Positions 1 through 64,000 of a DNA stretch of 64,000 nucleotides are shown piece by piece. Source of the DNA: Gekko japonicus (Eukaryota); the NCBI RefSeq assembly GCF_001447785.1, contig NW_015164247.1, positions 30,600 through 94,599 of the forward strand, in the 5' to 3' direction. The notes under the pieces were generated by a model. It saw nothing but the letters and a program-made list of their open reading frames with translations. It was not told the origin of the DNA and did not search any database. Position numbers and translations under genes: made by a program. Positions within the stretch are counted from its first letter, which is position 1, and each line of letters begins with the position of its first letter.

Positions 1-1048
1 TTAGTTCTGTATACAATTCAAGATTAAAGTCAGATACACAGAATGCTGCAATTTAAGCTACAGTTGCCAATGCCAACTCCAGGTTGGGAAATTCCTAGGA
101 GGGAAGGGACACCAGCCGGGTATAATGCTATAGAGTCCNNNNNNNNNNNNNNNNNNNNNNNNNNNNNNNNNNNNNNNNNNNNNNNNNNNNNNNNNNNNNN
201 NNNNNNNNNNNNNNNNNNNNNNNNNNNNNNNNNNNNNNNNNNNNNNNNNNNNNNNNNNNNNNNNNNNNNNNNNNNNNNNNNNNNNNNNNNNNNNNNNNNN
301 NNNNNNNNNNNNNNNNNNNNAACAATCTGCCATCTCAACCATTCAGGTGGCTGTGAATAGGTCAGGAAGGATTCCTAATTTATGCCTGTTTGATCCAATG
401 GGTTATGCCACTGAGGATTTTCTATCAAAAATATATTTGCAGTACAATCCGGGGTTTGTTTACCCAGAGGTAAATCTGACTCCTTACTGAANNNNNNNNN
501 NNNNNNNNNNNNNNNNNNNNNNNNNNNNNNNNNNNNNNNNNNNNNNNNNNNNNNNNNNNNNNNNNNNNNNNNNNNNNNNNNNNNNNNNNNNNNNNNNNNN
601 NNNNNNNNNNNNNNGCATACTGCCTAGGGGGGCTTCTTGGGGGTAGGACGCCTCGTGTTAAAAAGCCACTTTATTCGGTACTTGATACTATGTTTACGAA
701 GGGAGAAAAGTGCCCCTTGCATGCGTGCCTGCCAATAAACAACTGAATAAACGGAGGTAGGCATGCATGGGCCTACTAAGGGGGGGAAAGAAGAAGGGCG
801 GCATAAGACACCAAGAGCCGCTCCATCACTCAGGCCGCTTGGGCGGGAAAGAGGCGGCAGGGCGGGGTCAACCAAACGGCCCTGCTGATATCCTTCCGCT
901 CTCACGACATCCTGCACAGGAGGCGCCTTCCGCCACCGCCCGGCTTCTCAGTCAGTCGCTCCTTCCTTTGTGCCTTGCTGCCGGTCTCCTTTTGTTCCGG
1001 GAGGCTGCGGCATTCCCCCGGCGGATTCCCCTCTCTCTACGCAGCGAG

Positions 1049-1213
1049 ATGATGACCGACGGCCGGGAAGACTCGGCGGAGCTTGTAGGAGAGGCCGCCC
1101 ACCGCGGGCTTTCTGCTCGGGGAGCCCACATAGCCGGCGGTGCGAACGGGCTGCTGGAGAAGGGGTTCGACATGTATATCCGGGACCCCTTTGACGCGGA
1201 GCGGAACCCGCAG
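1049..1213 (+). CDS. Duplicate copy of ACCS-like coding exon 1 (real tandem duplicate or assembly artefact)
   Basis: Same peptide as 1959-2123 with one synonymous change (GGT/GGC) and the same donor. Confidence 0.5.
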
Positions 1214-1958
1214 GTGAGGGGCGCTCCTCGTCCCGGCCGTCCCTTTGGAAGAGCTTTAATAACAATCTGCCATAGCAACCATTCAGGTGGCTGTGAATAG
1301 GCCAGGATTCCTAATTTATGCCTGTTTGATCCAATGGGTTATCCCACTGAGAATTTTCTATCAAAAATATATTTGCATTACAATCCGGGGTTTGTTTACC
1401 CAGAGGTAAATCTGACTCCTTACTGAAAGTAATCACAATTTAGTCCTGCCCTGGAGCGATCAGAATTGACCCTAACCAGAAACTGCGAAATTAACGGAGA
1501 AATATTTACAAGGCTTTTAAAGACAGTTGTTTGGTTGCATACTGCCTAGGGGGACTTCTTGGGGGTAGGACGCCTCGTGTTAAAAAGCCACTTTATACTA
1601 TGTTTACGAAGGGAGAAAAGTGCCCTTTGCATGCGTGCCTGCCAATAAACAACTGAATAAACGGAGGTAGGCATGCATGGGCCTACTAAGGGGGGGAAAG
1701 AAGAAGGGCGGCATAAGACACCAAGAGCCGCTCCATCACTCAGGCCGCTTGGGCGGGAAAGAGGCGGCAGGGCGGGGTCAACCAAACGGCCCTGCTGATA
1801 TCCTTCCGCTCTCACGACATCCTGCACAGGAGGCGCCTTCCGCCACCGCCCGGCTTCTCAGTCAGTCGCTCCTTCCTTTGTGCCTTGCTGCCGGTCTCCT
1901 TTTGTTCCGGGAGGCTGCGGCATTCCCCCGGCGGATTCCCCTCTCTCTACGCAGCGAG

Positions 1959-2123
1959 ATGATGACCGACGGCCGGGAAGACTCGGCGGAGCTTGTAGGA
2001 GAGGCCGCCCACCGCGGGCTTTCTGCTCGGGGAGCCCACATAGCCGGCGGCGCGAACGGGCTGCTGGAGAAGGGGTTCGACATGTATATCCGGGACCCCT
2101 TTGACGCGGAGCGGAACCCGCAG
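1959..2123 (+). CDS. ACCS-like coding exon 1 (second tandem copy)
   Basis: MMTDGRED...LSARG...YIRDPFDAERNPQ followed by donor gtgagg; phase 0 into GILNFGTSEN. Confidence 0.85.
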
Positions 2124-5100
2124 GTGAGGGGCGCTCCTCGTCCCGGCCGTCCCCCCCCCTCCCCGGCCGGCTTGGGGGACCCCGCCTCGCCTGCAGACAG
2201 GGATGATGTAGGGCGACTAAAAGTGTAATTATGGAAGACCCGGATTGAGGATGGGGGCGATGTGAGGAAACGGGGTCATGTAGAGGGATGGGAATCGCTG
2301 CAGTGTCTGCATGAAGAAGAGGGGAGGAGGGTGGTAGGAAGGCGTAGGAATACTTGGGGAACGGAGTATGTGAATGTTGTAGAAAAAGGAATGTCAAGAA
2401 GGGGGTGTGGGAGGGAGTTTTGTAGGTGGGGGAAGAGAAGATGTGGGGCACAGCCCCAAGAGCTTAAGAGGGTTTGGGGGGGGGGATTGGAAGAGGATAG
2501 GCATCTTTGTATCTAGGCTGGAGCTTTGCTGCAGCTCTCAGGAGGGAAGGAGGCTTCCAGGTAAATATTCTTTATGGAGGTCAGGATTTCTGGATGGTTG
2601 GTGAACGAATGATGGCAGAAGTACTTCTACTGTTCCTTTCAGCCGGAGCTCCGCTGGCACAGCGTCGCCCTGAGCTCAAGCGGAGGGAGTTCCGTCCGGT
2701 TTGCACAAGCGGGAGGGTGACGTTATTCCCTGACCTGAAATCCCCTTGCTAGAAAACTGCTTGTACAGCTTCTTCTCACTGTTAGTCTAGGCTGCAGAAG
2801 AACTCAGCATGGGCATAAAGCTGTAGTCTTATATAAGAAAACATGCATAACCTATCTGTAGAAAATGGGAAGAAATCTCTAATGGGATATATTGATTTTA
2901 AAATGCCGAAGTAGATCCCTGATGATAAATGCAACTGTTTTTTTGACATGTCTCTAAAACGATATTTTAGTTTTGCTGTGTATAATGTTACTTCTTTGCT
3001 TATATTGTGGGAAAATATGTTCACTGTAGTAGTGTAGTTCTGTATTGCCTTTTGGTTCATTAGTTTTCTAACCAGGAAGAGTGTGCGGCAAAATTTTCAA
3101 GATTTTCCATGTTGGTGCAGAACAGCATGAGTGGCTGTAGCTCTTTAATGCATTATTTTGTTCCCAGGGCATTTTGAATTTTGGAACAAGCGAGAACAGG
3201 CTTTGCTATGATTTAATACACGGAAGGGTAAGTTTGGCTACACACATGAATAGTGTGGGTTACAGATTTTGGAAATCATAATTTGCATTTGTGGTTTTGA
3301 TTTCTTGTTGAATAGTCAAACATGATGTCTGATAGTACTAAATATGCAACAAAGTAATGAACCTGCTGCATTAATAACCAATGATTCAGTAGATGGCAAG
3401 GAGGACCATGGGAATATATTCCTTGCTGCATACTGGTCCAGTGATATAGGGGAATTTCAGACAGCCAATCTATTCCGGTTCAGGAACTGTTCCCTAACGG
3501 TTTCTGGTCTGACGTTTCAGACAAAACCGTTTTAGTAACGGTTCCCTACCAGAATATATCTTCACTTTCAGACAGAAACGCTTCTGTCCCATTCAGGAAA
3601 CATGGCTGAACCGTTTTACCTGCAAACTGCTTCCAAGCGGTCTCCACTTTTCTATACCATTTCTGAAACGCTACAGGGTGCTGTGTAAAATGCTCCTGTG
3701 CTGCTTTGTTTTCCAGCCCTTTTTTGCCCATCCGGGCGATAACGTTCGTTTTAGAGTGCTATGGCGCTATAACGCCATAACAGAACACCAAAACAGCGAC
3801 CCCATTGGAATGCCTGGACTCCACTGGGGTACATGAGATCGCTACATCTGCCACCTGGAAACAAGTACCTCATTGGACTGCAGGCTTTGGCAGGAAATCA
3901 GGGCATCAGTGATTGGTGTGACAGATGTTGCTGACCCTTCCATGCCCACTGTGAGTCCTTGCATTGTGGGGGGATGACAGAATCCAGGAAACTCTGCATT
4001 CGTCCCAAAGAAATTATGCTTATTTCCAAGGCAGACCTTCTTGTTGAAGAGCTCCTCCAGAATCACCTCCTTCACAATAAGGAATGCAGTTGACAGGCCC
4101 ACACCAAACTGATGTCTAAGTTCCCTGAATACTTCTTGCTTGGCCAGGTACCATAGGGTGATGGCCAGTCTTTTCTCCACTGGAATGGATATCCTAATGT
4201 GAGTGTTCTGCCACTCCAGACAGTGCCCCAGGTAACCAGCTAGTTCAAAAAAGGTTGCCCTAGACTTCTGGAAATTCTTCAGCCAGTCTTTATTGATCCA
4301 TGTGCCCATCACAGTGTTGTTCCACCGGTCCTCACTCCTCTCTTTTACCCACCAACATCGAGGGACTGTATGGGCAGCAATGACAGGTACCCATGCCTTG
4401 ATAGATGCCTTCCGATTGTACCTGGAGGGTGCATGGCTCAAGACAGGCATGTCAGTTCTCCTCCTAGAGAGATTAAGGAAGTGCGTAAGCACCTCACTCA
4501 AAGCTGCTGTGCTGCTGATCATCATCTGCAACACCTCCAGGATCAGTTGCAACAAGGTAGTTATGGAGACCATGACTAATAGATCAGTAGCCTCTCACAC
4601 AAAACTACTCTAACCAGACAAGCCTACCACTTACCAACTTCAGCCCACAATGATAAGGGGTTTGCCTCTCTGCCCTTTATACCTGATTCAGCTCTGTGCC
4701 AGTCACTTCCCAGCCAATCGCCTAGTGGCATGGATGGATGCACATCAGGCTGGGTCAGCAGCATCTGTCTCACCAATCACTTGTTGCCCTGATCTCCTGC
4801 CTAAACCTGCCGTCCATTTTCTCCCGAGCTCCTGATCTCCTGCCTAAACCTGCCGTCCAGTGAGCATTTTCTCCTGAGCTGGCAACCTGACAACCCATCA
4901 TCTTCCCCTGACTCACAGTGGGCATGGAAGGGTTAGCAACATCTGTCACACCAATCATTGATGCCCTGATTTCCTGCCAAAGCCTGCAGTCCAGGTGGCA
5001 GATGTAGCCATCTCATGTATCCCATTGGAGTCCAGGCATTCCAATGAGGTTGCTGTTTTGGTGTTGTGTTATAGTGCTATAGCGCCATAGCACTCTAAAA

Positions 5101-8100
5101 TGAACGTTAAAAAAAAACCTGCCGTCCATTTTCTCCCGAGCTGGCAACCTGACAACCCATCATCTTCCCCTGACTCACAGTGGGCATGGAAGGGTTAGCA
5201 ACATCTGTCACACCAATCATTGATGCCCTGATTTCCTGCCAAAGCCTGCAGTCCAGGTGGCAGATGTAGCCATCTCATGTATCCCATTGGAGTCCAGGCA
5301 TTCCAATGAGGTTGCTGTTTTGGTGTTGTGTTATAGTGCTATAGCGCCATAGCACTCTAAAATGAACGTTAAAAAAAAAGGATGGAGATTGCCTGCACGG
5401 GCAAAAATGGGCAGGAAAACAAAGTGGGGCAGTCTGAAATGCCAAACCGCTTCAAGAGATGGCTCCTTACTGGTAGGGGAAAGGCTGTGTGAAATGGCAG
5501 CCCTGTATCGGTTTACTCCAAGACAGTACAATAATGGCTTTAAAACGTCTTTAAAAGGGTAATGTGAAATTCCCCGTAGTGATAAATTTAAATTCCTGTG
5601 TTCAGTATAATTGTTGGTGACGTGCATTTTTTTTCTATTCAGCCTCTCGGGCTAGCCTGAGTGGAACCACATGGTACAGTAATGCACATATCAATCTTCA
5701 ACAAGGATGAAAGGGAAGATGCCTAAGCATAGTTACACCCTTCCAAGTTTGTTGAAGCCAGTGGGTATAACTCTGCTTAAGGTGGTTCTAAAACCTGGTT
5801 AATTTCTCAAACACTTTGTCACCAAGAAATAATGCTTGAATAAATTGATGAGAACAAGCTATAAATGGGAAAGTCTTTAACTACCTTTTTAAAATGTATT
5901 GACAGCTCACTAAACCTGACATGACTTATCTAGAGCCTCATTTACTGCAGTACTCCGATACACAGGGCATTAAAAGGTATGATTAATTCAACATCATGTG
6001 ATATTTGGGTGCAGTTTCTCATATTAGTTTTGGTAGCTATTAATGTTGTGCCACCGCTAAATGTCATTTGGCAACCATGGTACCACTTATTGTTCACTTT
6101 ACTGATTGATTTGATTTGTGTCCTGCTTTTTTACTGGGGGTTAGAAAGTGGCTCACACCATTGGTAATCTATAATTTTTTACATTTTACGTTATGAAATT
6201 AAAGCCATGAAGGTTGAAAAGTGCCCATTTGGGGGCATTTCTGGTTAGGAAAATAGCACAGGGTAAAGGCTGGAGGGCCCCCCCCCCCCGCACCACAATC
6301 TGGACTCAAATCATGAAGCATTTGCACTTGGGAAATGAGCTCCTGGCAGTGTGACATGTGGTTGATTTTCTTAAAATCAGGTGGGGGAACCTGGACCCAA
6401 CGGGGGGGGGGAATCTAGTTTGGCCTTGAGCCAATCCAGGAGCAGATGTGCAATGCAGTATTTGCCTGTTTCTCTCTCTCTCTCTCTCTCTTTTTTACAG
6501 AATGTGAACTGTAGCACTAACATAAGCACTGTTTCTAATTTTTAAATCACTACAGCCAAAAATGTGTTTTCTACTCCTCCAAACAGGATCACACCCACTT
6601 TTGTATTATTAAAATGTTTTATTATGATTATGAACTGCTTAATGCCAGTGATGTGATACTGTCTGTTAATTTTATACTTCAGCTTCAGAGAAGAAATTGC
6701 AAAGTTTCTTACTGAGTATGCAAAAGCTCCATCAGCACTGGATCCAGAACATGTAAAGTACCAAAGTATTATTTCTGCTTAATACTGTGACAGTAATCTT
6801 TAAGATCTTCATTGAGGCTTTTGCAAAGGTTGCTGGGTTTTTCATCCCTTTCAAATTGTTTTGGAAACTGTGCAACTCTAAAAAGTGATGGGATGTTTAA
6901 AGACAATTGATCATGATTGCATGTGTGTGTTTTAAATGTTTAGATAGAGCAAATACCCCACATAAACGATATATTATACGTGTCCCATTTTCCTTCAGAG
7001 ACCTCAGATCACCTTGCATAAGATTCTGAAGTTGTACAGGTTTTTTGGGGGGAGGGGTTAACTGGCTCAACTATAAAGGCTGGCTAATTCCTGCCCTCTC
7101 TCTCTCTGATCCGTTCCTTTAATTCATCCGTTCCTTTAAGTCATTAAAATAGCCACCTGGAAACACTGTTTTATTTTTTCAGTTTCTTTCTGTATACTTA
7201 CAGGAAGCAGTCAATTACTAAATTTAGCCAGTGGATTATCACTGTATGTAATGTGAGTAGGCCATGCACAGTATCCTTCTCAGAAGATGGTTGTATTGAC
7301 TGTGGCATTTTTGCTTGTGACATTCTAAGTAAAAATAAATTACCACTTGAAAGCAACCTCAGAAAATCTGAGCCAGTAAACAATATGTTGGTCTAAGTGA
7401 CATATGCTTTCATAATTTCACTTATGTAATAACCCTGTAAGAATCCTGAATACAGGAATGATTGGATTCCAGCCAGTAGGATCAATATGTATAGCAGGGA
7501 AAAAGACAACTGCTTGAGTTTGAGGATATAATGGCCTCTTTTTTAAAAAGTTGTTTGAACCGCTGACAACTGGATGTGGCAAACTTGTTTTAAGTCTAAA
7601 GAAAATCAGAGCTTCAGTGGTTTGGCAGTTTTGCTCATTGTAATTTGATATTTCCCCCCAAGATTACTGTGATGAATGGCTGTTGTGCCGTCTTCGCTAC
7701 TCTTTCAACTGTATTGTGTGATCCTGGAGGTAAGAAAACTTGCAGTTCAACCTTGTGCAGAATTACATTCTTTAAAATTAATGGACTTGGAAGGGTGTAA
7801 TTCTGTTTAGGATTGCAGTGTTAGATACATATTACCCATAGATAAGAACCATTCTGGTAACTGATGTTTCAGTTTGTTCCAAAAAAGGGTTCCTTTTTTA
7901 ATAGGCTTATCTGGGGATAATAGCTAAATCTCATACAGGGCAATCTTTTTATCACTTCATCTTATTGAAAATATGCCTTAACATAATTTACAAGTTTAGC
8001 TAAATTTCTTGTGAAATTCATAAAAGCTAAAAAATAGTATGTGCCTCTCCCATCCTAAATAACCCATTCAACCAAACTGGAGTTTGGATTAATCATAAAT

Positions 8101-11100
8101 TGAGACATAAGAGGTGAAAATAATTACTAAAAAATTGTATATTGGTGGGCTTTTGAGGGGGGAGTTGAGTGTATGCTAGTAATAGTATTTGATTTAGAAA
8201 CTTCACTTAATTAGGGCTGTTCTTTGGCACCATTCACTCAGACAGTATGAACACATAGAAAAAGATTTTGAAAGTATTAGTCTGCTATGTGCAAAGTATA
8301 GCACTAATTTTTAACAGCTGATAAACGTGCATATTGTCAATATTACGCGGTGTCGGCCCACAGCAGACCAAACATGGGTGCAATGGTATCCAATAAAGAC
8401 TGGAGTCTCTCAGGCTTATGTACAAATAATATACAGTTTATTATACAAGCCTCTCACCAAATTGCAAAGTATAGCACTAATTTTTAACAGCTGATAAACG
8501 TGCGTATACGAAATTTTCATTGTGCTTTTTTGTTGCAGATGGGTATCTAATTCCTGCTCCATATTATGGTGGCATAAATTCCAAAACTTGGCTGTATGGT
8601 GGAATGCAGCCTGTTCACGTGCCCTTGTTCAGTGAGGTAAAGCTCTCATTGTTTTATTTATTCATTTAGAAAATTTGTTTATGCTGCTTTTTCAGAAACC
8701 TGCCTGAGGCACCTTACAAAATACAAAATAATAAAAATAAAACATTAAAATATATTAAAATACAGCATTAAAAACCCAGCCCAGCATTTTAATTAAAAGC
8801 CTGGATGAACCAAAAAGTTTGGCCCAGTACATTAAAGAGAGTAACATAGGCTCTCTTTAAAGCACTGGCTGGCCTCAAGGGGAAGGGCATTCCACAAGTG
8901 AGGTGCCACTATTGACAAAGCACGCTCTCTGGTTATAACCTCCCTCACACCTCTGAAGGGTGGGCCACAAAGAGTAGAGTTTGTGAGACGGATCTTAACA
9001 ATATGGGAGGCGGTGGTCCTTCTGATTACCTGGCCTCCCAGGCCTTTTACGGGTTTAAAGGTAAGAACCAGCACTTTGAACTGGGCCTGGAAACATTTTG
9101 TTGTGCCCACCACCCTGATCAGAATTCTAGAGGAGCCTGCAGGTTCAGAAAAGTTGGGGACTCCATTTCTAACCATTATATTTATAAGATTATTGCCTTG
9201 TCCCATTGATACATTACAGTTTCTCAACAAATACCTCCTTTTTTCTTCTGTGTACTTGCAGAGGTGGCAGTATGTCACACCCTAAAAGAATGAATTTGGT
9301 CTCTAAGGATTTGTGCAGGAGAATGAGATGATAGAAGAATAGACTATACCAGACCATGCAGTATCACATTTTTGAAGGTTTTTCCTATCTTAACCCATTG
9401 CAACATCGAATCAGACCAAGCCACAAAAGATTCTGCACCCTTTCTCTATGCTTCTCTAGGTTGTTAGTTGCATGGAACTTTTATGCAAAAGCATATTCAA
9501 AGCTAGAATCTCACCTCCAGGCTGAAGTGGTAAAATTCATTACAACACTTCTTTGACACCTCTTTCTTTTGAAGGTGTGAACCAGGCCTGAAGACTTTTA
9601 ATCTCTGCATCAGTATATATCCAGTATACAAATTATTCTTTGTAAATAGCAAATTCTTTGCAAGACTGAAACTTACAAACATCAATGAAAATATTGACCT
9701 TGATCCCAGAAATTCATGAAGAGCAATAATGGTCTCCAAATGTAGGAAGGGAATATCAACAGTACAAGAAGGAGAACTCAGGGCATGAATGCACTATTTG
9801 CTACTCATGCATTTTGCTGTCTTTCCTCTAACCACAGTAACTACCTTTAAGACTCTCAAACAAAATAGTTCATTTCACTGTAGATTATTGCAGTGAGAAT
9901 TCCTAACTTCAGTTTTTGTTTTAAATTTTATGCAGGTGACTAATGAAGACGGTCGTCCATTTCAGCTAACAATTGAAAAATTAGAAATTGCATATAAGCG
10001 AGCGATGGAGCAGGTAAGAATATTTTAAACTGAACTCAGGTTGGTGTAAATTTGATTACTGTGGGTTGTATCCGGTCAGCCTTTGGCAGAAAACATGGGT
10101 TTCTCCTACATTCCCAACTCCAGCAGCCCCTTTCAATCTCTGGAAATATTATTTCTAGAGTTGTGGAAAGTATGTGGGCAGCCACTTAGGCTGGGGTAGG
10201 GGGCTGCAGTACGAAGGGATTGAAATATCTCCATGCTCTTACATCGACTCTAGACAGGAGGAAGAGGTGGCAGCAGTTTTAGCTCGTCTCATGACCTGCA
10301 CACCTGTCTGTTCTTGCAATTCCTGCTAGTTCAAAAGTAATATTTATAGAGTTGAAATGGATTGCTGTGGGAGGGGGAAACCACATCTGTCAGTTCCTTC
10401 TGGCATTTGGTTGGGTCCAACCCAAGTCAACTTTGCAATGAAAATGGACACACTTCCATATAACGGATTATTAATATTGCAAACATATGCAGAGGGACTC
10501 TAGTCTAAGCCCATTGATTTCCGTGGACTTGGACTGGAATAACTTCACAAGGTCGCACTGTAAGGCTTGTAAACACAAATATTTAAATGAGTAGGAGTAA
10601 TGCTTGCTATAAAAATGATCTCATTCTTCCATCCTTCATGCTGGTGTTTATAATTTTCTTGTGTAGATTTATGCGGCAATAGCGTTGTTGCTGGTTGGGC
10701 ATATCACATCTGTAATATTGTAAGGCAGACCTTAACTGTTGAAGAACAAATTCTAAGCAAACAATATTAAAAAGCTGCAAGATTCGAGTCCAGCAGTACC
10801 TTAGACACCAACAAGATTTCCAGGGTGGAAGAGCTTTCGAGAGTCAAAGCTCCCATTAATAAATTGAAAGATTCTTTTTTAAAAAATGATTTTTCTTCAG
10901 ATTATACATGGAAGCGTTGTAGATTGAAAGTTTGAGAACATCATAAAACATTCAAAAGCTGTTTTGATACTTTACATGCATTGCATTTCTGTGATAGTTT
11001 TAAATGGGTAAATTGCAGAAATTCCCAGTACGTTTTAACAACAACTCTGCCTCCCAGGGAAGAAAGGCATTTGATATTCCTCTGCCTTTTATGTATCTAT

Positions 11101-14100
11101 TTACATTAGGCACATTCTTTTACCTGTACTATAGTCTCCTCAGTGAGAAAATGTTTGCAATTCATAGGGGCTCTGGAAATTGGCACCAAAATATTCCAAA
11201 TTCTTTGAACACAAAATATAAATTTAGCAATGTGAATATACATGAGAACTTGGATTCTTGTATAATTTGTTGTGCATAAGACCAAGAGTCCAGTAGCACC
11301 TTAAAGACTAACAAAATTTGTTGTAGGGTATGGGCTTTTGCGAGTCACTGCTCACTTCTTCAGATACAGCTAGAATGGGAGTCCATCTGTCCTATATATT
11401 AGAAAGTGGAGTGATTTCAGAGGCCAAGTGACATTGGCAGGCAAATGACAATAGCAGGTGAATGACAATGGTAGGCGTGATTTAATTAGGTATGATATGC
11501 AGAGAGATAGTAGGTGTGGAGAAATCAACAGTTTCTCCACACCTACTACCCCTCTGCATACCACACCTAATCCAATCATCTAGCATCTGAAATCACTCTG
11601 CTTTCCAATATATAGGACAGAGTGACTCTCAAAAACTTGTACCCTGCTGCAACTTTTGTTAGTCTTGAAGGTGCTTCCTGGACTCTTTTTTATTCTGCTA
11701 CAGCCAGACAAACATAGCTACCCATCTTGTTGCGCATAGTATTTTTAGAATATGTGGAAATCGTTGATTGAAAATTATTGGAAATTGAGTAGGCCTGGGC
11801 CTTCAAGGAGAAAGGAAACTGATGACAAAGAGATGCAGACAGGGGGATTTGTATAGAATGATAGACTGAAGAAATCCCAGTTGCTGACTCTTTACTGTGC
11901 AGTCTCTAGTTCTTATGCCATTGATACAGAACAAAAAGCCAGTGGGAACAAAGCCACTGCTATGGGAATAGCACTTAACTGGGACTAAAGGTTGGATCCA
12001 GCAGTAATTTTCAGTGACAGAAATTACTTCCCCTGCCCTAGTATGGCACAGAACACTTTCCAGAATGCTGCTCCTGGGACATAGGAACAGTAGAGGCAAT
12101 GAGTCAGAGATATCAGCATTGAAGAAGAGAATTGGTGAAACACGTCCTTCCATAAGAAATTAGCACTGGATCCAACTCTTAATGTCGGTTTTAGTAGGGT
12201 TTACATGTACCTAACTCATGCTGCATAGCATTTTTAGGGTTTTCTATGTAAGAATAAAGATTCAGATTCAGAAACCTTTAATGGCATAAAATGTAATAAG
12301 ATTTTTATTGGAATATTGTTTGTAAATTCATTTGGTAACTACATAGGTTTGTTTTAATGGATATGAAATAGCTCAGTTAATTGTGACAGTTCAAATTTTC
12401 TTATTTCATCTTAGACATTTAGTGGATAGTGGAATCATTATACTGTGATTTGGATCGTAGTAACAGTGTGGTTTACTGTGTGGTGTATTTTTAAACTATC
12501 TTTTAAAGAATGGTGTTAAAAGAGGTACTCAGACTTCCTGAAATGAAGTCTGTTGCTAAACAAAAACATCTGAACTAGTAAAATATTATGGTACTGGAAT
12601 GTATTTTTTGCTTACAGAGACTTGGATTACTGTGCAATCAACCTTAGTACTTGACATTAATAAAATGGCAACTTTTCAGGCTCGTGGTCCTGTGTGACGT
12701 CGTGTTGGGGTCTCCGACTATCAGTTTTTCTTTTTTCAGGGCATCCGAGTCAGAGCATTAATCCTGATCAACCCTCACAATCCATTAGGGGACATTTACC
12801 CAGCACAGTTACTGAAAGAATGTCTAGAGTTTGCGCACAGGTTTGAGTCCTAGCGCTATTTGTTTGGGCTTGTAATTTTCCATGATGCAGAATGTTAGTT
12901 ATAAAACTGATTTTGATAATCTCCTTATTTCATTTGGCATATGGTCCTCCAAGAATTAATGTTTAAAATATCTTTGTTGTAATTAAACGTTGCATGGTCA
13001 TTGGTAGGGAAAAATATTAAGATTTCTTAAACCGGCAGTCTGTTTTGTAAAATGTAAAACCTACAGTTCCTATTTTGTGCGATGTTAAATAACAGAGTTC
13101 TTTAATCTGGATATCTTGATAATTTAATATTTAAAGCCTATGTCATAAAAATGAAAATAGGTGATTACCAAATAGATAGATGCCTTGATTTGAAAATATA
13201 GCCTTGTACAAGTTTATGGCGTGTGTTTATAAAATGAGGCTGATGATCAGGAGATCTAATTATGCCAACCAACCTGTAGAGGTCTAGCAGTGCAACCCTG
13301 AGTAGAATTACTCTAAGCCCACTGATCTAGGGCTCTTCTGCATCCTCATTTTCTTTGTTTGTTTGGGAGGGGGAGTTCTTTTCCAGATGTCTTTTGCTCC
13401 CTCTGGTGGTCGATTTGATATTACATTGTTATATGTCCAATGTATTACAAGCAATAGGGACACACAAGCGCAGAAAATGAGAATGCAGAAGAGCCGTTAA
13501 GACTGGAGTAGATCTGCCTAGGATTGTATAGTAAATGGTACCCAAATTAATCTTCCTCAGAAGAACTTTCATATTTTCTTGTTATTTCTCTAAGGGTCAC
13601 ATTCTAAGATCTAATTTTATTCTGCTATGGATTCTTGCTTAGTCAGGAAAACATTGATTTCACATGTAGTTTTGTCTAAGTAAGAATGCAAGGATTTGGA
13701 TATGTACTTAATGACTAATCTAATGGAAATAGGATAGCATTTTTAAATATATATATATATAATAAATGGATACATTTTAAATTTTGGAGACTACTAGATA
13801 TAATGGCTACCATTATAATAATTATCATCATGTGTGTGAAACCTCAAAGGGTAATATTCTTCCCTCCCACTCCAGGATGACCCTGAAGACTTGAGGCTGT
13901 AGTCTGCCTCTGTCATTTTATGTACTTTGAACTTTTTCATTTTTGGAAAAAGATTATTGATACCTTTGTGTCTTTCATACATACTTTGGCCTGCTAAAAT
14001 TATTTTAGAAGAGCACAGTTTGGTGTGTACTTTGTGGCTTTTACTTTGTGGCTGCTGTAAAATAAGTGCATGGTGATTTTTCAAGCACTATCTGGCTTGC

Positions 14101-17100
14101 ACAATATTGTGTAAAACTTACAAGTACTTGGTTTTAACTTGGTTATAGTACGGCTAAAATAGGGAATTCAAAAATACATTATTTGCTTAACAGAGAACTT
14201 TAGGTGTATAGAAGATCTTTGCTGAGAAGAGTAACTTGATTTAAAAACAAGCTTATTAACCAGTTTGTACTTGTATCTTTAAGTACGATATAGCTAACTT
14301 GGATGAGCATAGAAGGAAATATACGGGCTTATAAATGATTTGCTAAGGTGCAGTTGCAATAATGCAATTTTAATTACACCCACTGAAATAATTTTTGTGT
14401 TTCTTATGTATATAGATATCAATTACACATAATAATGGATGAGATTTACATGCTGTCCGTATATGGTGATACCACCTTCACAAGCATCCTTAGTTTAGAT
14501 AGGTAAGTTAACATTTCTGGTCTTGTAAAAACCAATGTGTGTCATTTGGGCTTTCTAAATGGACAATCTGATAAATATTCCTGTTTGTTTGACTTTATGC
14601 AAAAATAGTCTGTACTTTAGCTGCCTCCATAAATCATACTTCAAAACAATGACTGCAGATACAGAAACAGTAGATTACTGGAAAACTGCTGTTGCTTTGT
14701 AGCTAACTCTTTAATTCATTTATTTTCAGTCCCATGAAATGGACTGCTTCACGTTTCTGAAATCATACGCAAAGTACAATGGCTGTAACTCTGCTCCCTC
14801 TGCATACCCAGGGGCTCTTCATTGGGTAGCTTGCTTTACTGCTTTACACACAGCTGTGTTACATCATGGCAGGTCATTCAGTGAAAAGTCAAAGTGCTTT
14901 AATGCCTTCCCTGGAAATGTCTAATAACATTGTCTTCCCTGAGCTCTTGTGAATGCCAACAGTTACTTTCCAGGTAGCCTACATTTTGAGATGTATATGT
15001 GTGCTTGAGAATGAATGGATCACTGGAAAATTCAGGGTGAGGCATAAGTTTTTCACTGAATGTCTTGCCAATAGTATATTTGGCATCACAGTTTACACCC
15101 CCTACAAGGGCAGAAGAGAATGGTAAGATTGTGCCAGAGCCATTCCACACCGTCTTCTGCATGCCAGAAGAGCTGGATTGTGGTCTGCATTCTTCATTTA
15201 AGACGTCACCAAATCTCTGATCTGAGCATGTCATGGTCAGGATATCGTGTGCAATGCAACCCAGTGTTGTTGTTTTTTATGGTGTAAACCATCTTGGAAA
15301 TTTTGAAAGATCTGTATGCATTTTATGAATGGACCAAGTAGTCTGTGACATACCTGTTCCCTCTGCATACATAGGGATCTGCAGAAACCTTTCTCAAAAT
15401 TGTTTGTGTTAGCAAAAACATTTAAACTTCTTCACTATCTAAACATAAAAGATTTTGTGTCAGTATTGTTATAATTCGAATGTCTGAAGATTTATACTAT
15501 GACTGTAGTATCCTTGAGTGCATTGCATGGTGCAGTTGTTTCAGTGGATAGTACAGTTTGGTGCAGATGCTTGTATGTGCATTGGACTCCTATGCCTGCA
15601 GCAGATCTTGCTGGATTAGAATAAAATTCCTTCCAAAAACTACTTTTCTTTATGTCTGAAGACTAATATTTATTCCTATAAAACATTAATTTTCTGAAAC
15701 AATCTTTTCTTAAGTTTACCAGATCCTGACCGGACACATTTTATGTGGGGATTTAGCAAGGTAGGTTTGGAACATTTATTTATATTGCTTCAAAATGTAA
15801 TTGATGTTTCAAATTGTTAATTGTCACATGTCCCCTCCCCCATGTACTGCTTTTTTCTGTAGGAGGTTTTGTAACATCTTAGAACTAGTAGCATAATTAT
15901 GGGCAGTGTTGCCTCTAAGCTGAGTTAATGTGAGCTAGCTCACAGTTTTTTAGCCTCCGGCTCACACATTTTTGTCTTCGCTCAGGAAGGATGGCTCCAG
16001 AGCAAACTAATTTATGCAGTAGCCAAGTTGCTTGCTCACAACTTTAATGTCAGTAGCTCACAAAGTAGAGTTTTTGTTCACAAGACTCCACAGCTTAGAG
16101 GGAACATTGATTATGGGTTGGAAAACTTAGCCCCTACTGCGTCTGCATCACAAGCCAAGCCACTGGTGTGATAGCATATTCTGTTTTTCAGGTGCTTGAT
16201 GGAAACTGATGTTACAGTTAAGCAGTTTTAATGTGTCATGGGTGAAAGCATCTTTAAAGAATGCAGGAAGAACAGCTCACAATATTTGTGCACCAATTTC
16301 TAGATACAGTTCTGTAAAATACCATCTAATTTGGAACATAATTTTGAAAACTGTGTTTCATAGCTAGTCTCTATGACCTCTTCAGTCATGACACAGTTTT
16401 TCTTCACCTTCATTTCTTGAAAGAACAGTGGGTTATATGCAGTGTCTATATTCTGCTGATGGAGGAAGAGGTTCTTTGACTGGTGGATCAGACTTGTTAG
16501 ATACAGCCATTGAAATTGAGCCTGAAGATTGCTGTTGATGTCTGACTTCAGTGATGCATAGCATCTTTTCCCTTTGGCTGATAGTATATAAGTATATTTA
16601 AGCACTCCTGCTTTGTAAGTTTATTTATGAACCACTTTGTTTTTGATGCTTTATGATCAAATTCCAAATGACGTCTTTAAGGTGAAAATAACATTAAAAG
16701 CCAAAAATGTATACAAAAACATACAAGGGAAAAATAAAGTATAATAAATAGCTCATTTACAGGAGCTAAACTCTTAAATCTGGCAATATAATGTGGTAAT
16801 GAATTCAGCTGTTATGACTGAAAGGTGATCTATAAATAGTTTGTGAATAAATTGGTTAACATAAAATAAATGATTCCAAAGTATGCACTCTAATTTAAAA
16901 AGCATAAATGCTTTGATAAATCAGGATAGAGTTCTCCTTGTCCAGCATCCTATATGTATAATTCCCTTATGTATTGGCCATTTCCAGCTCTCCCGTTGGC
17001 TGTGCAGTGTGCTCCATCAACCATTGGCCCATGAACCGCCACTCGAGTACTCGCATGCTGTTTGGCCCATCAACCACCACTCAAGAGTGTGCTGGGTCCG

Positions 17101-20100
17101 CTCCTCTCCCCCACCTACTGCCAGCCCAGACACTCTCCCCTGACAGAATAAACTGCCAAAATGGCTGTCTGTCCTGACAAAGACACTTCTCCTGCTTGGA
17201 TCCTGTGGGACTAACTTTTCCCTCAGTGGCTGTTGCGAGGCAACTAAGTTTGGTTCTGCCAGTAAAAAGGCAAAGGCCTTTGTGGGGAACTCATTGGGGC
17301 CAGTCCTGACTAGGGTTGCCAGCTCCAACTTGGAAAGTTCCTTGATATTCTGTGGTGGAATCTAAGGAAGCCAGAGTTTGGGGAGGGGAACCATAGACTC
17401 CACCCTCCAAACCAGCTATTTCTTCCTGGGGGGCTATTGCTGCCAATCTCCAGGTGAGAGCTGGAGATCACTCAGAATTAAAACTGCTCTCCAGATGGCA
17501 GAGATGAAGAAAATGATGGGCTGTGTGTCATACCCTGCTGCGGTTGCCTCCCCAAGACAGCCAATGTGACATAGTGCTTCAGAGCAGGGTCTTCCAGACC
17601 CAGGTTCTTCCTGTGGAAGCTGATTGGGTGATTTCAGACCACTCACAGACTTTCAGGGTAACCTACCTCACAGAATTATGTGAGCTGCTTTCATCCCCAC
17701 TGTGGAGAAAGACTGTACTTTTCCTAGGTTACAGGGAGGGGGGAAGAGATGGAAACCTGAAGTCAGAGGGGTAGATAACAGTATGTTGATGGTTGGCTGG
17801 GAAGGAAATAGGATTGCCAACTCTGGATTGGGAAATTCCTGGAGATTTGAGGGGTGGAGCCTGGAGAGGGTGGGATTTGAGGAGGAGTGAGACCTCAGAC
17901 AGGTACAATGCCATAGCCTCTACCCTCCAAACCAGCCATTTCGTCCTGGGGAACCATTGTTTCCAATCTCCAGGGGAGGACTGGAGATCACCCAGAATTA
18001 CAACTGCTCTTTGAATGGCAGAGATCAGTTCCTGTGGAGAAAACAGTAAACTCTGTGTCATTATGCCCTGCTGAGGTCACCACAGCAAATTGACGCTTAA
18101 TGCCCAAGGCCAGGGCACCCACCCAGAGCCTTTTTCTAGATCTTGTTGTATTTATTTCCACAACGGCCTTATTCCTAGTTATTTAGAAGAATCCCAGCAG
18201 TCACTGGTAATGGACATTCTGCACAGCTCTGGTTGGGGCATGACCTGGGTTCAGTTCAGACACCATTAAAAATACAGCTAGTGTGATTGTCTAAATGTAG
18301 GGCACTCCACTAACCATGGTTGGTTAGAGCTTATCAGGTCAGGATCTCAAATGATACTTTTAAATTAGTTTATTAACCACAGTTAATTGTGCTGATGTGG
18401 GTAGGACCTGAAGAAATGTGCACCTTCCTGTCCATGCTTTGACTGTGATCTTTCTGAAAAGATGATGCCAAACCAGGTTAGGGAAATATTTCAGCAAAAT
18501 GGAGAAAAACATGGAAAGTGGATGATAATGTGTGGGTGCTGCAAGTTAACTGGAGCAACTCTTCCATGTGGAAGCAACCAAAGGCTCTGTTCACATTGTA
18601 AATTGCTTATCTGTAGCATCCAGCAGCATATCGAATTAGACGCAGAGTATCTGTTCTACTATCCTGAATGCAGGAGGATAGAGAGAACATAATGGTTTAT
18701 GTTACTACATGGCCTGTCACTACAAACAGTTGGGCTCCACTGTGGGTGCAGTTTCCACATACTGAGGCTCCTATCTGAGACTAGATTTAGGGGAACAGCA
18801 GAAGTCTCCAAACTAAGATTTCTAGTCTTAATAAGCACTAACTTACGAAAATACTTTGGGAAAAGACTTCACATTTCCTTGCTTTAGTTAATGTCCTTTT
18901 TTAAAAATGATTTTTGTATATGGCCAGGGACCAGCATACCTGCAGTACCGCCTTTCCCCATATATACCCCAGAGAGCACTTCGGTCAGGTTCTCAAAAGT
19001 GATTGCCCTCCCTGGCCCTAAGGAGGCCAGACTGGCTATTGCCAGGGCCAGGGCTTTCCCAGTGGCAGCCCCATCCTGGTGGAACGAGCTCCCGGAGGAG
19101 ATCAGGGCCCTGCGAGACTTTTTGCAGTTCCGCAGGGCCTGCAAGACGGATCTCTTCTGCCAGGCTTTTAGTTAGGGAGCCGCTACTATTATAGAGCCCT
19201 GGCTCTTGGTCCTTAACATATTGGAATCTAACATCTAACCTGTGCCTCAGGGAGATCCAGAGCAGAATTACCTTCAGAGAGTTAAGCCATCTTGGATAAT
19301 CAATTGCAGCACTTTATGTAACAGTAATATCAATGGAATTGTTTTTAACTGTATTTATGTATTGTGAGCCGCCCTGAGCCTGCGTTGCGGGGAGGGTGGG
19401 GTACAAATTTGAATAATAAATAAATAATAAATAAATTGTAAAGCACTAAGATGTTTGCTTGAAAACTAAGAAATCCCATCTCCATGATCAGAATCAGAAA
19501 TACACTAGAAATTGATTTTCCTTCACATTAATTGTGAATAATACAAATATATAAATATATTTTGCATATTAATATTTTAATTAAAATTAATCTTCTCTTC
19601 TTCTTTGCTCTTGTCCTCCCCCCCCCCCCAAAAAAAAAAGGATTTTGGCATGTGTGGTGTCAGAGTTGGCATATTATATACCAGAAATGATGAAGTCAGG
19701 AAAGCTGTTAATAAGCTGGCAGTTTTTCATGCATGTCCTGGACCAGTGCAACATGTTCTCAGCCAGTTTCTTAGTGACCGAGGTTAGTAAATCTAAGGAC
19801 ACCATGGTACTGTTTATATCTAATTCTCATGTGTTATGCATAAGTCTAAGATTGCATTCGGACATTACAGTAAGCTGCAATTAAGCTGAATGAATGAATC
19901 TGACTTGTTTCTGAATCTGTATACAGGACTTACTTCTTCTCTTACCCTCTTCTTTTTGCATGACGTATCGTAGTTAGAAACTAACTCAGCTTACCTGTGA
20001 TATACAAATACAGGTGTATGGCTCAACCAGCAGGCTTGTATTAAAATCCTAGTTGGTGTAGGAACAGGGTTGCCAATTACAGGATGGGAAATTGCTGTGG

Positions 20101-23100
20101 ATTTAGGGTTGGAGCCTTGGGGAGGGTGGGGCTTCAGAGGAAAGGACCTCAGGAGGTCATAATGCCATAGATTCCACTCTCCAATGCAGCTGTTTTCTCC
20201 AGGGGAGCTGATCTCTAGAGGCTGGAGATTGGTTGTAATTCAGGACATCTCCAGGCCCCACCTGGAGGCTGTCAACCCTATGTAGTGAAACTAGTTTCAG
20301 TAACCCACATGGCTGCACTTGTGTATTGTGGATAACCACAATTAGTTTTTAAGCAGGATTCTCTGCGAGAAGGGAGGAGTAAGACCACCAGCATGCTGAG
20401 TTTGTGCATGTGTTGACTGACAACATCTGAATGTAGTCCAAGTTATGAGTTCCAGCCCTAAACATCAGGTGCATCTGAATTGCAGCTCAGGGTGACCCAG
20501 CCATTTCCTTCTTTGAGTGTAACCAACCCAGTGCCTTAGTCAAGTTGGAGTGAATGATTCATTAATACCCTGCTGTAATGTAAGAAGTATGGAACGTTGG
20601 GTGCAATTCACATCTCACTGAAGTCAGCACCTAAAAAGATAGGTTCACCATAGCTATTAGCGGTGATGACTTGATGGAACCTCTGTATTCAGAGGCTGTT
20701 CACAGGGACAGGCTTTGGCTTCTGTGCTCTGCTGTTAGGCCTTCTAGGGGCATCTTGTGGGTCACTGTGTGGGACAAAAACTAGGTTATATTGCCAATGG
20801 TTTCATTGAGCTCTTACAGCTGTACCTGAATAATACAATTTGTGTTCTTATTTTGACAGAATGGCTGGATAATGTGTTTTTCCCTACCAACAGAAGAAGG
20901 CTTAAGGAAGCTCGGAATATTCTTGTGGATGGTCTTGCAGAGATAGGAATACCTGTTTTTAAAAGCTCAGGAGGATTATACATCTGGGCTGACTTCAGAA
21001 AAGTATGTGAAAAAATCTGGAGATCAGGAAGGGTTGGCTGAAGGAAATAAGTACTGCTGGCTTTTTTTAAAATGCTGAACTTTAATAATATTTGGCATCT
21101 ATCTGTGCATATCAAGTGCTCAAAGTGCTTTATGTTCATCGTCTCAGTAATCCTTACAATGAGGCTGTGAGAACAGTGGCTTACTTGAAGCAGCCTAATG
21201 AGTTTGTAGGTGAAATGTGATTAAAAGTGTGGACTTCCTGGCTCACTCCTTTAGCCACTAGAGTGCATCAGGTGGTGGGTGGGAAATAGGCTGTTGTTCA
21301 GTGGATACTGGAAGCATATGTGCAGGTAGAATCTGATGTCCATTTTTTGTGCCTGGTGGTATTGGCTGAGACAACTTAGACTGGCTAGAGTTAAAGTTGT
21401 AATGTACTTAACCTAGTGGTAGGATTAAGAAAAAAACTGGGACAATTTTGCATCTGGTCCTGAAGAAATAGGTATTTTGTTTTTGAGCCATGCAGTAGGT
21501 CAATCTAGGCAAGCTCTAATGATTCTGGCCATGTTGATACTTTCAGAGAGGGTAAAGTGCTTTTCTGTTTTGATAATGTGGCTTTATATGGTGTTCTATT
21601 AATGTGTTATCCTTTGTTTTTCTTCTTAGTTCTTAAAGTCACAGACATTTGAAGCTGAAATGGATTTATGGTGGAAGCTTCTCCAAGAAAAGCTTCTTAT
21701 TAGTCCTGGGAAAGCCTTTTGCTGTTATGAACCTGGATGGTTTAGATTGGTCTTCTCTGATTCAGTAGATAAGATTTACTTGTGTAAGATTAAATTTTGA
21801 TATTTTTTTCACCCCCGCCTGCCCCCAGCATGATACAACCATTAATTTCAGGCTATCAGTATGTTCCATGTTGGGTCTGGAAAAAATTAAACTGACAAAA
21901 GCTTTTTTTATGATAATATATATCATCATCATAAAACAGTTCAATCCTATGCAGTTACTTCAAATTAAGCCCACTGAAATCAGTGGACTTAGACTGGAGT
22001 TAACTTGATGTATGATCACACCAATTTTCCTACATAGGCCCCAGTCACACGGGCCGGATAACGCGGGGGGGGAGGCGGGACTATTTGCGCCACTGCAATT
22101 AGAGCCGCCAGAACGTGATCCCACGCGTTGGCAGCATGCCACGGTTCCTTCCCTCCACGCCTGCGCATCGAGGTGCCGGAGGGAAAAGCCGTGCACCGGC
22201 AAGATCACACCGAGGGAGTCCAGAAGCAGCCTGTGGCAAACCGTTTGCTAGTACCTTCGAGGAGGTAGTTTTTTATTGCACATTTTCAGCGGTACGCCAC
22301 GGGTTGACCACGGGTGCGCTCCAATTGCCAGATGTTGCGGTGTGATCGCGCCCGGAAAATCTGCCATTCGATCATGGCTCTCCCGCAGCAAATTCAAAGG
22401 TTCACATTGCTTGATTATACTATTCTTACATTCTCTGAATTCTTATCTGGACATTGCACTAAAATAAGTCAACTGGGGCTGCGGTCACACGGAACATTAG
22501 CCACGTAAAAGAGACTGAAGACAGGCGGATTTTCCGGGCGCGATCTCACACGCACATCTTGGAAGCGTAGCGCTTATGTGGCACAACCAAGGCTTCCTGC
22601 CAAAAACACGCAGCAAAAAACTAGTACCTCGTTGGTACTAGTTTCCGGAAACCGCGGGGCAAGGGTGGGCGTCTGATCGCATTTCCGGTGGCATCCGGCG
22701 CCCGCCCATGTCCCCTTGCGGAAAAGGGTTTTTCCCCCCCCAAGTCTCCGTGGATGCGCACACGCACCCAACGAAGCATGCACATTCGTCGTGTACACAA
22801 AAAAAGAAAACCAGTTTGCCGCACCGCGCGCTTCTTTGTTGCGCGCAGGCGTGTCTTGTGATCGGCACCTCTCCCTACCCACAGAACCTCCACGGTACCT
22901 CCACAGAAGGTCTGATCGCTTAACGGCGCGTTAGTTTGCCCCGGGGCAAACAGCCATGCTTCCCCCCCGCAGTTTCCTGCCCATGTGACCGGAGCCTGGG
23001 AGGGCCAAAAGCTGATCCTTGTTCTTAAGGTCTTCAGGAAGGCAAAATTCCAACTGGCATGTAAATATGTGAAAGCTGTCATCTGTATAACTGTTTCTTC

Positions 23101-23901
23101 AAAAAGCAGAATTGCTTGATTGGCTCAGGTCCGTAGCTTATAGCACAACAAAGACTTTTCTTTAAAACAGAACTCTTCCCCCCCCCCCCCCCCCGCCCCC
23201 CCCCCGGGGCGCCCTCTTCCATTTTTTTTTTAAAAACCCTTCCCCCCCCCCCCCCGAGATATCCCAGAGGGTACCTTATTAGCCTTTTATTAATGGACTT
23301 TGTTTTGGCAGCAACAGACTTAAGTGTTTATGAGCCAAAGCCTGCATGCATCGGACAAATTGACCCTTGACTCCCACAACCTTATGCCACAATAAAAGTA
23401 TTGATTAGGGATGGGCATAAACCAAACCGTAAAGTAAAAATAGCTGAGAACTTAAAAGGGACTGCAGAAGAAAATGCAAAAAACAGCTGAGTGGCAGGGA
23501 GCTGCCCGCTGCTTTTTGCACTTTACTGTGCAGTCTGTTTGAAGGGACTGCACAAGAAATCACAAATGAAAGCTGCAGCGGGCTCTGCGGCTCAGTTGGT
23601 TTTTTTTTTGCACTTTCTGCAACCACACACACAAACACCCAGTTTAAAGGAACCGCAGTCTCTTTCAATGGGGTTTGTGGGGCCATGAAACCCGTAATTT
23701 ATTTATTACTCTTTATTTTTAGGCATTCAGAGACTTCAACAAATGCTGCATGACAAGATAGATGAATCCATTCCCATCTGTTCATCTCTTGTAAAAAATG
23801 AGTATTGCAAGTCAGATGATGAAACTTCTAACTACATGAGCACTTCAGTGGATGATGTTCCAGAAGGATGTTCACACCTGAAAAAAATAGCTGTTTTTTG
23901 A
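1959..23901 (+). CDS. ACC-synthase-like PLP-dependent enzyme (ACCS/ACCSL family, aminotransferase class I/II), 14 coding exons, 486 aa
   Basis: Exons 1959-2123, 3168-3227, 5906-5976, 6683-6752, 7663-7729, 8539-8636, 9936-10013, 12740-12840, 14416-14502, 15715-15760, 19641-19782, 20860-21002, 21630-21783, 23723-23901. All are GT-AG with compatible phases and total 1461 nt with no internal stop. Motifs GTSENRL, PAPYYGG, NPHNPLG, DEIY, FSKDFGMCGVRVG and EPGWFRLVFSD align to ACCS/ACS boxes. Symbol withheld because the locus is not the EXT2-linked ACCS/ACCSL locus. Confidence 0.93.
3168..3227 (+). CDS. ACCS-like exon 2
   Basis: cccag|GILNFGTSENRLCYDLIHGR|gtaagt. Confidence 0.93.
3449..5575 (-). 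mobile_element. PIF/Harbinger DNA transposon derivative with truncated transposase (ORF 4573-3842)
   Basis: Terminal inverted GGGGAATTTCA at 3449 and at 5565-5575. The ORF has the HARBI1-like N-terminal/HTH motifs FQKSRATFFEL and ISIPVEKRLAITLWYLA...FGVGLST; no DDE domain is present. Confidence 0.85.
5906..5976 (+). CDS. ACCS-like exon 3
   Basis: gacag|LTKPDMTYLEPHLLQYSDTQGIK|gtatga. Confidence 0.9.
6683..6752 (+). CDS. ACCS-like exon 4
   Basis: ttcag|FREEIAKFLTEYAKAPSALDPEH|gtaaag. Confidence 0.92.
7663..7729 (+). CDS. ACCS-like exon 5
   Basis: caag|ITVMNGCCAVFATLSTVLCDPG|gtaag. Confidence 0.93.
8539..8636 (+). CDS. ACCS-like exon 6
   Basis: tgcag|GYLIPAPYYGGINSKTWLYGGMQPVHVPLFSE|gtaaag. 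Confidence 0.93.
8655..9095 (-). mobile_element. L2-type LINE 3' fragment
   Basis: QFKVLVLTFK...RALSIVAPHLWNALP C-terminal motif and an ATTT-rich tail. Confidence 0.8.
9936..10013 (+). CDS. ACCS-like exon 7
   Basis: tgcag|VTNEDGRPFQLTIEKLEIAYKRAMEQ|gtaag. Confidence 0.93.
11285..11725. mobile_element. Penelope-like element remnant with inverted pseudo-LTR ends
   Basis: agagtccagtagcaccttaaagactaacaaaa at 11285 is mirrored by ttttgttagtcttgaaggtgcttcctggactct ending near 11686; related pieces at about 10785-10853 and 23310-23405. Confidence 0.7.
12740..12840 (+). CDS. ACCS-like exon 8
   Basis: ttcag|GIRVRALILINPHNPLGDIYPAQLLKECLEFAH|gtttga. Confidence 0.93.
13331..13495. mobile_element. Small MITE with 24-bp TIRs, nested in a palindromic repeat
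   Basis: GGCTCTTCTGCATCCTCATTTTCT ... AGAAAATGAGAATGCAGAAGAGCC (23/24 complementary). Confidence 0.75.
14416..14502 (+). CDS. ACCS-like exon 9
   Basis: tatag|YQLHIIMDEIYMLSVYGDTTFTSILSLD|gtaagt. Confidence 0.93.
15715..15760 (+). CDS. ACCS-like exon 10 (ends in the PLP Schiff-base lysine)
   Basis: taag|LPDPDRTHFMWGFSK|gtagg. Confidence 0.93.
15904..16109 (+). mobile_element. hAT-type MITE
   Basis: TIR CAGTGTTGCCTCTAAGCTG / CAGCTTAGAGGGAACATTG with perfect 8-bp TSD ATTATGGG. Confidence 0.88.
18920..19437 (+). mobile_element. L2-type LINE 3' end
   Basis: RAFPVAAPSWWNELP motif, gtgagccgccctgag 3' element and (TAAA)n tail. Confidence 0.85.
19641..19782 (+). CDS. ACCS-like exon 11
   Basis: aaag|DFGMCGVRVGILYTRNDEVRKAVNKLAVFHACPGPVQHVLSQFLSDR|gttagt. 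Confidence 0.92.
20066..20280. mobile_element. AGGGTTGCCA...CAACCCTA family non-autonomous repeat
   Basis: Inverted ends; related copies at about 60-138, 17311-17500, 17808-18075 and 35390-35570. Confidence 0.6.
20860..21002 (+). CDS. ACCS-like exon 12
   Basis: gacag|WLDNVFFPTNRRRLKEARNILVDGLAEIGIPVFKSSGGLYIWADFRK|gtatgt. Confidence 0.93.
21630..21783 (+). CDS. ACCS-like exon 13
   Basis: cttag|FLKSQTFEAEMDLWWKLLQEKLLISPGKAFCCYEPGWFRLVFSDSVDKIYL|gtaag. Confidence 0.93.
22037..22996. mobile_element. CpG-rich non-autonomous DNA transposon (Harbinger-like TIRs)
   Basis: Left GGCCCCAGTCACACGGGCCGGATAACGCGGGGGGGAGGC versus reverse complement of the right end GGCTCCGGTCACATGGGCAGGAAACTGCGGGGGGGAAGC. 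Confidence 0.75.
23723..23901 (+). CDS. ACCS-like terminal exon 14
   Basis: tttag|(C)IQRLQQMLHDKIDES...KKIAVF then TGA at 23899-23901. Confidence 0.88.
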
Positions 23902-25109
23902 GAACTTGAATACAGATGCGTCATGTTTTTCTTTTATTGTATAACTTCTCACTGTTTGTGATTGTAACTTCACAGGCACGCCTTTCTTTCATTGTAACTT
24001 GTAGTTATCAACTTGGTTAGTAGAATACTTGAACTGTTTTTTATGTTTTTTGGAATCTAGCATGCATTCTTCCCCAATTTTCCTTTTCCTGGAGCACTGA
24101 AGCCTAACTTGGACATGACAGTGGCAAAATCCCATGCCGAATTCATGAATTGTAGAGGGGATGATTTAAAGTGCTTTGGGGTGGGAAGGATGAAAAAGTT
24201 CAGTACTTATTTCCCGACAATATTGCACTTTCCCCTGGTTTTATAGGAATTTGATCATGCCACTATAACACCTAGGTTGGCCTCAAAGCATGGCTGTAGC
24301 TTCAGGCTTGTTTACACTTCTCGGTATTTAAATTTGTTGATAACAAAGACATAACATTAGTGCTTTGAATATGGACAGTTTGCTTAGTGTATCTTGGCCC
24401 ACCAAGAGCAAAACAACTTTATACTATGTATACATATCTTAAATTAGAAAATACTGAAACAAATAATAACTAGCTACTGAATTTCTTCTGAATTGGTAGA
24501 CAGCAAAATGTTCAGTTATTCAGAGTCCTTTAAAACACTGCTAAGATTTCTGAATGTGCACAACTGTAAACGCTTTCTACGAAAGTGTTCAAATTTCTAG
24601 TTTCATTCTTGGCTTTTTAAAACAGGCTGTTTATATATTGTACTGTTTAAATTATGTTTGCAAAATTGTCATTTGATAAGATGTAAAATTGAATCCTGTA
24701 AATACTTTTTATATGCATATACTTGTTTTCTGGTGTTATTGGCTGTGGAAGGAATGGGGCATAGGGATTAATAGTGAACGTTGATGTTGAGTTAACTGAA
24801 GTATGCTATAAAAAGAGTGGGTGGGGGGAAGACATCTGATCTTAATTTGGTAGCCACCTGCTGTAGCAACGTAGCTACAACAATATCAGGGAAGGTTATT
24901 TTTTTACTCCCAAGTCCTGATACATGGAGCAGTAATGTCTTCAAGAAATTGGTGGGAAAGAATCCTTACAGCTGATCACAAAAGAAATATGAGTTGGCAC
25001 AATAATAAAGGTCTGAAAATGGCAAATATGATTTAGGATGCATTAGTGGAAGCACATCATTCAAGCTACAAGGGAAAGAAAGCTCTGCTGTACCCCAGGC
25101 AGTAGTCCT

Positions 25110-25597
25110 TAGGGGTGTGCCTTCGAGTCCACCTGAATGGAAAATATACCTGGAAAACACCATATCGGTATTTTTGGGGTATATTTTGGCTTCCCAAATG
25201 TATTGGATTTTTTGGGAGAACCGTAAAATAATCCCCCCAAAAAAATCCTGGATATACCAGCAAAACTGGGCTGCCCAGTAGAACTTGTGGGGAGAAATCT
25301 CCCCGCAGAATTGGCTCCTGGGCAGGCTTTGTTGGACAGTCCAGTTTAAAGAGACTGCCCAAAGGGGCCCTAGCTGAACCTCCCCTCAGTTGTTTTTAGT
25401 GGCTTTACTACTCCCCCCCCCCCTTTTTTTGGTCTGGGTCAATTGGTCCTGAAATTTAGAATTTCTGAAAAATCCTGGATCCAAATACTTTACCAGTATT
25501 GGGATCTGGGTTTTTTCAGGAATCCCAAAATTTGGGTGTGTGTGTTTTCCAATGGACCTGAACGGAAAAATACAGAGGGAAAAATTGTGCACCTCTA
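25110..25597. mobile_element. hAT-type MITE
   Basis: Ends TAGGGGTGTGC / GTGCACCTCTA with perfect 8-bp TSD GTAGTCCT. Confidence 0.8.
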
Positions 25598-26771
25598 GTA
25601 GTCCTGTGTCCTCCAGATGCTACAGAATTGGAACTGGTTCAGAGGTAAGAAGGAAACATGGTTGTGGATCTGGAAAATGGGCTCCGTCTTCAACATCACC
25701 AATATTAAGACTATATTGTTTTGTTTTACAAATGCAGAAAAAGGTTCCATGGTTCTGGGCAACTGCCTTGCTACCTCTAGAATCTGGATATGATTCATTG
25801 TAGTAAATATACTAGGGTATTTTCTGCACACTTCTGGTTTTCTTAGCAGTTGATCCGCGAGCATTGCAATCAGTTTGGGCAGTTTTTCTGCGCATGCCTT
25901 AATAATCTCAGGATTTTCAAAGTGTTGGTGTCAGTGGTTTTTTTAAAAGACAGTATCCATATACTGCTGTATATCTGAAAATGAAGAAGAGTAGGTTTTT
26001 GTACTCCACTTTTCTCTACCATTAGGGAGTCTTAAAAGTGGCTTACAATTGCCTTCCCCTCCCCACAACAATCACCTTGTGAGGTAGGTGGGGCTGAGAG
26101 AGTTGTAACTGGCCCAAGGTCACCCAACAGACTTCATGTGTAGTGAGGAATCAAACCCTGTTCTCCAGCTTAGAGTCCACTGCTCTTAACCACTACCCTG
26201 GCTCTCTCTGAGTACAGCTTTAGAAGAAAAAAACAGCCTGCCCTAGTGTCAATACCTAATAGTTCAAGCTCTTTGGGAAACTGTTAAGTAAAACGATAGG
26301 ATTTGTTCTTATAAAATTTACTACTGGTGAAGGGGGGGGGCTCTGACCCCAAAAAAGGCTATGGCTGAGGACTCTGACCCTTATAGACAAAAGCCACACA
26401 AGACAGGCTGTAGCAAGGTGGGCAATCAGGTGAGACTGAGCAAAGAAGCCAGAAGAATTCAACCCAGAAACCTAATAGCATTGTACCACAGATTTATCCT
26501 TTACATGTTTAGCTGTAACTACTGTTCTGGCCCCATGAAACCACATCTTTCAGATGATTTTGGTTAATCGCTACAGTTAATGGCTTTACTAAAATGTCCA
26601 TCAACCATAAAAAGAACCTCATCCAGCAGTTTTAATTTAGTAAATCGAAATGATTCTGTATATTGCTTGCCTTTGCTATACATAAGATAAATTTCTCTAG
26701 TTCACAATTGCTTAATATTTTTATAATAACTTTAATGCTTTTTTTTTTAAACAGGAAGAATGTTTTTGCTT

Positions 26772-26777
26772 TTTATT
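26772..26777 (-). terminator. Candidate polyadenylation signal of GATAD1
   Basis: AATAAA on the - strand at the end of about 1.3 kb of AT-rich UTR-like sequence; another candidate lies near 27560. Confidence 0.4.
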
Positions 26778-28057
26778 GATCACTGAAAGCTTTAAAAAAC
26801 ATGTTGGTATACAGCATACTTCTAAAAGGTACCAGTAAATAGAAGCAGTATAGTAAATCTAGGGTTTTGTTTTAAATAAAATTCAGTGTTACTTCATTTT
26901 AAGTAAACAGCAAAGTGATCAGCATACAAATAACTACTGATCTGAGAAACAATGGGGGGGATCCACAAATGGTTTTGAAGTAAAATAAGCCTTTAAAAAC
27001 ATCTACCCCCTACCCTGTAGCAAGGTTATTTCACTCTTACATATAATAGCTCAAAATAAGATCTGCATATGCATTTTTCCATTGAGTTGCATAACCAATT
27101 GTTAACATTTTCTAAAGTTCATCTTCGTGAACGTATATGTATAAGAACTTCCCAGCTATGTGATTCCTGAAGGCATTCAAGGACTGGCTGAAGTATCTTA
27201 CATGCGTACATATGTGCATTTCTGTTCATAAGTACACTGAATTTTTTAGCAAGGACATGTAGGACAAACAGCTACATTTTTAAACGGTTACAAGTTTTAG
27301 TCACCACTTTGTGACTATTCAATGAATGTGTTTATAGATTACAAGTATTTGTATAACTTGTGTTACAAGTTATAAAATTAAGTCAACAAAATGCCATCAA
27401 TTATTTTACTAACTTCTCCGGCCCTCTATGAAATCAATTTCCAAAGGTTTTCCTATTTTGCATACCTTATTCACAAAGACTTAAGTGGTTATTTACAAGC
27501 CTGCACAGTTGACATGTTGGGCTTAGTTCTTCGGTTTAATTCTAAATGTGTACCTTACCTTTATTAAACTCAGTAGTATACAAAGGTTTCTCCTAGATCT
27601 CCTAGCCAGGTACTTACCAGCTCATACTTACTTAGTTTTTGAATGAGTTTTCAACCCATAGCTTAGACTATCTTCATAGAGGCATTGACATTTTTAGAAT
27701 AAAATAAGGTTTTTCAGCTGGATCTCTACACTCATTCACCCACAATCACATCAATATCAAGTCCTAATTATTAGATCAGTGTTCTTTTGCAGATTGACAT
27801 AGACACTGTACAGAAAGTAGTAACATTGGTATATTTCTACATAACACAAGTGAGACATACAAAATATAGCCCTCACAACAAAGGTGAGTAATGTAGTTTA
27901 GACAGAGAAAACAAAAGCAAATTTTAGAGAAGACTTGATTTTAACAAAGGCACCCATATTTTTTAAAAAATAAATAAAAGCCACTTCTAGGGCCAGGTGG
28001 GTAACAATACACAAGAATTTGTAATAAAATTATATATGTGGAATTTCTAAAGACAGC

Positions 28058-28248
28058 CTACAAGCTGCTGGCCACAGTTTCCTTGATTGAGATTGCTGGA
28101 GTAGGTCCGACATGAGTCCAGATATAACCTTTTTCTGGCCTGGTAGGAATGGTAGGAAAAGGGGATGATCGAGACTTGAAATACTCCGATGGCGCATGAC
28201 AAACAAAATCTAAGTATTCGATTTTTCTTGGGAGATCTTCTTCTGGTC
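28058..28248 (-). CDS. GATAD1: GATAD1 exon 5 (terminal)
   Basis: PEEDLPRKIEYLDFVCHAPSEYFKSRSSPFP...VASSL then TAG. Confidence 0.96.
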
Positions 28249-31200
28249 CTTTAGTAAAAAAGGAGGAGGGGGGAGAAAAGAGAGCTCTTTATCTCTCAAA
28301 TATTGTATTAGGTACATGTACATCATAATTCCGCTACAACATGTTACAGGAAACTGGTACCTTCTTCCTATCCACTACATAAGCAAGCAGCAGGCTGCAT
28401 AAGTTGGTAGTGCAACTGCATTATTCCCCCCCCCCCATGTCAAATGGGGAAAAGTTGCACTTGGGGGCCACAGGAAGGACATAAAAAGCTATATGGGACA
28501 ACTGAGAGATGACACCTCTGAAAGGCTGGCAGCACACACAGATTGTCAGTATAGCCATGCTCCCTAGGATTACTTCAGTGATGGTAGGGTGGGGGAGAAA
28601 GGCAGATATTTGTCAAGCTGCAACAGACATGATGGATTCTAGGCTAAAAAGTAAATACGAGATTCACATGTTTTGTGTGCACATACTGCAGCCCCTTTCC
28701 ACAGAACAATGGTCAATGACAGATGAAATCAGCACCTTTATGGACACAATGCAGACTGTTATCAGCACAATGGGTGAGAGTACTGGCTGCTTTTCAAATA
28801 GGTAACTTTGATCTTTGGTTCATTTTTCTTCACATTGATGCAATCTAGTATGGACAAGCAATCCCGGGGAGACTTGAATGGCACCTAAGTGTAACTAATT
28901 AGCTAATCCTAAGTAAGAAAACCAAGCCTAAAACTACACAGCTACACCACAAGCAGTGCTTTACACAATGGTTTCTCAGAAAAAACAGCATTTTAGGCCT
29001 TGGAACTTACCTATTATGTAAGTTGCAGGGTCAAAACAGTCTTTGGGGCTAGCTGTAGTAGGAATCAGCCATGTTAAAGCTGCACTTTTTTCACAGTACT
29101 GGTCTTGAATAAACCCTCTAATTTGAGCATAGTATGTTTTACCATCCTGCTCATCAATTACTGAAACAACATCTCCAATCTGATAGTAAACTCCCTAGAA
29201 AAGATATAGACAGTTAGAGGTTTTTTTCTTTTTTTAAAGACTTTAACAGTTGTTAAGTCTATGGTCAATTAATCATTTTGCTGCCCTTACTGGTCTACAA
29301 TTTTGCCCTTTTCCTATACCACCACCTCAGATAGATCATAATGTTTTCTTGTTTAATGGCATCTTTGGTGTCTTCTCCCAACAAACAAGAAATGAAAAGA
29401 CCTCCCCTTTATTTTCCTTTTCTCTCAAAGGCAGTAACTGGGAATCGGCTGCTTTGAATTCAAGCTAGATAGCTACCAATATTGTTTGGGTGATGTAGTT
29501 TAACATTCAGATATTTTAAAAGCCAAGCATCAATACCTGATCTAACAGACATTAATTAAGCTGGAACTGCACTCATAAGCTTGGATATAAACAGCTCCTT
29601 TTGCAAGTGGAAAGTGCTCCTTCTCATTAAACAGGCACATGTATTCTCTAATTTCCTTCTTGGTTGCAGTTTTCTGTGCCTCTTCAGATAATCTTCTAAT
29701 TCCAGAAGTTCACAGATTTGCAGAAACATATTTGCAAAAACATTTTGGCAAATGCTTCCCTTAGATCTTGATGTTTCTTTGCACCTTCAGTGAACTTAAT
29801 CATCTTCTCGTGAAATTTTTAAACTCTACGTATTAAAAATACTCTTAATATCAAGTTTAGGTAACAGTGGTAGTGCCCTTTGTGAGATTTATAAAACTTA
29901 AAAGCCATACCTTATAAAAGATAGATTCTGCTGTAATTATAGTAGCTACGGACTCTGGAGCTTTGATAGGCTTAAATAAGAAAGGTACAATGGTTAATGT
30001 ACAAAGAATGTGTGTGTTACTATTGTCTGAAATATTATGCTTTTTTGTAAATTAGCTTTTGCCAAGGAAAAAAGATTACACAAAGCATCTTTGGACCACT
30101 AGATAAAAAATAAACATGGCAACAAATATCACTTATTCCTTTTAGCATTAAAAAAAATGATACAAATTCATTGGAATATTTCCATGGTGTGCTTCAGCTT
30201 AGAAAGCTTTTCAAGATTTTATGTACTGCTTACTCTGAAGATCTATACTAAATCAGAAACAGAAAAGTATCTCATTTAAAGAAACCATCTGAGAGCCATT
30301 TCACACATCATGGTTTGCAAGAATATACTGTCTATTTCAAGTAGCTACATGTGTCTATTTCAATATGAGAATGTGAACTGTATAGGTAACATGAAGCAGT
30401 AATCTATGCTGCTGCTTTAAATGTCAGCATACTCTGAACCAATGTTCCCTCTAAGCTATGCAGCCCTGTGAGCAAAAATTCTACTTTGTAAGCTATTGGC
30501 ATTAAAGCTGTGAGCAGGAGATTTGGCTGCTGCATGAATTAGTTTGTTCTGGAGCCATCCTTCTTGAGCTGAGACAAAAATGTGTGAGCCAGAGGCTAAA
30601 AAACTGTGAGCTAGCTCACACTAACTCAGCTTAGCGGGAACACTGCTCTGAACCTATAAGATTTGGCAATGTATATGCTAAATACATTAAATATTGATAC
30701 ACTGTATACACATTTTCTTAGTCTATTTGCAAAAGTGGAATAGTATTCATAACATTGCATGAAGAGTTTAAGCAGTTCTGTAGTCTTACACTTGGACCCG
30801 CTAAATAAAATCTAAAGGACTGCAGAAATTGAAGTGAAACAACTTAGGCCCACAAAGGAGATGTGACTGCATCCAATGGGCTCTTTCAGAAACAAAATGA
30901 ACCACTGAAAAATGATTGAAACAATCACAACAATTCAAGATATACAAATAGTCTAAAGAGCTAGGACACAGCTTCCCATTTCATTAATAAATTTCTTGAA
31001 TCTGTACTAGTAAATACAACACTGTGTCCTATTTTTAGTTTTACACTACAACTGTAATCTAGTGGAACTGGAAAGTTCCATCTTAAAACTACTGTCTAAC
31101 TAGACAGCAGCCTTTGCAAAAACAAGCTCCCTTTGTTCTTCAAATTCCCATGTCAACACCCATTCTAGGCCATTACACTCTCCCTTTCCTATCCAGCCCA

Positions 31201-33418
31201 ATTCTAGTACTATGTCCTGCCTTTTTCCCCAAATCCCTTCACATATGCCACTTTGTACAGGTGTCATTTCCATAACACACCCTTCTATTTGCTTTGTGTC
31301 GATATAAGCTTTCACTGCATGCGACCCTGCACACATCCATCCTAAACAGAACCACTTCCTGTGCAGGCAAGCTGAATCCCAGGGAGATTCCTGTGCCTTT
31401 GGTTTTCCCTAAACAGAATTTATAACTACATAGGGAACGTTATACTTGATGCTAACCTTAAGGTGTAAGGCTCTTGTACCCACTACAGCACCTAGCACAT
31501 TGCTAGCATTTAGTAAACAGTCAACAGTAGCAGGAGTCCATAATTATCTTACATTTTTTAACTTAAAAATGTGCCTTCTCCCTTTTCCTTTAGTAGAAAC
31601 TTTCTTTTCAGCTGCAGGAGCAGACTTGTACTTTGTGTTCCTCAGTCGAGCAGATCTCCTGTGAATTTCTTGCTTACTCTATGGTATGCAAAAATAAATA
31701 TTGGTTACACCAGAGCATGGATACAATCAAACGCACAAAAACAATAATGATATCCTATAAGAAACTGTAGGATCAGTCACCACCGTGCCAGAAAAGAAAT
31801 CTTCAAGTTCAACCCATCCTAAATCAATTTATTTAGAAATTTAAAAATCCCATTAAGTTCAGTGAGAAATTTGGTGGACTAAGTAGTTCCAGTAATTCTC
31901 TGGAATAACCAAATTCACGTTTCAGCCGAAGTTAATTCAGACTCATGCAACCCACTCCTATTCATGGTTACAAAGAAAGTCACTCCCATTACACCTCTCT
32001 GCTAAATTGCGCTGCAGCTTTACATACACCCCAGAAGTATACAGTATAAAGTATGTTTAGCATAAACTTAATCATTAAATGAATTAATTTGTTAAACATA
32101 TTAATCTGCAGAATGGTTAAATTAGGTAAAGGTAAAGGTTCCCTTGCTCGAAAGCCAGTCGAATCTGACTCTAGGGTTGCGGTGCTCATCTCCGTTTCAA
32201 AGCCGAAGAGCCAGCGCTGTCCGAAGACGTTTCCGCGGTCATGTGGCCGGCATGACTAAACACCAAGGCGCACGGAACACTGTTACCTTCTCACCGAAGT
32301 GGTACCTATTTATCTACTTGCAATTTCTTGCTTTCGAACTGCTAAGTTGGCAGGAGCTGGAACTAGAGATGAGGGAGCTCACTCCATCATGTGGCACCCG
32401 AGTCTCGAACTGCTGAACTACCGACCTTCCACAGCCTGCAGTTCAGCGTCTTAACCACTTAAGCCACCGCAGCTCCGTATGGTTAAATTAGTCAAGTGTT
32501 AAATTGTTAAACCTATGAATTAGTGTTGCTTGCAATTGTTAGATTTGTAGCTTAGTATAGGTCATATTGTTAGAGGGTTAAATCACTAGAATATGTGTTT
32601 GTATTTGTAATTTGGAAGATACATGTACTTTGTAATAAATTGTTGAAAGGTTTTTTAAAATCTATTTTCCAGAAATCTATTTTCCCAGAAGCTGCAAACT
32701 ACACCCCCTTAACCAGTCCAAGTACAACGGTAGCGAAAACTGTTACGAGACAAAGTCGGACACGCTTACTAAGAAGCAACACTAAACCCAGGCGACATTG
32801 ATATTCAACATATTTAGGAGGGCTGCACCATCCAGCTGCAACCTGATACATACTTGAGAGCAAACCCTCCCGAGTTTGGTGAGGGCAGGCCTCGACCCGA
32901 GTAAACAAACAGACGTTTGGGCTGCCTGTAGCACTTGGATGCCCAGCCTGAGAGGGGAGAAGGTGGTCCTTTTTTTCTTTATTCTTCCACTATTAGCGGA
33001 GGAGGACGCTTCTTGTGCTAGCGGAAGCAACTCCGCTTACTCTCCAAGAAGAACGCAGAATAAAGTGAACGGGCCAACTGGGGAGCGAGCGAGCGGGCTT
33101 TGACAGCCGGCAGCCGGCCACCTCTCCTGGGCACAAGAGGGTCGTCGGCCAACCCAACTCCGCCCAAGTGCTCCGGCCCACAGCGGCGGGCAGTGGAGGC
33201 CTCACCTGCTTCCCCCCCCCGCCGCCGCCCCCGCCGCTCCCGCCGTTGCTGTGCTGGGCGGCAGCCGAGGTGGTGGCGTAGGCGGCTCCTCCGGCGCCGG
33301 CCGGCCCTGGGCGCCCCGTGCAGTTGTTGCAAAGGATCTCGCCCTGGCCGCCTTTCTTCCACATGGAGGAGGAGGTGGTGCGACACACGCTGCATGTCGG
33401 CTTCAGGCCTAGCGGCAT
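28058..33418 (-). CDS. GATAD1: GATA zinc finger domain-containing protein 1, 5 exons, 257 aa
   Basis: Exons 33418-33206, 31678-31553, 29970-29911, 29194-29011, 28248-28058 (774 nt). Starts MPLGLKPTCSVC...EILCNNC (GATA-type finger), then a Gly run, SKQEIHRRSARLRN, and ends with a BAH-like region ...GYIWTHVGPTPAI. Confidence 0.97.
29011..29194 (-). CDS. GATAD1: GATAD1 exon 4
   Basis: GVYYQIGDVVSV...YYAQIRGFIQDQYCEKSAALTWLIP...|gtaag. Confidence 0.96.
29911..29970 (-). CDS. GATAD1: GATAD1 exon 3
   Basis: PIKAPESVATIITAESIFYK|gtatg. Confidence 0.96.
30440..30645 (-). mobile_element. hAT-type MITE, same family as 15904-16109, opposite orientation
   Basis: Same TIRs with perfect 8-bp TSD CTCTGAAC. 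Confidence 0.88.
31553..31678 (-). CDS. GATAD1: GATAD1 exon 2
   Basis: SKQEIHRRSARLRNTKYKSAP...RRHIFKLKN|gtaag. Confidence 0.96.
32126..32478 (-). mobile_element. Full-length Sauria SINE
   Basis: tRNA-like head at the 32478 end, (ACCTTT)n tail, 13-bp TSD ATGGTTAAATTAG (32113-32125 and 32479-32491). Confidence 0.9.
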
Positions 33419-33866
33419 CGCGTCGCCTCACGCGCCTCCCCGCTCCCTTCCTTGTCAAACAGAAGCCTGCGAGGCGGCGGCGGCGGCGGCGGCCGCGACG
33501 GATGTTGCCGCTGGAAGCGCCGCTGGTGCTGCTCGGCAAGCGGGAGCGACCAGAGAGGCCCAGGCGGGGGAGACCGGCAATAGCCCCTGCCCTCTGCTGG
33601 CCGTCCCGCGGGTTGCATGCGACCCAGGCGGCCCCGAGGTTTGCTTCGCGTCCTCCGCTCGAAGAGCAGCGACGCCTTCGAACCACTTACGACAGAGCCC
33701 GGCCGTCAGGCGGCCCCACTCGCTTGGAGAGCCGTTTGCAGCAGGCGGTGACACCTCTCGGGACGGTCGCCAAAATGCCGCCCTCGGGGCGTCTCTGAGC
33801 CGGAATGAGGTGAAACGCGCAGGCCTGCTGTTCGCATCTTGTACGCACCTGAAAGCTGACGACCCC
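33080..33866. promoter_or_regulatory. CpG island / GATAD1 promoter and 5' UTR, with a (GGC)n run near 33473-33493
   Basis: Very GC- and CpG-rich block around the GATAD1 ATG; CpG-rich sequence resumes at 35067-35340 beyond an L1 insertion (CCGGAAGTG ETS-type motif at 35320-35328). Confidence 0.85.
33206..33418 (-). CDS. GATAD1: GATAD1 exon 1
   Basis: MPLGLKPTCSVC...GGGGKQ|gtgag, inside a CpG island. Confidence 0.96.
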
Positions 33867-35066
33867 TGTTTCAAAAAGTTTATTCACAAACTCCTGTTTT
33901 GTTGGTATCACCATAGTTTCCCGATATTTGGCATATAAGATTCTTGCAGCTGTCCTCATATAAACAGTCAAATACCTATTCTCTTTTTCATAATCATTTG
34001 GAAATATATTCAACAGCAAGACCTCTGGCGTAAATGGAATCTTTGCTCTTAGTATCTTCTCCATCAAACTATGGACCCATTTCCAAAACTTTTTAGTAAC
34101 ATGGCATAGCCACCACATATGGTAAAATGTGCCCCTTTTACTCTTACATTTCCAGCATTTATTTTGCTTAGCCAGTCTATCAAGGTGTAATATACCATCT
34201 ATAAAACATCTTATACATATTCTCTTTATATGTTATAGCATTAGTCATTTTAATATTTTTCTCCCAAATCTGCCCCCAATCTTCAAGATTTATAGTATGC
34301 CCTAAATTCTGAGCCCATACAATCATATTATTCTTCACAATTTCCTCTACCATTGTATCATCCAACAAAATTTTATATATTTTCTTTATCATTTTNNNNN
34401 NNNNNNNNNNNNNNNNNNNNNNNNNNNNNNNNNNNNNNNNNNNNNNNNNNNNNNNNNNNNNNNNNNNNNNNNNNNNNNNNNNNNNNNNNNNNNNNNNNNN
34501 NNNNNNNNNNNNNNNNNNNNNNNNNNNNNNNNNNNNNNNNNNNNNNNNNNNNNNNNNNNNNNNNNNNNNNNNNNNNNNNNNNNNNNNNNNNNNNNNNNNN
34601 NNNNNNNNNNNNNNNNNNNNNNNNNNNNNNNNNNNNNNNNNNNNNNNNNNNNNNNNNNNNNNNNNNNNNAAACAGGAGTTTGTGAATAAACTTTTTGAAA
34701 CAGCAGAAAATGATACTGACTCTAGAAATGAGATTAAGTAAAGAGTGGACGTTTCAAAAAACATGGAAAAAGTTTTATGATTGGTATAATGCAAATATAA
34801 TAGAAGATTAGGCAATGATAGCGCAATGGACTTGAGAACACAGAAGACAGAAGAATGGAAAGTGTTTGATATAGCGTTTTTATTAAGTAATATTAATATT
34901 AATTAAGTAATTGCATATAAGCATATAATGTAACTGCACTCTTGGTATATACGTTATGTGTAGTAGAGTGTCTGTAGTGTGTAGATTTGTTTGTTGTAGA
35001 TTATTAAAAAATTGTTGTAGATTATAAAAAATTAATAAAAGTGTACCTATGGGTACTTAAAAAAAA
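33867..35066. mobile_element. 5'-inverted (twin-primed) L1-clade LINE insertion
   Basis: ORF2 C-terminus (CWKC..GTFYHMWWLC) on the - strand 34395-33867; the 3' end is on the + strand 34670-35066 with AATAAA and an A tail; TSD GAAAGCTGACGACCCC / GAAAACTGACAACCCC. Confidence 0.8.
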
Positions 35067-35579
35067 GAAAACTGACAACCCCGAGGCCCACCAGCAGCGC
35101 CCAGCTCTGAGGCCCAGTTGTAGCCAAGCGCACCATAAGTTCACCTGATAGCTCGGGGAGCAATGGACCGATTGCTCAGATAGGGGCAGAAGCTTTACAT
35201 GGGAACAACAGTCGAAAAGGGAGGTGACCGGGAGACAAGAGTTCACGCATCTTTCCCTCCACTCCTCCGCACATTAATTTTGTGGCCCGCAGGTGCCGTT
35301 CGATCTGGTGTCTGTTTACCCGGAAGTGCATCCTGCTTTGTTCAGTGGGGCTAATATTCAAGTAAGGGTATATATGTATAGGGTTGTGCTAAGGTTGCCA
35401 AGCCTGGATTAGGAAATTCATGGGATTTGGGTAGAGCCGGAGAAGGTCGGCAGGGTATAATACCATATAGTCTGCCTTCCAAAGCAGCCATTTTCTCCAG
35501 GGGAACTGGCATCCAGAGTCTGGAGGTCAGGTGTGTTTCCGGGAGGCCCTACCTGGAGGCTGTCAACCCTAGTTGTGGA

Positions 35580-36700
35580 TACATTGTTGTCAATCCAATA
35601 TTTTTCATAAAATCTAAATTAATCCAAAAAATAATAAACATACAACTAATGAAGAACTAAAAATGAAAACACAATAAAATAATTTATATGAAGGTACTTC
35701 AAGCAAATCACCTTGGTTTCTACATTAATCATCATGTGATATTTGCAGGATGCTCAGCTAAGTCAAACTAACTTTAAATACTTTTTATTATTTTACAAAT
35801 TCATTGACGAAAGTAGAATGTACTAATGCAAATTAACTACAAAGTATCAAATACTAATACACCAAAATAAACAGTGATTTTATCAAATCATATATGTTGC
35901 ACAAATAACATATGGTATAACCTCATCCTGAATTTATCATTCGAGTACTTGATGAGCATTAACGATGTCTATAAATCTGTTAGAGGTATTATTAGCCAGT
36001 TATTTAGATGGCACATAATATGTCAGTTTTATCATTAAAATAACTGCATAACCTTTGATACCATTTTTCAATCAGTGATGGATTTTATTTTTTCCACTTT
36101 GTTGCTATACAAAGTTTAGCTGTTCTTAGGAAGATGAGGATCATTTCCAGTCTAATTCTTCACCTTCCTTTTTAGATAATGTAATGACATTTCTTTAGAT
36201 GTCATGGGTAATAAATAAATAACCTGTCATATTAAAATTCCCATTTAGTATTATCATAGACCAAAACTTTTAATCTGCGGGCAAAATATATAAGATCACC
36301 CTTGCTGGCCATACACCTCCAAAATATATCTAAGGAATATTTTAATAAAGTTTTTCCTCAAATCCATTGATATTAATCTTGACCAAACATTTCTCCAAAT
36401 TCAGTCCCATTTATTTTTTAGCATCTCTTGTACAAGAGCTTTCCCCCATTTATTTTTGAAACTCTTAGCTGAACTATCTAGATTTAACATTATGTACAAG
36501 TGGGCCCCCGTGAAACTTGCAGGGGGGGATCCCCCCCCATTACTGAGCTTAGGATATAAGATTCTGTACTGTCTTGTTTTTAGATAACTAGCATGATACC
36601 ATGTTCAATTTCTCCAATTTTAGTTTATTTTCCTATGATAAGCTTTGTTTTACTTCCAATGAGTCAGTTACAGTAACATGGTCTCATACAAAACAATGGC
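35580..36700 (-). mobile_element. Older degraded L1-clade LINE fragment
   Basis: AT-rich with Trp-rich ORF2 C-terminal remnants on the - strand; boundaries approximate. Confidence 0.5.
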
Positions 36701-38799
36701 CTTTGATACTATGAGGTCTTAAATGTGTGATATCTTGAGTTGAAGAGGATCGCTGGTCTGCTAAACGTGCTTACACTTGTAATTTGGAGTTGTGTCAAAG
36801 TGAATCCATAATGTGACACCCAGACTGTTTGCAATTGCATATTTTTTACACCATTAGCCCATTTTAGCTAATTGGACTGGACTGAACTACCACTGATCCC
36901 ACCTTCCTCTGATGTTCTCCAACACATGTAGGGGACTCAGGGATAGGATCTAGGACATTTTTCCCCCACTTTGTGCCAGGCTTTTGAAGGTACTCAGAAG
37001 CTACAAGGGAAATTCTAGCTACTTCTGAGTATCTCCAAAGGCCAGTGCAAAGTAAGGTAGCCTCTTCCCATGAATTCTCTACACACATCTTAAAGAACTT
37101 GGTGAAGGGGACTCTTATTGAAGTTAACTGGTGTGGTTAGTTCAGTCACCATTAGTTAGCAGAGTGCTTAAACAAGGCTACAAATGCAGGAGCATCACTC
37201 TACCAGGTTACTCAGCTTACAAAGCTACACAGAGCCACATTGCAAGTTTAGAAGAGAAATACTTCTCTATTTGAGAAGTACACTTTGGATAGGAAAGAGC
37301 AGAGATTGATAGATTACTAATTTACTAGCTAAAGGATGGAGGCAGATGGCGAGAGGCTCATCTGCCTCATGGGAGGGAGGGAGGGAGGGAGGGAGAGGAG
37401 GAGGAGGAGGAGGAAAAGGGAAGTTGATCCCTGAGAACACGATCTGCATTTCAAAGAGAACAGTGGCAGAAGACTAGATACTGGAAGAAAAGTCAGTGTG
37501 CCTGTCTAGGTGTCTAGTCTCTCTTGCCACTCAGTCTGGGGACATCACATTTGGAACCTCCAACAACTCTCAAATTCTTCTGTGTGAAGGGGATCACTTG
37601 AAAGATTTATGGTTTCTGTTGACTACCTGGTAACCATATTTGTGGACCAGTATGAATATGTTGGTGCAGAATTATTGGAAAATATGTGACAAAGGAAATA
37701 CTATATTCATCAACATTTAATCGTTTGTTTAGATTTAAAATCTTTATTGTCTAGCTTAGGTGGACAGAATGCATTTTATGTACAAATGCTGTCATCCTAA
37801 ACATAATTATATCCTTCTAAGTCAAGCATTTTGAAGTCAGAGGGTTTAGAAGGGTGTAATTCTGCTTGGGGCATGTGAGTTTCCTGATTCCCAAACACAT
37901 ATCTCTCCAATAGTAAGAATATGAACGATAAAAGCTTAACAATTGATTTTGTTATGTGATTCCACTGGGAAATCTAGCAATTGACTTTCCTATACTTTTT
38001 CTCCTCATAGTAGTAGTAGAGCATGTTTGCTTCAGAAAATGCCATATAATTTCTGTTTTAACTAATACATATCCAGGGTTCCCTCAGTGATTTAAAGTCA
38101 TGTCAATTTTTCCATGGTAATTGAATGACTACAGCTTTGAAAATACAACTTTTATGCAATTGGAATTTTGGACTGGAGAATATAACTATATGCATGCAAA
38201 AGGTGGCAGGGGTCCATGTATGTCAGCTTTTGGAAAGAAAGGTGAGATATAAATAGATAATGTTTTCTGAGGCGGTGAGAAGCTTTGATTTCTCTTTAAA
38301 TTTTGTTTCCCCAACATTTTGTTTAAATTGCTTAACCACTTCCCCACATCCCTTTATCTCAGTGTCTTGTCAGCCTGTCCTTTTGAAGCACACATGTTCA
38401 AAATCAGTGAATATAGATTAATCAGCTTTCTTGAGTTACTCTTTCATATACCAAAGATGTTACAATGGCCAGCTGTTAGAGAAACGGTCTTAGTGCATCA
38501 TCCAGCTGCTGCCACCACTAGGCCAGGGACAACTGGGTGAGTTCTCCAGGTCTTACTTGCACTTTGTTCTTCTAGTTTTCTCTCTTGACTTCCATTGCAA
38601 GTACCAAGGATCCAAGGAGGAGTGAAAAATTAGGTAGTATGAATAGCATGCTCTACGCATGCACAGTTGCATTGCCACCTTTCATAAACCAGCTTCTGAC
38701 TTCAGTCTAGCACAGCCTTGAATAAATCATGACTCAGTGGTCCGTCAGCCATGTGTGGCAACCAGCTGTCAGCCCTCTATTTCTGAAGTCCTGGGCAGG

Positions 38800-38990
38800 G
38801 AGCAAAATTGTGTGTGTATAAAGTGCCAAATCGTAGGGTGACCCCAGCAACAGGCTTTCAAGGCAAGAGAAGCAGAGGTGCAGAGGTGGTTCGCTACTGC
38901 GAGGAGGCTTCCTTGGTGGTCTCTGTTCCAAGTTCAGACCCTGCTTAGCTTCCGAGATCTGATGAGACCAGGCTATACACCATGCTGCCT
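38800..38990 (-). mobile_element. 5S-rRNA-derived SINE
   Basis: Reverse complement carries a gcctggtctcatcagatctcggaagctaagcagggtc 5S-like head; a + strand copy lies at about 46555-46710. Confidence 0.7.
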
Positions 38991-40267
38991 TCCTTACCCT
39001 AGCAAAATCATAGGCCATTCTATATTGCCAGTATATTGCAGTTGGTTTGGTAGGTAAAAATTATGCAGGTCGGGTTTGGTGTGACCAATATGCACACATA
39101 CACACAAACACATCTCAAGTTAGACTATGATCGGTGAAGTATTATTCTGGATTAATTACCAGTGTATGATTATAGTATATAATGAGTAGCAGCGATCCTC
39201 TTTACGTGCCGTTACCTTTTCCTCCCATCTCTTCTCTGGTCCCTCTAGCTCTTTTTTTAACCAACTGTCATTTTTAGAATTCTACAGCTTGAAGCTTCTG
39301 TATATCATGTTGCCATAGTGTCCTTACTGAAGGTCAACATAAAGTAACAGTTTACATCTTTGGTAAGTAACCAGTATTAGCTATCTGTGCTTTTAATGGT
39401 GGCTGTTACGGTTCTGGATCCAAAACTGCCACTCATCTATATTAACAGAATTTAACTCTCTTCCACGGAGGTCACTGGGCCACCTTCATGCCACTGTCGC
39501 TCTCTTTAATATAATATCACTTGCATTACGTGCTAGTTCTATATCGGACTACACAGCCTATCTGGTGAATTCACAACTTTATTTACAAAATTGATATCTG
39601 CCTTTCCGCACTTACAAGGGCCACAAAGGTGGCTAACGATTTAAAACATACTCATTTAAAACACCCTCTCAAACATACGTCATAAAAACAATTTTAAAGA
39701 ATTAAAAAACAGAGTTAAAATATATACAAAACAGTTAAAATACATACAAAACATAAAAACATTTGATACTTACATGTATTCTGTCAGACAATTTCCTGAT
39801 GTGTTCTGCATGTTAATTGTCGGCTTTTCCTCTCCAAAGATCGTGTTCACATCTCAAAATTTCACAAACTTTTTACTGAAAAGTAGCTATCAAAACTGTA
39901 AAAGCAATGTCAGTGTCTGGCAAACTGACTATATTAAATGTGCCATCTAAAGCAGACTGGATGTGAATGATTTTATCTGCAAAATGATTAGTAAATGAGT
40001 CACAGCAAGCAGTTTCCTGTGGGCAAGAATGGAGTAGGTCTTTACCACTTGAAAAATGTTTTCTGGATAACATTGAGTAGAAGCAGTGGTGATAAACAAA
40101 CACTATCATCACCATCACAGAATAGGCCCTAAAGTGGGTTCTAGCCTGAACTCAGTTGGATTTTTACCACCATTGTTTTAGACATAATTCCCCATTGACT
40201 CATTGCTTTAAGCTCCTCGGTGAACCAAGACACAGAGTAGACTGTAAGCAGCAAGAAAGGGGTTTTA

Positions 40268-41293
40268 GGAGTAACTTAAGATTGCTGGGGAAAATGTCAA
40301 CAACCTCAGAAATGCAGGCAATACTACTCTAATGGCAGAAAGTGAAGAGGACCTAAACAGCCTCTTGCTGAGGATGAAAGAGGAGAGTGCAAAGGTTGTC
40401 TTGAAACTCAACATTAAAAAAAACTAAGATCATGGCATCTGGCCCCATCACTCCTTGGCAAATAGAAGGAGAAGTAATGGAAGCAGTGACAGACTTCATG
40501 TTCCTGGGATCCAAGATCACTGCAGATGGTGACTGCAGCCATGAAATTAAAAGACGCCTGCTCCTTGGGAGGAAAGCGATGGCAAAGCTAGACAACATAA
40601 TAAAAAGTAGAGACATCACCCTGCCAACAAAAGTCCATATAGTCAAAGCAATGGTATTCTCGGCAGTAATGTATGGCTGCAAGAGCTGGGCCGTAAGGAA
40701 GGCTAAGCGCCGAAGAATAGATGCTTTTGAATTATGGTGCTGGAGAAGACTCTTGAGAGTCCCTTGGACTGCCAGTCAATCTAAGAGCTGGCACTCTGAT
40801 GACTCAATTGTTCACTTTCTTCTGTTTAATTCTAATTGCGAAATAATGGAGGCTGTTGCAAAATTTGTATATTATGCAATCAGAAGACGGGGCTTGAATA
40901 GCTAAGTGACTGATGCATCTTAGTATTTTCCCGTATTTCCATGATGTTTTGTGCTTTCATGCCAGTAAAGGTTTTGTGTGTGAATCAGTCAATCCTAAAA
41001 GAAATCAACCCTGACTGTTCCCTGGAAGGCCAGATACTGAAGCTGAAGCTCAAATACTTTGGCCACCAAATGAGAAGGGAACATTCACTGGAGAAGACCC
41101 TGATGCTGGGAATGATTGAAGGTAAAAGAAGAAGGGGACGACAAAGGATGAGATGGTTAGACAGTACTATTGATGTAACAAACATGAAATTGAGCAAACT
41201 CTGGAGGATGACGGAAGACAGGACGGCCTGGTGTGATGTGGTCCATGGGGTTGCGAAGAGTCAGACTGGACTGTGTGACTGAACGACAACAAA
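40268..41293 (+). mobile_element. BovB (RTE) LINE 3' fragment, interrupted by a 204-bp insert
   Basis: ORFs MASGPITPWQIEGE...FELWCWRRLLRVPWT and NQSILKEINPDCSLEG...RRRGRQRMRWLD, with a ctgaacgacaacaa tail. Confidence 0.92.
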
Positions 41294-43531
41294 AGTGTAA
41301 ACTTCCCAGGGACATTTATCTGTTCCAGAAAAATCTGCAAAGCCATAAAGAAACCATCCAGGTCCATCAAAGAGTTGACTAATTAAGAGGTTCTGTCACC
41401 CTTTCGAAATGATCAGGTGACTGTACATCTAAACATTACTAGATAGTGATTTAGCTATGGCAAAGGTACTACAAAGAATTCTTCCACACCATTTATTTAT
41501 TTAAAGCATTTTTATGTCTCCTTTCTACCCAATTAGGGTCCACAAGGGGGTGAAAATAAAAACTTTAAAAAAATTAAACAGTTTATAAAATTCAATTAAA
41601 ACACATAAATGGTAAAATATAAAATTAATCAAAACATATATATAAACAACACTAGAAGGAGGGGCAAAAACAGTTTTTTGGGGGGTATACCAGAGGGGGG
41701 GAAAAGTCTTCACCTGCTGGTAAAAGACACCAATACAGGGAACACATGAATCTCCCTGGGGAGGGAGTTCCAAAGTCTTGGTGCTCATTTCTTTGGGTGC
41801 TACTGTTATAATGGTTTGTAGAAAGAGATGGAGGGAGAATGAAAATAAATGGTCATGGGGAGCAGCTCCTGGTTCTGGCACGCAAGGCCTTCTTCCTGGC
41901 CACCTATCACCCTGCACACACTGCCTCTCAGCAGACTCTAAACTTTGCTGCTGCTTTGGAGTGTCCCTCTCCAAGCACAGACTCTCCCCCCCTGCCCCCA
42001 GACAGGCTGCCCTGCTTTCTGACCCTTCTTCTCCTTGTATACTGGGGCTAATCTCAGCCCCGGCCCCTCGCTTCTCCCACACTGCCTTCTCCCTCCCTCT
42101 GTCCAGCAGCCGGGGCCACACCCATTATGGTGGGAGAGCTCTTCCTCTTAGCCCTATCCTTGCCGGACTCTGCAGCAGTGCCTGTCACAGTGCTGCAGTG
42201 CTGGGGTGCCAGCTGGGAGGCAGGTGTGCTCTGGCTTGTGTCCCTGTCTCATGGCTTGGGCTGCACCTGAGCTGGCATTGGCAAGGGCGAAGCCGCCTGT
42301 GCTTGGCCCACTTGGCCTTTCTTGGCCCACTTGGCCACACCCTCCTCCTGCCACTTCTCTGTCTCTGGGCTGTGCAGCTGTTAGGTAAATGAGAGTCCAG
42401 CAGCTGGGGAAGGTCAGCTGCCAGGGCTAGGCCTCACAGGATTTCAGAACATTTTGTTTGAAATTATAATGCTGTTTGAAATCATAATGCCCTGAGCCGC
42501 TTGGGTAGGGTGGGATATAAATCCCAAAAATAAATAAAGGATTTAGTTGTTTCACTTACTTAAAACATGGAACATATGTTAGTTCAATAAAAACTGTTAT
42601 TCTTTGTTTACATGGACCTTGAAATGTCAGATGAAGATCTATTAATGGGAATTGATAACACAGCCACTATGCATGAGCACTATGGACTAAGGGAAAAAAT
42701 GGGTAAGTGCTGTAACACTGGGGAGAAGGTATAACTGTGGGTGTATGGGTTCACCTTGGAAGGACAAATCTATAGATAGCATTTAAAGACTGGATGGAGA
42801 AGGCTGACCTGGAACAACATGTATCAGAAGTGGAGGACCAGACAAGATGTGACATTTTCCCTGCGTTAGGTCTGAGTTCACCTGTCAGACAGCAGCTTCT
42901 GGGAATTAATTCACCAGGTACCCCAGGGGCCCGATTTGGATTGGGACTGTGGCACAGGGGAAGAACCAGGCCCAGAGCCAGGATTTTTAAAGTGAGGAAG
43001 CATTTAGACTTCTTAGGGGGCACTGGCTAATTGAATTAAAGGAGATTAAAGCCCCGAGATGCCGCGCTGTAGCTGCGGGCCTGGGGAGAACAGGCTTCAG
43101 CCTTCCCCCTCACACCATCACCCCCCCCCCAATGGCTCCTGTGGCCATTATTTGCCTCACTGGAGGGCTGCATGCAGGGTTCCTAGCAGCTGTCCTCTGA
43201 CTGAGTTAGAGTCATGTTGGGGGAACCCTGACCTGCCTCAGAAGAAAAGTGATGTTTAGTTTAGCGTTATGGCTGGGTTGTGGGGGTGGGGAGGTGAGCC
43301 TCCTAGGGCTGCTTGTGGTCAGACTCGGAAATGACAAGGTAGGCACTGTGGCCCCCAACACTTTTTAAGAGCCATGGGCCTTGCAAGAGGACAGAGGATT
43401 CCATGAAACATACACAGTTGGGAGGGGGGGGGTCTCCAGAAATTTTAAATCAAAATGATAGGTTGTTGGGTGCTAAAGTTTGAGAGCCACTGGTCTAAAG
43501 CTTTATTTATTTATTTTTTGTATGTGTGTTA

Positions 43532-43619
43532 CAGTGCAGTCCCGAGGAAAGTAATACCTTTCTAAGCCCATCAACATTAATGGGCTTAGAAGTGTCTGAC
43601 TGTGCTTAGGATCACACTG
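43532..43619. repeat. About 85-bp palindromic dispersed repeat (hairpin MITE); roughly ten copies in the window
   Basis: Core TTCTAAGCCCAT-N8-ATGGGCTTAGAA; relatives near 5720, 7750, 10490, 13290, 21945, 37790, 50510, 59850 and 63690. Confidence 0.75.
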
Positions 43620-43675
43620 CTGCCAGGCACCATATATAGCCTTCCATTGTTATTGCGAAGGAGTACTTGTCCAAG

Positions 43676-44006
43676 ATGGAAAGTAATCTACTAGCAAGCG
43701 TTCATGGAAACATAGGACCAGTACTATACATCAAATACCAACATCCTGGTGGAGATTCTCCTTTAGATTCACTACCAGATGAGCGAACAAAAAATAAATC
43801 TCCACAAGAAGATACTTTACCTAGCAATAATCAGGAAAATGCTAGTGAACAGCCTCCACAGGTCCACAGAGAACATTCCGAAAAGCAACTAAAAACAAGC
43901 CATTCACATGATAGTAATCTAGGAAGATGGTCACATAAAAGATCCCAACAACTGGCAAATCTTGGTGAAGATGAAGAACCCTTTGCAGAAAGCAGTATCC
44001 GCAGAG
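43676..44006 (+). CDS. TMBIM7: TMBIM7 exon (hydrophilic N-terminus)
   Basis: MESNLL...EEPFAESSIRR G|gtaagt; phase 1 into GFIRKVY. Confidence 0.8.
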
Positions 44007-47000
44007 GTAAGTGGCAACAATTTTCTTTCAAAAATTCTGTGACGAAAAGTGTACAAGGGGGGGTCTTGGTATAAGAACGTTTGAATTGGTTCATATATCA
44101 CGTGAATCCATGGTTTAATTAAACTATCGTTAGTTTTTCTCAGTGTGGGTCATACCACCAACTATGATTAGGTATGCCAAACCAGGACCTGAAACAATTG
44201 TTTCAAGAGGGTTTTCAAACACAGTTATTTTTAACAATGGTTCATTGTTGTATCCTCTGTGCGGTCCCACATCAGAAAGTGCGCAAGCACAGGTGAGCTG
44301 CAGGGAACTGGTTCCTGTATTGTTCCCTTGGTAGACTTTAAATTGAAAACAGTTTGATTAATCAATTTTTTTTGTAGTAGCATATAATTTCAATCTTGTA
44401 CTGTTTTTCTAGGTTTCATCAGGAAAGTGTATCTCATATTGACAATTCAGTTGGGATTAACTGTTGGTATCATTTGCTTATTCATCTATTGGTATGTATA
44501 AATTAATTACCATCGTTTTATTTACCTTTTATTTTATTGTTTTTAGTTTTATTTAATTATTTAATTACCCACTAGGTTACAAAAACCTATGTCCTATCAT
44601 TTAGTCCTGATTGTATGTCTTTGCATGAAAAAGCCTTATCAAATTGCTTTAGGTTGCTTCATAGGGAATTGGTTTATCCAGTTGTGTTTGTCACAGCTAC
44701 CCCAGTGTTGCACCAAATAGTTCCTGCAATGATTATATAAAAAGTAGACATGTAGCCATTTGCTGGGGAGCTGCATCAGTTAGGGATTTTAGGTGCATGT
44801 CAGCTGGGTGACCTTGGGTCAGTCATAGCTCTCTCAGAGCTGTTCTCTCAAGAGCGTTTCTCTCAGATCTCTCTCAGCCACACCTACCTCTCAGTGTGTC
44901 TGTTGTGGGAAGAGGAAGGGAAGGAGATTATAAGCCACTCTGAAATCCAACTCTTCTGCTTCTCCTCCTCCTCCTCCTCCTCCGCTTCTGCTTCTAGTGT
45001 TCACCCAAGAAAGCCCTGAAGCGGGCTTAGGCAACTCCAGCTCCAGGCATACTCCTTCTGAACACGGTCTGCTTAACTAGCATGGTAAATTGTTAAAGAT
45101 AAAGTTAATCTCAATGAAATTGGCTGGTCTCTTTTTAAAAAATCTGAGAATAGTGACTATCACATCTTGTGGCAAAGAATTGTGTAAATTTATGATATAT
45201 GTGAAGAAGCACTTTCTTTTTCTATATTTAGTGCCCATCAATTTAATTGGGTGTCCCCAAGTTCTACTACTACTGTGAGAGAGGAAGTAGCGTTGTACCC
45301 TCTTTTTCCTTAGCATGCGTAATTCTGTACACCTCTAGCAAGTTCTCCTTTGTTAGCTTTTTTTTTGTAAACTGAAATGTCCCAAATACCTTATCTTTGC
45401 CCTACAGGAAGGTTTTGCAACATCTTGATCATTTTTATTGCCTGTTTCTATATTTTCCCATCTCTGTAATTTCCTGAAGTTAGAACTGCACTCAGTATTT
45501 CACAATACTGCAACATTAATTTATAAATTTTACATTACAGACTTGCCGTTTAACACTTTGTCCTATGAGTGTTGAAATGAAAGTTGCTTTTTCCATGGCC
45601 AAGGCACAGATGACGTTTCCTCTGAGATGTCTGTCACAGTCACAGACATCTTCCTTGGATCATTACAAGTAGCTCATAAGAACATAAGAGAAGCCACTGT
45701 TGGATCAGAGCAATGGCCCATCCAGTCCGACACTCTGTCACACAGTGGCCAAAAGTACCAGGTGCCACCAGGAGGTCCATCAGTGGGGCCAGGACACTAG
45801 AAGCCCTCCCACTGTTGCCCCCCCCCCAGCACCAAGAAGACAGAGCATCACTTGCCCCAGACTGAGAGTTCCTATCTATACCTTGTGGCTAATAGCCACT
45901 GATGGACATCTGCTCCATATGTTTAACTAATTCCCTCTTAAAGCTGTCCATGCTTGTAGCTGCCATCACCTCATGTGGCAGTGAATTCCATGTGTTAATT
46001 ACTCTTCAGATTCCATTAGTGTGTATAATGCTGAGATTTTTTTGCTTGAATGTGTATAACTTTACTGTAGGGATGTTTATAGCAATTGCCCTTGAACTGG
46101 CAGTTTTGTCCTCTGGTTACGCATGGGAAAGAAAACTTTTTTTTTTTTACTGTCACCATGCATTGGGTTGGATCTAACCAGCAGTTCCATTAGTTAAAAA
46201 GGAAGGGGGGTTGGTCCCCTTTGACCACAACAGTCTACGGTGAGAGTTACAGGATCTATGTTGACAAAAGCTGTATGTGATGGAGACTGTAATAGGGAGT
46301 GGAATTGTGCAAGAATGACAAAACAGTTGGTGGCATCCAAACCGGTATAATCTGTATTTTGGATGCGTTTTAGCAATTTTTTAACACACACCTATGTATT
46401 AGCCCCTCACGTTCTTGGGATTTTGTGCATATGTATGCATTTATTGTTTCCCTCTGTTTGGTTTGAAGCTATGTTGCATACATATAGATACATGTTTTAA
46501 GATTAGGCAATAGTCTACTAATCATTCTTAGTGATGTCTATAATAGATGTGACCTGTTCTGGGTAGCCCAGGCTAGCACAATCTCATTAGCTCTTGGAAG
46601 CTAAGCAGGGTTGGCCATGGTTAATATTTGGATGGGAGACCACCAAGGAATATCAGGATCGCTACACAGAGGCAGACAATGGCAAACCACATCTGAATGC
46701 TCTTGCCTAGCAGAGAACACTGGGAAGTGGGGCGGGTGCAGTTGTCTTCTTTGACCCAGAGGGATTGGGCAGACAGAGCTAATAAAACTCCTTAGCATGG
46801 AGGGGGAACCTCTCTTTGGCTGATTCCATCTAGGGAGAAGGAGCTCTCACACCTGAGCTTTTGCTGAGGGTTACCATTATCCTGTGGAGGCCTACCAGCC
46901 TGGACAGATTCCAAGGTAATGGTAAGTTTGTAGAACACTGTAACTTCTAAGATAAAGAGCCTGCCTTAGAATAAGATCTGCTAGTGCGTATACAGAGTGA

Positions 47001-50000
47001 GGGACAGAGGGACTGTATCTGTTTACACCTCTCTTTTTTATTCCTTGCTAATCTGTTGCTGTGCTGAGAGTATGTGTGTGGATATTTTCTATTTAATAAA
47101 TTCTTTATCATTTTGAATTCTGGTAGTTCTTTGTATCACACAGACTTACACCGTTCAAAGATACTATTTAAAAATGGGGACCAGGAAAAGGGTGATGGTC
47201 AGTTGGCAAATTGCTTTGCAAGTGCTGTAAGTGCAAATTTGTTGAGTCTACCAATATTGCTGTAACATTCAGATTCTTAATAAGGCATATCGGTGCCTTA
47301 AGAATTGCTTTAGCAATGTGGCCCAATAAATACCTTGTTGGGCTGGTTTCTAAATAGAAACCAATTATTTTATATATTTCTATGAATGTTTTCCCCAAAA
47401 CTCTCACAACGGGATCTCTCAACCAAATATGTATAAATGTAACATCCTTCTTCTTAACATTTCCAACATATATATATATCACTTCAGACACTGTAGATAA
47501 TTCTCTGGGAGCACAATACCGTCTGAGAAACACCTTCAGAAAGTTTTTCTTAGACTTTACTGTTTTCAAATAGAGCCATTAGTAACACATTTTATATACA
47601 GTTGTTAAACTTTACCTAGCATTCTACATTATTTCCTAGCACAGATTAACAAATTATTATAGTATAATTTTTTGAGCCAGAACCCACTTTGTCAGATACA
47701 ATGCAGATATCAAGGAGAGCATAACTGGATGTCTCTAGAGGAAGGATTTTTTCAGGAGGGTTTTTGAATTATAATACTATTGAATAGTGATTCCACTGAT
47801 AGATTTTGCTATATTTATGTTTTATTTTCTACTGTTTTTCTATTTTAAAAATGTTTTTCCGATCTATTCTCTGCAACACAAAAGGGGTTGATATTATAAA
47901 CAGATAAAATAAAATGACCTGTTCTCTAAACTGAGGGAATTTTTTCTTTCTGAATCTGATTTTTCTTGTTTTTGACCAGGAGATCTCTTAAAAATTGGGT
48001 ACAAAGGCATCCATGGTTTTGTTATGCCCTTTTGTAAGTATACCATAATGTATATGCTCATTAAATTATATCTCTTCCTTATTGAAACTTCTGAATCTTA
48101 TTTGTGTCAATAGAATACTATTTAATGTTTATTATTCATCATCACCATCAACATACTTTTACGTACTTCAGTATACTTTCAAGTAAATGTGTTTGGAAGT
48201 ACAGATGTAAAATTCCTTGAAGCTTTATCTTTAACCGTGTGGGATTTTACTCTGCAAAACTGCAAGTGTTCTTTGTCTTTTTAGACCAGCAATTTTGATT
48301 CTGGCTATTACCCTTGTCTGCTGTGATCATGCCCGCAGAAAAGCTCCACTGAACTACATTTTGTTGTTAATATTTGTAAGTATATGCTGAACTTTATGTT
48401 CTGTATAAGGTACCATATCACTCAAAGCAGATTTATTATACGTGACAGGAATTTGGCCGGGATGTTCCTCCAGTGTGCAGTACTTCCTCCTTCAGATGAA
48501 TGGGAGAACAAATGAGCTGTCTTACCTAATGCACAGGTGTGCCCCATTTGTTGCAAAGAGTCCAGCCTTCTGGATTTGCTGAAGCTGGAGGCTGTTTATA
48601 TTCTAAATATGGTAACACAGGGCTGGAATACTCATCCTTGAACCGAGATCAGAAGAAACAGAGCAGTGTATGGGTGGGTTCGCTGCACAGAGAATTAAAA
48701 CTCAGAACAACAGTTATTCTGATATCTGTAATAATGAGAATCACACAAAGGATTTTATTATTCTGATATCTGTAATAATGAGAATCGCACATTTTTTTTG
48801 CAGTTCTGTTCAATCTTCTATAACATCATTTTACAAAACTTGTCACAGCAAATCTTATAAACATTCAACCTTTAGATCCATGCCCAGGGGTCTCCCCTTT
48901 TGCTTTTCGGAGACAGGAAGGGCAGGGAAGCTTTGCAGGCTGTCAGAACACTAGAGAACTTGTTTACCATAATGGCTGTGAATCAAAAAGCCTCTGAATC
49001 AAGATTCAAACCACCCACAAGCTTGCTAAGTGGCAAGTCCAACAGACCCAAATTGGGGGGGGGGATATTTTTTGCATACCACTATTCAGAGTGAGGTGAG
49101 GTGGGGGCGGGGCACATGACGAAGCCCCGCCCTTGCTTCCGGCCGCCCCGCTTCCAGCCCTCATTCAGCCAGGAGGAGGCAGGAGAAGAGGGAAGGTAAG
49201 TTGCTTCCTCCCCGCCTCTCCCCACCCCTGCCTGGGGCCAGGGAGGGCCTTGGCGGGGCTTCCTCACACTCCTGCTGGCCTTGCAGGTCCACCGCCGGGC
49301 CCCTGATGTCAGGGGGTGTGGCATATGCTAATGAGTTATGCTAATGAGTTCCCCTAGCTCTTTTTCTACGAAATGCCCCCTGCCACTATTTGATGTTTTG
49401 ATGTGTATGCAGACATGTGAATGGATGCAGAGAGAGCATTACAGAGCAAAACCCTGTCCACATTCTATGAGTTCCTACATGTATGTAATTTTTTCTATAT
49501 TATTTTATAGACAATTCTTGAGGGTATGTTTCTTGGATCAATTGCAAGGTAAGTTGGTGACTAAAATTTGAAGTGGTTGCATTGATGTAATTGTGCGTTT
49601 CACAGAAACATGTATGTATTCTTGCCTTTTAGCTTCTTTGATGCTGTTGGGGTAATGTGGGCTGTTGCTGTCACAGCGTTGGTTACATTGGGGCTTTGTC
49701 TTTTTGCTCTTCAGACAAAAGTAAGTACTCACTCATAAAGTGTGCTACACTTGCATTTGAAAATGTACCTCTGGGACAATTAAGGATTAAGGCTTGGGTC
49801 TGATTCATTTATTTGTTTCCGTTGTCGTCTGCCTTTCTCCCTGAGACTCAAGCCAGATTACAGAGTGTCGATAGGATCAACAGGAGAGGGTATCCCATTT
49901 GGATTGCAGAAATCTGAATACAAGCAGGAATCTGAAACAGATCTGAAACAAAGCATAAGCATTTAAACATGACACATTAAATGATACAGAAATTACATAG

Positions 50001-53000
50001 TAGGAACATATTTACAGCAACAGATGGTACGTGCTAAGTACAGTATAGGCTGCAGTCCCTATCCCTTTACCAAAGCATCTTTCTGAACCATTTCATTATA
50101 GTACAGACCTATTACCTGTGTAAGACAGGAGGGCCTGGCGTGATGTGGTCCATGGGGACGCAGAGTTGGACTCGACTGTGCAACTGAACAACAACAACAA
50201 CAACAACAACAACATTACCTGTGTAAAAAAGCCCTCCTAGATAATTAATTTTTGCAGAATTTGCATAAAGCTAGGACAATGAGAACCTTCTTGACCTCAC
50301 TGGGCAGGCTATTCCATAAGGTGGGGGCCAAAACAGAGAATACGCTCCGGCTAGCTCCCGATAGTAACCAAGCTGCAGCGTTGTCCACCACCTGGAATCT
50401 CCAAGTTGGCTTGTGGACATATGTGGAGTGCATTACAGTAGTCTAGCCTCAAACTGCACTGTAGACTGCATACTAAACAATGCACTAGGAAATTCTTTAG
50501 TATATATAGTTGCCAGTGTAACTCTACTTAGGACTGTACTGGTAAACTCTAAACTGGAAGCCTAGATACAGTCCACATCAGTGTGGATTCCTAAGCCAGC
50601 AGTTCTTGAAATCAAAGATGATCAATTTGATAGTGCTGCATATTTTTGGGCTGCAGAAATTTTCGTATTCACTAGTCCACAGTGGGCAAGGTTAACTTTT
50701 GTGTTAGCAACTCCTGGAGCAGCTTGGTGATGCCAGTTCCCTAGTATGCCAAGTTTTAGTAAACATTTTTTTATCCTTCCTCTGTGAGAGATTTTAACTT
50801 AACTGCTTTCTCACCAGATGCTCCCATGTGGTAAATTTAACTTCTCTTCTCAAGAAAAACCACTGCTTTAGGATATAGTGGATTTTGGATACTGAAGGAG
50901 TTTTCAAAGATGCTGCTAGAATGGACTCCCTTTCTCTCCTCAGACATTTGAAGCACTCTTTGGAGTGTATATTGAGTATAAAGTGGGAAAATACATTACT
51001 TTGGCACTTAGCTTGACGGGGAATACTTGACTGAGTTGGAACAGGGATCTGTTGTGCTAGGGGCAGCATTTCCAAGGCTGTTTTTCTCTCCCCCTCCCCC
51101 CCCCGAAAATGGAGAAATGATGAAATTATCTTGGTGAATCTATATTTTGTATGAGGTCTAGAGGATTTCCCCCTTCCAGAGATCCATAATAGGGATGCCT
51201 GCCCCGATAATTATGCTTTCATATCTGTGGTTCTCTCCGCTGGTTCCTATGCAGGGGGAATGGCACCAGACACTGGCATTTGGGGGGGGGGGAAACTGTC
51301 TGTATTCATTTTCTTATTATTACAGTGACTGACTTAAAAAATTACCTTTCTGCTGAAAACTGCATTTGCCATGCTTTGTTGTTGTGGTCAGTCTGTTCCT
51401 TGTTTCTTTTCACAGAGTGAGGAAGGAGGGACTCCTGTGTAATTCTGTAGTTAATTAGGGTTAAAAACCCCATTTAATGTCATTACTTCTCATAGACAAA
51501 GTCTTCTGGGGTAACCATTTCACTTTCACTGGCGAAAGTGCTTGAAGTTAGAGCATATCAGTCTTATGGAAGGATTTTTCACTGCTGTACCTGATCACGA
51601 TGTGCAGTTACATTTCCACTATATCAAGTACTGGGTGAATAAGCTGAAATAGCCTTACTTTGAAACCTGTTATTTAGTTCATTCTTTGTGACCAAATGTA
51701 ATACATTGAAGGGGGGACTCCTTCGGGGGCGGGGTGGAGTGCTGATTCCCATGTATACCTTTGGGTAGAGAAATTTGTAATGCACAACCCTAGTCCGTAG
51801 TACAGAGGTACAAAGAGGTATTATAATATCTGTATGGTGAGAAGTTCTAATTCCAGTCTTGTTTCTCTCTTTAGTGGGACCTCACCATCACATCTGGAGT
51901 CCTGCTGGCTATGTTTATTGTGTTTCTCACTTCTGGAATACTTTTTGCCATCCTGCAAACCAAGGCAAGGAAAGCACTTTTACTTGTGACTTTTTGGTTG
52001 TTGCTGCATTTAAAGACCTTTGTTCTTTTCAAAGTTTGTTCTATGCTGGTCTTTTCAGACACAGACTTTTCCCCACTTAAAATCTAGGTAGGACTCAAGT
52101 AACTTTATTCTTTCGTGCCAGTCTTTATCCAAACTGCACTGTAAAAGTTTTATTCTGTTATATTGGCATCTGATTTTATAAATGAAACTGAACCCACCTT
52201 CAGTTCTGTTGAACTGCCATGAATCAAAAGGGATGGCGCTTTATAAGAGTAACAAGCAAAAAAGACACGGCCTGAGGAGGTTACAGTGTACAGTTCAATA
52301 CAACGGGTGGTGGTGGGGGCAACAGGAGAGGAAGATGGGGATGAAGATAATAAAGGAAGAATATGTATTCCAGTTTAGGTTTAATTTCAGTGGCTTCAGT
52401 GTTCTGGGACGAAGCTCCAGGTATAAAGAGCAGCATAATTTAAGAGAGAGGGACAAGCTGATCAACAATGGCAGAGCATAGGTGTATAATGGTATACAGG
52501 GGTTGAAAGAAACACCAGCTGCTGTGGGGGTGGGCAACAGGGGCTAACTGTGGACTCTGTGCCCGACTTGTAAACATTCTAGGAACATCTGGATGGTTGA
52601 AGCAGGAAACAGGATACTAGACTAGATGTCTCTTTGGTCTGATTCAAGTAGGGCTCATCTTATGAGAACTGAAGTTTCTTCCTCTGGAAATGTTGAATGA
52701 TAAGCATAAACAGGTAGGACAGAGGCCTAGATCATGAAGGAAGCCCAAGCAGCAAAACATCATCAGCTATATCAAAGTCAGCACATAAATTGAGGATGAT
52801 TTATTTATTTTATACCCGGCCCTCCCCACGAAGCAGGCTCAGGGCGGCTTACAGAATTTGATAGATAAATAACAGTTAAAACAATCTAAAAACAGTTCAG
52901 TTAAACAAATTCAATATTGTAAAGTGCTGGCGATAATTGAGATTGTTGGTGGTAATAGTGGTGGTGGCTCCTTAGTTGAAAGCCTGATGGAAGAGCTCCA

Positions 53001-56000
53001 TCTTACAGGCCCTGCGGAACTATAAAAGATCCCGCAGGGCCTCTGATCTCTTCTGGGAGCTCATTCCACCAGTATGGAGCTGCCACTGAGAAGGCCCTGG
53101 TGCTGGCAGTAGCCAGTCTGGCATCCTTGGGCCCTGGGAGTCTCTGGGGTATGTATGGGGAAAGGCGGTCCCTTGGGTATGTTGGACCCTGGCCATATAG
53201 GGCTTTAAAGGTAAGAACCAGCACCTTGAAGCAAATTCGGTGTGCTATTGGCAGCCAGTGCAATGTCTTCAGCACAGGTTGGATGTGCTCCCACATGGGG
53301 AGGCCCATCAAGAGCCTGGCTGCTGCATTCTGCACTAGCTGCAGCTTCTGAATTTGTGACAAAGGCAGCCCTATGTAGAGAGTGTTACAGTAGTCTAGTC
53401 TTGAGGTGACCATCATATGGAACACTGTTGCCAAGTTATTGCAGTCGAGGAAGGGAACCAACTGTCTAATCAGCCGAAGATGGTAGAAGGCTGCCTTGGC
53501 GATGGCTGCTACCTGGGCCTCCATTGTTAAGAAGGCAACCAAGAGCACTCCCATGCTCCTAACCTCTGGCACCAGCACCAGGGGCGCCCCATCAAAGGTC
53601 AGGAGTGGGATCCCTACCCCCGAACTGCCCTGGCTCAGGCACAGGACCTCCGTCTTCATCGGATTCAGTCTAAGCCAACCAGCCACGGCTTGTAACACCT
53701 GGTCCAGTTCTTCTTGTCTGGAGTTGGACCAGCCGCCCAACATCAGATAGAGTTGGGTGTCATCATTGTACTGGTGACATCCCAGCCCATGTTAAATAGC
53801 ATCAGGGAGAGCACTGCCCCTTGAGGCACTCCACAATCCAGTGGGTGACTTCTGGACTGCTGTTTCCCTAGTGCCACCCTTTTGTCCCCTACCTTGGAGA
53901 AAGGAAGCGAGCCATTGCAAGGCAAGCCCCTGAATTCCTATGTCGGCGAGGTGGTGGATCAGTAACTGATAGTTGACCATGTTGAACGCCGCTGACAGGT
54001 CCAACAGCAACAGCACTGCTGATCCGCCCCGATCCAGATGCCTCCGGAGGTCATCCATGAGGGCAACCAGTGCCGTCTCCGTCCCATGATCAGGGCAAAA
54101 GCCAGACTGGAAGGGGTCTAAGATGGAAGCGTCATCCAAAAAACCTTGTAGCTAGATCACCACTGCCCTCTCTATTATTTTGCCCAAATAGGGCAAATTG
54201 GAGACCGGCTGGTAGTTGGCCAATTCAGCCGGGTCCAAAGACGTTTTCTTCAGGAGAGGGCGGACCACTGCTTCCTTAAGCACCCCAGGGAACTGTCCCT
54301 CTATGAGGGACTTGTTGATAATCTCCCTTAAGGTGCCTTGAAACCCATCGCGGCCTGCTTTAATCAGCCACGACGGGCACAGATCAAGGGAGCATGTGGT
54401 AGGGCAAACAGCTAGGAGCAATTTGTCAACTTCCTCTAGGCTGAACGGATTGAAATGATCCAAAACCTGACTAGAAGACGTGCATGGAGCCTTGAATTCA
54501 CTCACTGTTTCAACTGTGGCGGGGAGGTCGCAGTGGAGCGACAAGACTTCATCTGCGAAATAGCTCAGAAATGCCTCACAGCCTATATCCAACCCCCTAG
54601 CATTTAGTCTGCCCTGTGGCAGTACAGTTATAGACCGAATTGTTCTAAATAATTGGGCTGGGCGAGAGCTCGCAGATGCAATTGTAGCCGTATAGTACTC
54701 TCTCTTTGCGGGTTTGATTGTCATCTCATAGAATCTCATAAATGTCCTATAAGATGCTCGTGTAGCTTCGTCTCGAGTGCGGTGCTCGACAAAGCAGACT
54801 TTTTAGTTTGACATTAAGAATGTTTTTAAGTATTTTGGTGATAGCAGTATTGCATGGAGGGTAGGAGCCAGATTATAGTTCAGCATAGGAGTTGCAAGTG
54901 AGAAAATAAAGACAGCAATACATTCCAGGTGAAGGTTAGCAAGGAGATCAGAGGGTAATAGAATGGCTGGAGGAATTGTGGCTCAGTGGTAGAGCATCTG
55001 CTTGGCATGCAGAAGGTCCCAGGTTCAGTCCCTGGCATCTCCAGTTAAAAGGTCCACGAACTAAGTGATGTGAAAGACCTCATCCTGAGATCCTGCAGAG
55101 CTGCTGCCAGACAGAGTAAACACGGGTGGACAAATGGTCTGATTCAGTATAAGGTAGCTTAACGTGTGACAGGATGGATAAATGGACTTACTGCGGGGTC
55201 ATGTGCATTTAGGTATAGTACCTGGCATACTGTTGGCACTGAGAAAATTTGTATAGTGTTTTGAAAAGTTTTTAATACAAAAATTTACTATTGGTTTATT
55301 GGAAAGCATATGATTATTAGTGACTAAAAGGGGTCTGATGCTGTCAGATATGGGATTAATGAAAATCCTTGGTTTAATATATTACTAGCATTTTCCTGTT
55401 GTTTGAAGACAGTGTGGATCCTAAAATGCATGAACCATTTTTGCTTCTCACTAATTGTAAACTCTGCTTTTGCAGTTGCTGATAATATTATATGCTGCAG
55501 CTGGAGCTTTACTTTTTGCCATCGTAAGTCTTCTCTACTTTTTCTTCACCTTAAAGAAAATGGGAGACTGAATTTACCGGGATACTCCATACTTTTTATT
55601 TATTTGCAGCACAGAGTATTAAGGCAGAAAGAAAAAAATAGTGCCTATTCAGGGATAATTATTTTCCTCTGAACTGAATTCTGAAGAGGGCCACTGATTA
55701 AGTAGTTAAAAAATTATTTACTAACAATTGGACCAATCATTAACATTTTAAGACAAAAAGGGTTTCTAGAATGAAATCACTTCTTCTTGGTGCCAGTATG
55801 ATATTAGAGATATTGAAGTCAAAGGCCAGTGCCCAGAGCTGTTTCTAAAACAAATAATTGTTTAAAAAGCTTGTCTTGCAGAAGGTTTTCACTTTCATAT
55901 TTCTGGTGCTGTTGTTTCTACCAGACTCTTTTTGAGCATTAAATCTCCATTTCATACAAATTGTTACAAACTGTTATTAGAGTTAAAATAAAAAGCAGCT

Positions 56001-56377
56001 TCTTTTTCTCACTGAATACATTATACGGGGAGCCATCTTTTCCCATGATCCTAACGCAAAGATAAAAGCTGGCAACAGAGGTAAAGCAATGGGAAGGAGT
56101 AGGGCAGGAACACAAGTTGTCTTACAAAACTGTTTTCAGCACAAGTAACATTCACAAGTAGATATTATAAAACTGGTAGCAGATTGTGAAACTTGCATTT
56201 TTATTTTGTTTTGTGGTTCTTTTAAAGTATCTGGTGGTGGATACTCAGTTAATGCTGGGAAAGACGCACCGCTACACACTGAATCCTGATGACTACATTT
56301 TTGCAGTACTGAATGTCTACATTGACATTATCAATATGTGGCTATTCATACTACAATTTGTTGGTTTTGTGAAGTAA
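43676..56377 (+). CDS. TMBIM7: Lifeguard-family transmembrane BAX-inhibitor-motif protein (TMBIM7/LFG5 by synteny), 9 coding exons, about 322 aa
   Basis: Exons 43676-44006, 44413-44491, 47980-48033, 48285-48375, 49511-49548, 49633-49720, 51875-51964, 55476-55523, 56228-56377 (969 nt, open). Motifs IRRGFIRKVY, RRKAPLNYILL, FALQTKWDLT, YLVVDTQLMLG, PDDYIFAVLNVYIDIIN. Lies between GATAD1 and ANKIB1, like human TMBIM7P. Start codon uncertain. Confidence 0.88.
44413..44491 (+). CDS. TMBIM7: TMBIM7 exon (TM1)
   Basis: ctag|FIRKVYLILTIQLGLTVGIICLFIY|gtatgt. Confidence 0.9.
45075..46010 (-). mobile_element. CR1 LINE 3' fragments (two, adjacent or nested)
   Basis: RTWGHPIKL...LHNSLPQDV motif and cataagaacataag tail at 45675. 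Confidence 0.75.
46720..47150 (+). mobile_element. Probable Gypsy-type solo LTR (5' end unclear)
   Basis: TATA-like ataaaa, later AATAAA, terminal ...CTTACA; followed by an L1 remnant to about 47670. Confidence 0.4.
47980..48033 (+). CDS. TMBIM7: TMBIM7 exon
   Basis: accag|RSLKNWVQRHPWFCYAL|gtaagt. Confidence 0.88.
48285..48375 (+). CDS. TMBIM7: TMBIM7 exon
   Basis: ttag|PAILILAITLVCCDHARRKAPLNYILLLIF|gtaagt. Confidence 0.9.
49511..49548 (+). CDS. TMBIM7: TMBIM7 exon
   Basis: tatag|TILEGMFLGSIA|gtaagt. Confidence 0.88.
49633..49720 (+). CDS. TMBIM7: TMBIM7 exon
   Basis: ttag|FFDAVGVMWAVAVTALVTLGLCLFALQTK|gtaagt. Confidence 0.9.
50124..50213 (+). mobile_element. 5'-truncated BovB 3' tail
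   Basis: gacaggagggcctggcgtg...ctgaac(aac)n with 13-bp TSD ATTACCTGTGTAA. Confidence 0.88.
51875..51964 (+). CDS. TMBIM7: TMBIM7 exon with probable GC donor
   Basis: ttag|WDLTITSGVLLAMFIVFLTSGILFAILQTK|gcaagg. Confidence 0.82.
52185..52665 (+). mobile_element. CR1 LINE 3' fragment
   Basis: Degenerate CR1 3' UTR ending ggctcatcttatg. Confidence 0.5.
52800..54785 (-). mobile_element. L2-type LINE, frameshifted reverse transcriptase region to 3' end
   Basis: ORFs 54739-54152 (NYQPVSNLPYLGKIIE), 54139-53792 (FQSGF..GTETAL..LLDLSAAF), 53743-53003 (SRLDYCN..QLVQNAAAR). Confidence 0.93.
54971..55160 (+). mobile_element. tRNA-derived SINE
   Basis: tggctcagtggtagag...ggttcagtccctggcatctcca A/B-box head followed by a SINE body. 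Confidence 0.8.
55476..55523 (+). CDS. TMBIM7: TMBIM7 exon
   Basis: tgcag|LLIILYAAAGALLFAI|gtaagt. Confidence 0.88.
56228..56377 (+). CDS. TMBIM7: TMBIM7 terminal exon
   Basis: taaag|YLVVDTQLMLGKTHRYTLNPDDYIFAVLNVYIDIINMWLFILQFVGFVK then TAA. Confidence 0.92.
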   Translation, partial: YLVVDTQLMLGKTHRYTLNPDDYIFAVLNVYIDIINMWLFILQFVGFVK

Positions 56378-56810
56378 GAAGAATGACACATGTAGGCTGA
56401 GATGGTGCAGAAGCCCAAAGAGCATTTCTAGAAAAGAAAAGAAAATTAAAGCATCATGAAGTATGCCGAGGGAGCAACCACGGTCAGTCTACTGTAGCTA
56501 GGTATTAAAGATAGCACTAACTTAATCATATTTGTAACACAATTCTGCTGAACTTCTTGCAAATACAGTTTAAATTGGAATATCTCAGAGTTTCTGTAGT
56601 AGTGTACATGTTTGGATGTTAAAACACTTCAGTGCAATTTGAATTAATGTTTTGTAGACAGCTTCAACATTTTATTGACTACATTGTTCCAACTCTAAGG
56701 TACTTTTTCAGTTCCTCTGAGGAGATTATAACATTTGTTGACAAAGGACAGATGTTTGATCTTTGAAAAGAACTTTTTATCCTACTTTTCAATCAGAACT
56801 GACAAAAACC

Positions 56811-56816
56811 AATAAA
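56811..56816 (+). terminator. Candidate polyadenylation signal of TMBIM7
   Basis: AATAAA about 430 nt after the stop codon. Confidence 0.5.
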
Positions 56817-57024
56817 AATGTTGCTCAGGAGAATTGGATCCAGAAAGTCTTTCTTTAAAAAATTTCTTCCTCCTAGCTGTCCTACGCCCCATCAATTGCC
56901 ATGGAAAGCTGGAGGAATGTGGGCCCGTCTGGTGAAACCCTGCTTGTCCTCTTCTTGCCCCTACTAGTGGCAGTTGTAAGTTGGAGGGATCTCAGGTAGA
57001 CCTGGATCCAACCATAGGTCAAAG

Positions 57025-57388
57025 CAAGAGCCCCCAAACTTTGTGAGCCTGTGGGCACCTTTGGAATTCTGCCACAGGGTGGCACAAAATGGCTACCACA
57101 GGAGGCAGGGCCAGCTACAAAATGACTGCTGCAGGAGACTGCGCCACACACAGAGGAAGTCGAAGTGCAGGGGAAAAGGCGGGTAATTTTAAAGATACAC
57201 TAGGAAAGAGCCCTGTGAAATCAGCCCTGTGGTGGCAGCTGGCACAGAGACATTTTAATCTGCACAGCCAGATCTCCACTGGCCAGTCAGAAGTTGTGCT
57301 GGGCAAGTGCTGCACCTGATTCTGCCCACTTTCTAAAAACACTTGGTGGGTACCACAGCTCCCATGGGCACCATGTTGGGGACCCCTG
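57025..57388. mobile_element. hAT (Charlie-like) MITE
   Basis: Ends CAAGAGCCCCCAAAC / GTTGGGGACCCCTG with degenerate 8-bp TSD GGTCAAAG / GTTCAGAG. Confidence 0.6.
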
Positions 57389-60300
57389 GTTCAGAGATCC
57401 CCCTAGTGGACCGCTATCCAGACATAAGTGCACCTGTCTGTTCTTCATTAAGTTTGGTAAATATGAGCAAGTGCATGGGCAGCTGACACACTCATTCACA
57501 TATGCGTACGTTATTATTATTCTCTGGCCACACAACCCAAGGATTTCGCCCAAGTATTCTTGATCAGCTGTTCAAAGCAGGAAGAGCATGGACTAAATCC
57601 ACTCTCTTGTTCCCCATTCTGAACAACTGATGGCTGGTATTCCAAGAACTTAAGTAGAACACACAGTTCTGATTTCTAGACAAATAATTCCCATCCTGGC
57701 TTCTGAGAAGATCAGACGGATATGTCATCAGTCAATAATTCAGCATGTAAATTGCTCCTATTGAAAAGTGTAATGTTTGACAGAGAGGTTTTTTGTGTCC
57801 AGTATTTGATCCATGATAATTATTCCACATGTGCATTATTTGTCATAAGGTAATGGCTACGGATGTGCGAACTTGCCTAATACGTTATAAAGACAGGATG
57901 GAAATGGGCTGGAGCAGTGCTATGAGGATTAAATTAGACCCCTAGTCTTCCTGTGTTCTACAAGGTATCTATCCAAATTATTGCAGTTTAAACTGAGTTA
58001 TTCAAGAATAGTTAGAATTATTACTTTTTGTCACAGTTCAGTTCTGTGATAAATACTGTCATCAATTACTTTTGCAGTAACTCTGTATAGACTGTTTACT
58101 GTGAATGTTACAGCATGTTTCAGATACATAATAGTGGGCTGGATCCACACTTCCTGGATGCAGCAGGTATTTTGGGTTCATAGGGCTGTTTTATAGCTAG
58201 CACCAGCATAGCACATGATAAAAGGGAAATGAAATCTTTAAAAAGTTTTTTTGCAAGAGCTTGCGTTAAGTGTTTGCAGAACAGTGTTAGTGGCTTAATT
58301 CCTTCTGCTAGGTATTTTAGATCCAATCTAATGTTTGCTAAAGAGATATAAAAATAATGTNNNNNNNNNNNNNNNNNNNNNNNNNNNNNNNNNNNNNNNN
58401 NNNNNNNNNNNNNNNNNNNNNNNNNNNNNNNNNNNNNNNNNNNNNNNNNNNNNNNNNNNNNNNNNNNNNNNNNNNNNNNNNNNNNNNNNNNNNNNNNNNN
58501 NNNNNNNNNNNNNNNNAAGATTAGAGTATTTTTTTACATTATAAAATTAATTGGTTTACAAAATAGGCTTGCCAAACTTTCTTTCTGAATTGTAAAGTCA
58601 ATTACTGGGGTGGTCTTAAATTTTAAATAAGTACCAAGAAAATACAAATTTAATATGCTAATTTCATGCTTGGAATAAAGTCAGCACAGAAACAATGGAA
58701 TATACTGCACAATCTAAACCAAGTTACAGGAAAAACCAGAACCCACAAACTTCACTATCATCACAGAGAGCACTCATACATATCTTAGCTTTGCAAGACA
58801 CCTTAGTGCAATACACAAAATCTGTGTAAGGACCATCCTATTTGGAAACTATAACTTAAAGAAGCTGAATGTGCGTCTCAAATTAATGTAAATATAAGAC
58901 CAATTCATGTGGACAGAAACTTGAAGACCTATTTTAGGTTAGGAGGATTTAATACCAGATTACTGTTTAAAATTTTTCCAGTGTTGGGGAGGGGTTCAAC
59001 ATCAATACTTTCAGGACAGGGCAGTTAGAAGCGAAGCTATAAATGTCAATGGATCTACAGAATACAGTAACAGAGCAGCAGACTATTCCTTCTAAAGAAA
59101 CTTTCAGAAGAAACAGGTATTTCTTTGAATTTTGGAGTAAATAATTCATATGTAATTATTTAGTATTATGAGTTACAGGGAGTGCAAGATTTCAACAATA
59201 ATCTTTAAATGAAAAAGAGTTAAAACACTTTTTTCTTGTAACTCACAGTAATCAATATACATACAACCTTACTTGCTGTCGTAATACTTTACTATACACA
59301 CTCAGTAATGAGAAACCTTTACATCAGACATCAGCAGATCTCTCATATCAATTCAAACGTAAAATGGAGCATTTCATTTATTTTGCTTGTATTATTCTAG
59401 GTTTTAATTATATGCAAGCAAAACAGTAATTTAAACAATTTCCTCTAGTTAAAATTACAGACTGTATCACTGTAACTTACAATGAGATTTTGATGCTTTT
59501 AAGCCAATTTAACAAGAATTTTCTTCACAGTAGGACACCACTAGGGAAGGTCTTTTCTCTCTCTTCCTTTTACATTAAACAGCAACCACACACCAAACAA
59601 ATATTGTGCAATTGAAAGAATACACAGTAGTGTTTGTTATTTATATAAAAACTTTGAACACTTAGGGTATGGTGCTCCTCTGTGCAGGCACATGGAGGGA
59701 CCCTTCAAAAGAGCCCTGTTTTGACCCACCCCACAGGCAGCATACCAGCAGTAGTGGGAATGGGCATTGTGTGTTTGACTCCTCCATTCACCCTTCACAC
59801 GCTGCTCAAACAAGTTATGCAAGTTAGAAGTTCCACTGACAGTGCACTCCTGAACAGATTTACACCCTTCTATAACCCCTTCTATATGTGTAACTCTGCT
59901 TAGGAGTGCACTGTGACTGGAGTGGGAAGGCTGGATGGAGTTATGGGAGGCATGCAAAGACTTCCCATTACTTGGACTGCTGCTCCAGCACACATGCCAA
60001 GAGATGGAGGAGGGGGGAAACAGAGTTCTGTGAGTCCTACAGGGTGTCCTTCCTTGCTGTGCCGACACGGTGCAGAATCATACCCTATGCAATTATTTAT
60101 TGTAAAGGCAAGGCCATGAGTGGTTTTTTTTATTTTTTTTTAAATGGAGGTCTTTGCAATTCATAGCACAGTAACTCCAAAAGAGATAACTGAACTTAAT
60201 TAATCATTTAACTGTGGCAACTATCTGTTTGGATTAGGCAAAGGCACGGTATACATGTTGCATGTAACAAGTATTATTACACCTTTATTGTGGGACTGCC

Positions 60301-61303
60301 TCTAAACTTAAAGGAAATTTCATTTTTTTTATAAAATGTTACCATTAAACACAACTGCACCAACAGTGCATAGAATGCATTGTTAATTATGGAAAACAAG
60401 GAACTATGATTGCACTTCCATTAAAGTGTCTTTCAATACAGTATAGCTGCTGCTAATCAACTGTACTTCAATGTTTAAAATAACTGTTCTTAACAGCAGA
60501 ATTAGGCTTAATTAACTTAAGGTACAGGTTTTATGAATGCAGTCACTATGGCAATAAATGCCAGCTAAATTTCTGAAGGGGAATGCTTTCCAGTGGTTTT
60601 TCCATCGCTAAGAATTATGGGTCAGCTTTTAAGACAGGAAAAACTGCATACTTTGTGTTGAAATTGATTTGCTATTCACAGTTTGGCACTTCTATACTGT
60701 AAATAGACATGAAAAAATCTTTGATTTGAATTAGAAAAAAAAAATCCCACTTCTTGGTTTGAAAGCAGCATTAAAGAGAAGTATCATATACTTCAATTCA
60801 CACCGCTAGTTAAAGATTAGTTGGGCAAAAGGCTATGTAAAAAGCAAGGTATAAAGAAAAACGTACTGCTAAGCACAGTTTTGTTAAAAGACAGTTAGAA
60901 TAAAGGAGAGGGGAAGGAGAAAATGGTTTCTTAGGATCAGTAACCCAAATGAATCTTAGTAAGCCTTTAATCCATACTTTCAAGTTAAGGATCACCCGCC
61001 TAAGGCTAAATAGATGCTGCATTGTATTAGGAATGTAGAGTACAAACTATTTATTCCTCTCTCGTCAAAGCAAACAAGATGCTGTTAAATGCAATGGAAA
61101 TTCCCTGAAAGATTTGTATAATCTTTATAAGGAACTTTAAGGGAACTCCTACGTCTTCCACCTCTACATTACCAGTAAACAACTGAGCTCTCCTTACGTG
61201 GGCCAGTCTCCAGAATGCTTACGCCACATTGTGTACCTCTGGCAACTGCCTAGCCTGTCTGGCTCTGTAATCAATTTCTATGTTCAAACTTTTTTTTTTG
61301 TGG

Positions 61304-62056
61304 TCACACCAAATGTACATGCTCAGTCCACTCAGTTGAGGTTTGGGATGTCTGACTTGAAGCATCTCCTGAAGCGTCAACCTGGCTAGCAGACTTCCCA
61401 GCAGAGTCACCACTTTGCAGTGCCGCTTCATCGGGGAGAACAGCTCCAGCTGCAGCACTCTCTTCCGTCTGGGTGCATCTGCCTTCGTTTTTCAGTGCAT
61501 CCTCAAAAAGTGCATGCTCTTCCAGAGGGTCCTGTCGCACACTGGGAATATGTGGCTGCTCTACCAAGCCTTCTTCAGTACTGGGCTGCTGTGGATCATC
61601 ATCGGTTTCTGTACTTGCTGAAGGAATGAGCGCAATACTCTGAGGATTCATGTCATGGAACCAGGCCATAATGTTTCCGAGGAGGTTTTCATTTATATTG
61701 GGGTCTTGGGTACTCGAATCGGCTTCACTAGAGGTTGAATATAATCCACTTCTTGCATCACTGAAAGTATGAGAACTAAGGTGGTCGGCTGAAAAGGGAT
61801 CACTGTCTGTGCTTAGTTTCATCAGACTATCACCAAGTTCTAATAGCTCTGAGCTACTTAAAGCAGCCCTTGGGTTGTCTATATTTATGGGACCAGAGTC
61901 TAACCTTGTAGGCAAAGAAGTACCTATTGCTCCTAGAGAAGCTTCATTAGTCAGAAAGTCTCTAGTTTCCTCATCAATAACCAAGCCAGATTCTTGCAAT
62001 GATAACTGAATAGCAAGGAGGATATTGGGGTCGTCTTCATCCAAGGAACTCAGAGC
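61304..62056 (-). CDS. ANKIB1: Ankyrin repeat and IBR domain-containing protein 1, terminal coding exon (UIM-containing C-terminus)
   Basis: atag|[23 protein letters not shown] (UIM)...[21 protein letters not shown]...EHVHLV stop; matches the ANKIB1 C-terminus as I recall it. Confidence 0.95.
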
Positions 62057-62405
62057 CTATGAAAGGTTAAAAAAAAAACAACCTTCAGAACTAAAAATGC
62101 TCATGTATATATTACAATTTTATCCGTATTATTTCCAAGTTCCTTTTAAATCTAAGTTCACAGTACATTTATTCATTCATGAGAATACATATTTACAATG
62201 TTTAATTTTGCCTAATACTCTGCTTGTGAGATCCAAAGCATGCTAATTTGTAAAGATGTCCCCCTCAAATAAATGAAATTCTACATGTGTTTACAACGGA
62301 GGTGTTGACAATCATCTGCCAACAACCAGCTTAAAGTGAAAGATACAGAAGGCAGAAAGATGCAAGGTAAAGAAACAGCACAGGACAGGGCAAAGGGGAA
62401 TATAC

Positions 62406-62539
62406 CTGCAGAGAATCTTGGTTTTCAGAGCGACTGACAGGAGTATAGTCATGAAGAGATGAGCTGTGAAGGATGCTCATGGAAGCAGAACTCACCATGG
62501 AATTACCATGTCTTCTGTTACTGCCAGCGTCTTGGGTAT
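62406..62539 (-). CDS. ANKIB1: ANKIB1 penultimate coding exon
   Basis: gcag|TQDAGSNRRHGNSMVSSASMSILHSSSLHDYTPVSRSENQDSLQ|gtata; phase 0 into the last exon. Confidence 0.9.
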
Positions 62540-63326
62540 CTGCTCAAGGGAGGGAAAAGGATTTGTTGTCACACTTTCCAAATCCACAGTTTTACTGGCA
62601 TGCGTCCAGCACTCTGGCTCAGCAATGTTTGAAGCCTTCCCCTCCTTCGACGTGTAAGTGGCTCTTTGGCTGGAAGAATGGCCATTTAAGATGGAGGAAG
62701 GATCCTCTGGCCCAAAGGAAGGCTTCAGGCTGCTGACCAAAATGCCAGGATACAAGCCAATACTTCCTGCACCTGAGCCCAACTCTGCATGCTCATCAAC
62801 TGAAGCATTTCAGCCCTTACAAAATACCAGGGCGAGAGGTGGGGGTGAAAATAGCGAATGTACTTCTTCTGACAGCTGATTCTCAGAATGGGGTTTTTAA
62901 AAAATGCTTAATGTGGGATGTTCGTTGTGACTACTCTGACTGCAAATATGTATTTGTCTATAATGTATGAAACCTGAGGATTAATTTCATGGCAGTATAT
63001 CGTTCTTGGGGACTGTCACACTTACTTACAACTGTTGAGGGGAACACATTTTTGGTAGTTGCATAAGAAATACAAGGCTTATGTGTTCTAAGATGCTACC
63101 CATTACCAGTATAAAATACAAAACATGGCTCTTCAAATTCCCTCATTAAGGTGGTGTGAACTGGGCCTTTGAAACAGGGAAGCACTGCAGGAAGCAGGCT
63201 ATGTTCTGAAAAAAGAATTTTTAAGCTAGTTGGCAGTGACAGACTTTGTCTTCATAATTATTTTGAGGGGTTTTTGGTTTTTTTGCTTATGTTACCTTAT
63301 TCTGCTTTGTTATTTTAAATAGTGAT

Positions 63327-63407
63327 ATGGAGTCAGGTGTATACATGAGTCTGGCAACAAGCTATGTCACTACTTGTTGCCAGACTCATGTACACACCTG
63401 GCTCCAT
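63327..63407. repeat. 35-bp inverted repeat with 11-nt loop
   Basis: Arms 63327-63361 and 63373-63407 are 33/35 complementary. Confidence 0.92.
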
Positions 63408-63839
63408 CCCTACGCCCTTCTTCCACAAATAATGGCAGTTAGAAGCTAACATTGGTTACCTATGACGCGGGTATGCTGGATAAACTAAACAGAGTTAATT
63501 TGTCCCCTACAAACTCAGATTCTAAACTCAATCTGCATGGCTATTACTTCACAGAAATTCCATGACCCCAGCCACTGTCACCACCTTTTGCTTTCAACAC
63601 TGTTTGGGTAAACTCCGTTATTCTTCTGGGCTCCACAGTCAACCTCAGACAGACTAAAATTATTCCAGAAATATTTTATTTCCCTCTCCAGTGCAATGCT
63701 AAGCAGAGTTATTATACCCTTCTATACCCACTGACTTCAGTGGACCTAGGAGGATGTAACTGCACTGCAAATCACTTCCTATTAGGTTACATTTGGCCAT
63801 TTGCAACTTCATAGAGTTTCCCCCTTGGTAATCAAATAT

Positions 63840-64000
63840 TAAAGTTGTTTTCGGTTGCCCCAGAAGATCAGACCAGAACCAATGGGTTGAAATTAAATCA
63901 AAATAATTTTTGGCTAAACATTAGGAAGAACTTCCTGACAGTTGGAGCGGTTCCACAGTGGAACAGGCTTCCTTGGGAGGCTCTCCTTCTTTGGAGGTTT
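63840..64000 (+). mobile_element. CR1 LINE 3' ORF2 fragment, cut by the window edge
   Basis: RTRTNGLKL...IRKNFLTV..QWNRLPWE motif. Confidence 0.8.

Follow-up and report, generated by a model that had tools for sequence, protein, structure and literature searches.

An ACCS-like gene of Gekko japonicus that probably represents a second, ancient ACCS lineage of vertebrates

Vertebrate ACCS adjoins EXT2, and human ACCS (PHACS), located at 11p11, is known as a lyase/deaminase but not as an efficient transaminase. In Gekko japonicus, an ACCS-like gene lies within a 64-kb window (the whole stretch of contig analysed here) and is followed not by EXT2 but by a GATA zinc finger gene that we read as GATAD1. 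The locus raises the question whether this gene is a displaced ACCS or a paralog in its own right, and which reaction its product would catalyze.

Gene structure and genomic neighbourhood

The gene spans positions 1959-23901 of the forward strand and comprises 14 coding exons with an open reading frame of 1461 nt (486 amino acids plus stop). Rebuilding the exons gave GT..AG borders at 13/13 introns, compatible phases and a product letter-for-letter identical to the RefSeq-predicted Gekko japonicus protein P0001, in agreement with the open, 14-exon, 486-residue fold-type-I PLP enzyme described in the first-pass annotation. The gene is already annotated: RefSeq predicts it, and its database entries carry the name ACCS-like protein 1 or, in chicken, ACCSL. 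The features are as follows.

1740..1958, + strand: probable promoter and 5' UTR, rich in GC and CpG, with approximate, inferred limits
1959..2123, + strand: exon 1, ATG, residues 1-55; product identical to P0001
3168..3227, + strand: exon 2, residues 56-75, GTSEN box with E64 (apple E47); its end agrees with a 36-read loose end before 5905
5906..5976, + strand: exon 3, box 2 with Y91, S92 (AtACS7 Q98 position) and T94 (position of apple Y85 and of the ACCS Trp); 706-nt RNA joint
6683..6752, + strand: exon 4; RNA joints of 706 and 910 nt
7663..7729, + strand: exon 5, G128-C129-C130 at the start of the PLP-phosphate helix; RNA joints of 910 and 809 nt
8539..8636, + strand: exon 6, box 3 with ring-stacking Y154; S159 and K160 replace apple R150 and D151; RNA joints of 809 and 1299 nt
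9936..10013, + strand: exon 7; RNA joints of 1299 and 2726 nt
12740..12840, + strand: exon 8, NPHNP with N217; RNA joints of 2726 and 1575 nt
14416..14502, + strand: exon 9, DEIY with D245 and Y248; RNA joints of 1575 and 1212 nt
15715..15760, + strand: exon 10, whose last residue is the catalytic K281; 1212-nt RNA joint
19641..19782, + strand: exon 11, R289 and box 6 with H311; 1077-nt RNA joint
20860..21002, + strand: exon 12; RNA joints of 1077 and 627 nt
21630..21783, + strand: exon 13, GWFR with R415 (substrate alpha-carboxylate); RNA joints of 627 and 1939 nt
23723..23901, + strand: exon 14, ending at TGA; disordered tail (pLDDT <50 for residues 443-486); 1939-nt RNA joint
23902..25009, + strand: 3' UTR; a spliced contig reaches 24974, and AATAAA at 25004 is the presumed poly(A) signal
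28061..33418, - strand: neighbouring gene, tail-to-tail with the ACCS-like gene, taken to be GATAD1; first exon with GATA zinc finger

Spliced transcripts support this structure. RNA reads were mapped over 5600-25400, a span that leaves the exon 1-2 junction outside, and among the joints listed 10 of the 11 introns in this span are spliced as predicted, intron 10 not being among those. The exon 2-3 junction is represented by the loose end of 36 reads only. The libraries appear unstranded, and their tissues are not stated. The first two 2-kb bins hold 87 (a value inflated by a duplicate copy of the GC/CpG-rich upstream region) and 62 CpG, and the nine bins that follow hold 6-23 each.

The GATA zinc finger of the downstream neighbour was detected with Pfam (PF00320, E = 3.8e-7 on 33122-33412), and further exons lie near 31582, 29967, 29155 and 28246. 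We take this gene to be GATAD1 from the gene order in chicken. A PDB sequence search with one of its exons gave no match, and Pfam found no domain in 8 other reading frames of the window. In the accessible part of PMC10976558, the chicken chromosome 2 gene list runs GATAD1, ACCSL, PEX1. The sterlet gene model P0070 has PEX1 domains fused to an enzyme of the gecko type. When this model was searched against the 64-kb window by tblastn, it matched only exons of the ACCS-like gene and no PEX1 exon; the upstream neighbour falls outside the window. A position of the gecko gene between PEX1 and GATAD1 is the best explanation.

Two vertebrate lineages and their distribution

In a maximum-likelihood tree of 59 proteins, the gecko protein falls inside its own vertebrate clade, here termed B (90/97; to be read with caution at a bootstrap of 90 and with a long lungfish row), together with sharks, chimaera, gar, sturgeon, coelacanth, lungfish, amphibians, reptiles and birds. 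The ACCS proteins make up a clade of their own, A (100/99), which takes in lamprey and hagfish along with every mammalian ACCS and ACCSL protein; ACCSL is nested among the mammals. AU tests reject a grouping of B with eutherian ACCSL (p = 5.1e-6), a grouping of sauropsid B with all mammalian ACCS/ACCSL rows (p = 7.4e-66) and an A/B split later than the cyclostomes (p = 3.6e-5). Both types occur in 16 named species, and another gecko, Sphaerodactylus, has the A-type protein P0315. On these grounds the gecko gene almost certainly belongs to a second, ancient lineage of vertebrate ACCS genes, and a duplication predating the split of cyclostomes and gnathostomes best explains the tree. That the gene is instead a relocated reptile ortholog of mammalian ACCS or ACCSL, as the database names and in particular the chicken symbol imply, is extremely improbable in view of the first two AU tests, the position of ACCSL inside the mammals of clade A, the 16 species with both types and the Sphaerodactylus protein.

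The first-pass annotation had postulated a separate, ancient and intact paralog rather than a translocated ACCS, and the tree and AU tests bear this out, the gecko protein not being a 1:1 ortholog of mammalian ACCS. Its wording of a "third vertebrate paralog" has to be corrected: the lineage is separate, but as judged from the phylogeny there are two old ACCS lineages in vertebrates, and ACCSL branched off from ACCS late, in mammals, within clade A. By the same phylogeny, the chicken symbol "ACCSL" is a misnomer for the B gene, which is not orthologous to mammalian ACCSL. The chicken "ACCSL" proteins P0029 and P0034 score as B and are orthologs of the gecko product; the neighbours are the same and the name alone differs.

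Frog and lungfish branches are long in the tree, and the B-like protein P0101 has frog proteins as its closest relatives. Polypterus P0319, considered as a B member, was rejected because it falls in clade A, and the high-ranking mammalian matches P0290, P0275 and P0274 proved to be A-type models with repeated segments.

All mammalian proteins retrieved (40/40) are of type A. Among the best 120 of 672 and the best 120 of 367 matches, no annotated B copy was found in teleosts or in any mammal, including platypus and the marsupials; the second set omitted 3 of its 18 query rows (frog proteins), so that a fast-evolving ortholog could be missed, and teleosts were represented by one named species only among the proteins retrieved. 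The B lineage has apparently, and very probably, been lost in mammals and was probably lost in teleosts. The earlier view of a gene kept in reptiles and lost in humans holds insofar as no mammalian copy appears among the matches listed; its range is wider than the reptiles and extends from chondrichthyans to birds.

Our literature searches found no published work on the B paralog, including any functional study of the chicken gene. The "elusive genes" list of Hara 2018 (PMC5901865), which targets genes missing in birds too, does not mention ACCS in its main text or in 12 of its 19 supplements, and the accessible parts of PMC11428511, PMC13401957, PMC13197776, PMC11383694 and PMC12847875 contain nothing on the B gene.

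Active site and candidate reaction

The gecko protein matches Pfam PF00155 (Aminotran_1_2) with 218.6 bits against a cut-off of 19.7 (E = 1.9e-64), and its predicted structure (mean pLDDT 88.7) has an AAT-like fold. With Foldseek, plant ACS fill the top 13 places among the PDB matches (1YNU first, TM 0.80/0.92), and in the PDB sequence search the top 6 are ACS as well (E from 1e-73 to 5e-69), the next match having 1e-27. The nearest relatives by sequence and fold belong to ACS/ACCS and not to the generic aminotransferases (Atlas 0.98-0.99); none of the best 25 of 65 NCBIfam families reached its cut-off.

All cofactor motifs named in the first-pass annotation were found: TSEN (E64), NPHNP (N217), DEIY (D245, Y248), FSK (K281), GVRVG (R289) and GWFR (R415). 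The FSK motif is split by intron 10. Schiff-base K281, pyridine D245, phosphate R289 and carboxylate R415 align with apple and AtACS7 residues. E64, N217, D245, K281, R289, H311 and R415 are kept in 29/29 B proteins, Y91 and Y248 in 28/29. Vertebrate ACCS/ACCSL, the sister clade, whose typical members share 47-52% identity with gecko B (residues 20-440), has the same catalytic core, Tyr91 and His311 (29/29 B, 31/31 A). It differs in its locus, B sitting at GATAD1-PEX1, and in a Myb/SANT domain at the N-terminus of the long A-type isoforms of birds, turtles, amphibians and gar, which gecko B does not have.

Seed-plant ACC synthases (EC 4.4.1.14; apple 1M4N/1YNU, AtACS7 7DLW) have the same fold and the same PLP and catalytic residues at ~32% identity. 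In contrast to gecko B, they carry Q98 and S313 (AtACS7) and S18, Y19, Y85 and R150 (apple). The divergent substrate boxes noted before (PYYGGINSK versus PYYPGFDRD, LQYSDTQG versus FQDYHG) were seen against 1M4N, 7DLW and 1IAX. The box 2 divergence is real, but the missing Gln is not specific to this paralog: Gln at the AtACS7 Q98 position, Ser92 in gecko, is present in 0/29 B proteins and is missing from all animal ACCS-like proteins, type A included. In the alignment, the sharpest box 2 difference of B from A is the loss of Trp94, which is present in 27/31 A and 0/29 B proteins (Thr94 in gecko); nor does gecko B have Lys/Arg95 or His97 (26/31 A). An automated scan for clade-diagnostic columns returned 6 columns; position 94 escaped it, since B varies at this site. 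Positions 92, 94, 159 and 160 of the pocket vary among B proteins, so that a single substrate may not hold clade-wide. The enzyme is presumably a homodimer, and a second-subunit pocket of B that differs from the ACCS pocket is the best explanation of these patterns.

We propose, with about even confidence, that the gecko B enzyme is a C-beta-S (beta-) lyase acting on a cysteine derivative, for which cystine, a cysteine S-conjugate or a sulfoxide of one would be candidates. PLP would be bound to K281 as an aldimine; D245 would sit at the pyridine nitrogen, Y154 would stack on the ring, R289/S280 would hold the phosphate and R415 would bind the substrate carboxylate. Abstraction of the C-alpha proton by K281 would produce a quinonoid, from which the beta-substituent would leave, yielding a thiol, persulfide or sulfenic acid together with pyruvate and ammonia. 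Human ACCS reportedly has cysteine S-conjugate sulfoxide lyase activity (a 2025 report in FEBS J). According to the accessible text of PMC8580319, the lyase reaction of AtACS7 requires N217, D245 and K285 and does not require Q98, tested ACS-like proteins of non-seed plants had no ACS activity and some are C-beta-S lyases, and Gln at the Q98 position is a criterion for a genuine ACC synthase. The required Asn, Asp and Lys are present in gecko (N217, D245, K281); they are necessary and not sufficient, and the assignment is weakened because the conserved residues suit transaminases equally. The non-seed-plant lyases (PpACL1; chimera AtACS7-R6, 7DLY) likewise lack Q98 and keep the lyase-essential Asn, Asp and Lys, and the lyase-only chimera 7DLY shares the box 2 Tyr-x4-Gly spacing of gecko B. 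They belong to a distant plant lineage, and their residues in boxes 4 and 6 differ from those of gecko B. Swapping box 4 in AtACS7 destroyed the lyase activity (available part of PMC9917878); in this box the gecko protein has His at the site of a plant Ser, which may be the Ser concerned in the swap study.

The main rival is that the same paralog physiologically performs transamination of the aromatic, kynurenine or glutamine type, with lyase activity at most as a side reaction. We regard this as unlikely. It accords with the strong Aminotran_1_2 match, and the proteins that rank next to plant ACS, by sequence as by fold, are aspartate, aromatic, prephenate and kynurenine aminotransferases. 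These, however, share only 18-24% identity (TM 0.63-0.70), compared with 30-33% (0.75-0.80) for ACS. The NCBIfam result and the lyase/deaminase character of human ACCS also speak against it. In its favour again, Y91 lies five residues ahead of the box 2 Gly, as does the cross-subunit Tyr70 of aspartate aminotransferase, and Arabidopsis ACS10 and ACS12, of the same family, are aminotransferases (accessible text of PMC8580319).

A gamma-elimination or cyclisation, in which a vinylglycine-like substrate is deaminated or SAM or a related sulfonium is converted into ACC or some other cyclic amino acid, is quite improbable. Among solved structures, true ACC synthases come closest, and AtACS7 Q98A retained 6.93% of ACS activity (PMC8580319, accessible text). 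Against this, the Q98 equivalent is missing in 29/29 B proteins, apple S18, Y19, Y85 and R150 are not kept, D151 is found in only 5/29, and AtACS7 S313 aligns with gecko V309. Human ACCS has no ACC synthase activity either (PMC2748086, available part, citing Koch 2001). The residues make it unlikely that the gecko B enzyme is an ACC synthase.

Very improbable is a PLP-binding copy that is physiologically non-catalytic or redundant, an idea to which the apparent dispensability in mammals, perhaps also in teleosts, and the long frog and lungfish branches would lend themselves. Gecko B is 82-84% identical to turtle, gharial and bird proteins and 69-73% to those of sturgeon, chimaera and coelacanth (residues 20-440), its catalytic residues are invariant, and its transcripts are spliced.

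Meaning for the ACCS family

Beyond the proposed beta-lyase activity, we speculate that the B enzyme has a substrate of its own, unlike that of ACCS, in a sulfur-amino-acid or SAM-related step, possibly a gamma-elimination or cyclisation yielding a small signalling amino acid, run by most jawed vertebrates and lost independently in mammals and teleosts. This is a doubtful extension, suggested by a box 2 pocket that is opened in the absence of Trp and by Lys160 in sauropsid B proteins, where plants and invertebrates have Asp.

In conclusion, the novelty of the gene itself is limited, the B gene having already been predicted in many genomes. An orthology error is corrected: knowledge should not be transferred by name between chicken "ACCSL" and mammalian ACCSL. 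Human ACCS, a poorly understood PLP enzyme, now takes its place in a vertebrate family of two genes that predates jaws. A and B form a natural enzyme pair, alike in catalytic core and unlike in pocket, on which the substrate question can be tested. If B does have its own substrate, it would mark a metabolic step that mammals have lost.

The gecko gene and its transcripts

The first-pass annotation of an open 14-exon gene for a 486-aa PLP enzyme was borne out. Splice-site reading of the window yields 14 exons on the plus strand (1959-23901), with GT..AG ends at 13/13 introns and 1461 nt of coding sequence in a single open frame, and the spliced product is identical in every letter to P0001, which was found by a search with exon 13 and is a RefSeq prediction for Gekko japonicus named "ACC synthase-like protein 1". 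All motifs claimed for the protein are present, and alignment to plant ACS confirmed the reported contrasts in boxes 2 and 3. Further features of the window are:

615-1243 and 321-491: second copy of promoter and exon 1
4865-5379 (intron 2): 253-nt adjacent duplicate, 99.6% identity, with an inverted relative at 3740-3957
15903-16112 (intron 10) and 30440-30646: 207-nt interspersed repeat, 88% alike, inverted
25595-25930, minus strand: 111-codon stop-free, protein-like frame between the two 3' ends, no Pfam match
33687-34232 (minus), 40405-40905 (plus), 47168-47578 (minus), 53003-54802 (minus): broken frames, no Pfam match
61304-62056, minus strand: 250-codon open frame with a long exon at 61307-62056; no Pfam match, weak UIM leads in Atlas

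The promoter/exon 1 copy is 97.6% identical to 1537-2153 across 629 nt, differs in exon 1 only by a silent base and, sited among N gaps, is probably an other-haplotype assembly duplicate. The intron 2 duplicate is a repeat or assembly duplication, and the 207-nt repeat, very deeply covered by reads in the RNA runs, is a high-copy SINE-like element. The frame at 25595-25930 could have arisen by chance or derive from a repeat; the broken frames we take to resemble LINE reverse-transcriptase fragments.

A lack of transcripts, together with dN/dS near 1, had been named as grounds against the proposed paralog. For 5600-25400, covered by three raw RNA-seq runs of one study and one contig set, spliced reads are present: among the joints listed, 10/11 introns are matched by GT..AG read joints of exact predicted length (706, 910, 809, 1299, 2726, 1575, 1212, 1077, 627 and 1939 nt), and the joint of intron 10 was not found among them. 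In sequencing run X21, 36 reads end loosely before 5905 and match the end of exon 2, and exons 11-14 with the 3' UTR to 24974 are joined without mismatch in one 1826-nt contig of run X1, presumed to be RNA.

Active site and candidate reaction

The AlphaFold model (80-row alignment) has a mean pLDDT of 88.7 with a disordered tail (443-486). Its best fold match is plant ACS 1YNU (E 1.3e-44, TM 0.80/0.92), and the top 13 matches are all ACS. We aligned 29 proteins of clade B, the vertebrate lineage that includes the gecko protein, with 31 of clade A (vertebrate ACCS and mammalian ACCSL), nine outgroup and two plant-type proteins. E64, N217, D245, K281, R289, H311 and R415 are invariant in the 29 B rows. 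For its lyase reaction AtACS7 depends on N217, D245 and K285 and can do without Q98 (PMC8580319). The gecko counterparts of these residues are N217, D245, K281 and S92; Gln, the ACC-synthase determinant, occurs at the S92 position in 0/29 B and 0/31 A proteins, and S18, Y19, Y85 and R150 of apple ACS are not conserved. The gecko gene is intact and spliced, and it encodes a conserved PLP enzyme that has the whole catalytic core and lacks the known determinant of ACC synthases.

B differs from A at position 94, which is Trp in 27/31 A proteins and never in B, where Thr or Val prevails, and at position 97, with His in 26/31 A proteins and an aliphatic residue, Met or Thr in B. At position 160, 9/9 outgroups have Asp and 10/29 B proteins (sauropsid rows) have Lys, and His311 occurs in 60/60 vertebrate rows versus 2/9 outgroups. 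Separately, the catalytic Lys is substituted in 2/31 A rows, one of them P0110 (Thomomys ACCSL), which also lacks the phosphate Arg and the carboxylate Arg; these changes fit loss of catalysis in some ACCSL.

We predict, with about an even chance of being right, that the gecko enzyme is a C-beta-S lyase catalyzing beta-elimination. Aldimine exchange at K281 would be followed by C-alpha deprotonation, D245 would stabilize the quinonoid, and beta-elimination would expel the sulfur leaving group, releasing pyruvate and ammonia. The Tyr-x4-Gly spacing of gecko box 2 equals that of 7DLY, the lyase-only AtACS7 chimera. Human ACCS reportedly has vinylglycine deaminase and cysteine-conjugate-sulfoxide lyase activities, which serve as leads only. 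A box 4 swap abolished the lyase activity of AtACS7 (PMC9917878) and calls for caution because gecko box 4 is unlike that of plants.

Transamination by the same conserved core is a possible but rather doubtful alternative. Gamma-elimination or cyclisation seems unlikely for a protein with Ser at the Q98 position, and human ACCS is described as without ACC synthase activity (PMC2748086). A non-catalytic or redundant protein is improbable, given the complete core and the spliced reads.

Two vertebrate clades and probable losses of clade B

Homolog searches (82 of 94 candidates, best 120 of 672, best 120 of 367) and a library-wide search (best 150 of 12055, 30 proteins checked for names) gave a pooled set of 350 proteins, of which 59 went into a careful ML tree built on 437 columns. 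The vertebrate rows split into two groups. Clade A (support 100/99, 28 rows) comprises lamprey, hagfish, sharks, ray-finned fish including Astyanax, lungfish, amphibians, the gecko Sphaerodactylus, tuatara, turtle, bird, platypus, marsupials and eutherians. Clade B (90/97, 22 rows) comprises squamates including the gecko protein of the window, turtle, gharial, birds, caecilian, salamander, frogs, lungfish, coelacanth, sturgeon, gar, chimaera, shark and skate. Support for the branch that unites A with B is low (82/50).

AU tests rejected grouping B with eutherian ACCSL (p=5.1e-6) and sauropsid B with all eight mammalian rows (p=7.4e-66). Together with the tree, this upholds the proposal of a separate ancient paralog, and a plain translocated ACCS ortholog is very improbable. 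No A-type Gekko japonicus protein occurs among the matches listed. A grouping of all jawed-vertebrate rows that leaves lamprey and hagfish outside was also rejected (p=3.6e-5), a test that carries whatever bias the tree model has; under that model, with long branches involved, the A/B split is therefore older than cyclostomes. Profile typing, with profiles built partly from these rows, assigned both types to 16 named species:

Sauropsids: Sarcoramphus, Tinamus, Upupa, Eretmochelys, Sphenodon
Amphibians: Rhinoderma, Mixophyes, Ascaphus, Discoglossus, Pelodytes, Hyperolius, Rhinatrema
Fishes and lungfish: Protopterus, Polyodon, Lepisosteus, Scyliorhinus torazame

Eutherian ACCSL lies inside the mammalian part of clade A with an opossum protein (99/94). 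This protein, P0084 (Monodelphis), is named ACCS-like protein 1, and the platypus row falls outside both mammalian branches, so the ACCS/ACCSL duplication looks therian in this tree.

The 40 proteins that carry a mammalian name or cluster with one that does, among them platypus and marsupial proteins, all type as A, as do 4/4 named teleost proteins, which come from a single species. Among the rows listed for annotated proteins in the three homolog searches, no B-type row bears the name of a mammal or teleost, and the best 120 of 367 lack 3/18 of our own query rows. Clade B was likely lost in mammals and, less surely, in teleosts. No B-type protein of cyclostomes, bichirs or Xenopus was seen among the matches listed, which may reflect loss or a listing gap.

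The B proteins of frogs (P0075, P0076, P0272, P0273, P0277) and lungfish (P0083) have long branches and remodelled boxes 2 and 3, which suggests relaxed or shifted specificity; the A copies of these frogs, unlike their B proteins, evolve slowly. In birds, turtles, amphibians and gar, long isoforms of A-type ACCS have a Myb/SANT-like domain (PF13837) on the N-terminal side of the PLP domain (P0283-P0286, P0288, P0309, P0320, P0321, P0323, P0324, P0327-P0330, P0332, P0335, P0337, P0339, P0341, P0342, P0344; verified in P0285 and P0337), found on no B-type or mammalian row among the matches listed.

Neighbourhood and naming

Tail-to-tail downstream of the gecko gene lies a gene whose first exon encodes a GATA zinc finger, with further exons seen; we take it to be GATAD1, and the exon at 61304-62056, by resemblance, to be the last exon of ANKIB1. 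The corresponding human interval contains ERVW-1 and is not known to hold an ACCS-like gene. No PEX1 exons were detected within the 64-kb window. In the sterlet gene model P0070, PEX1 domains are joined to the C-terminal portion of the clade B enzyme, and a chicken chromosome 2 GWAS table gives the order GATAD1, ACCSL, PEX1 (PMC10976558); both place PEX1 upstream of the gecko gene.

The clade B gene is predicted across many genomes, with the chicken symbol ACCSL, and the A/B split may already be visible in public gene-tree resources. In the open-access literature we found no paper handling clade B as a separate lineage or testing a clade B enzyme. The gecko gene is a real, ancient and mis-named paralog in a known enzyme family.
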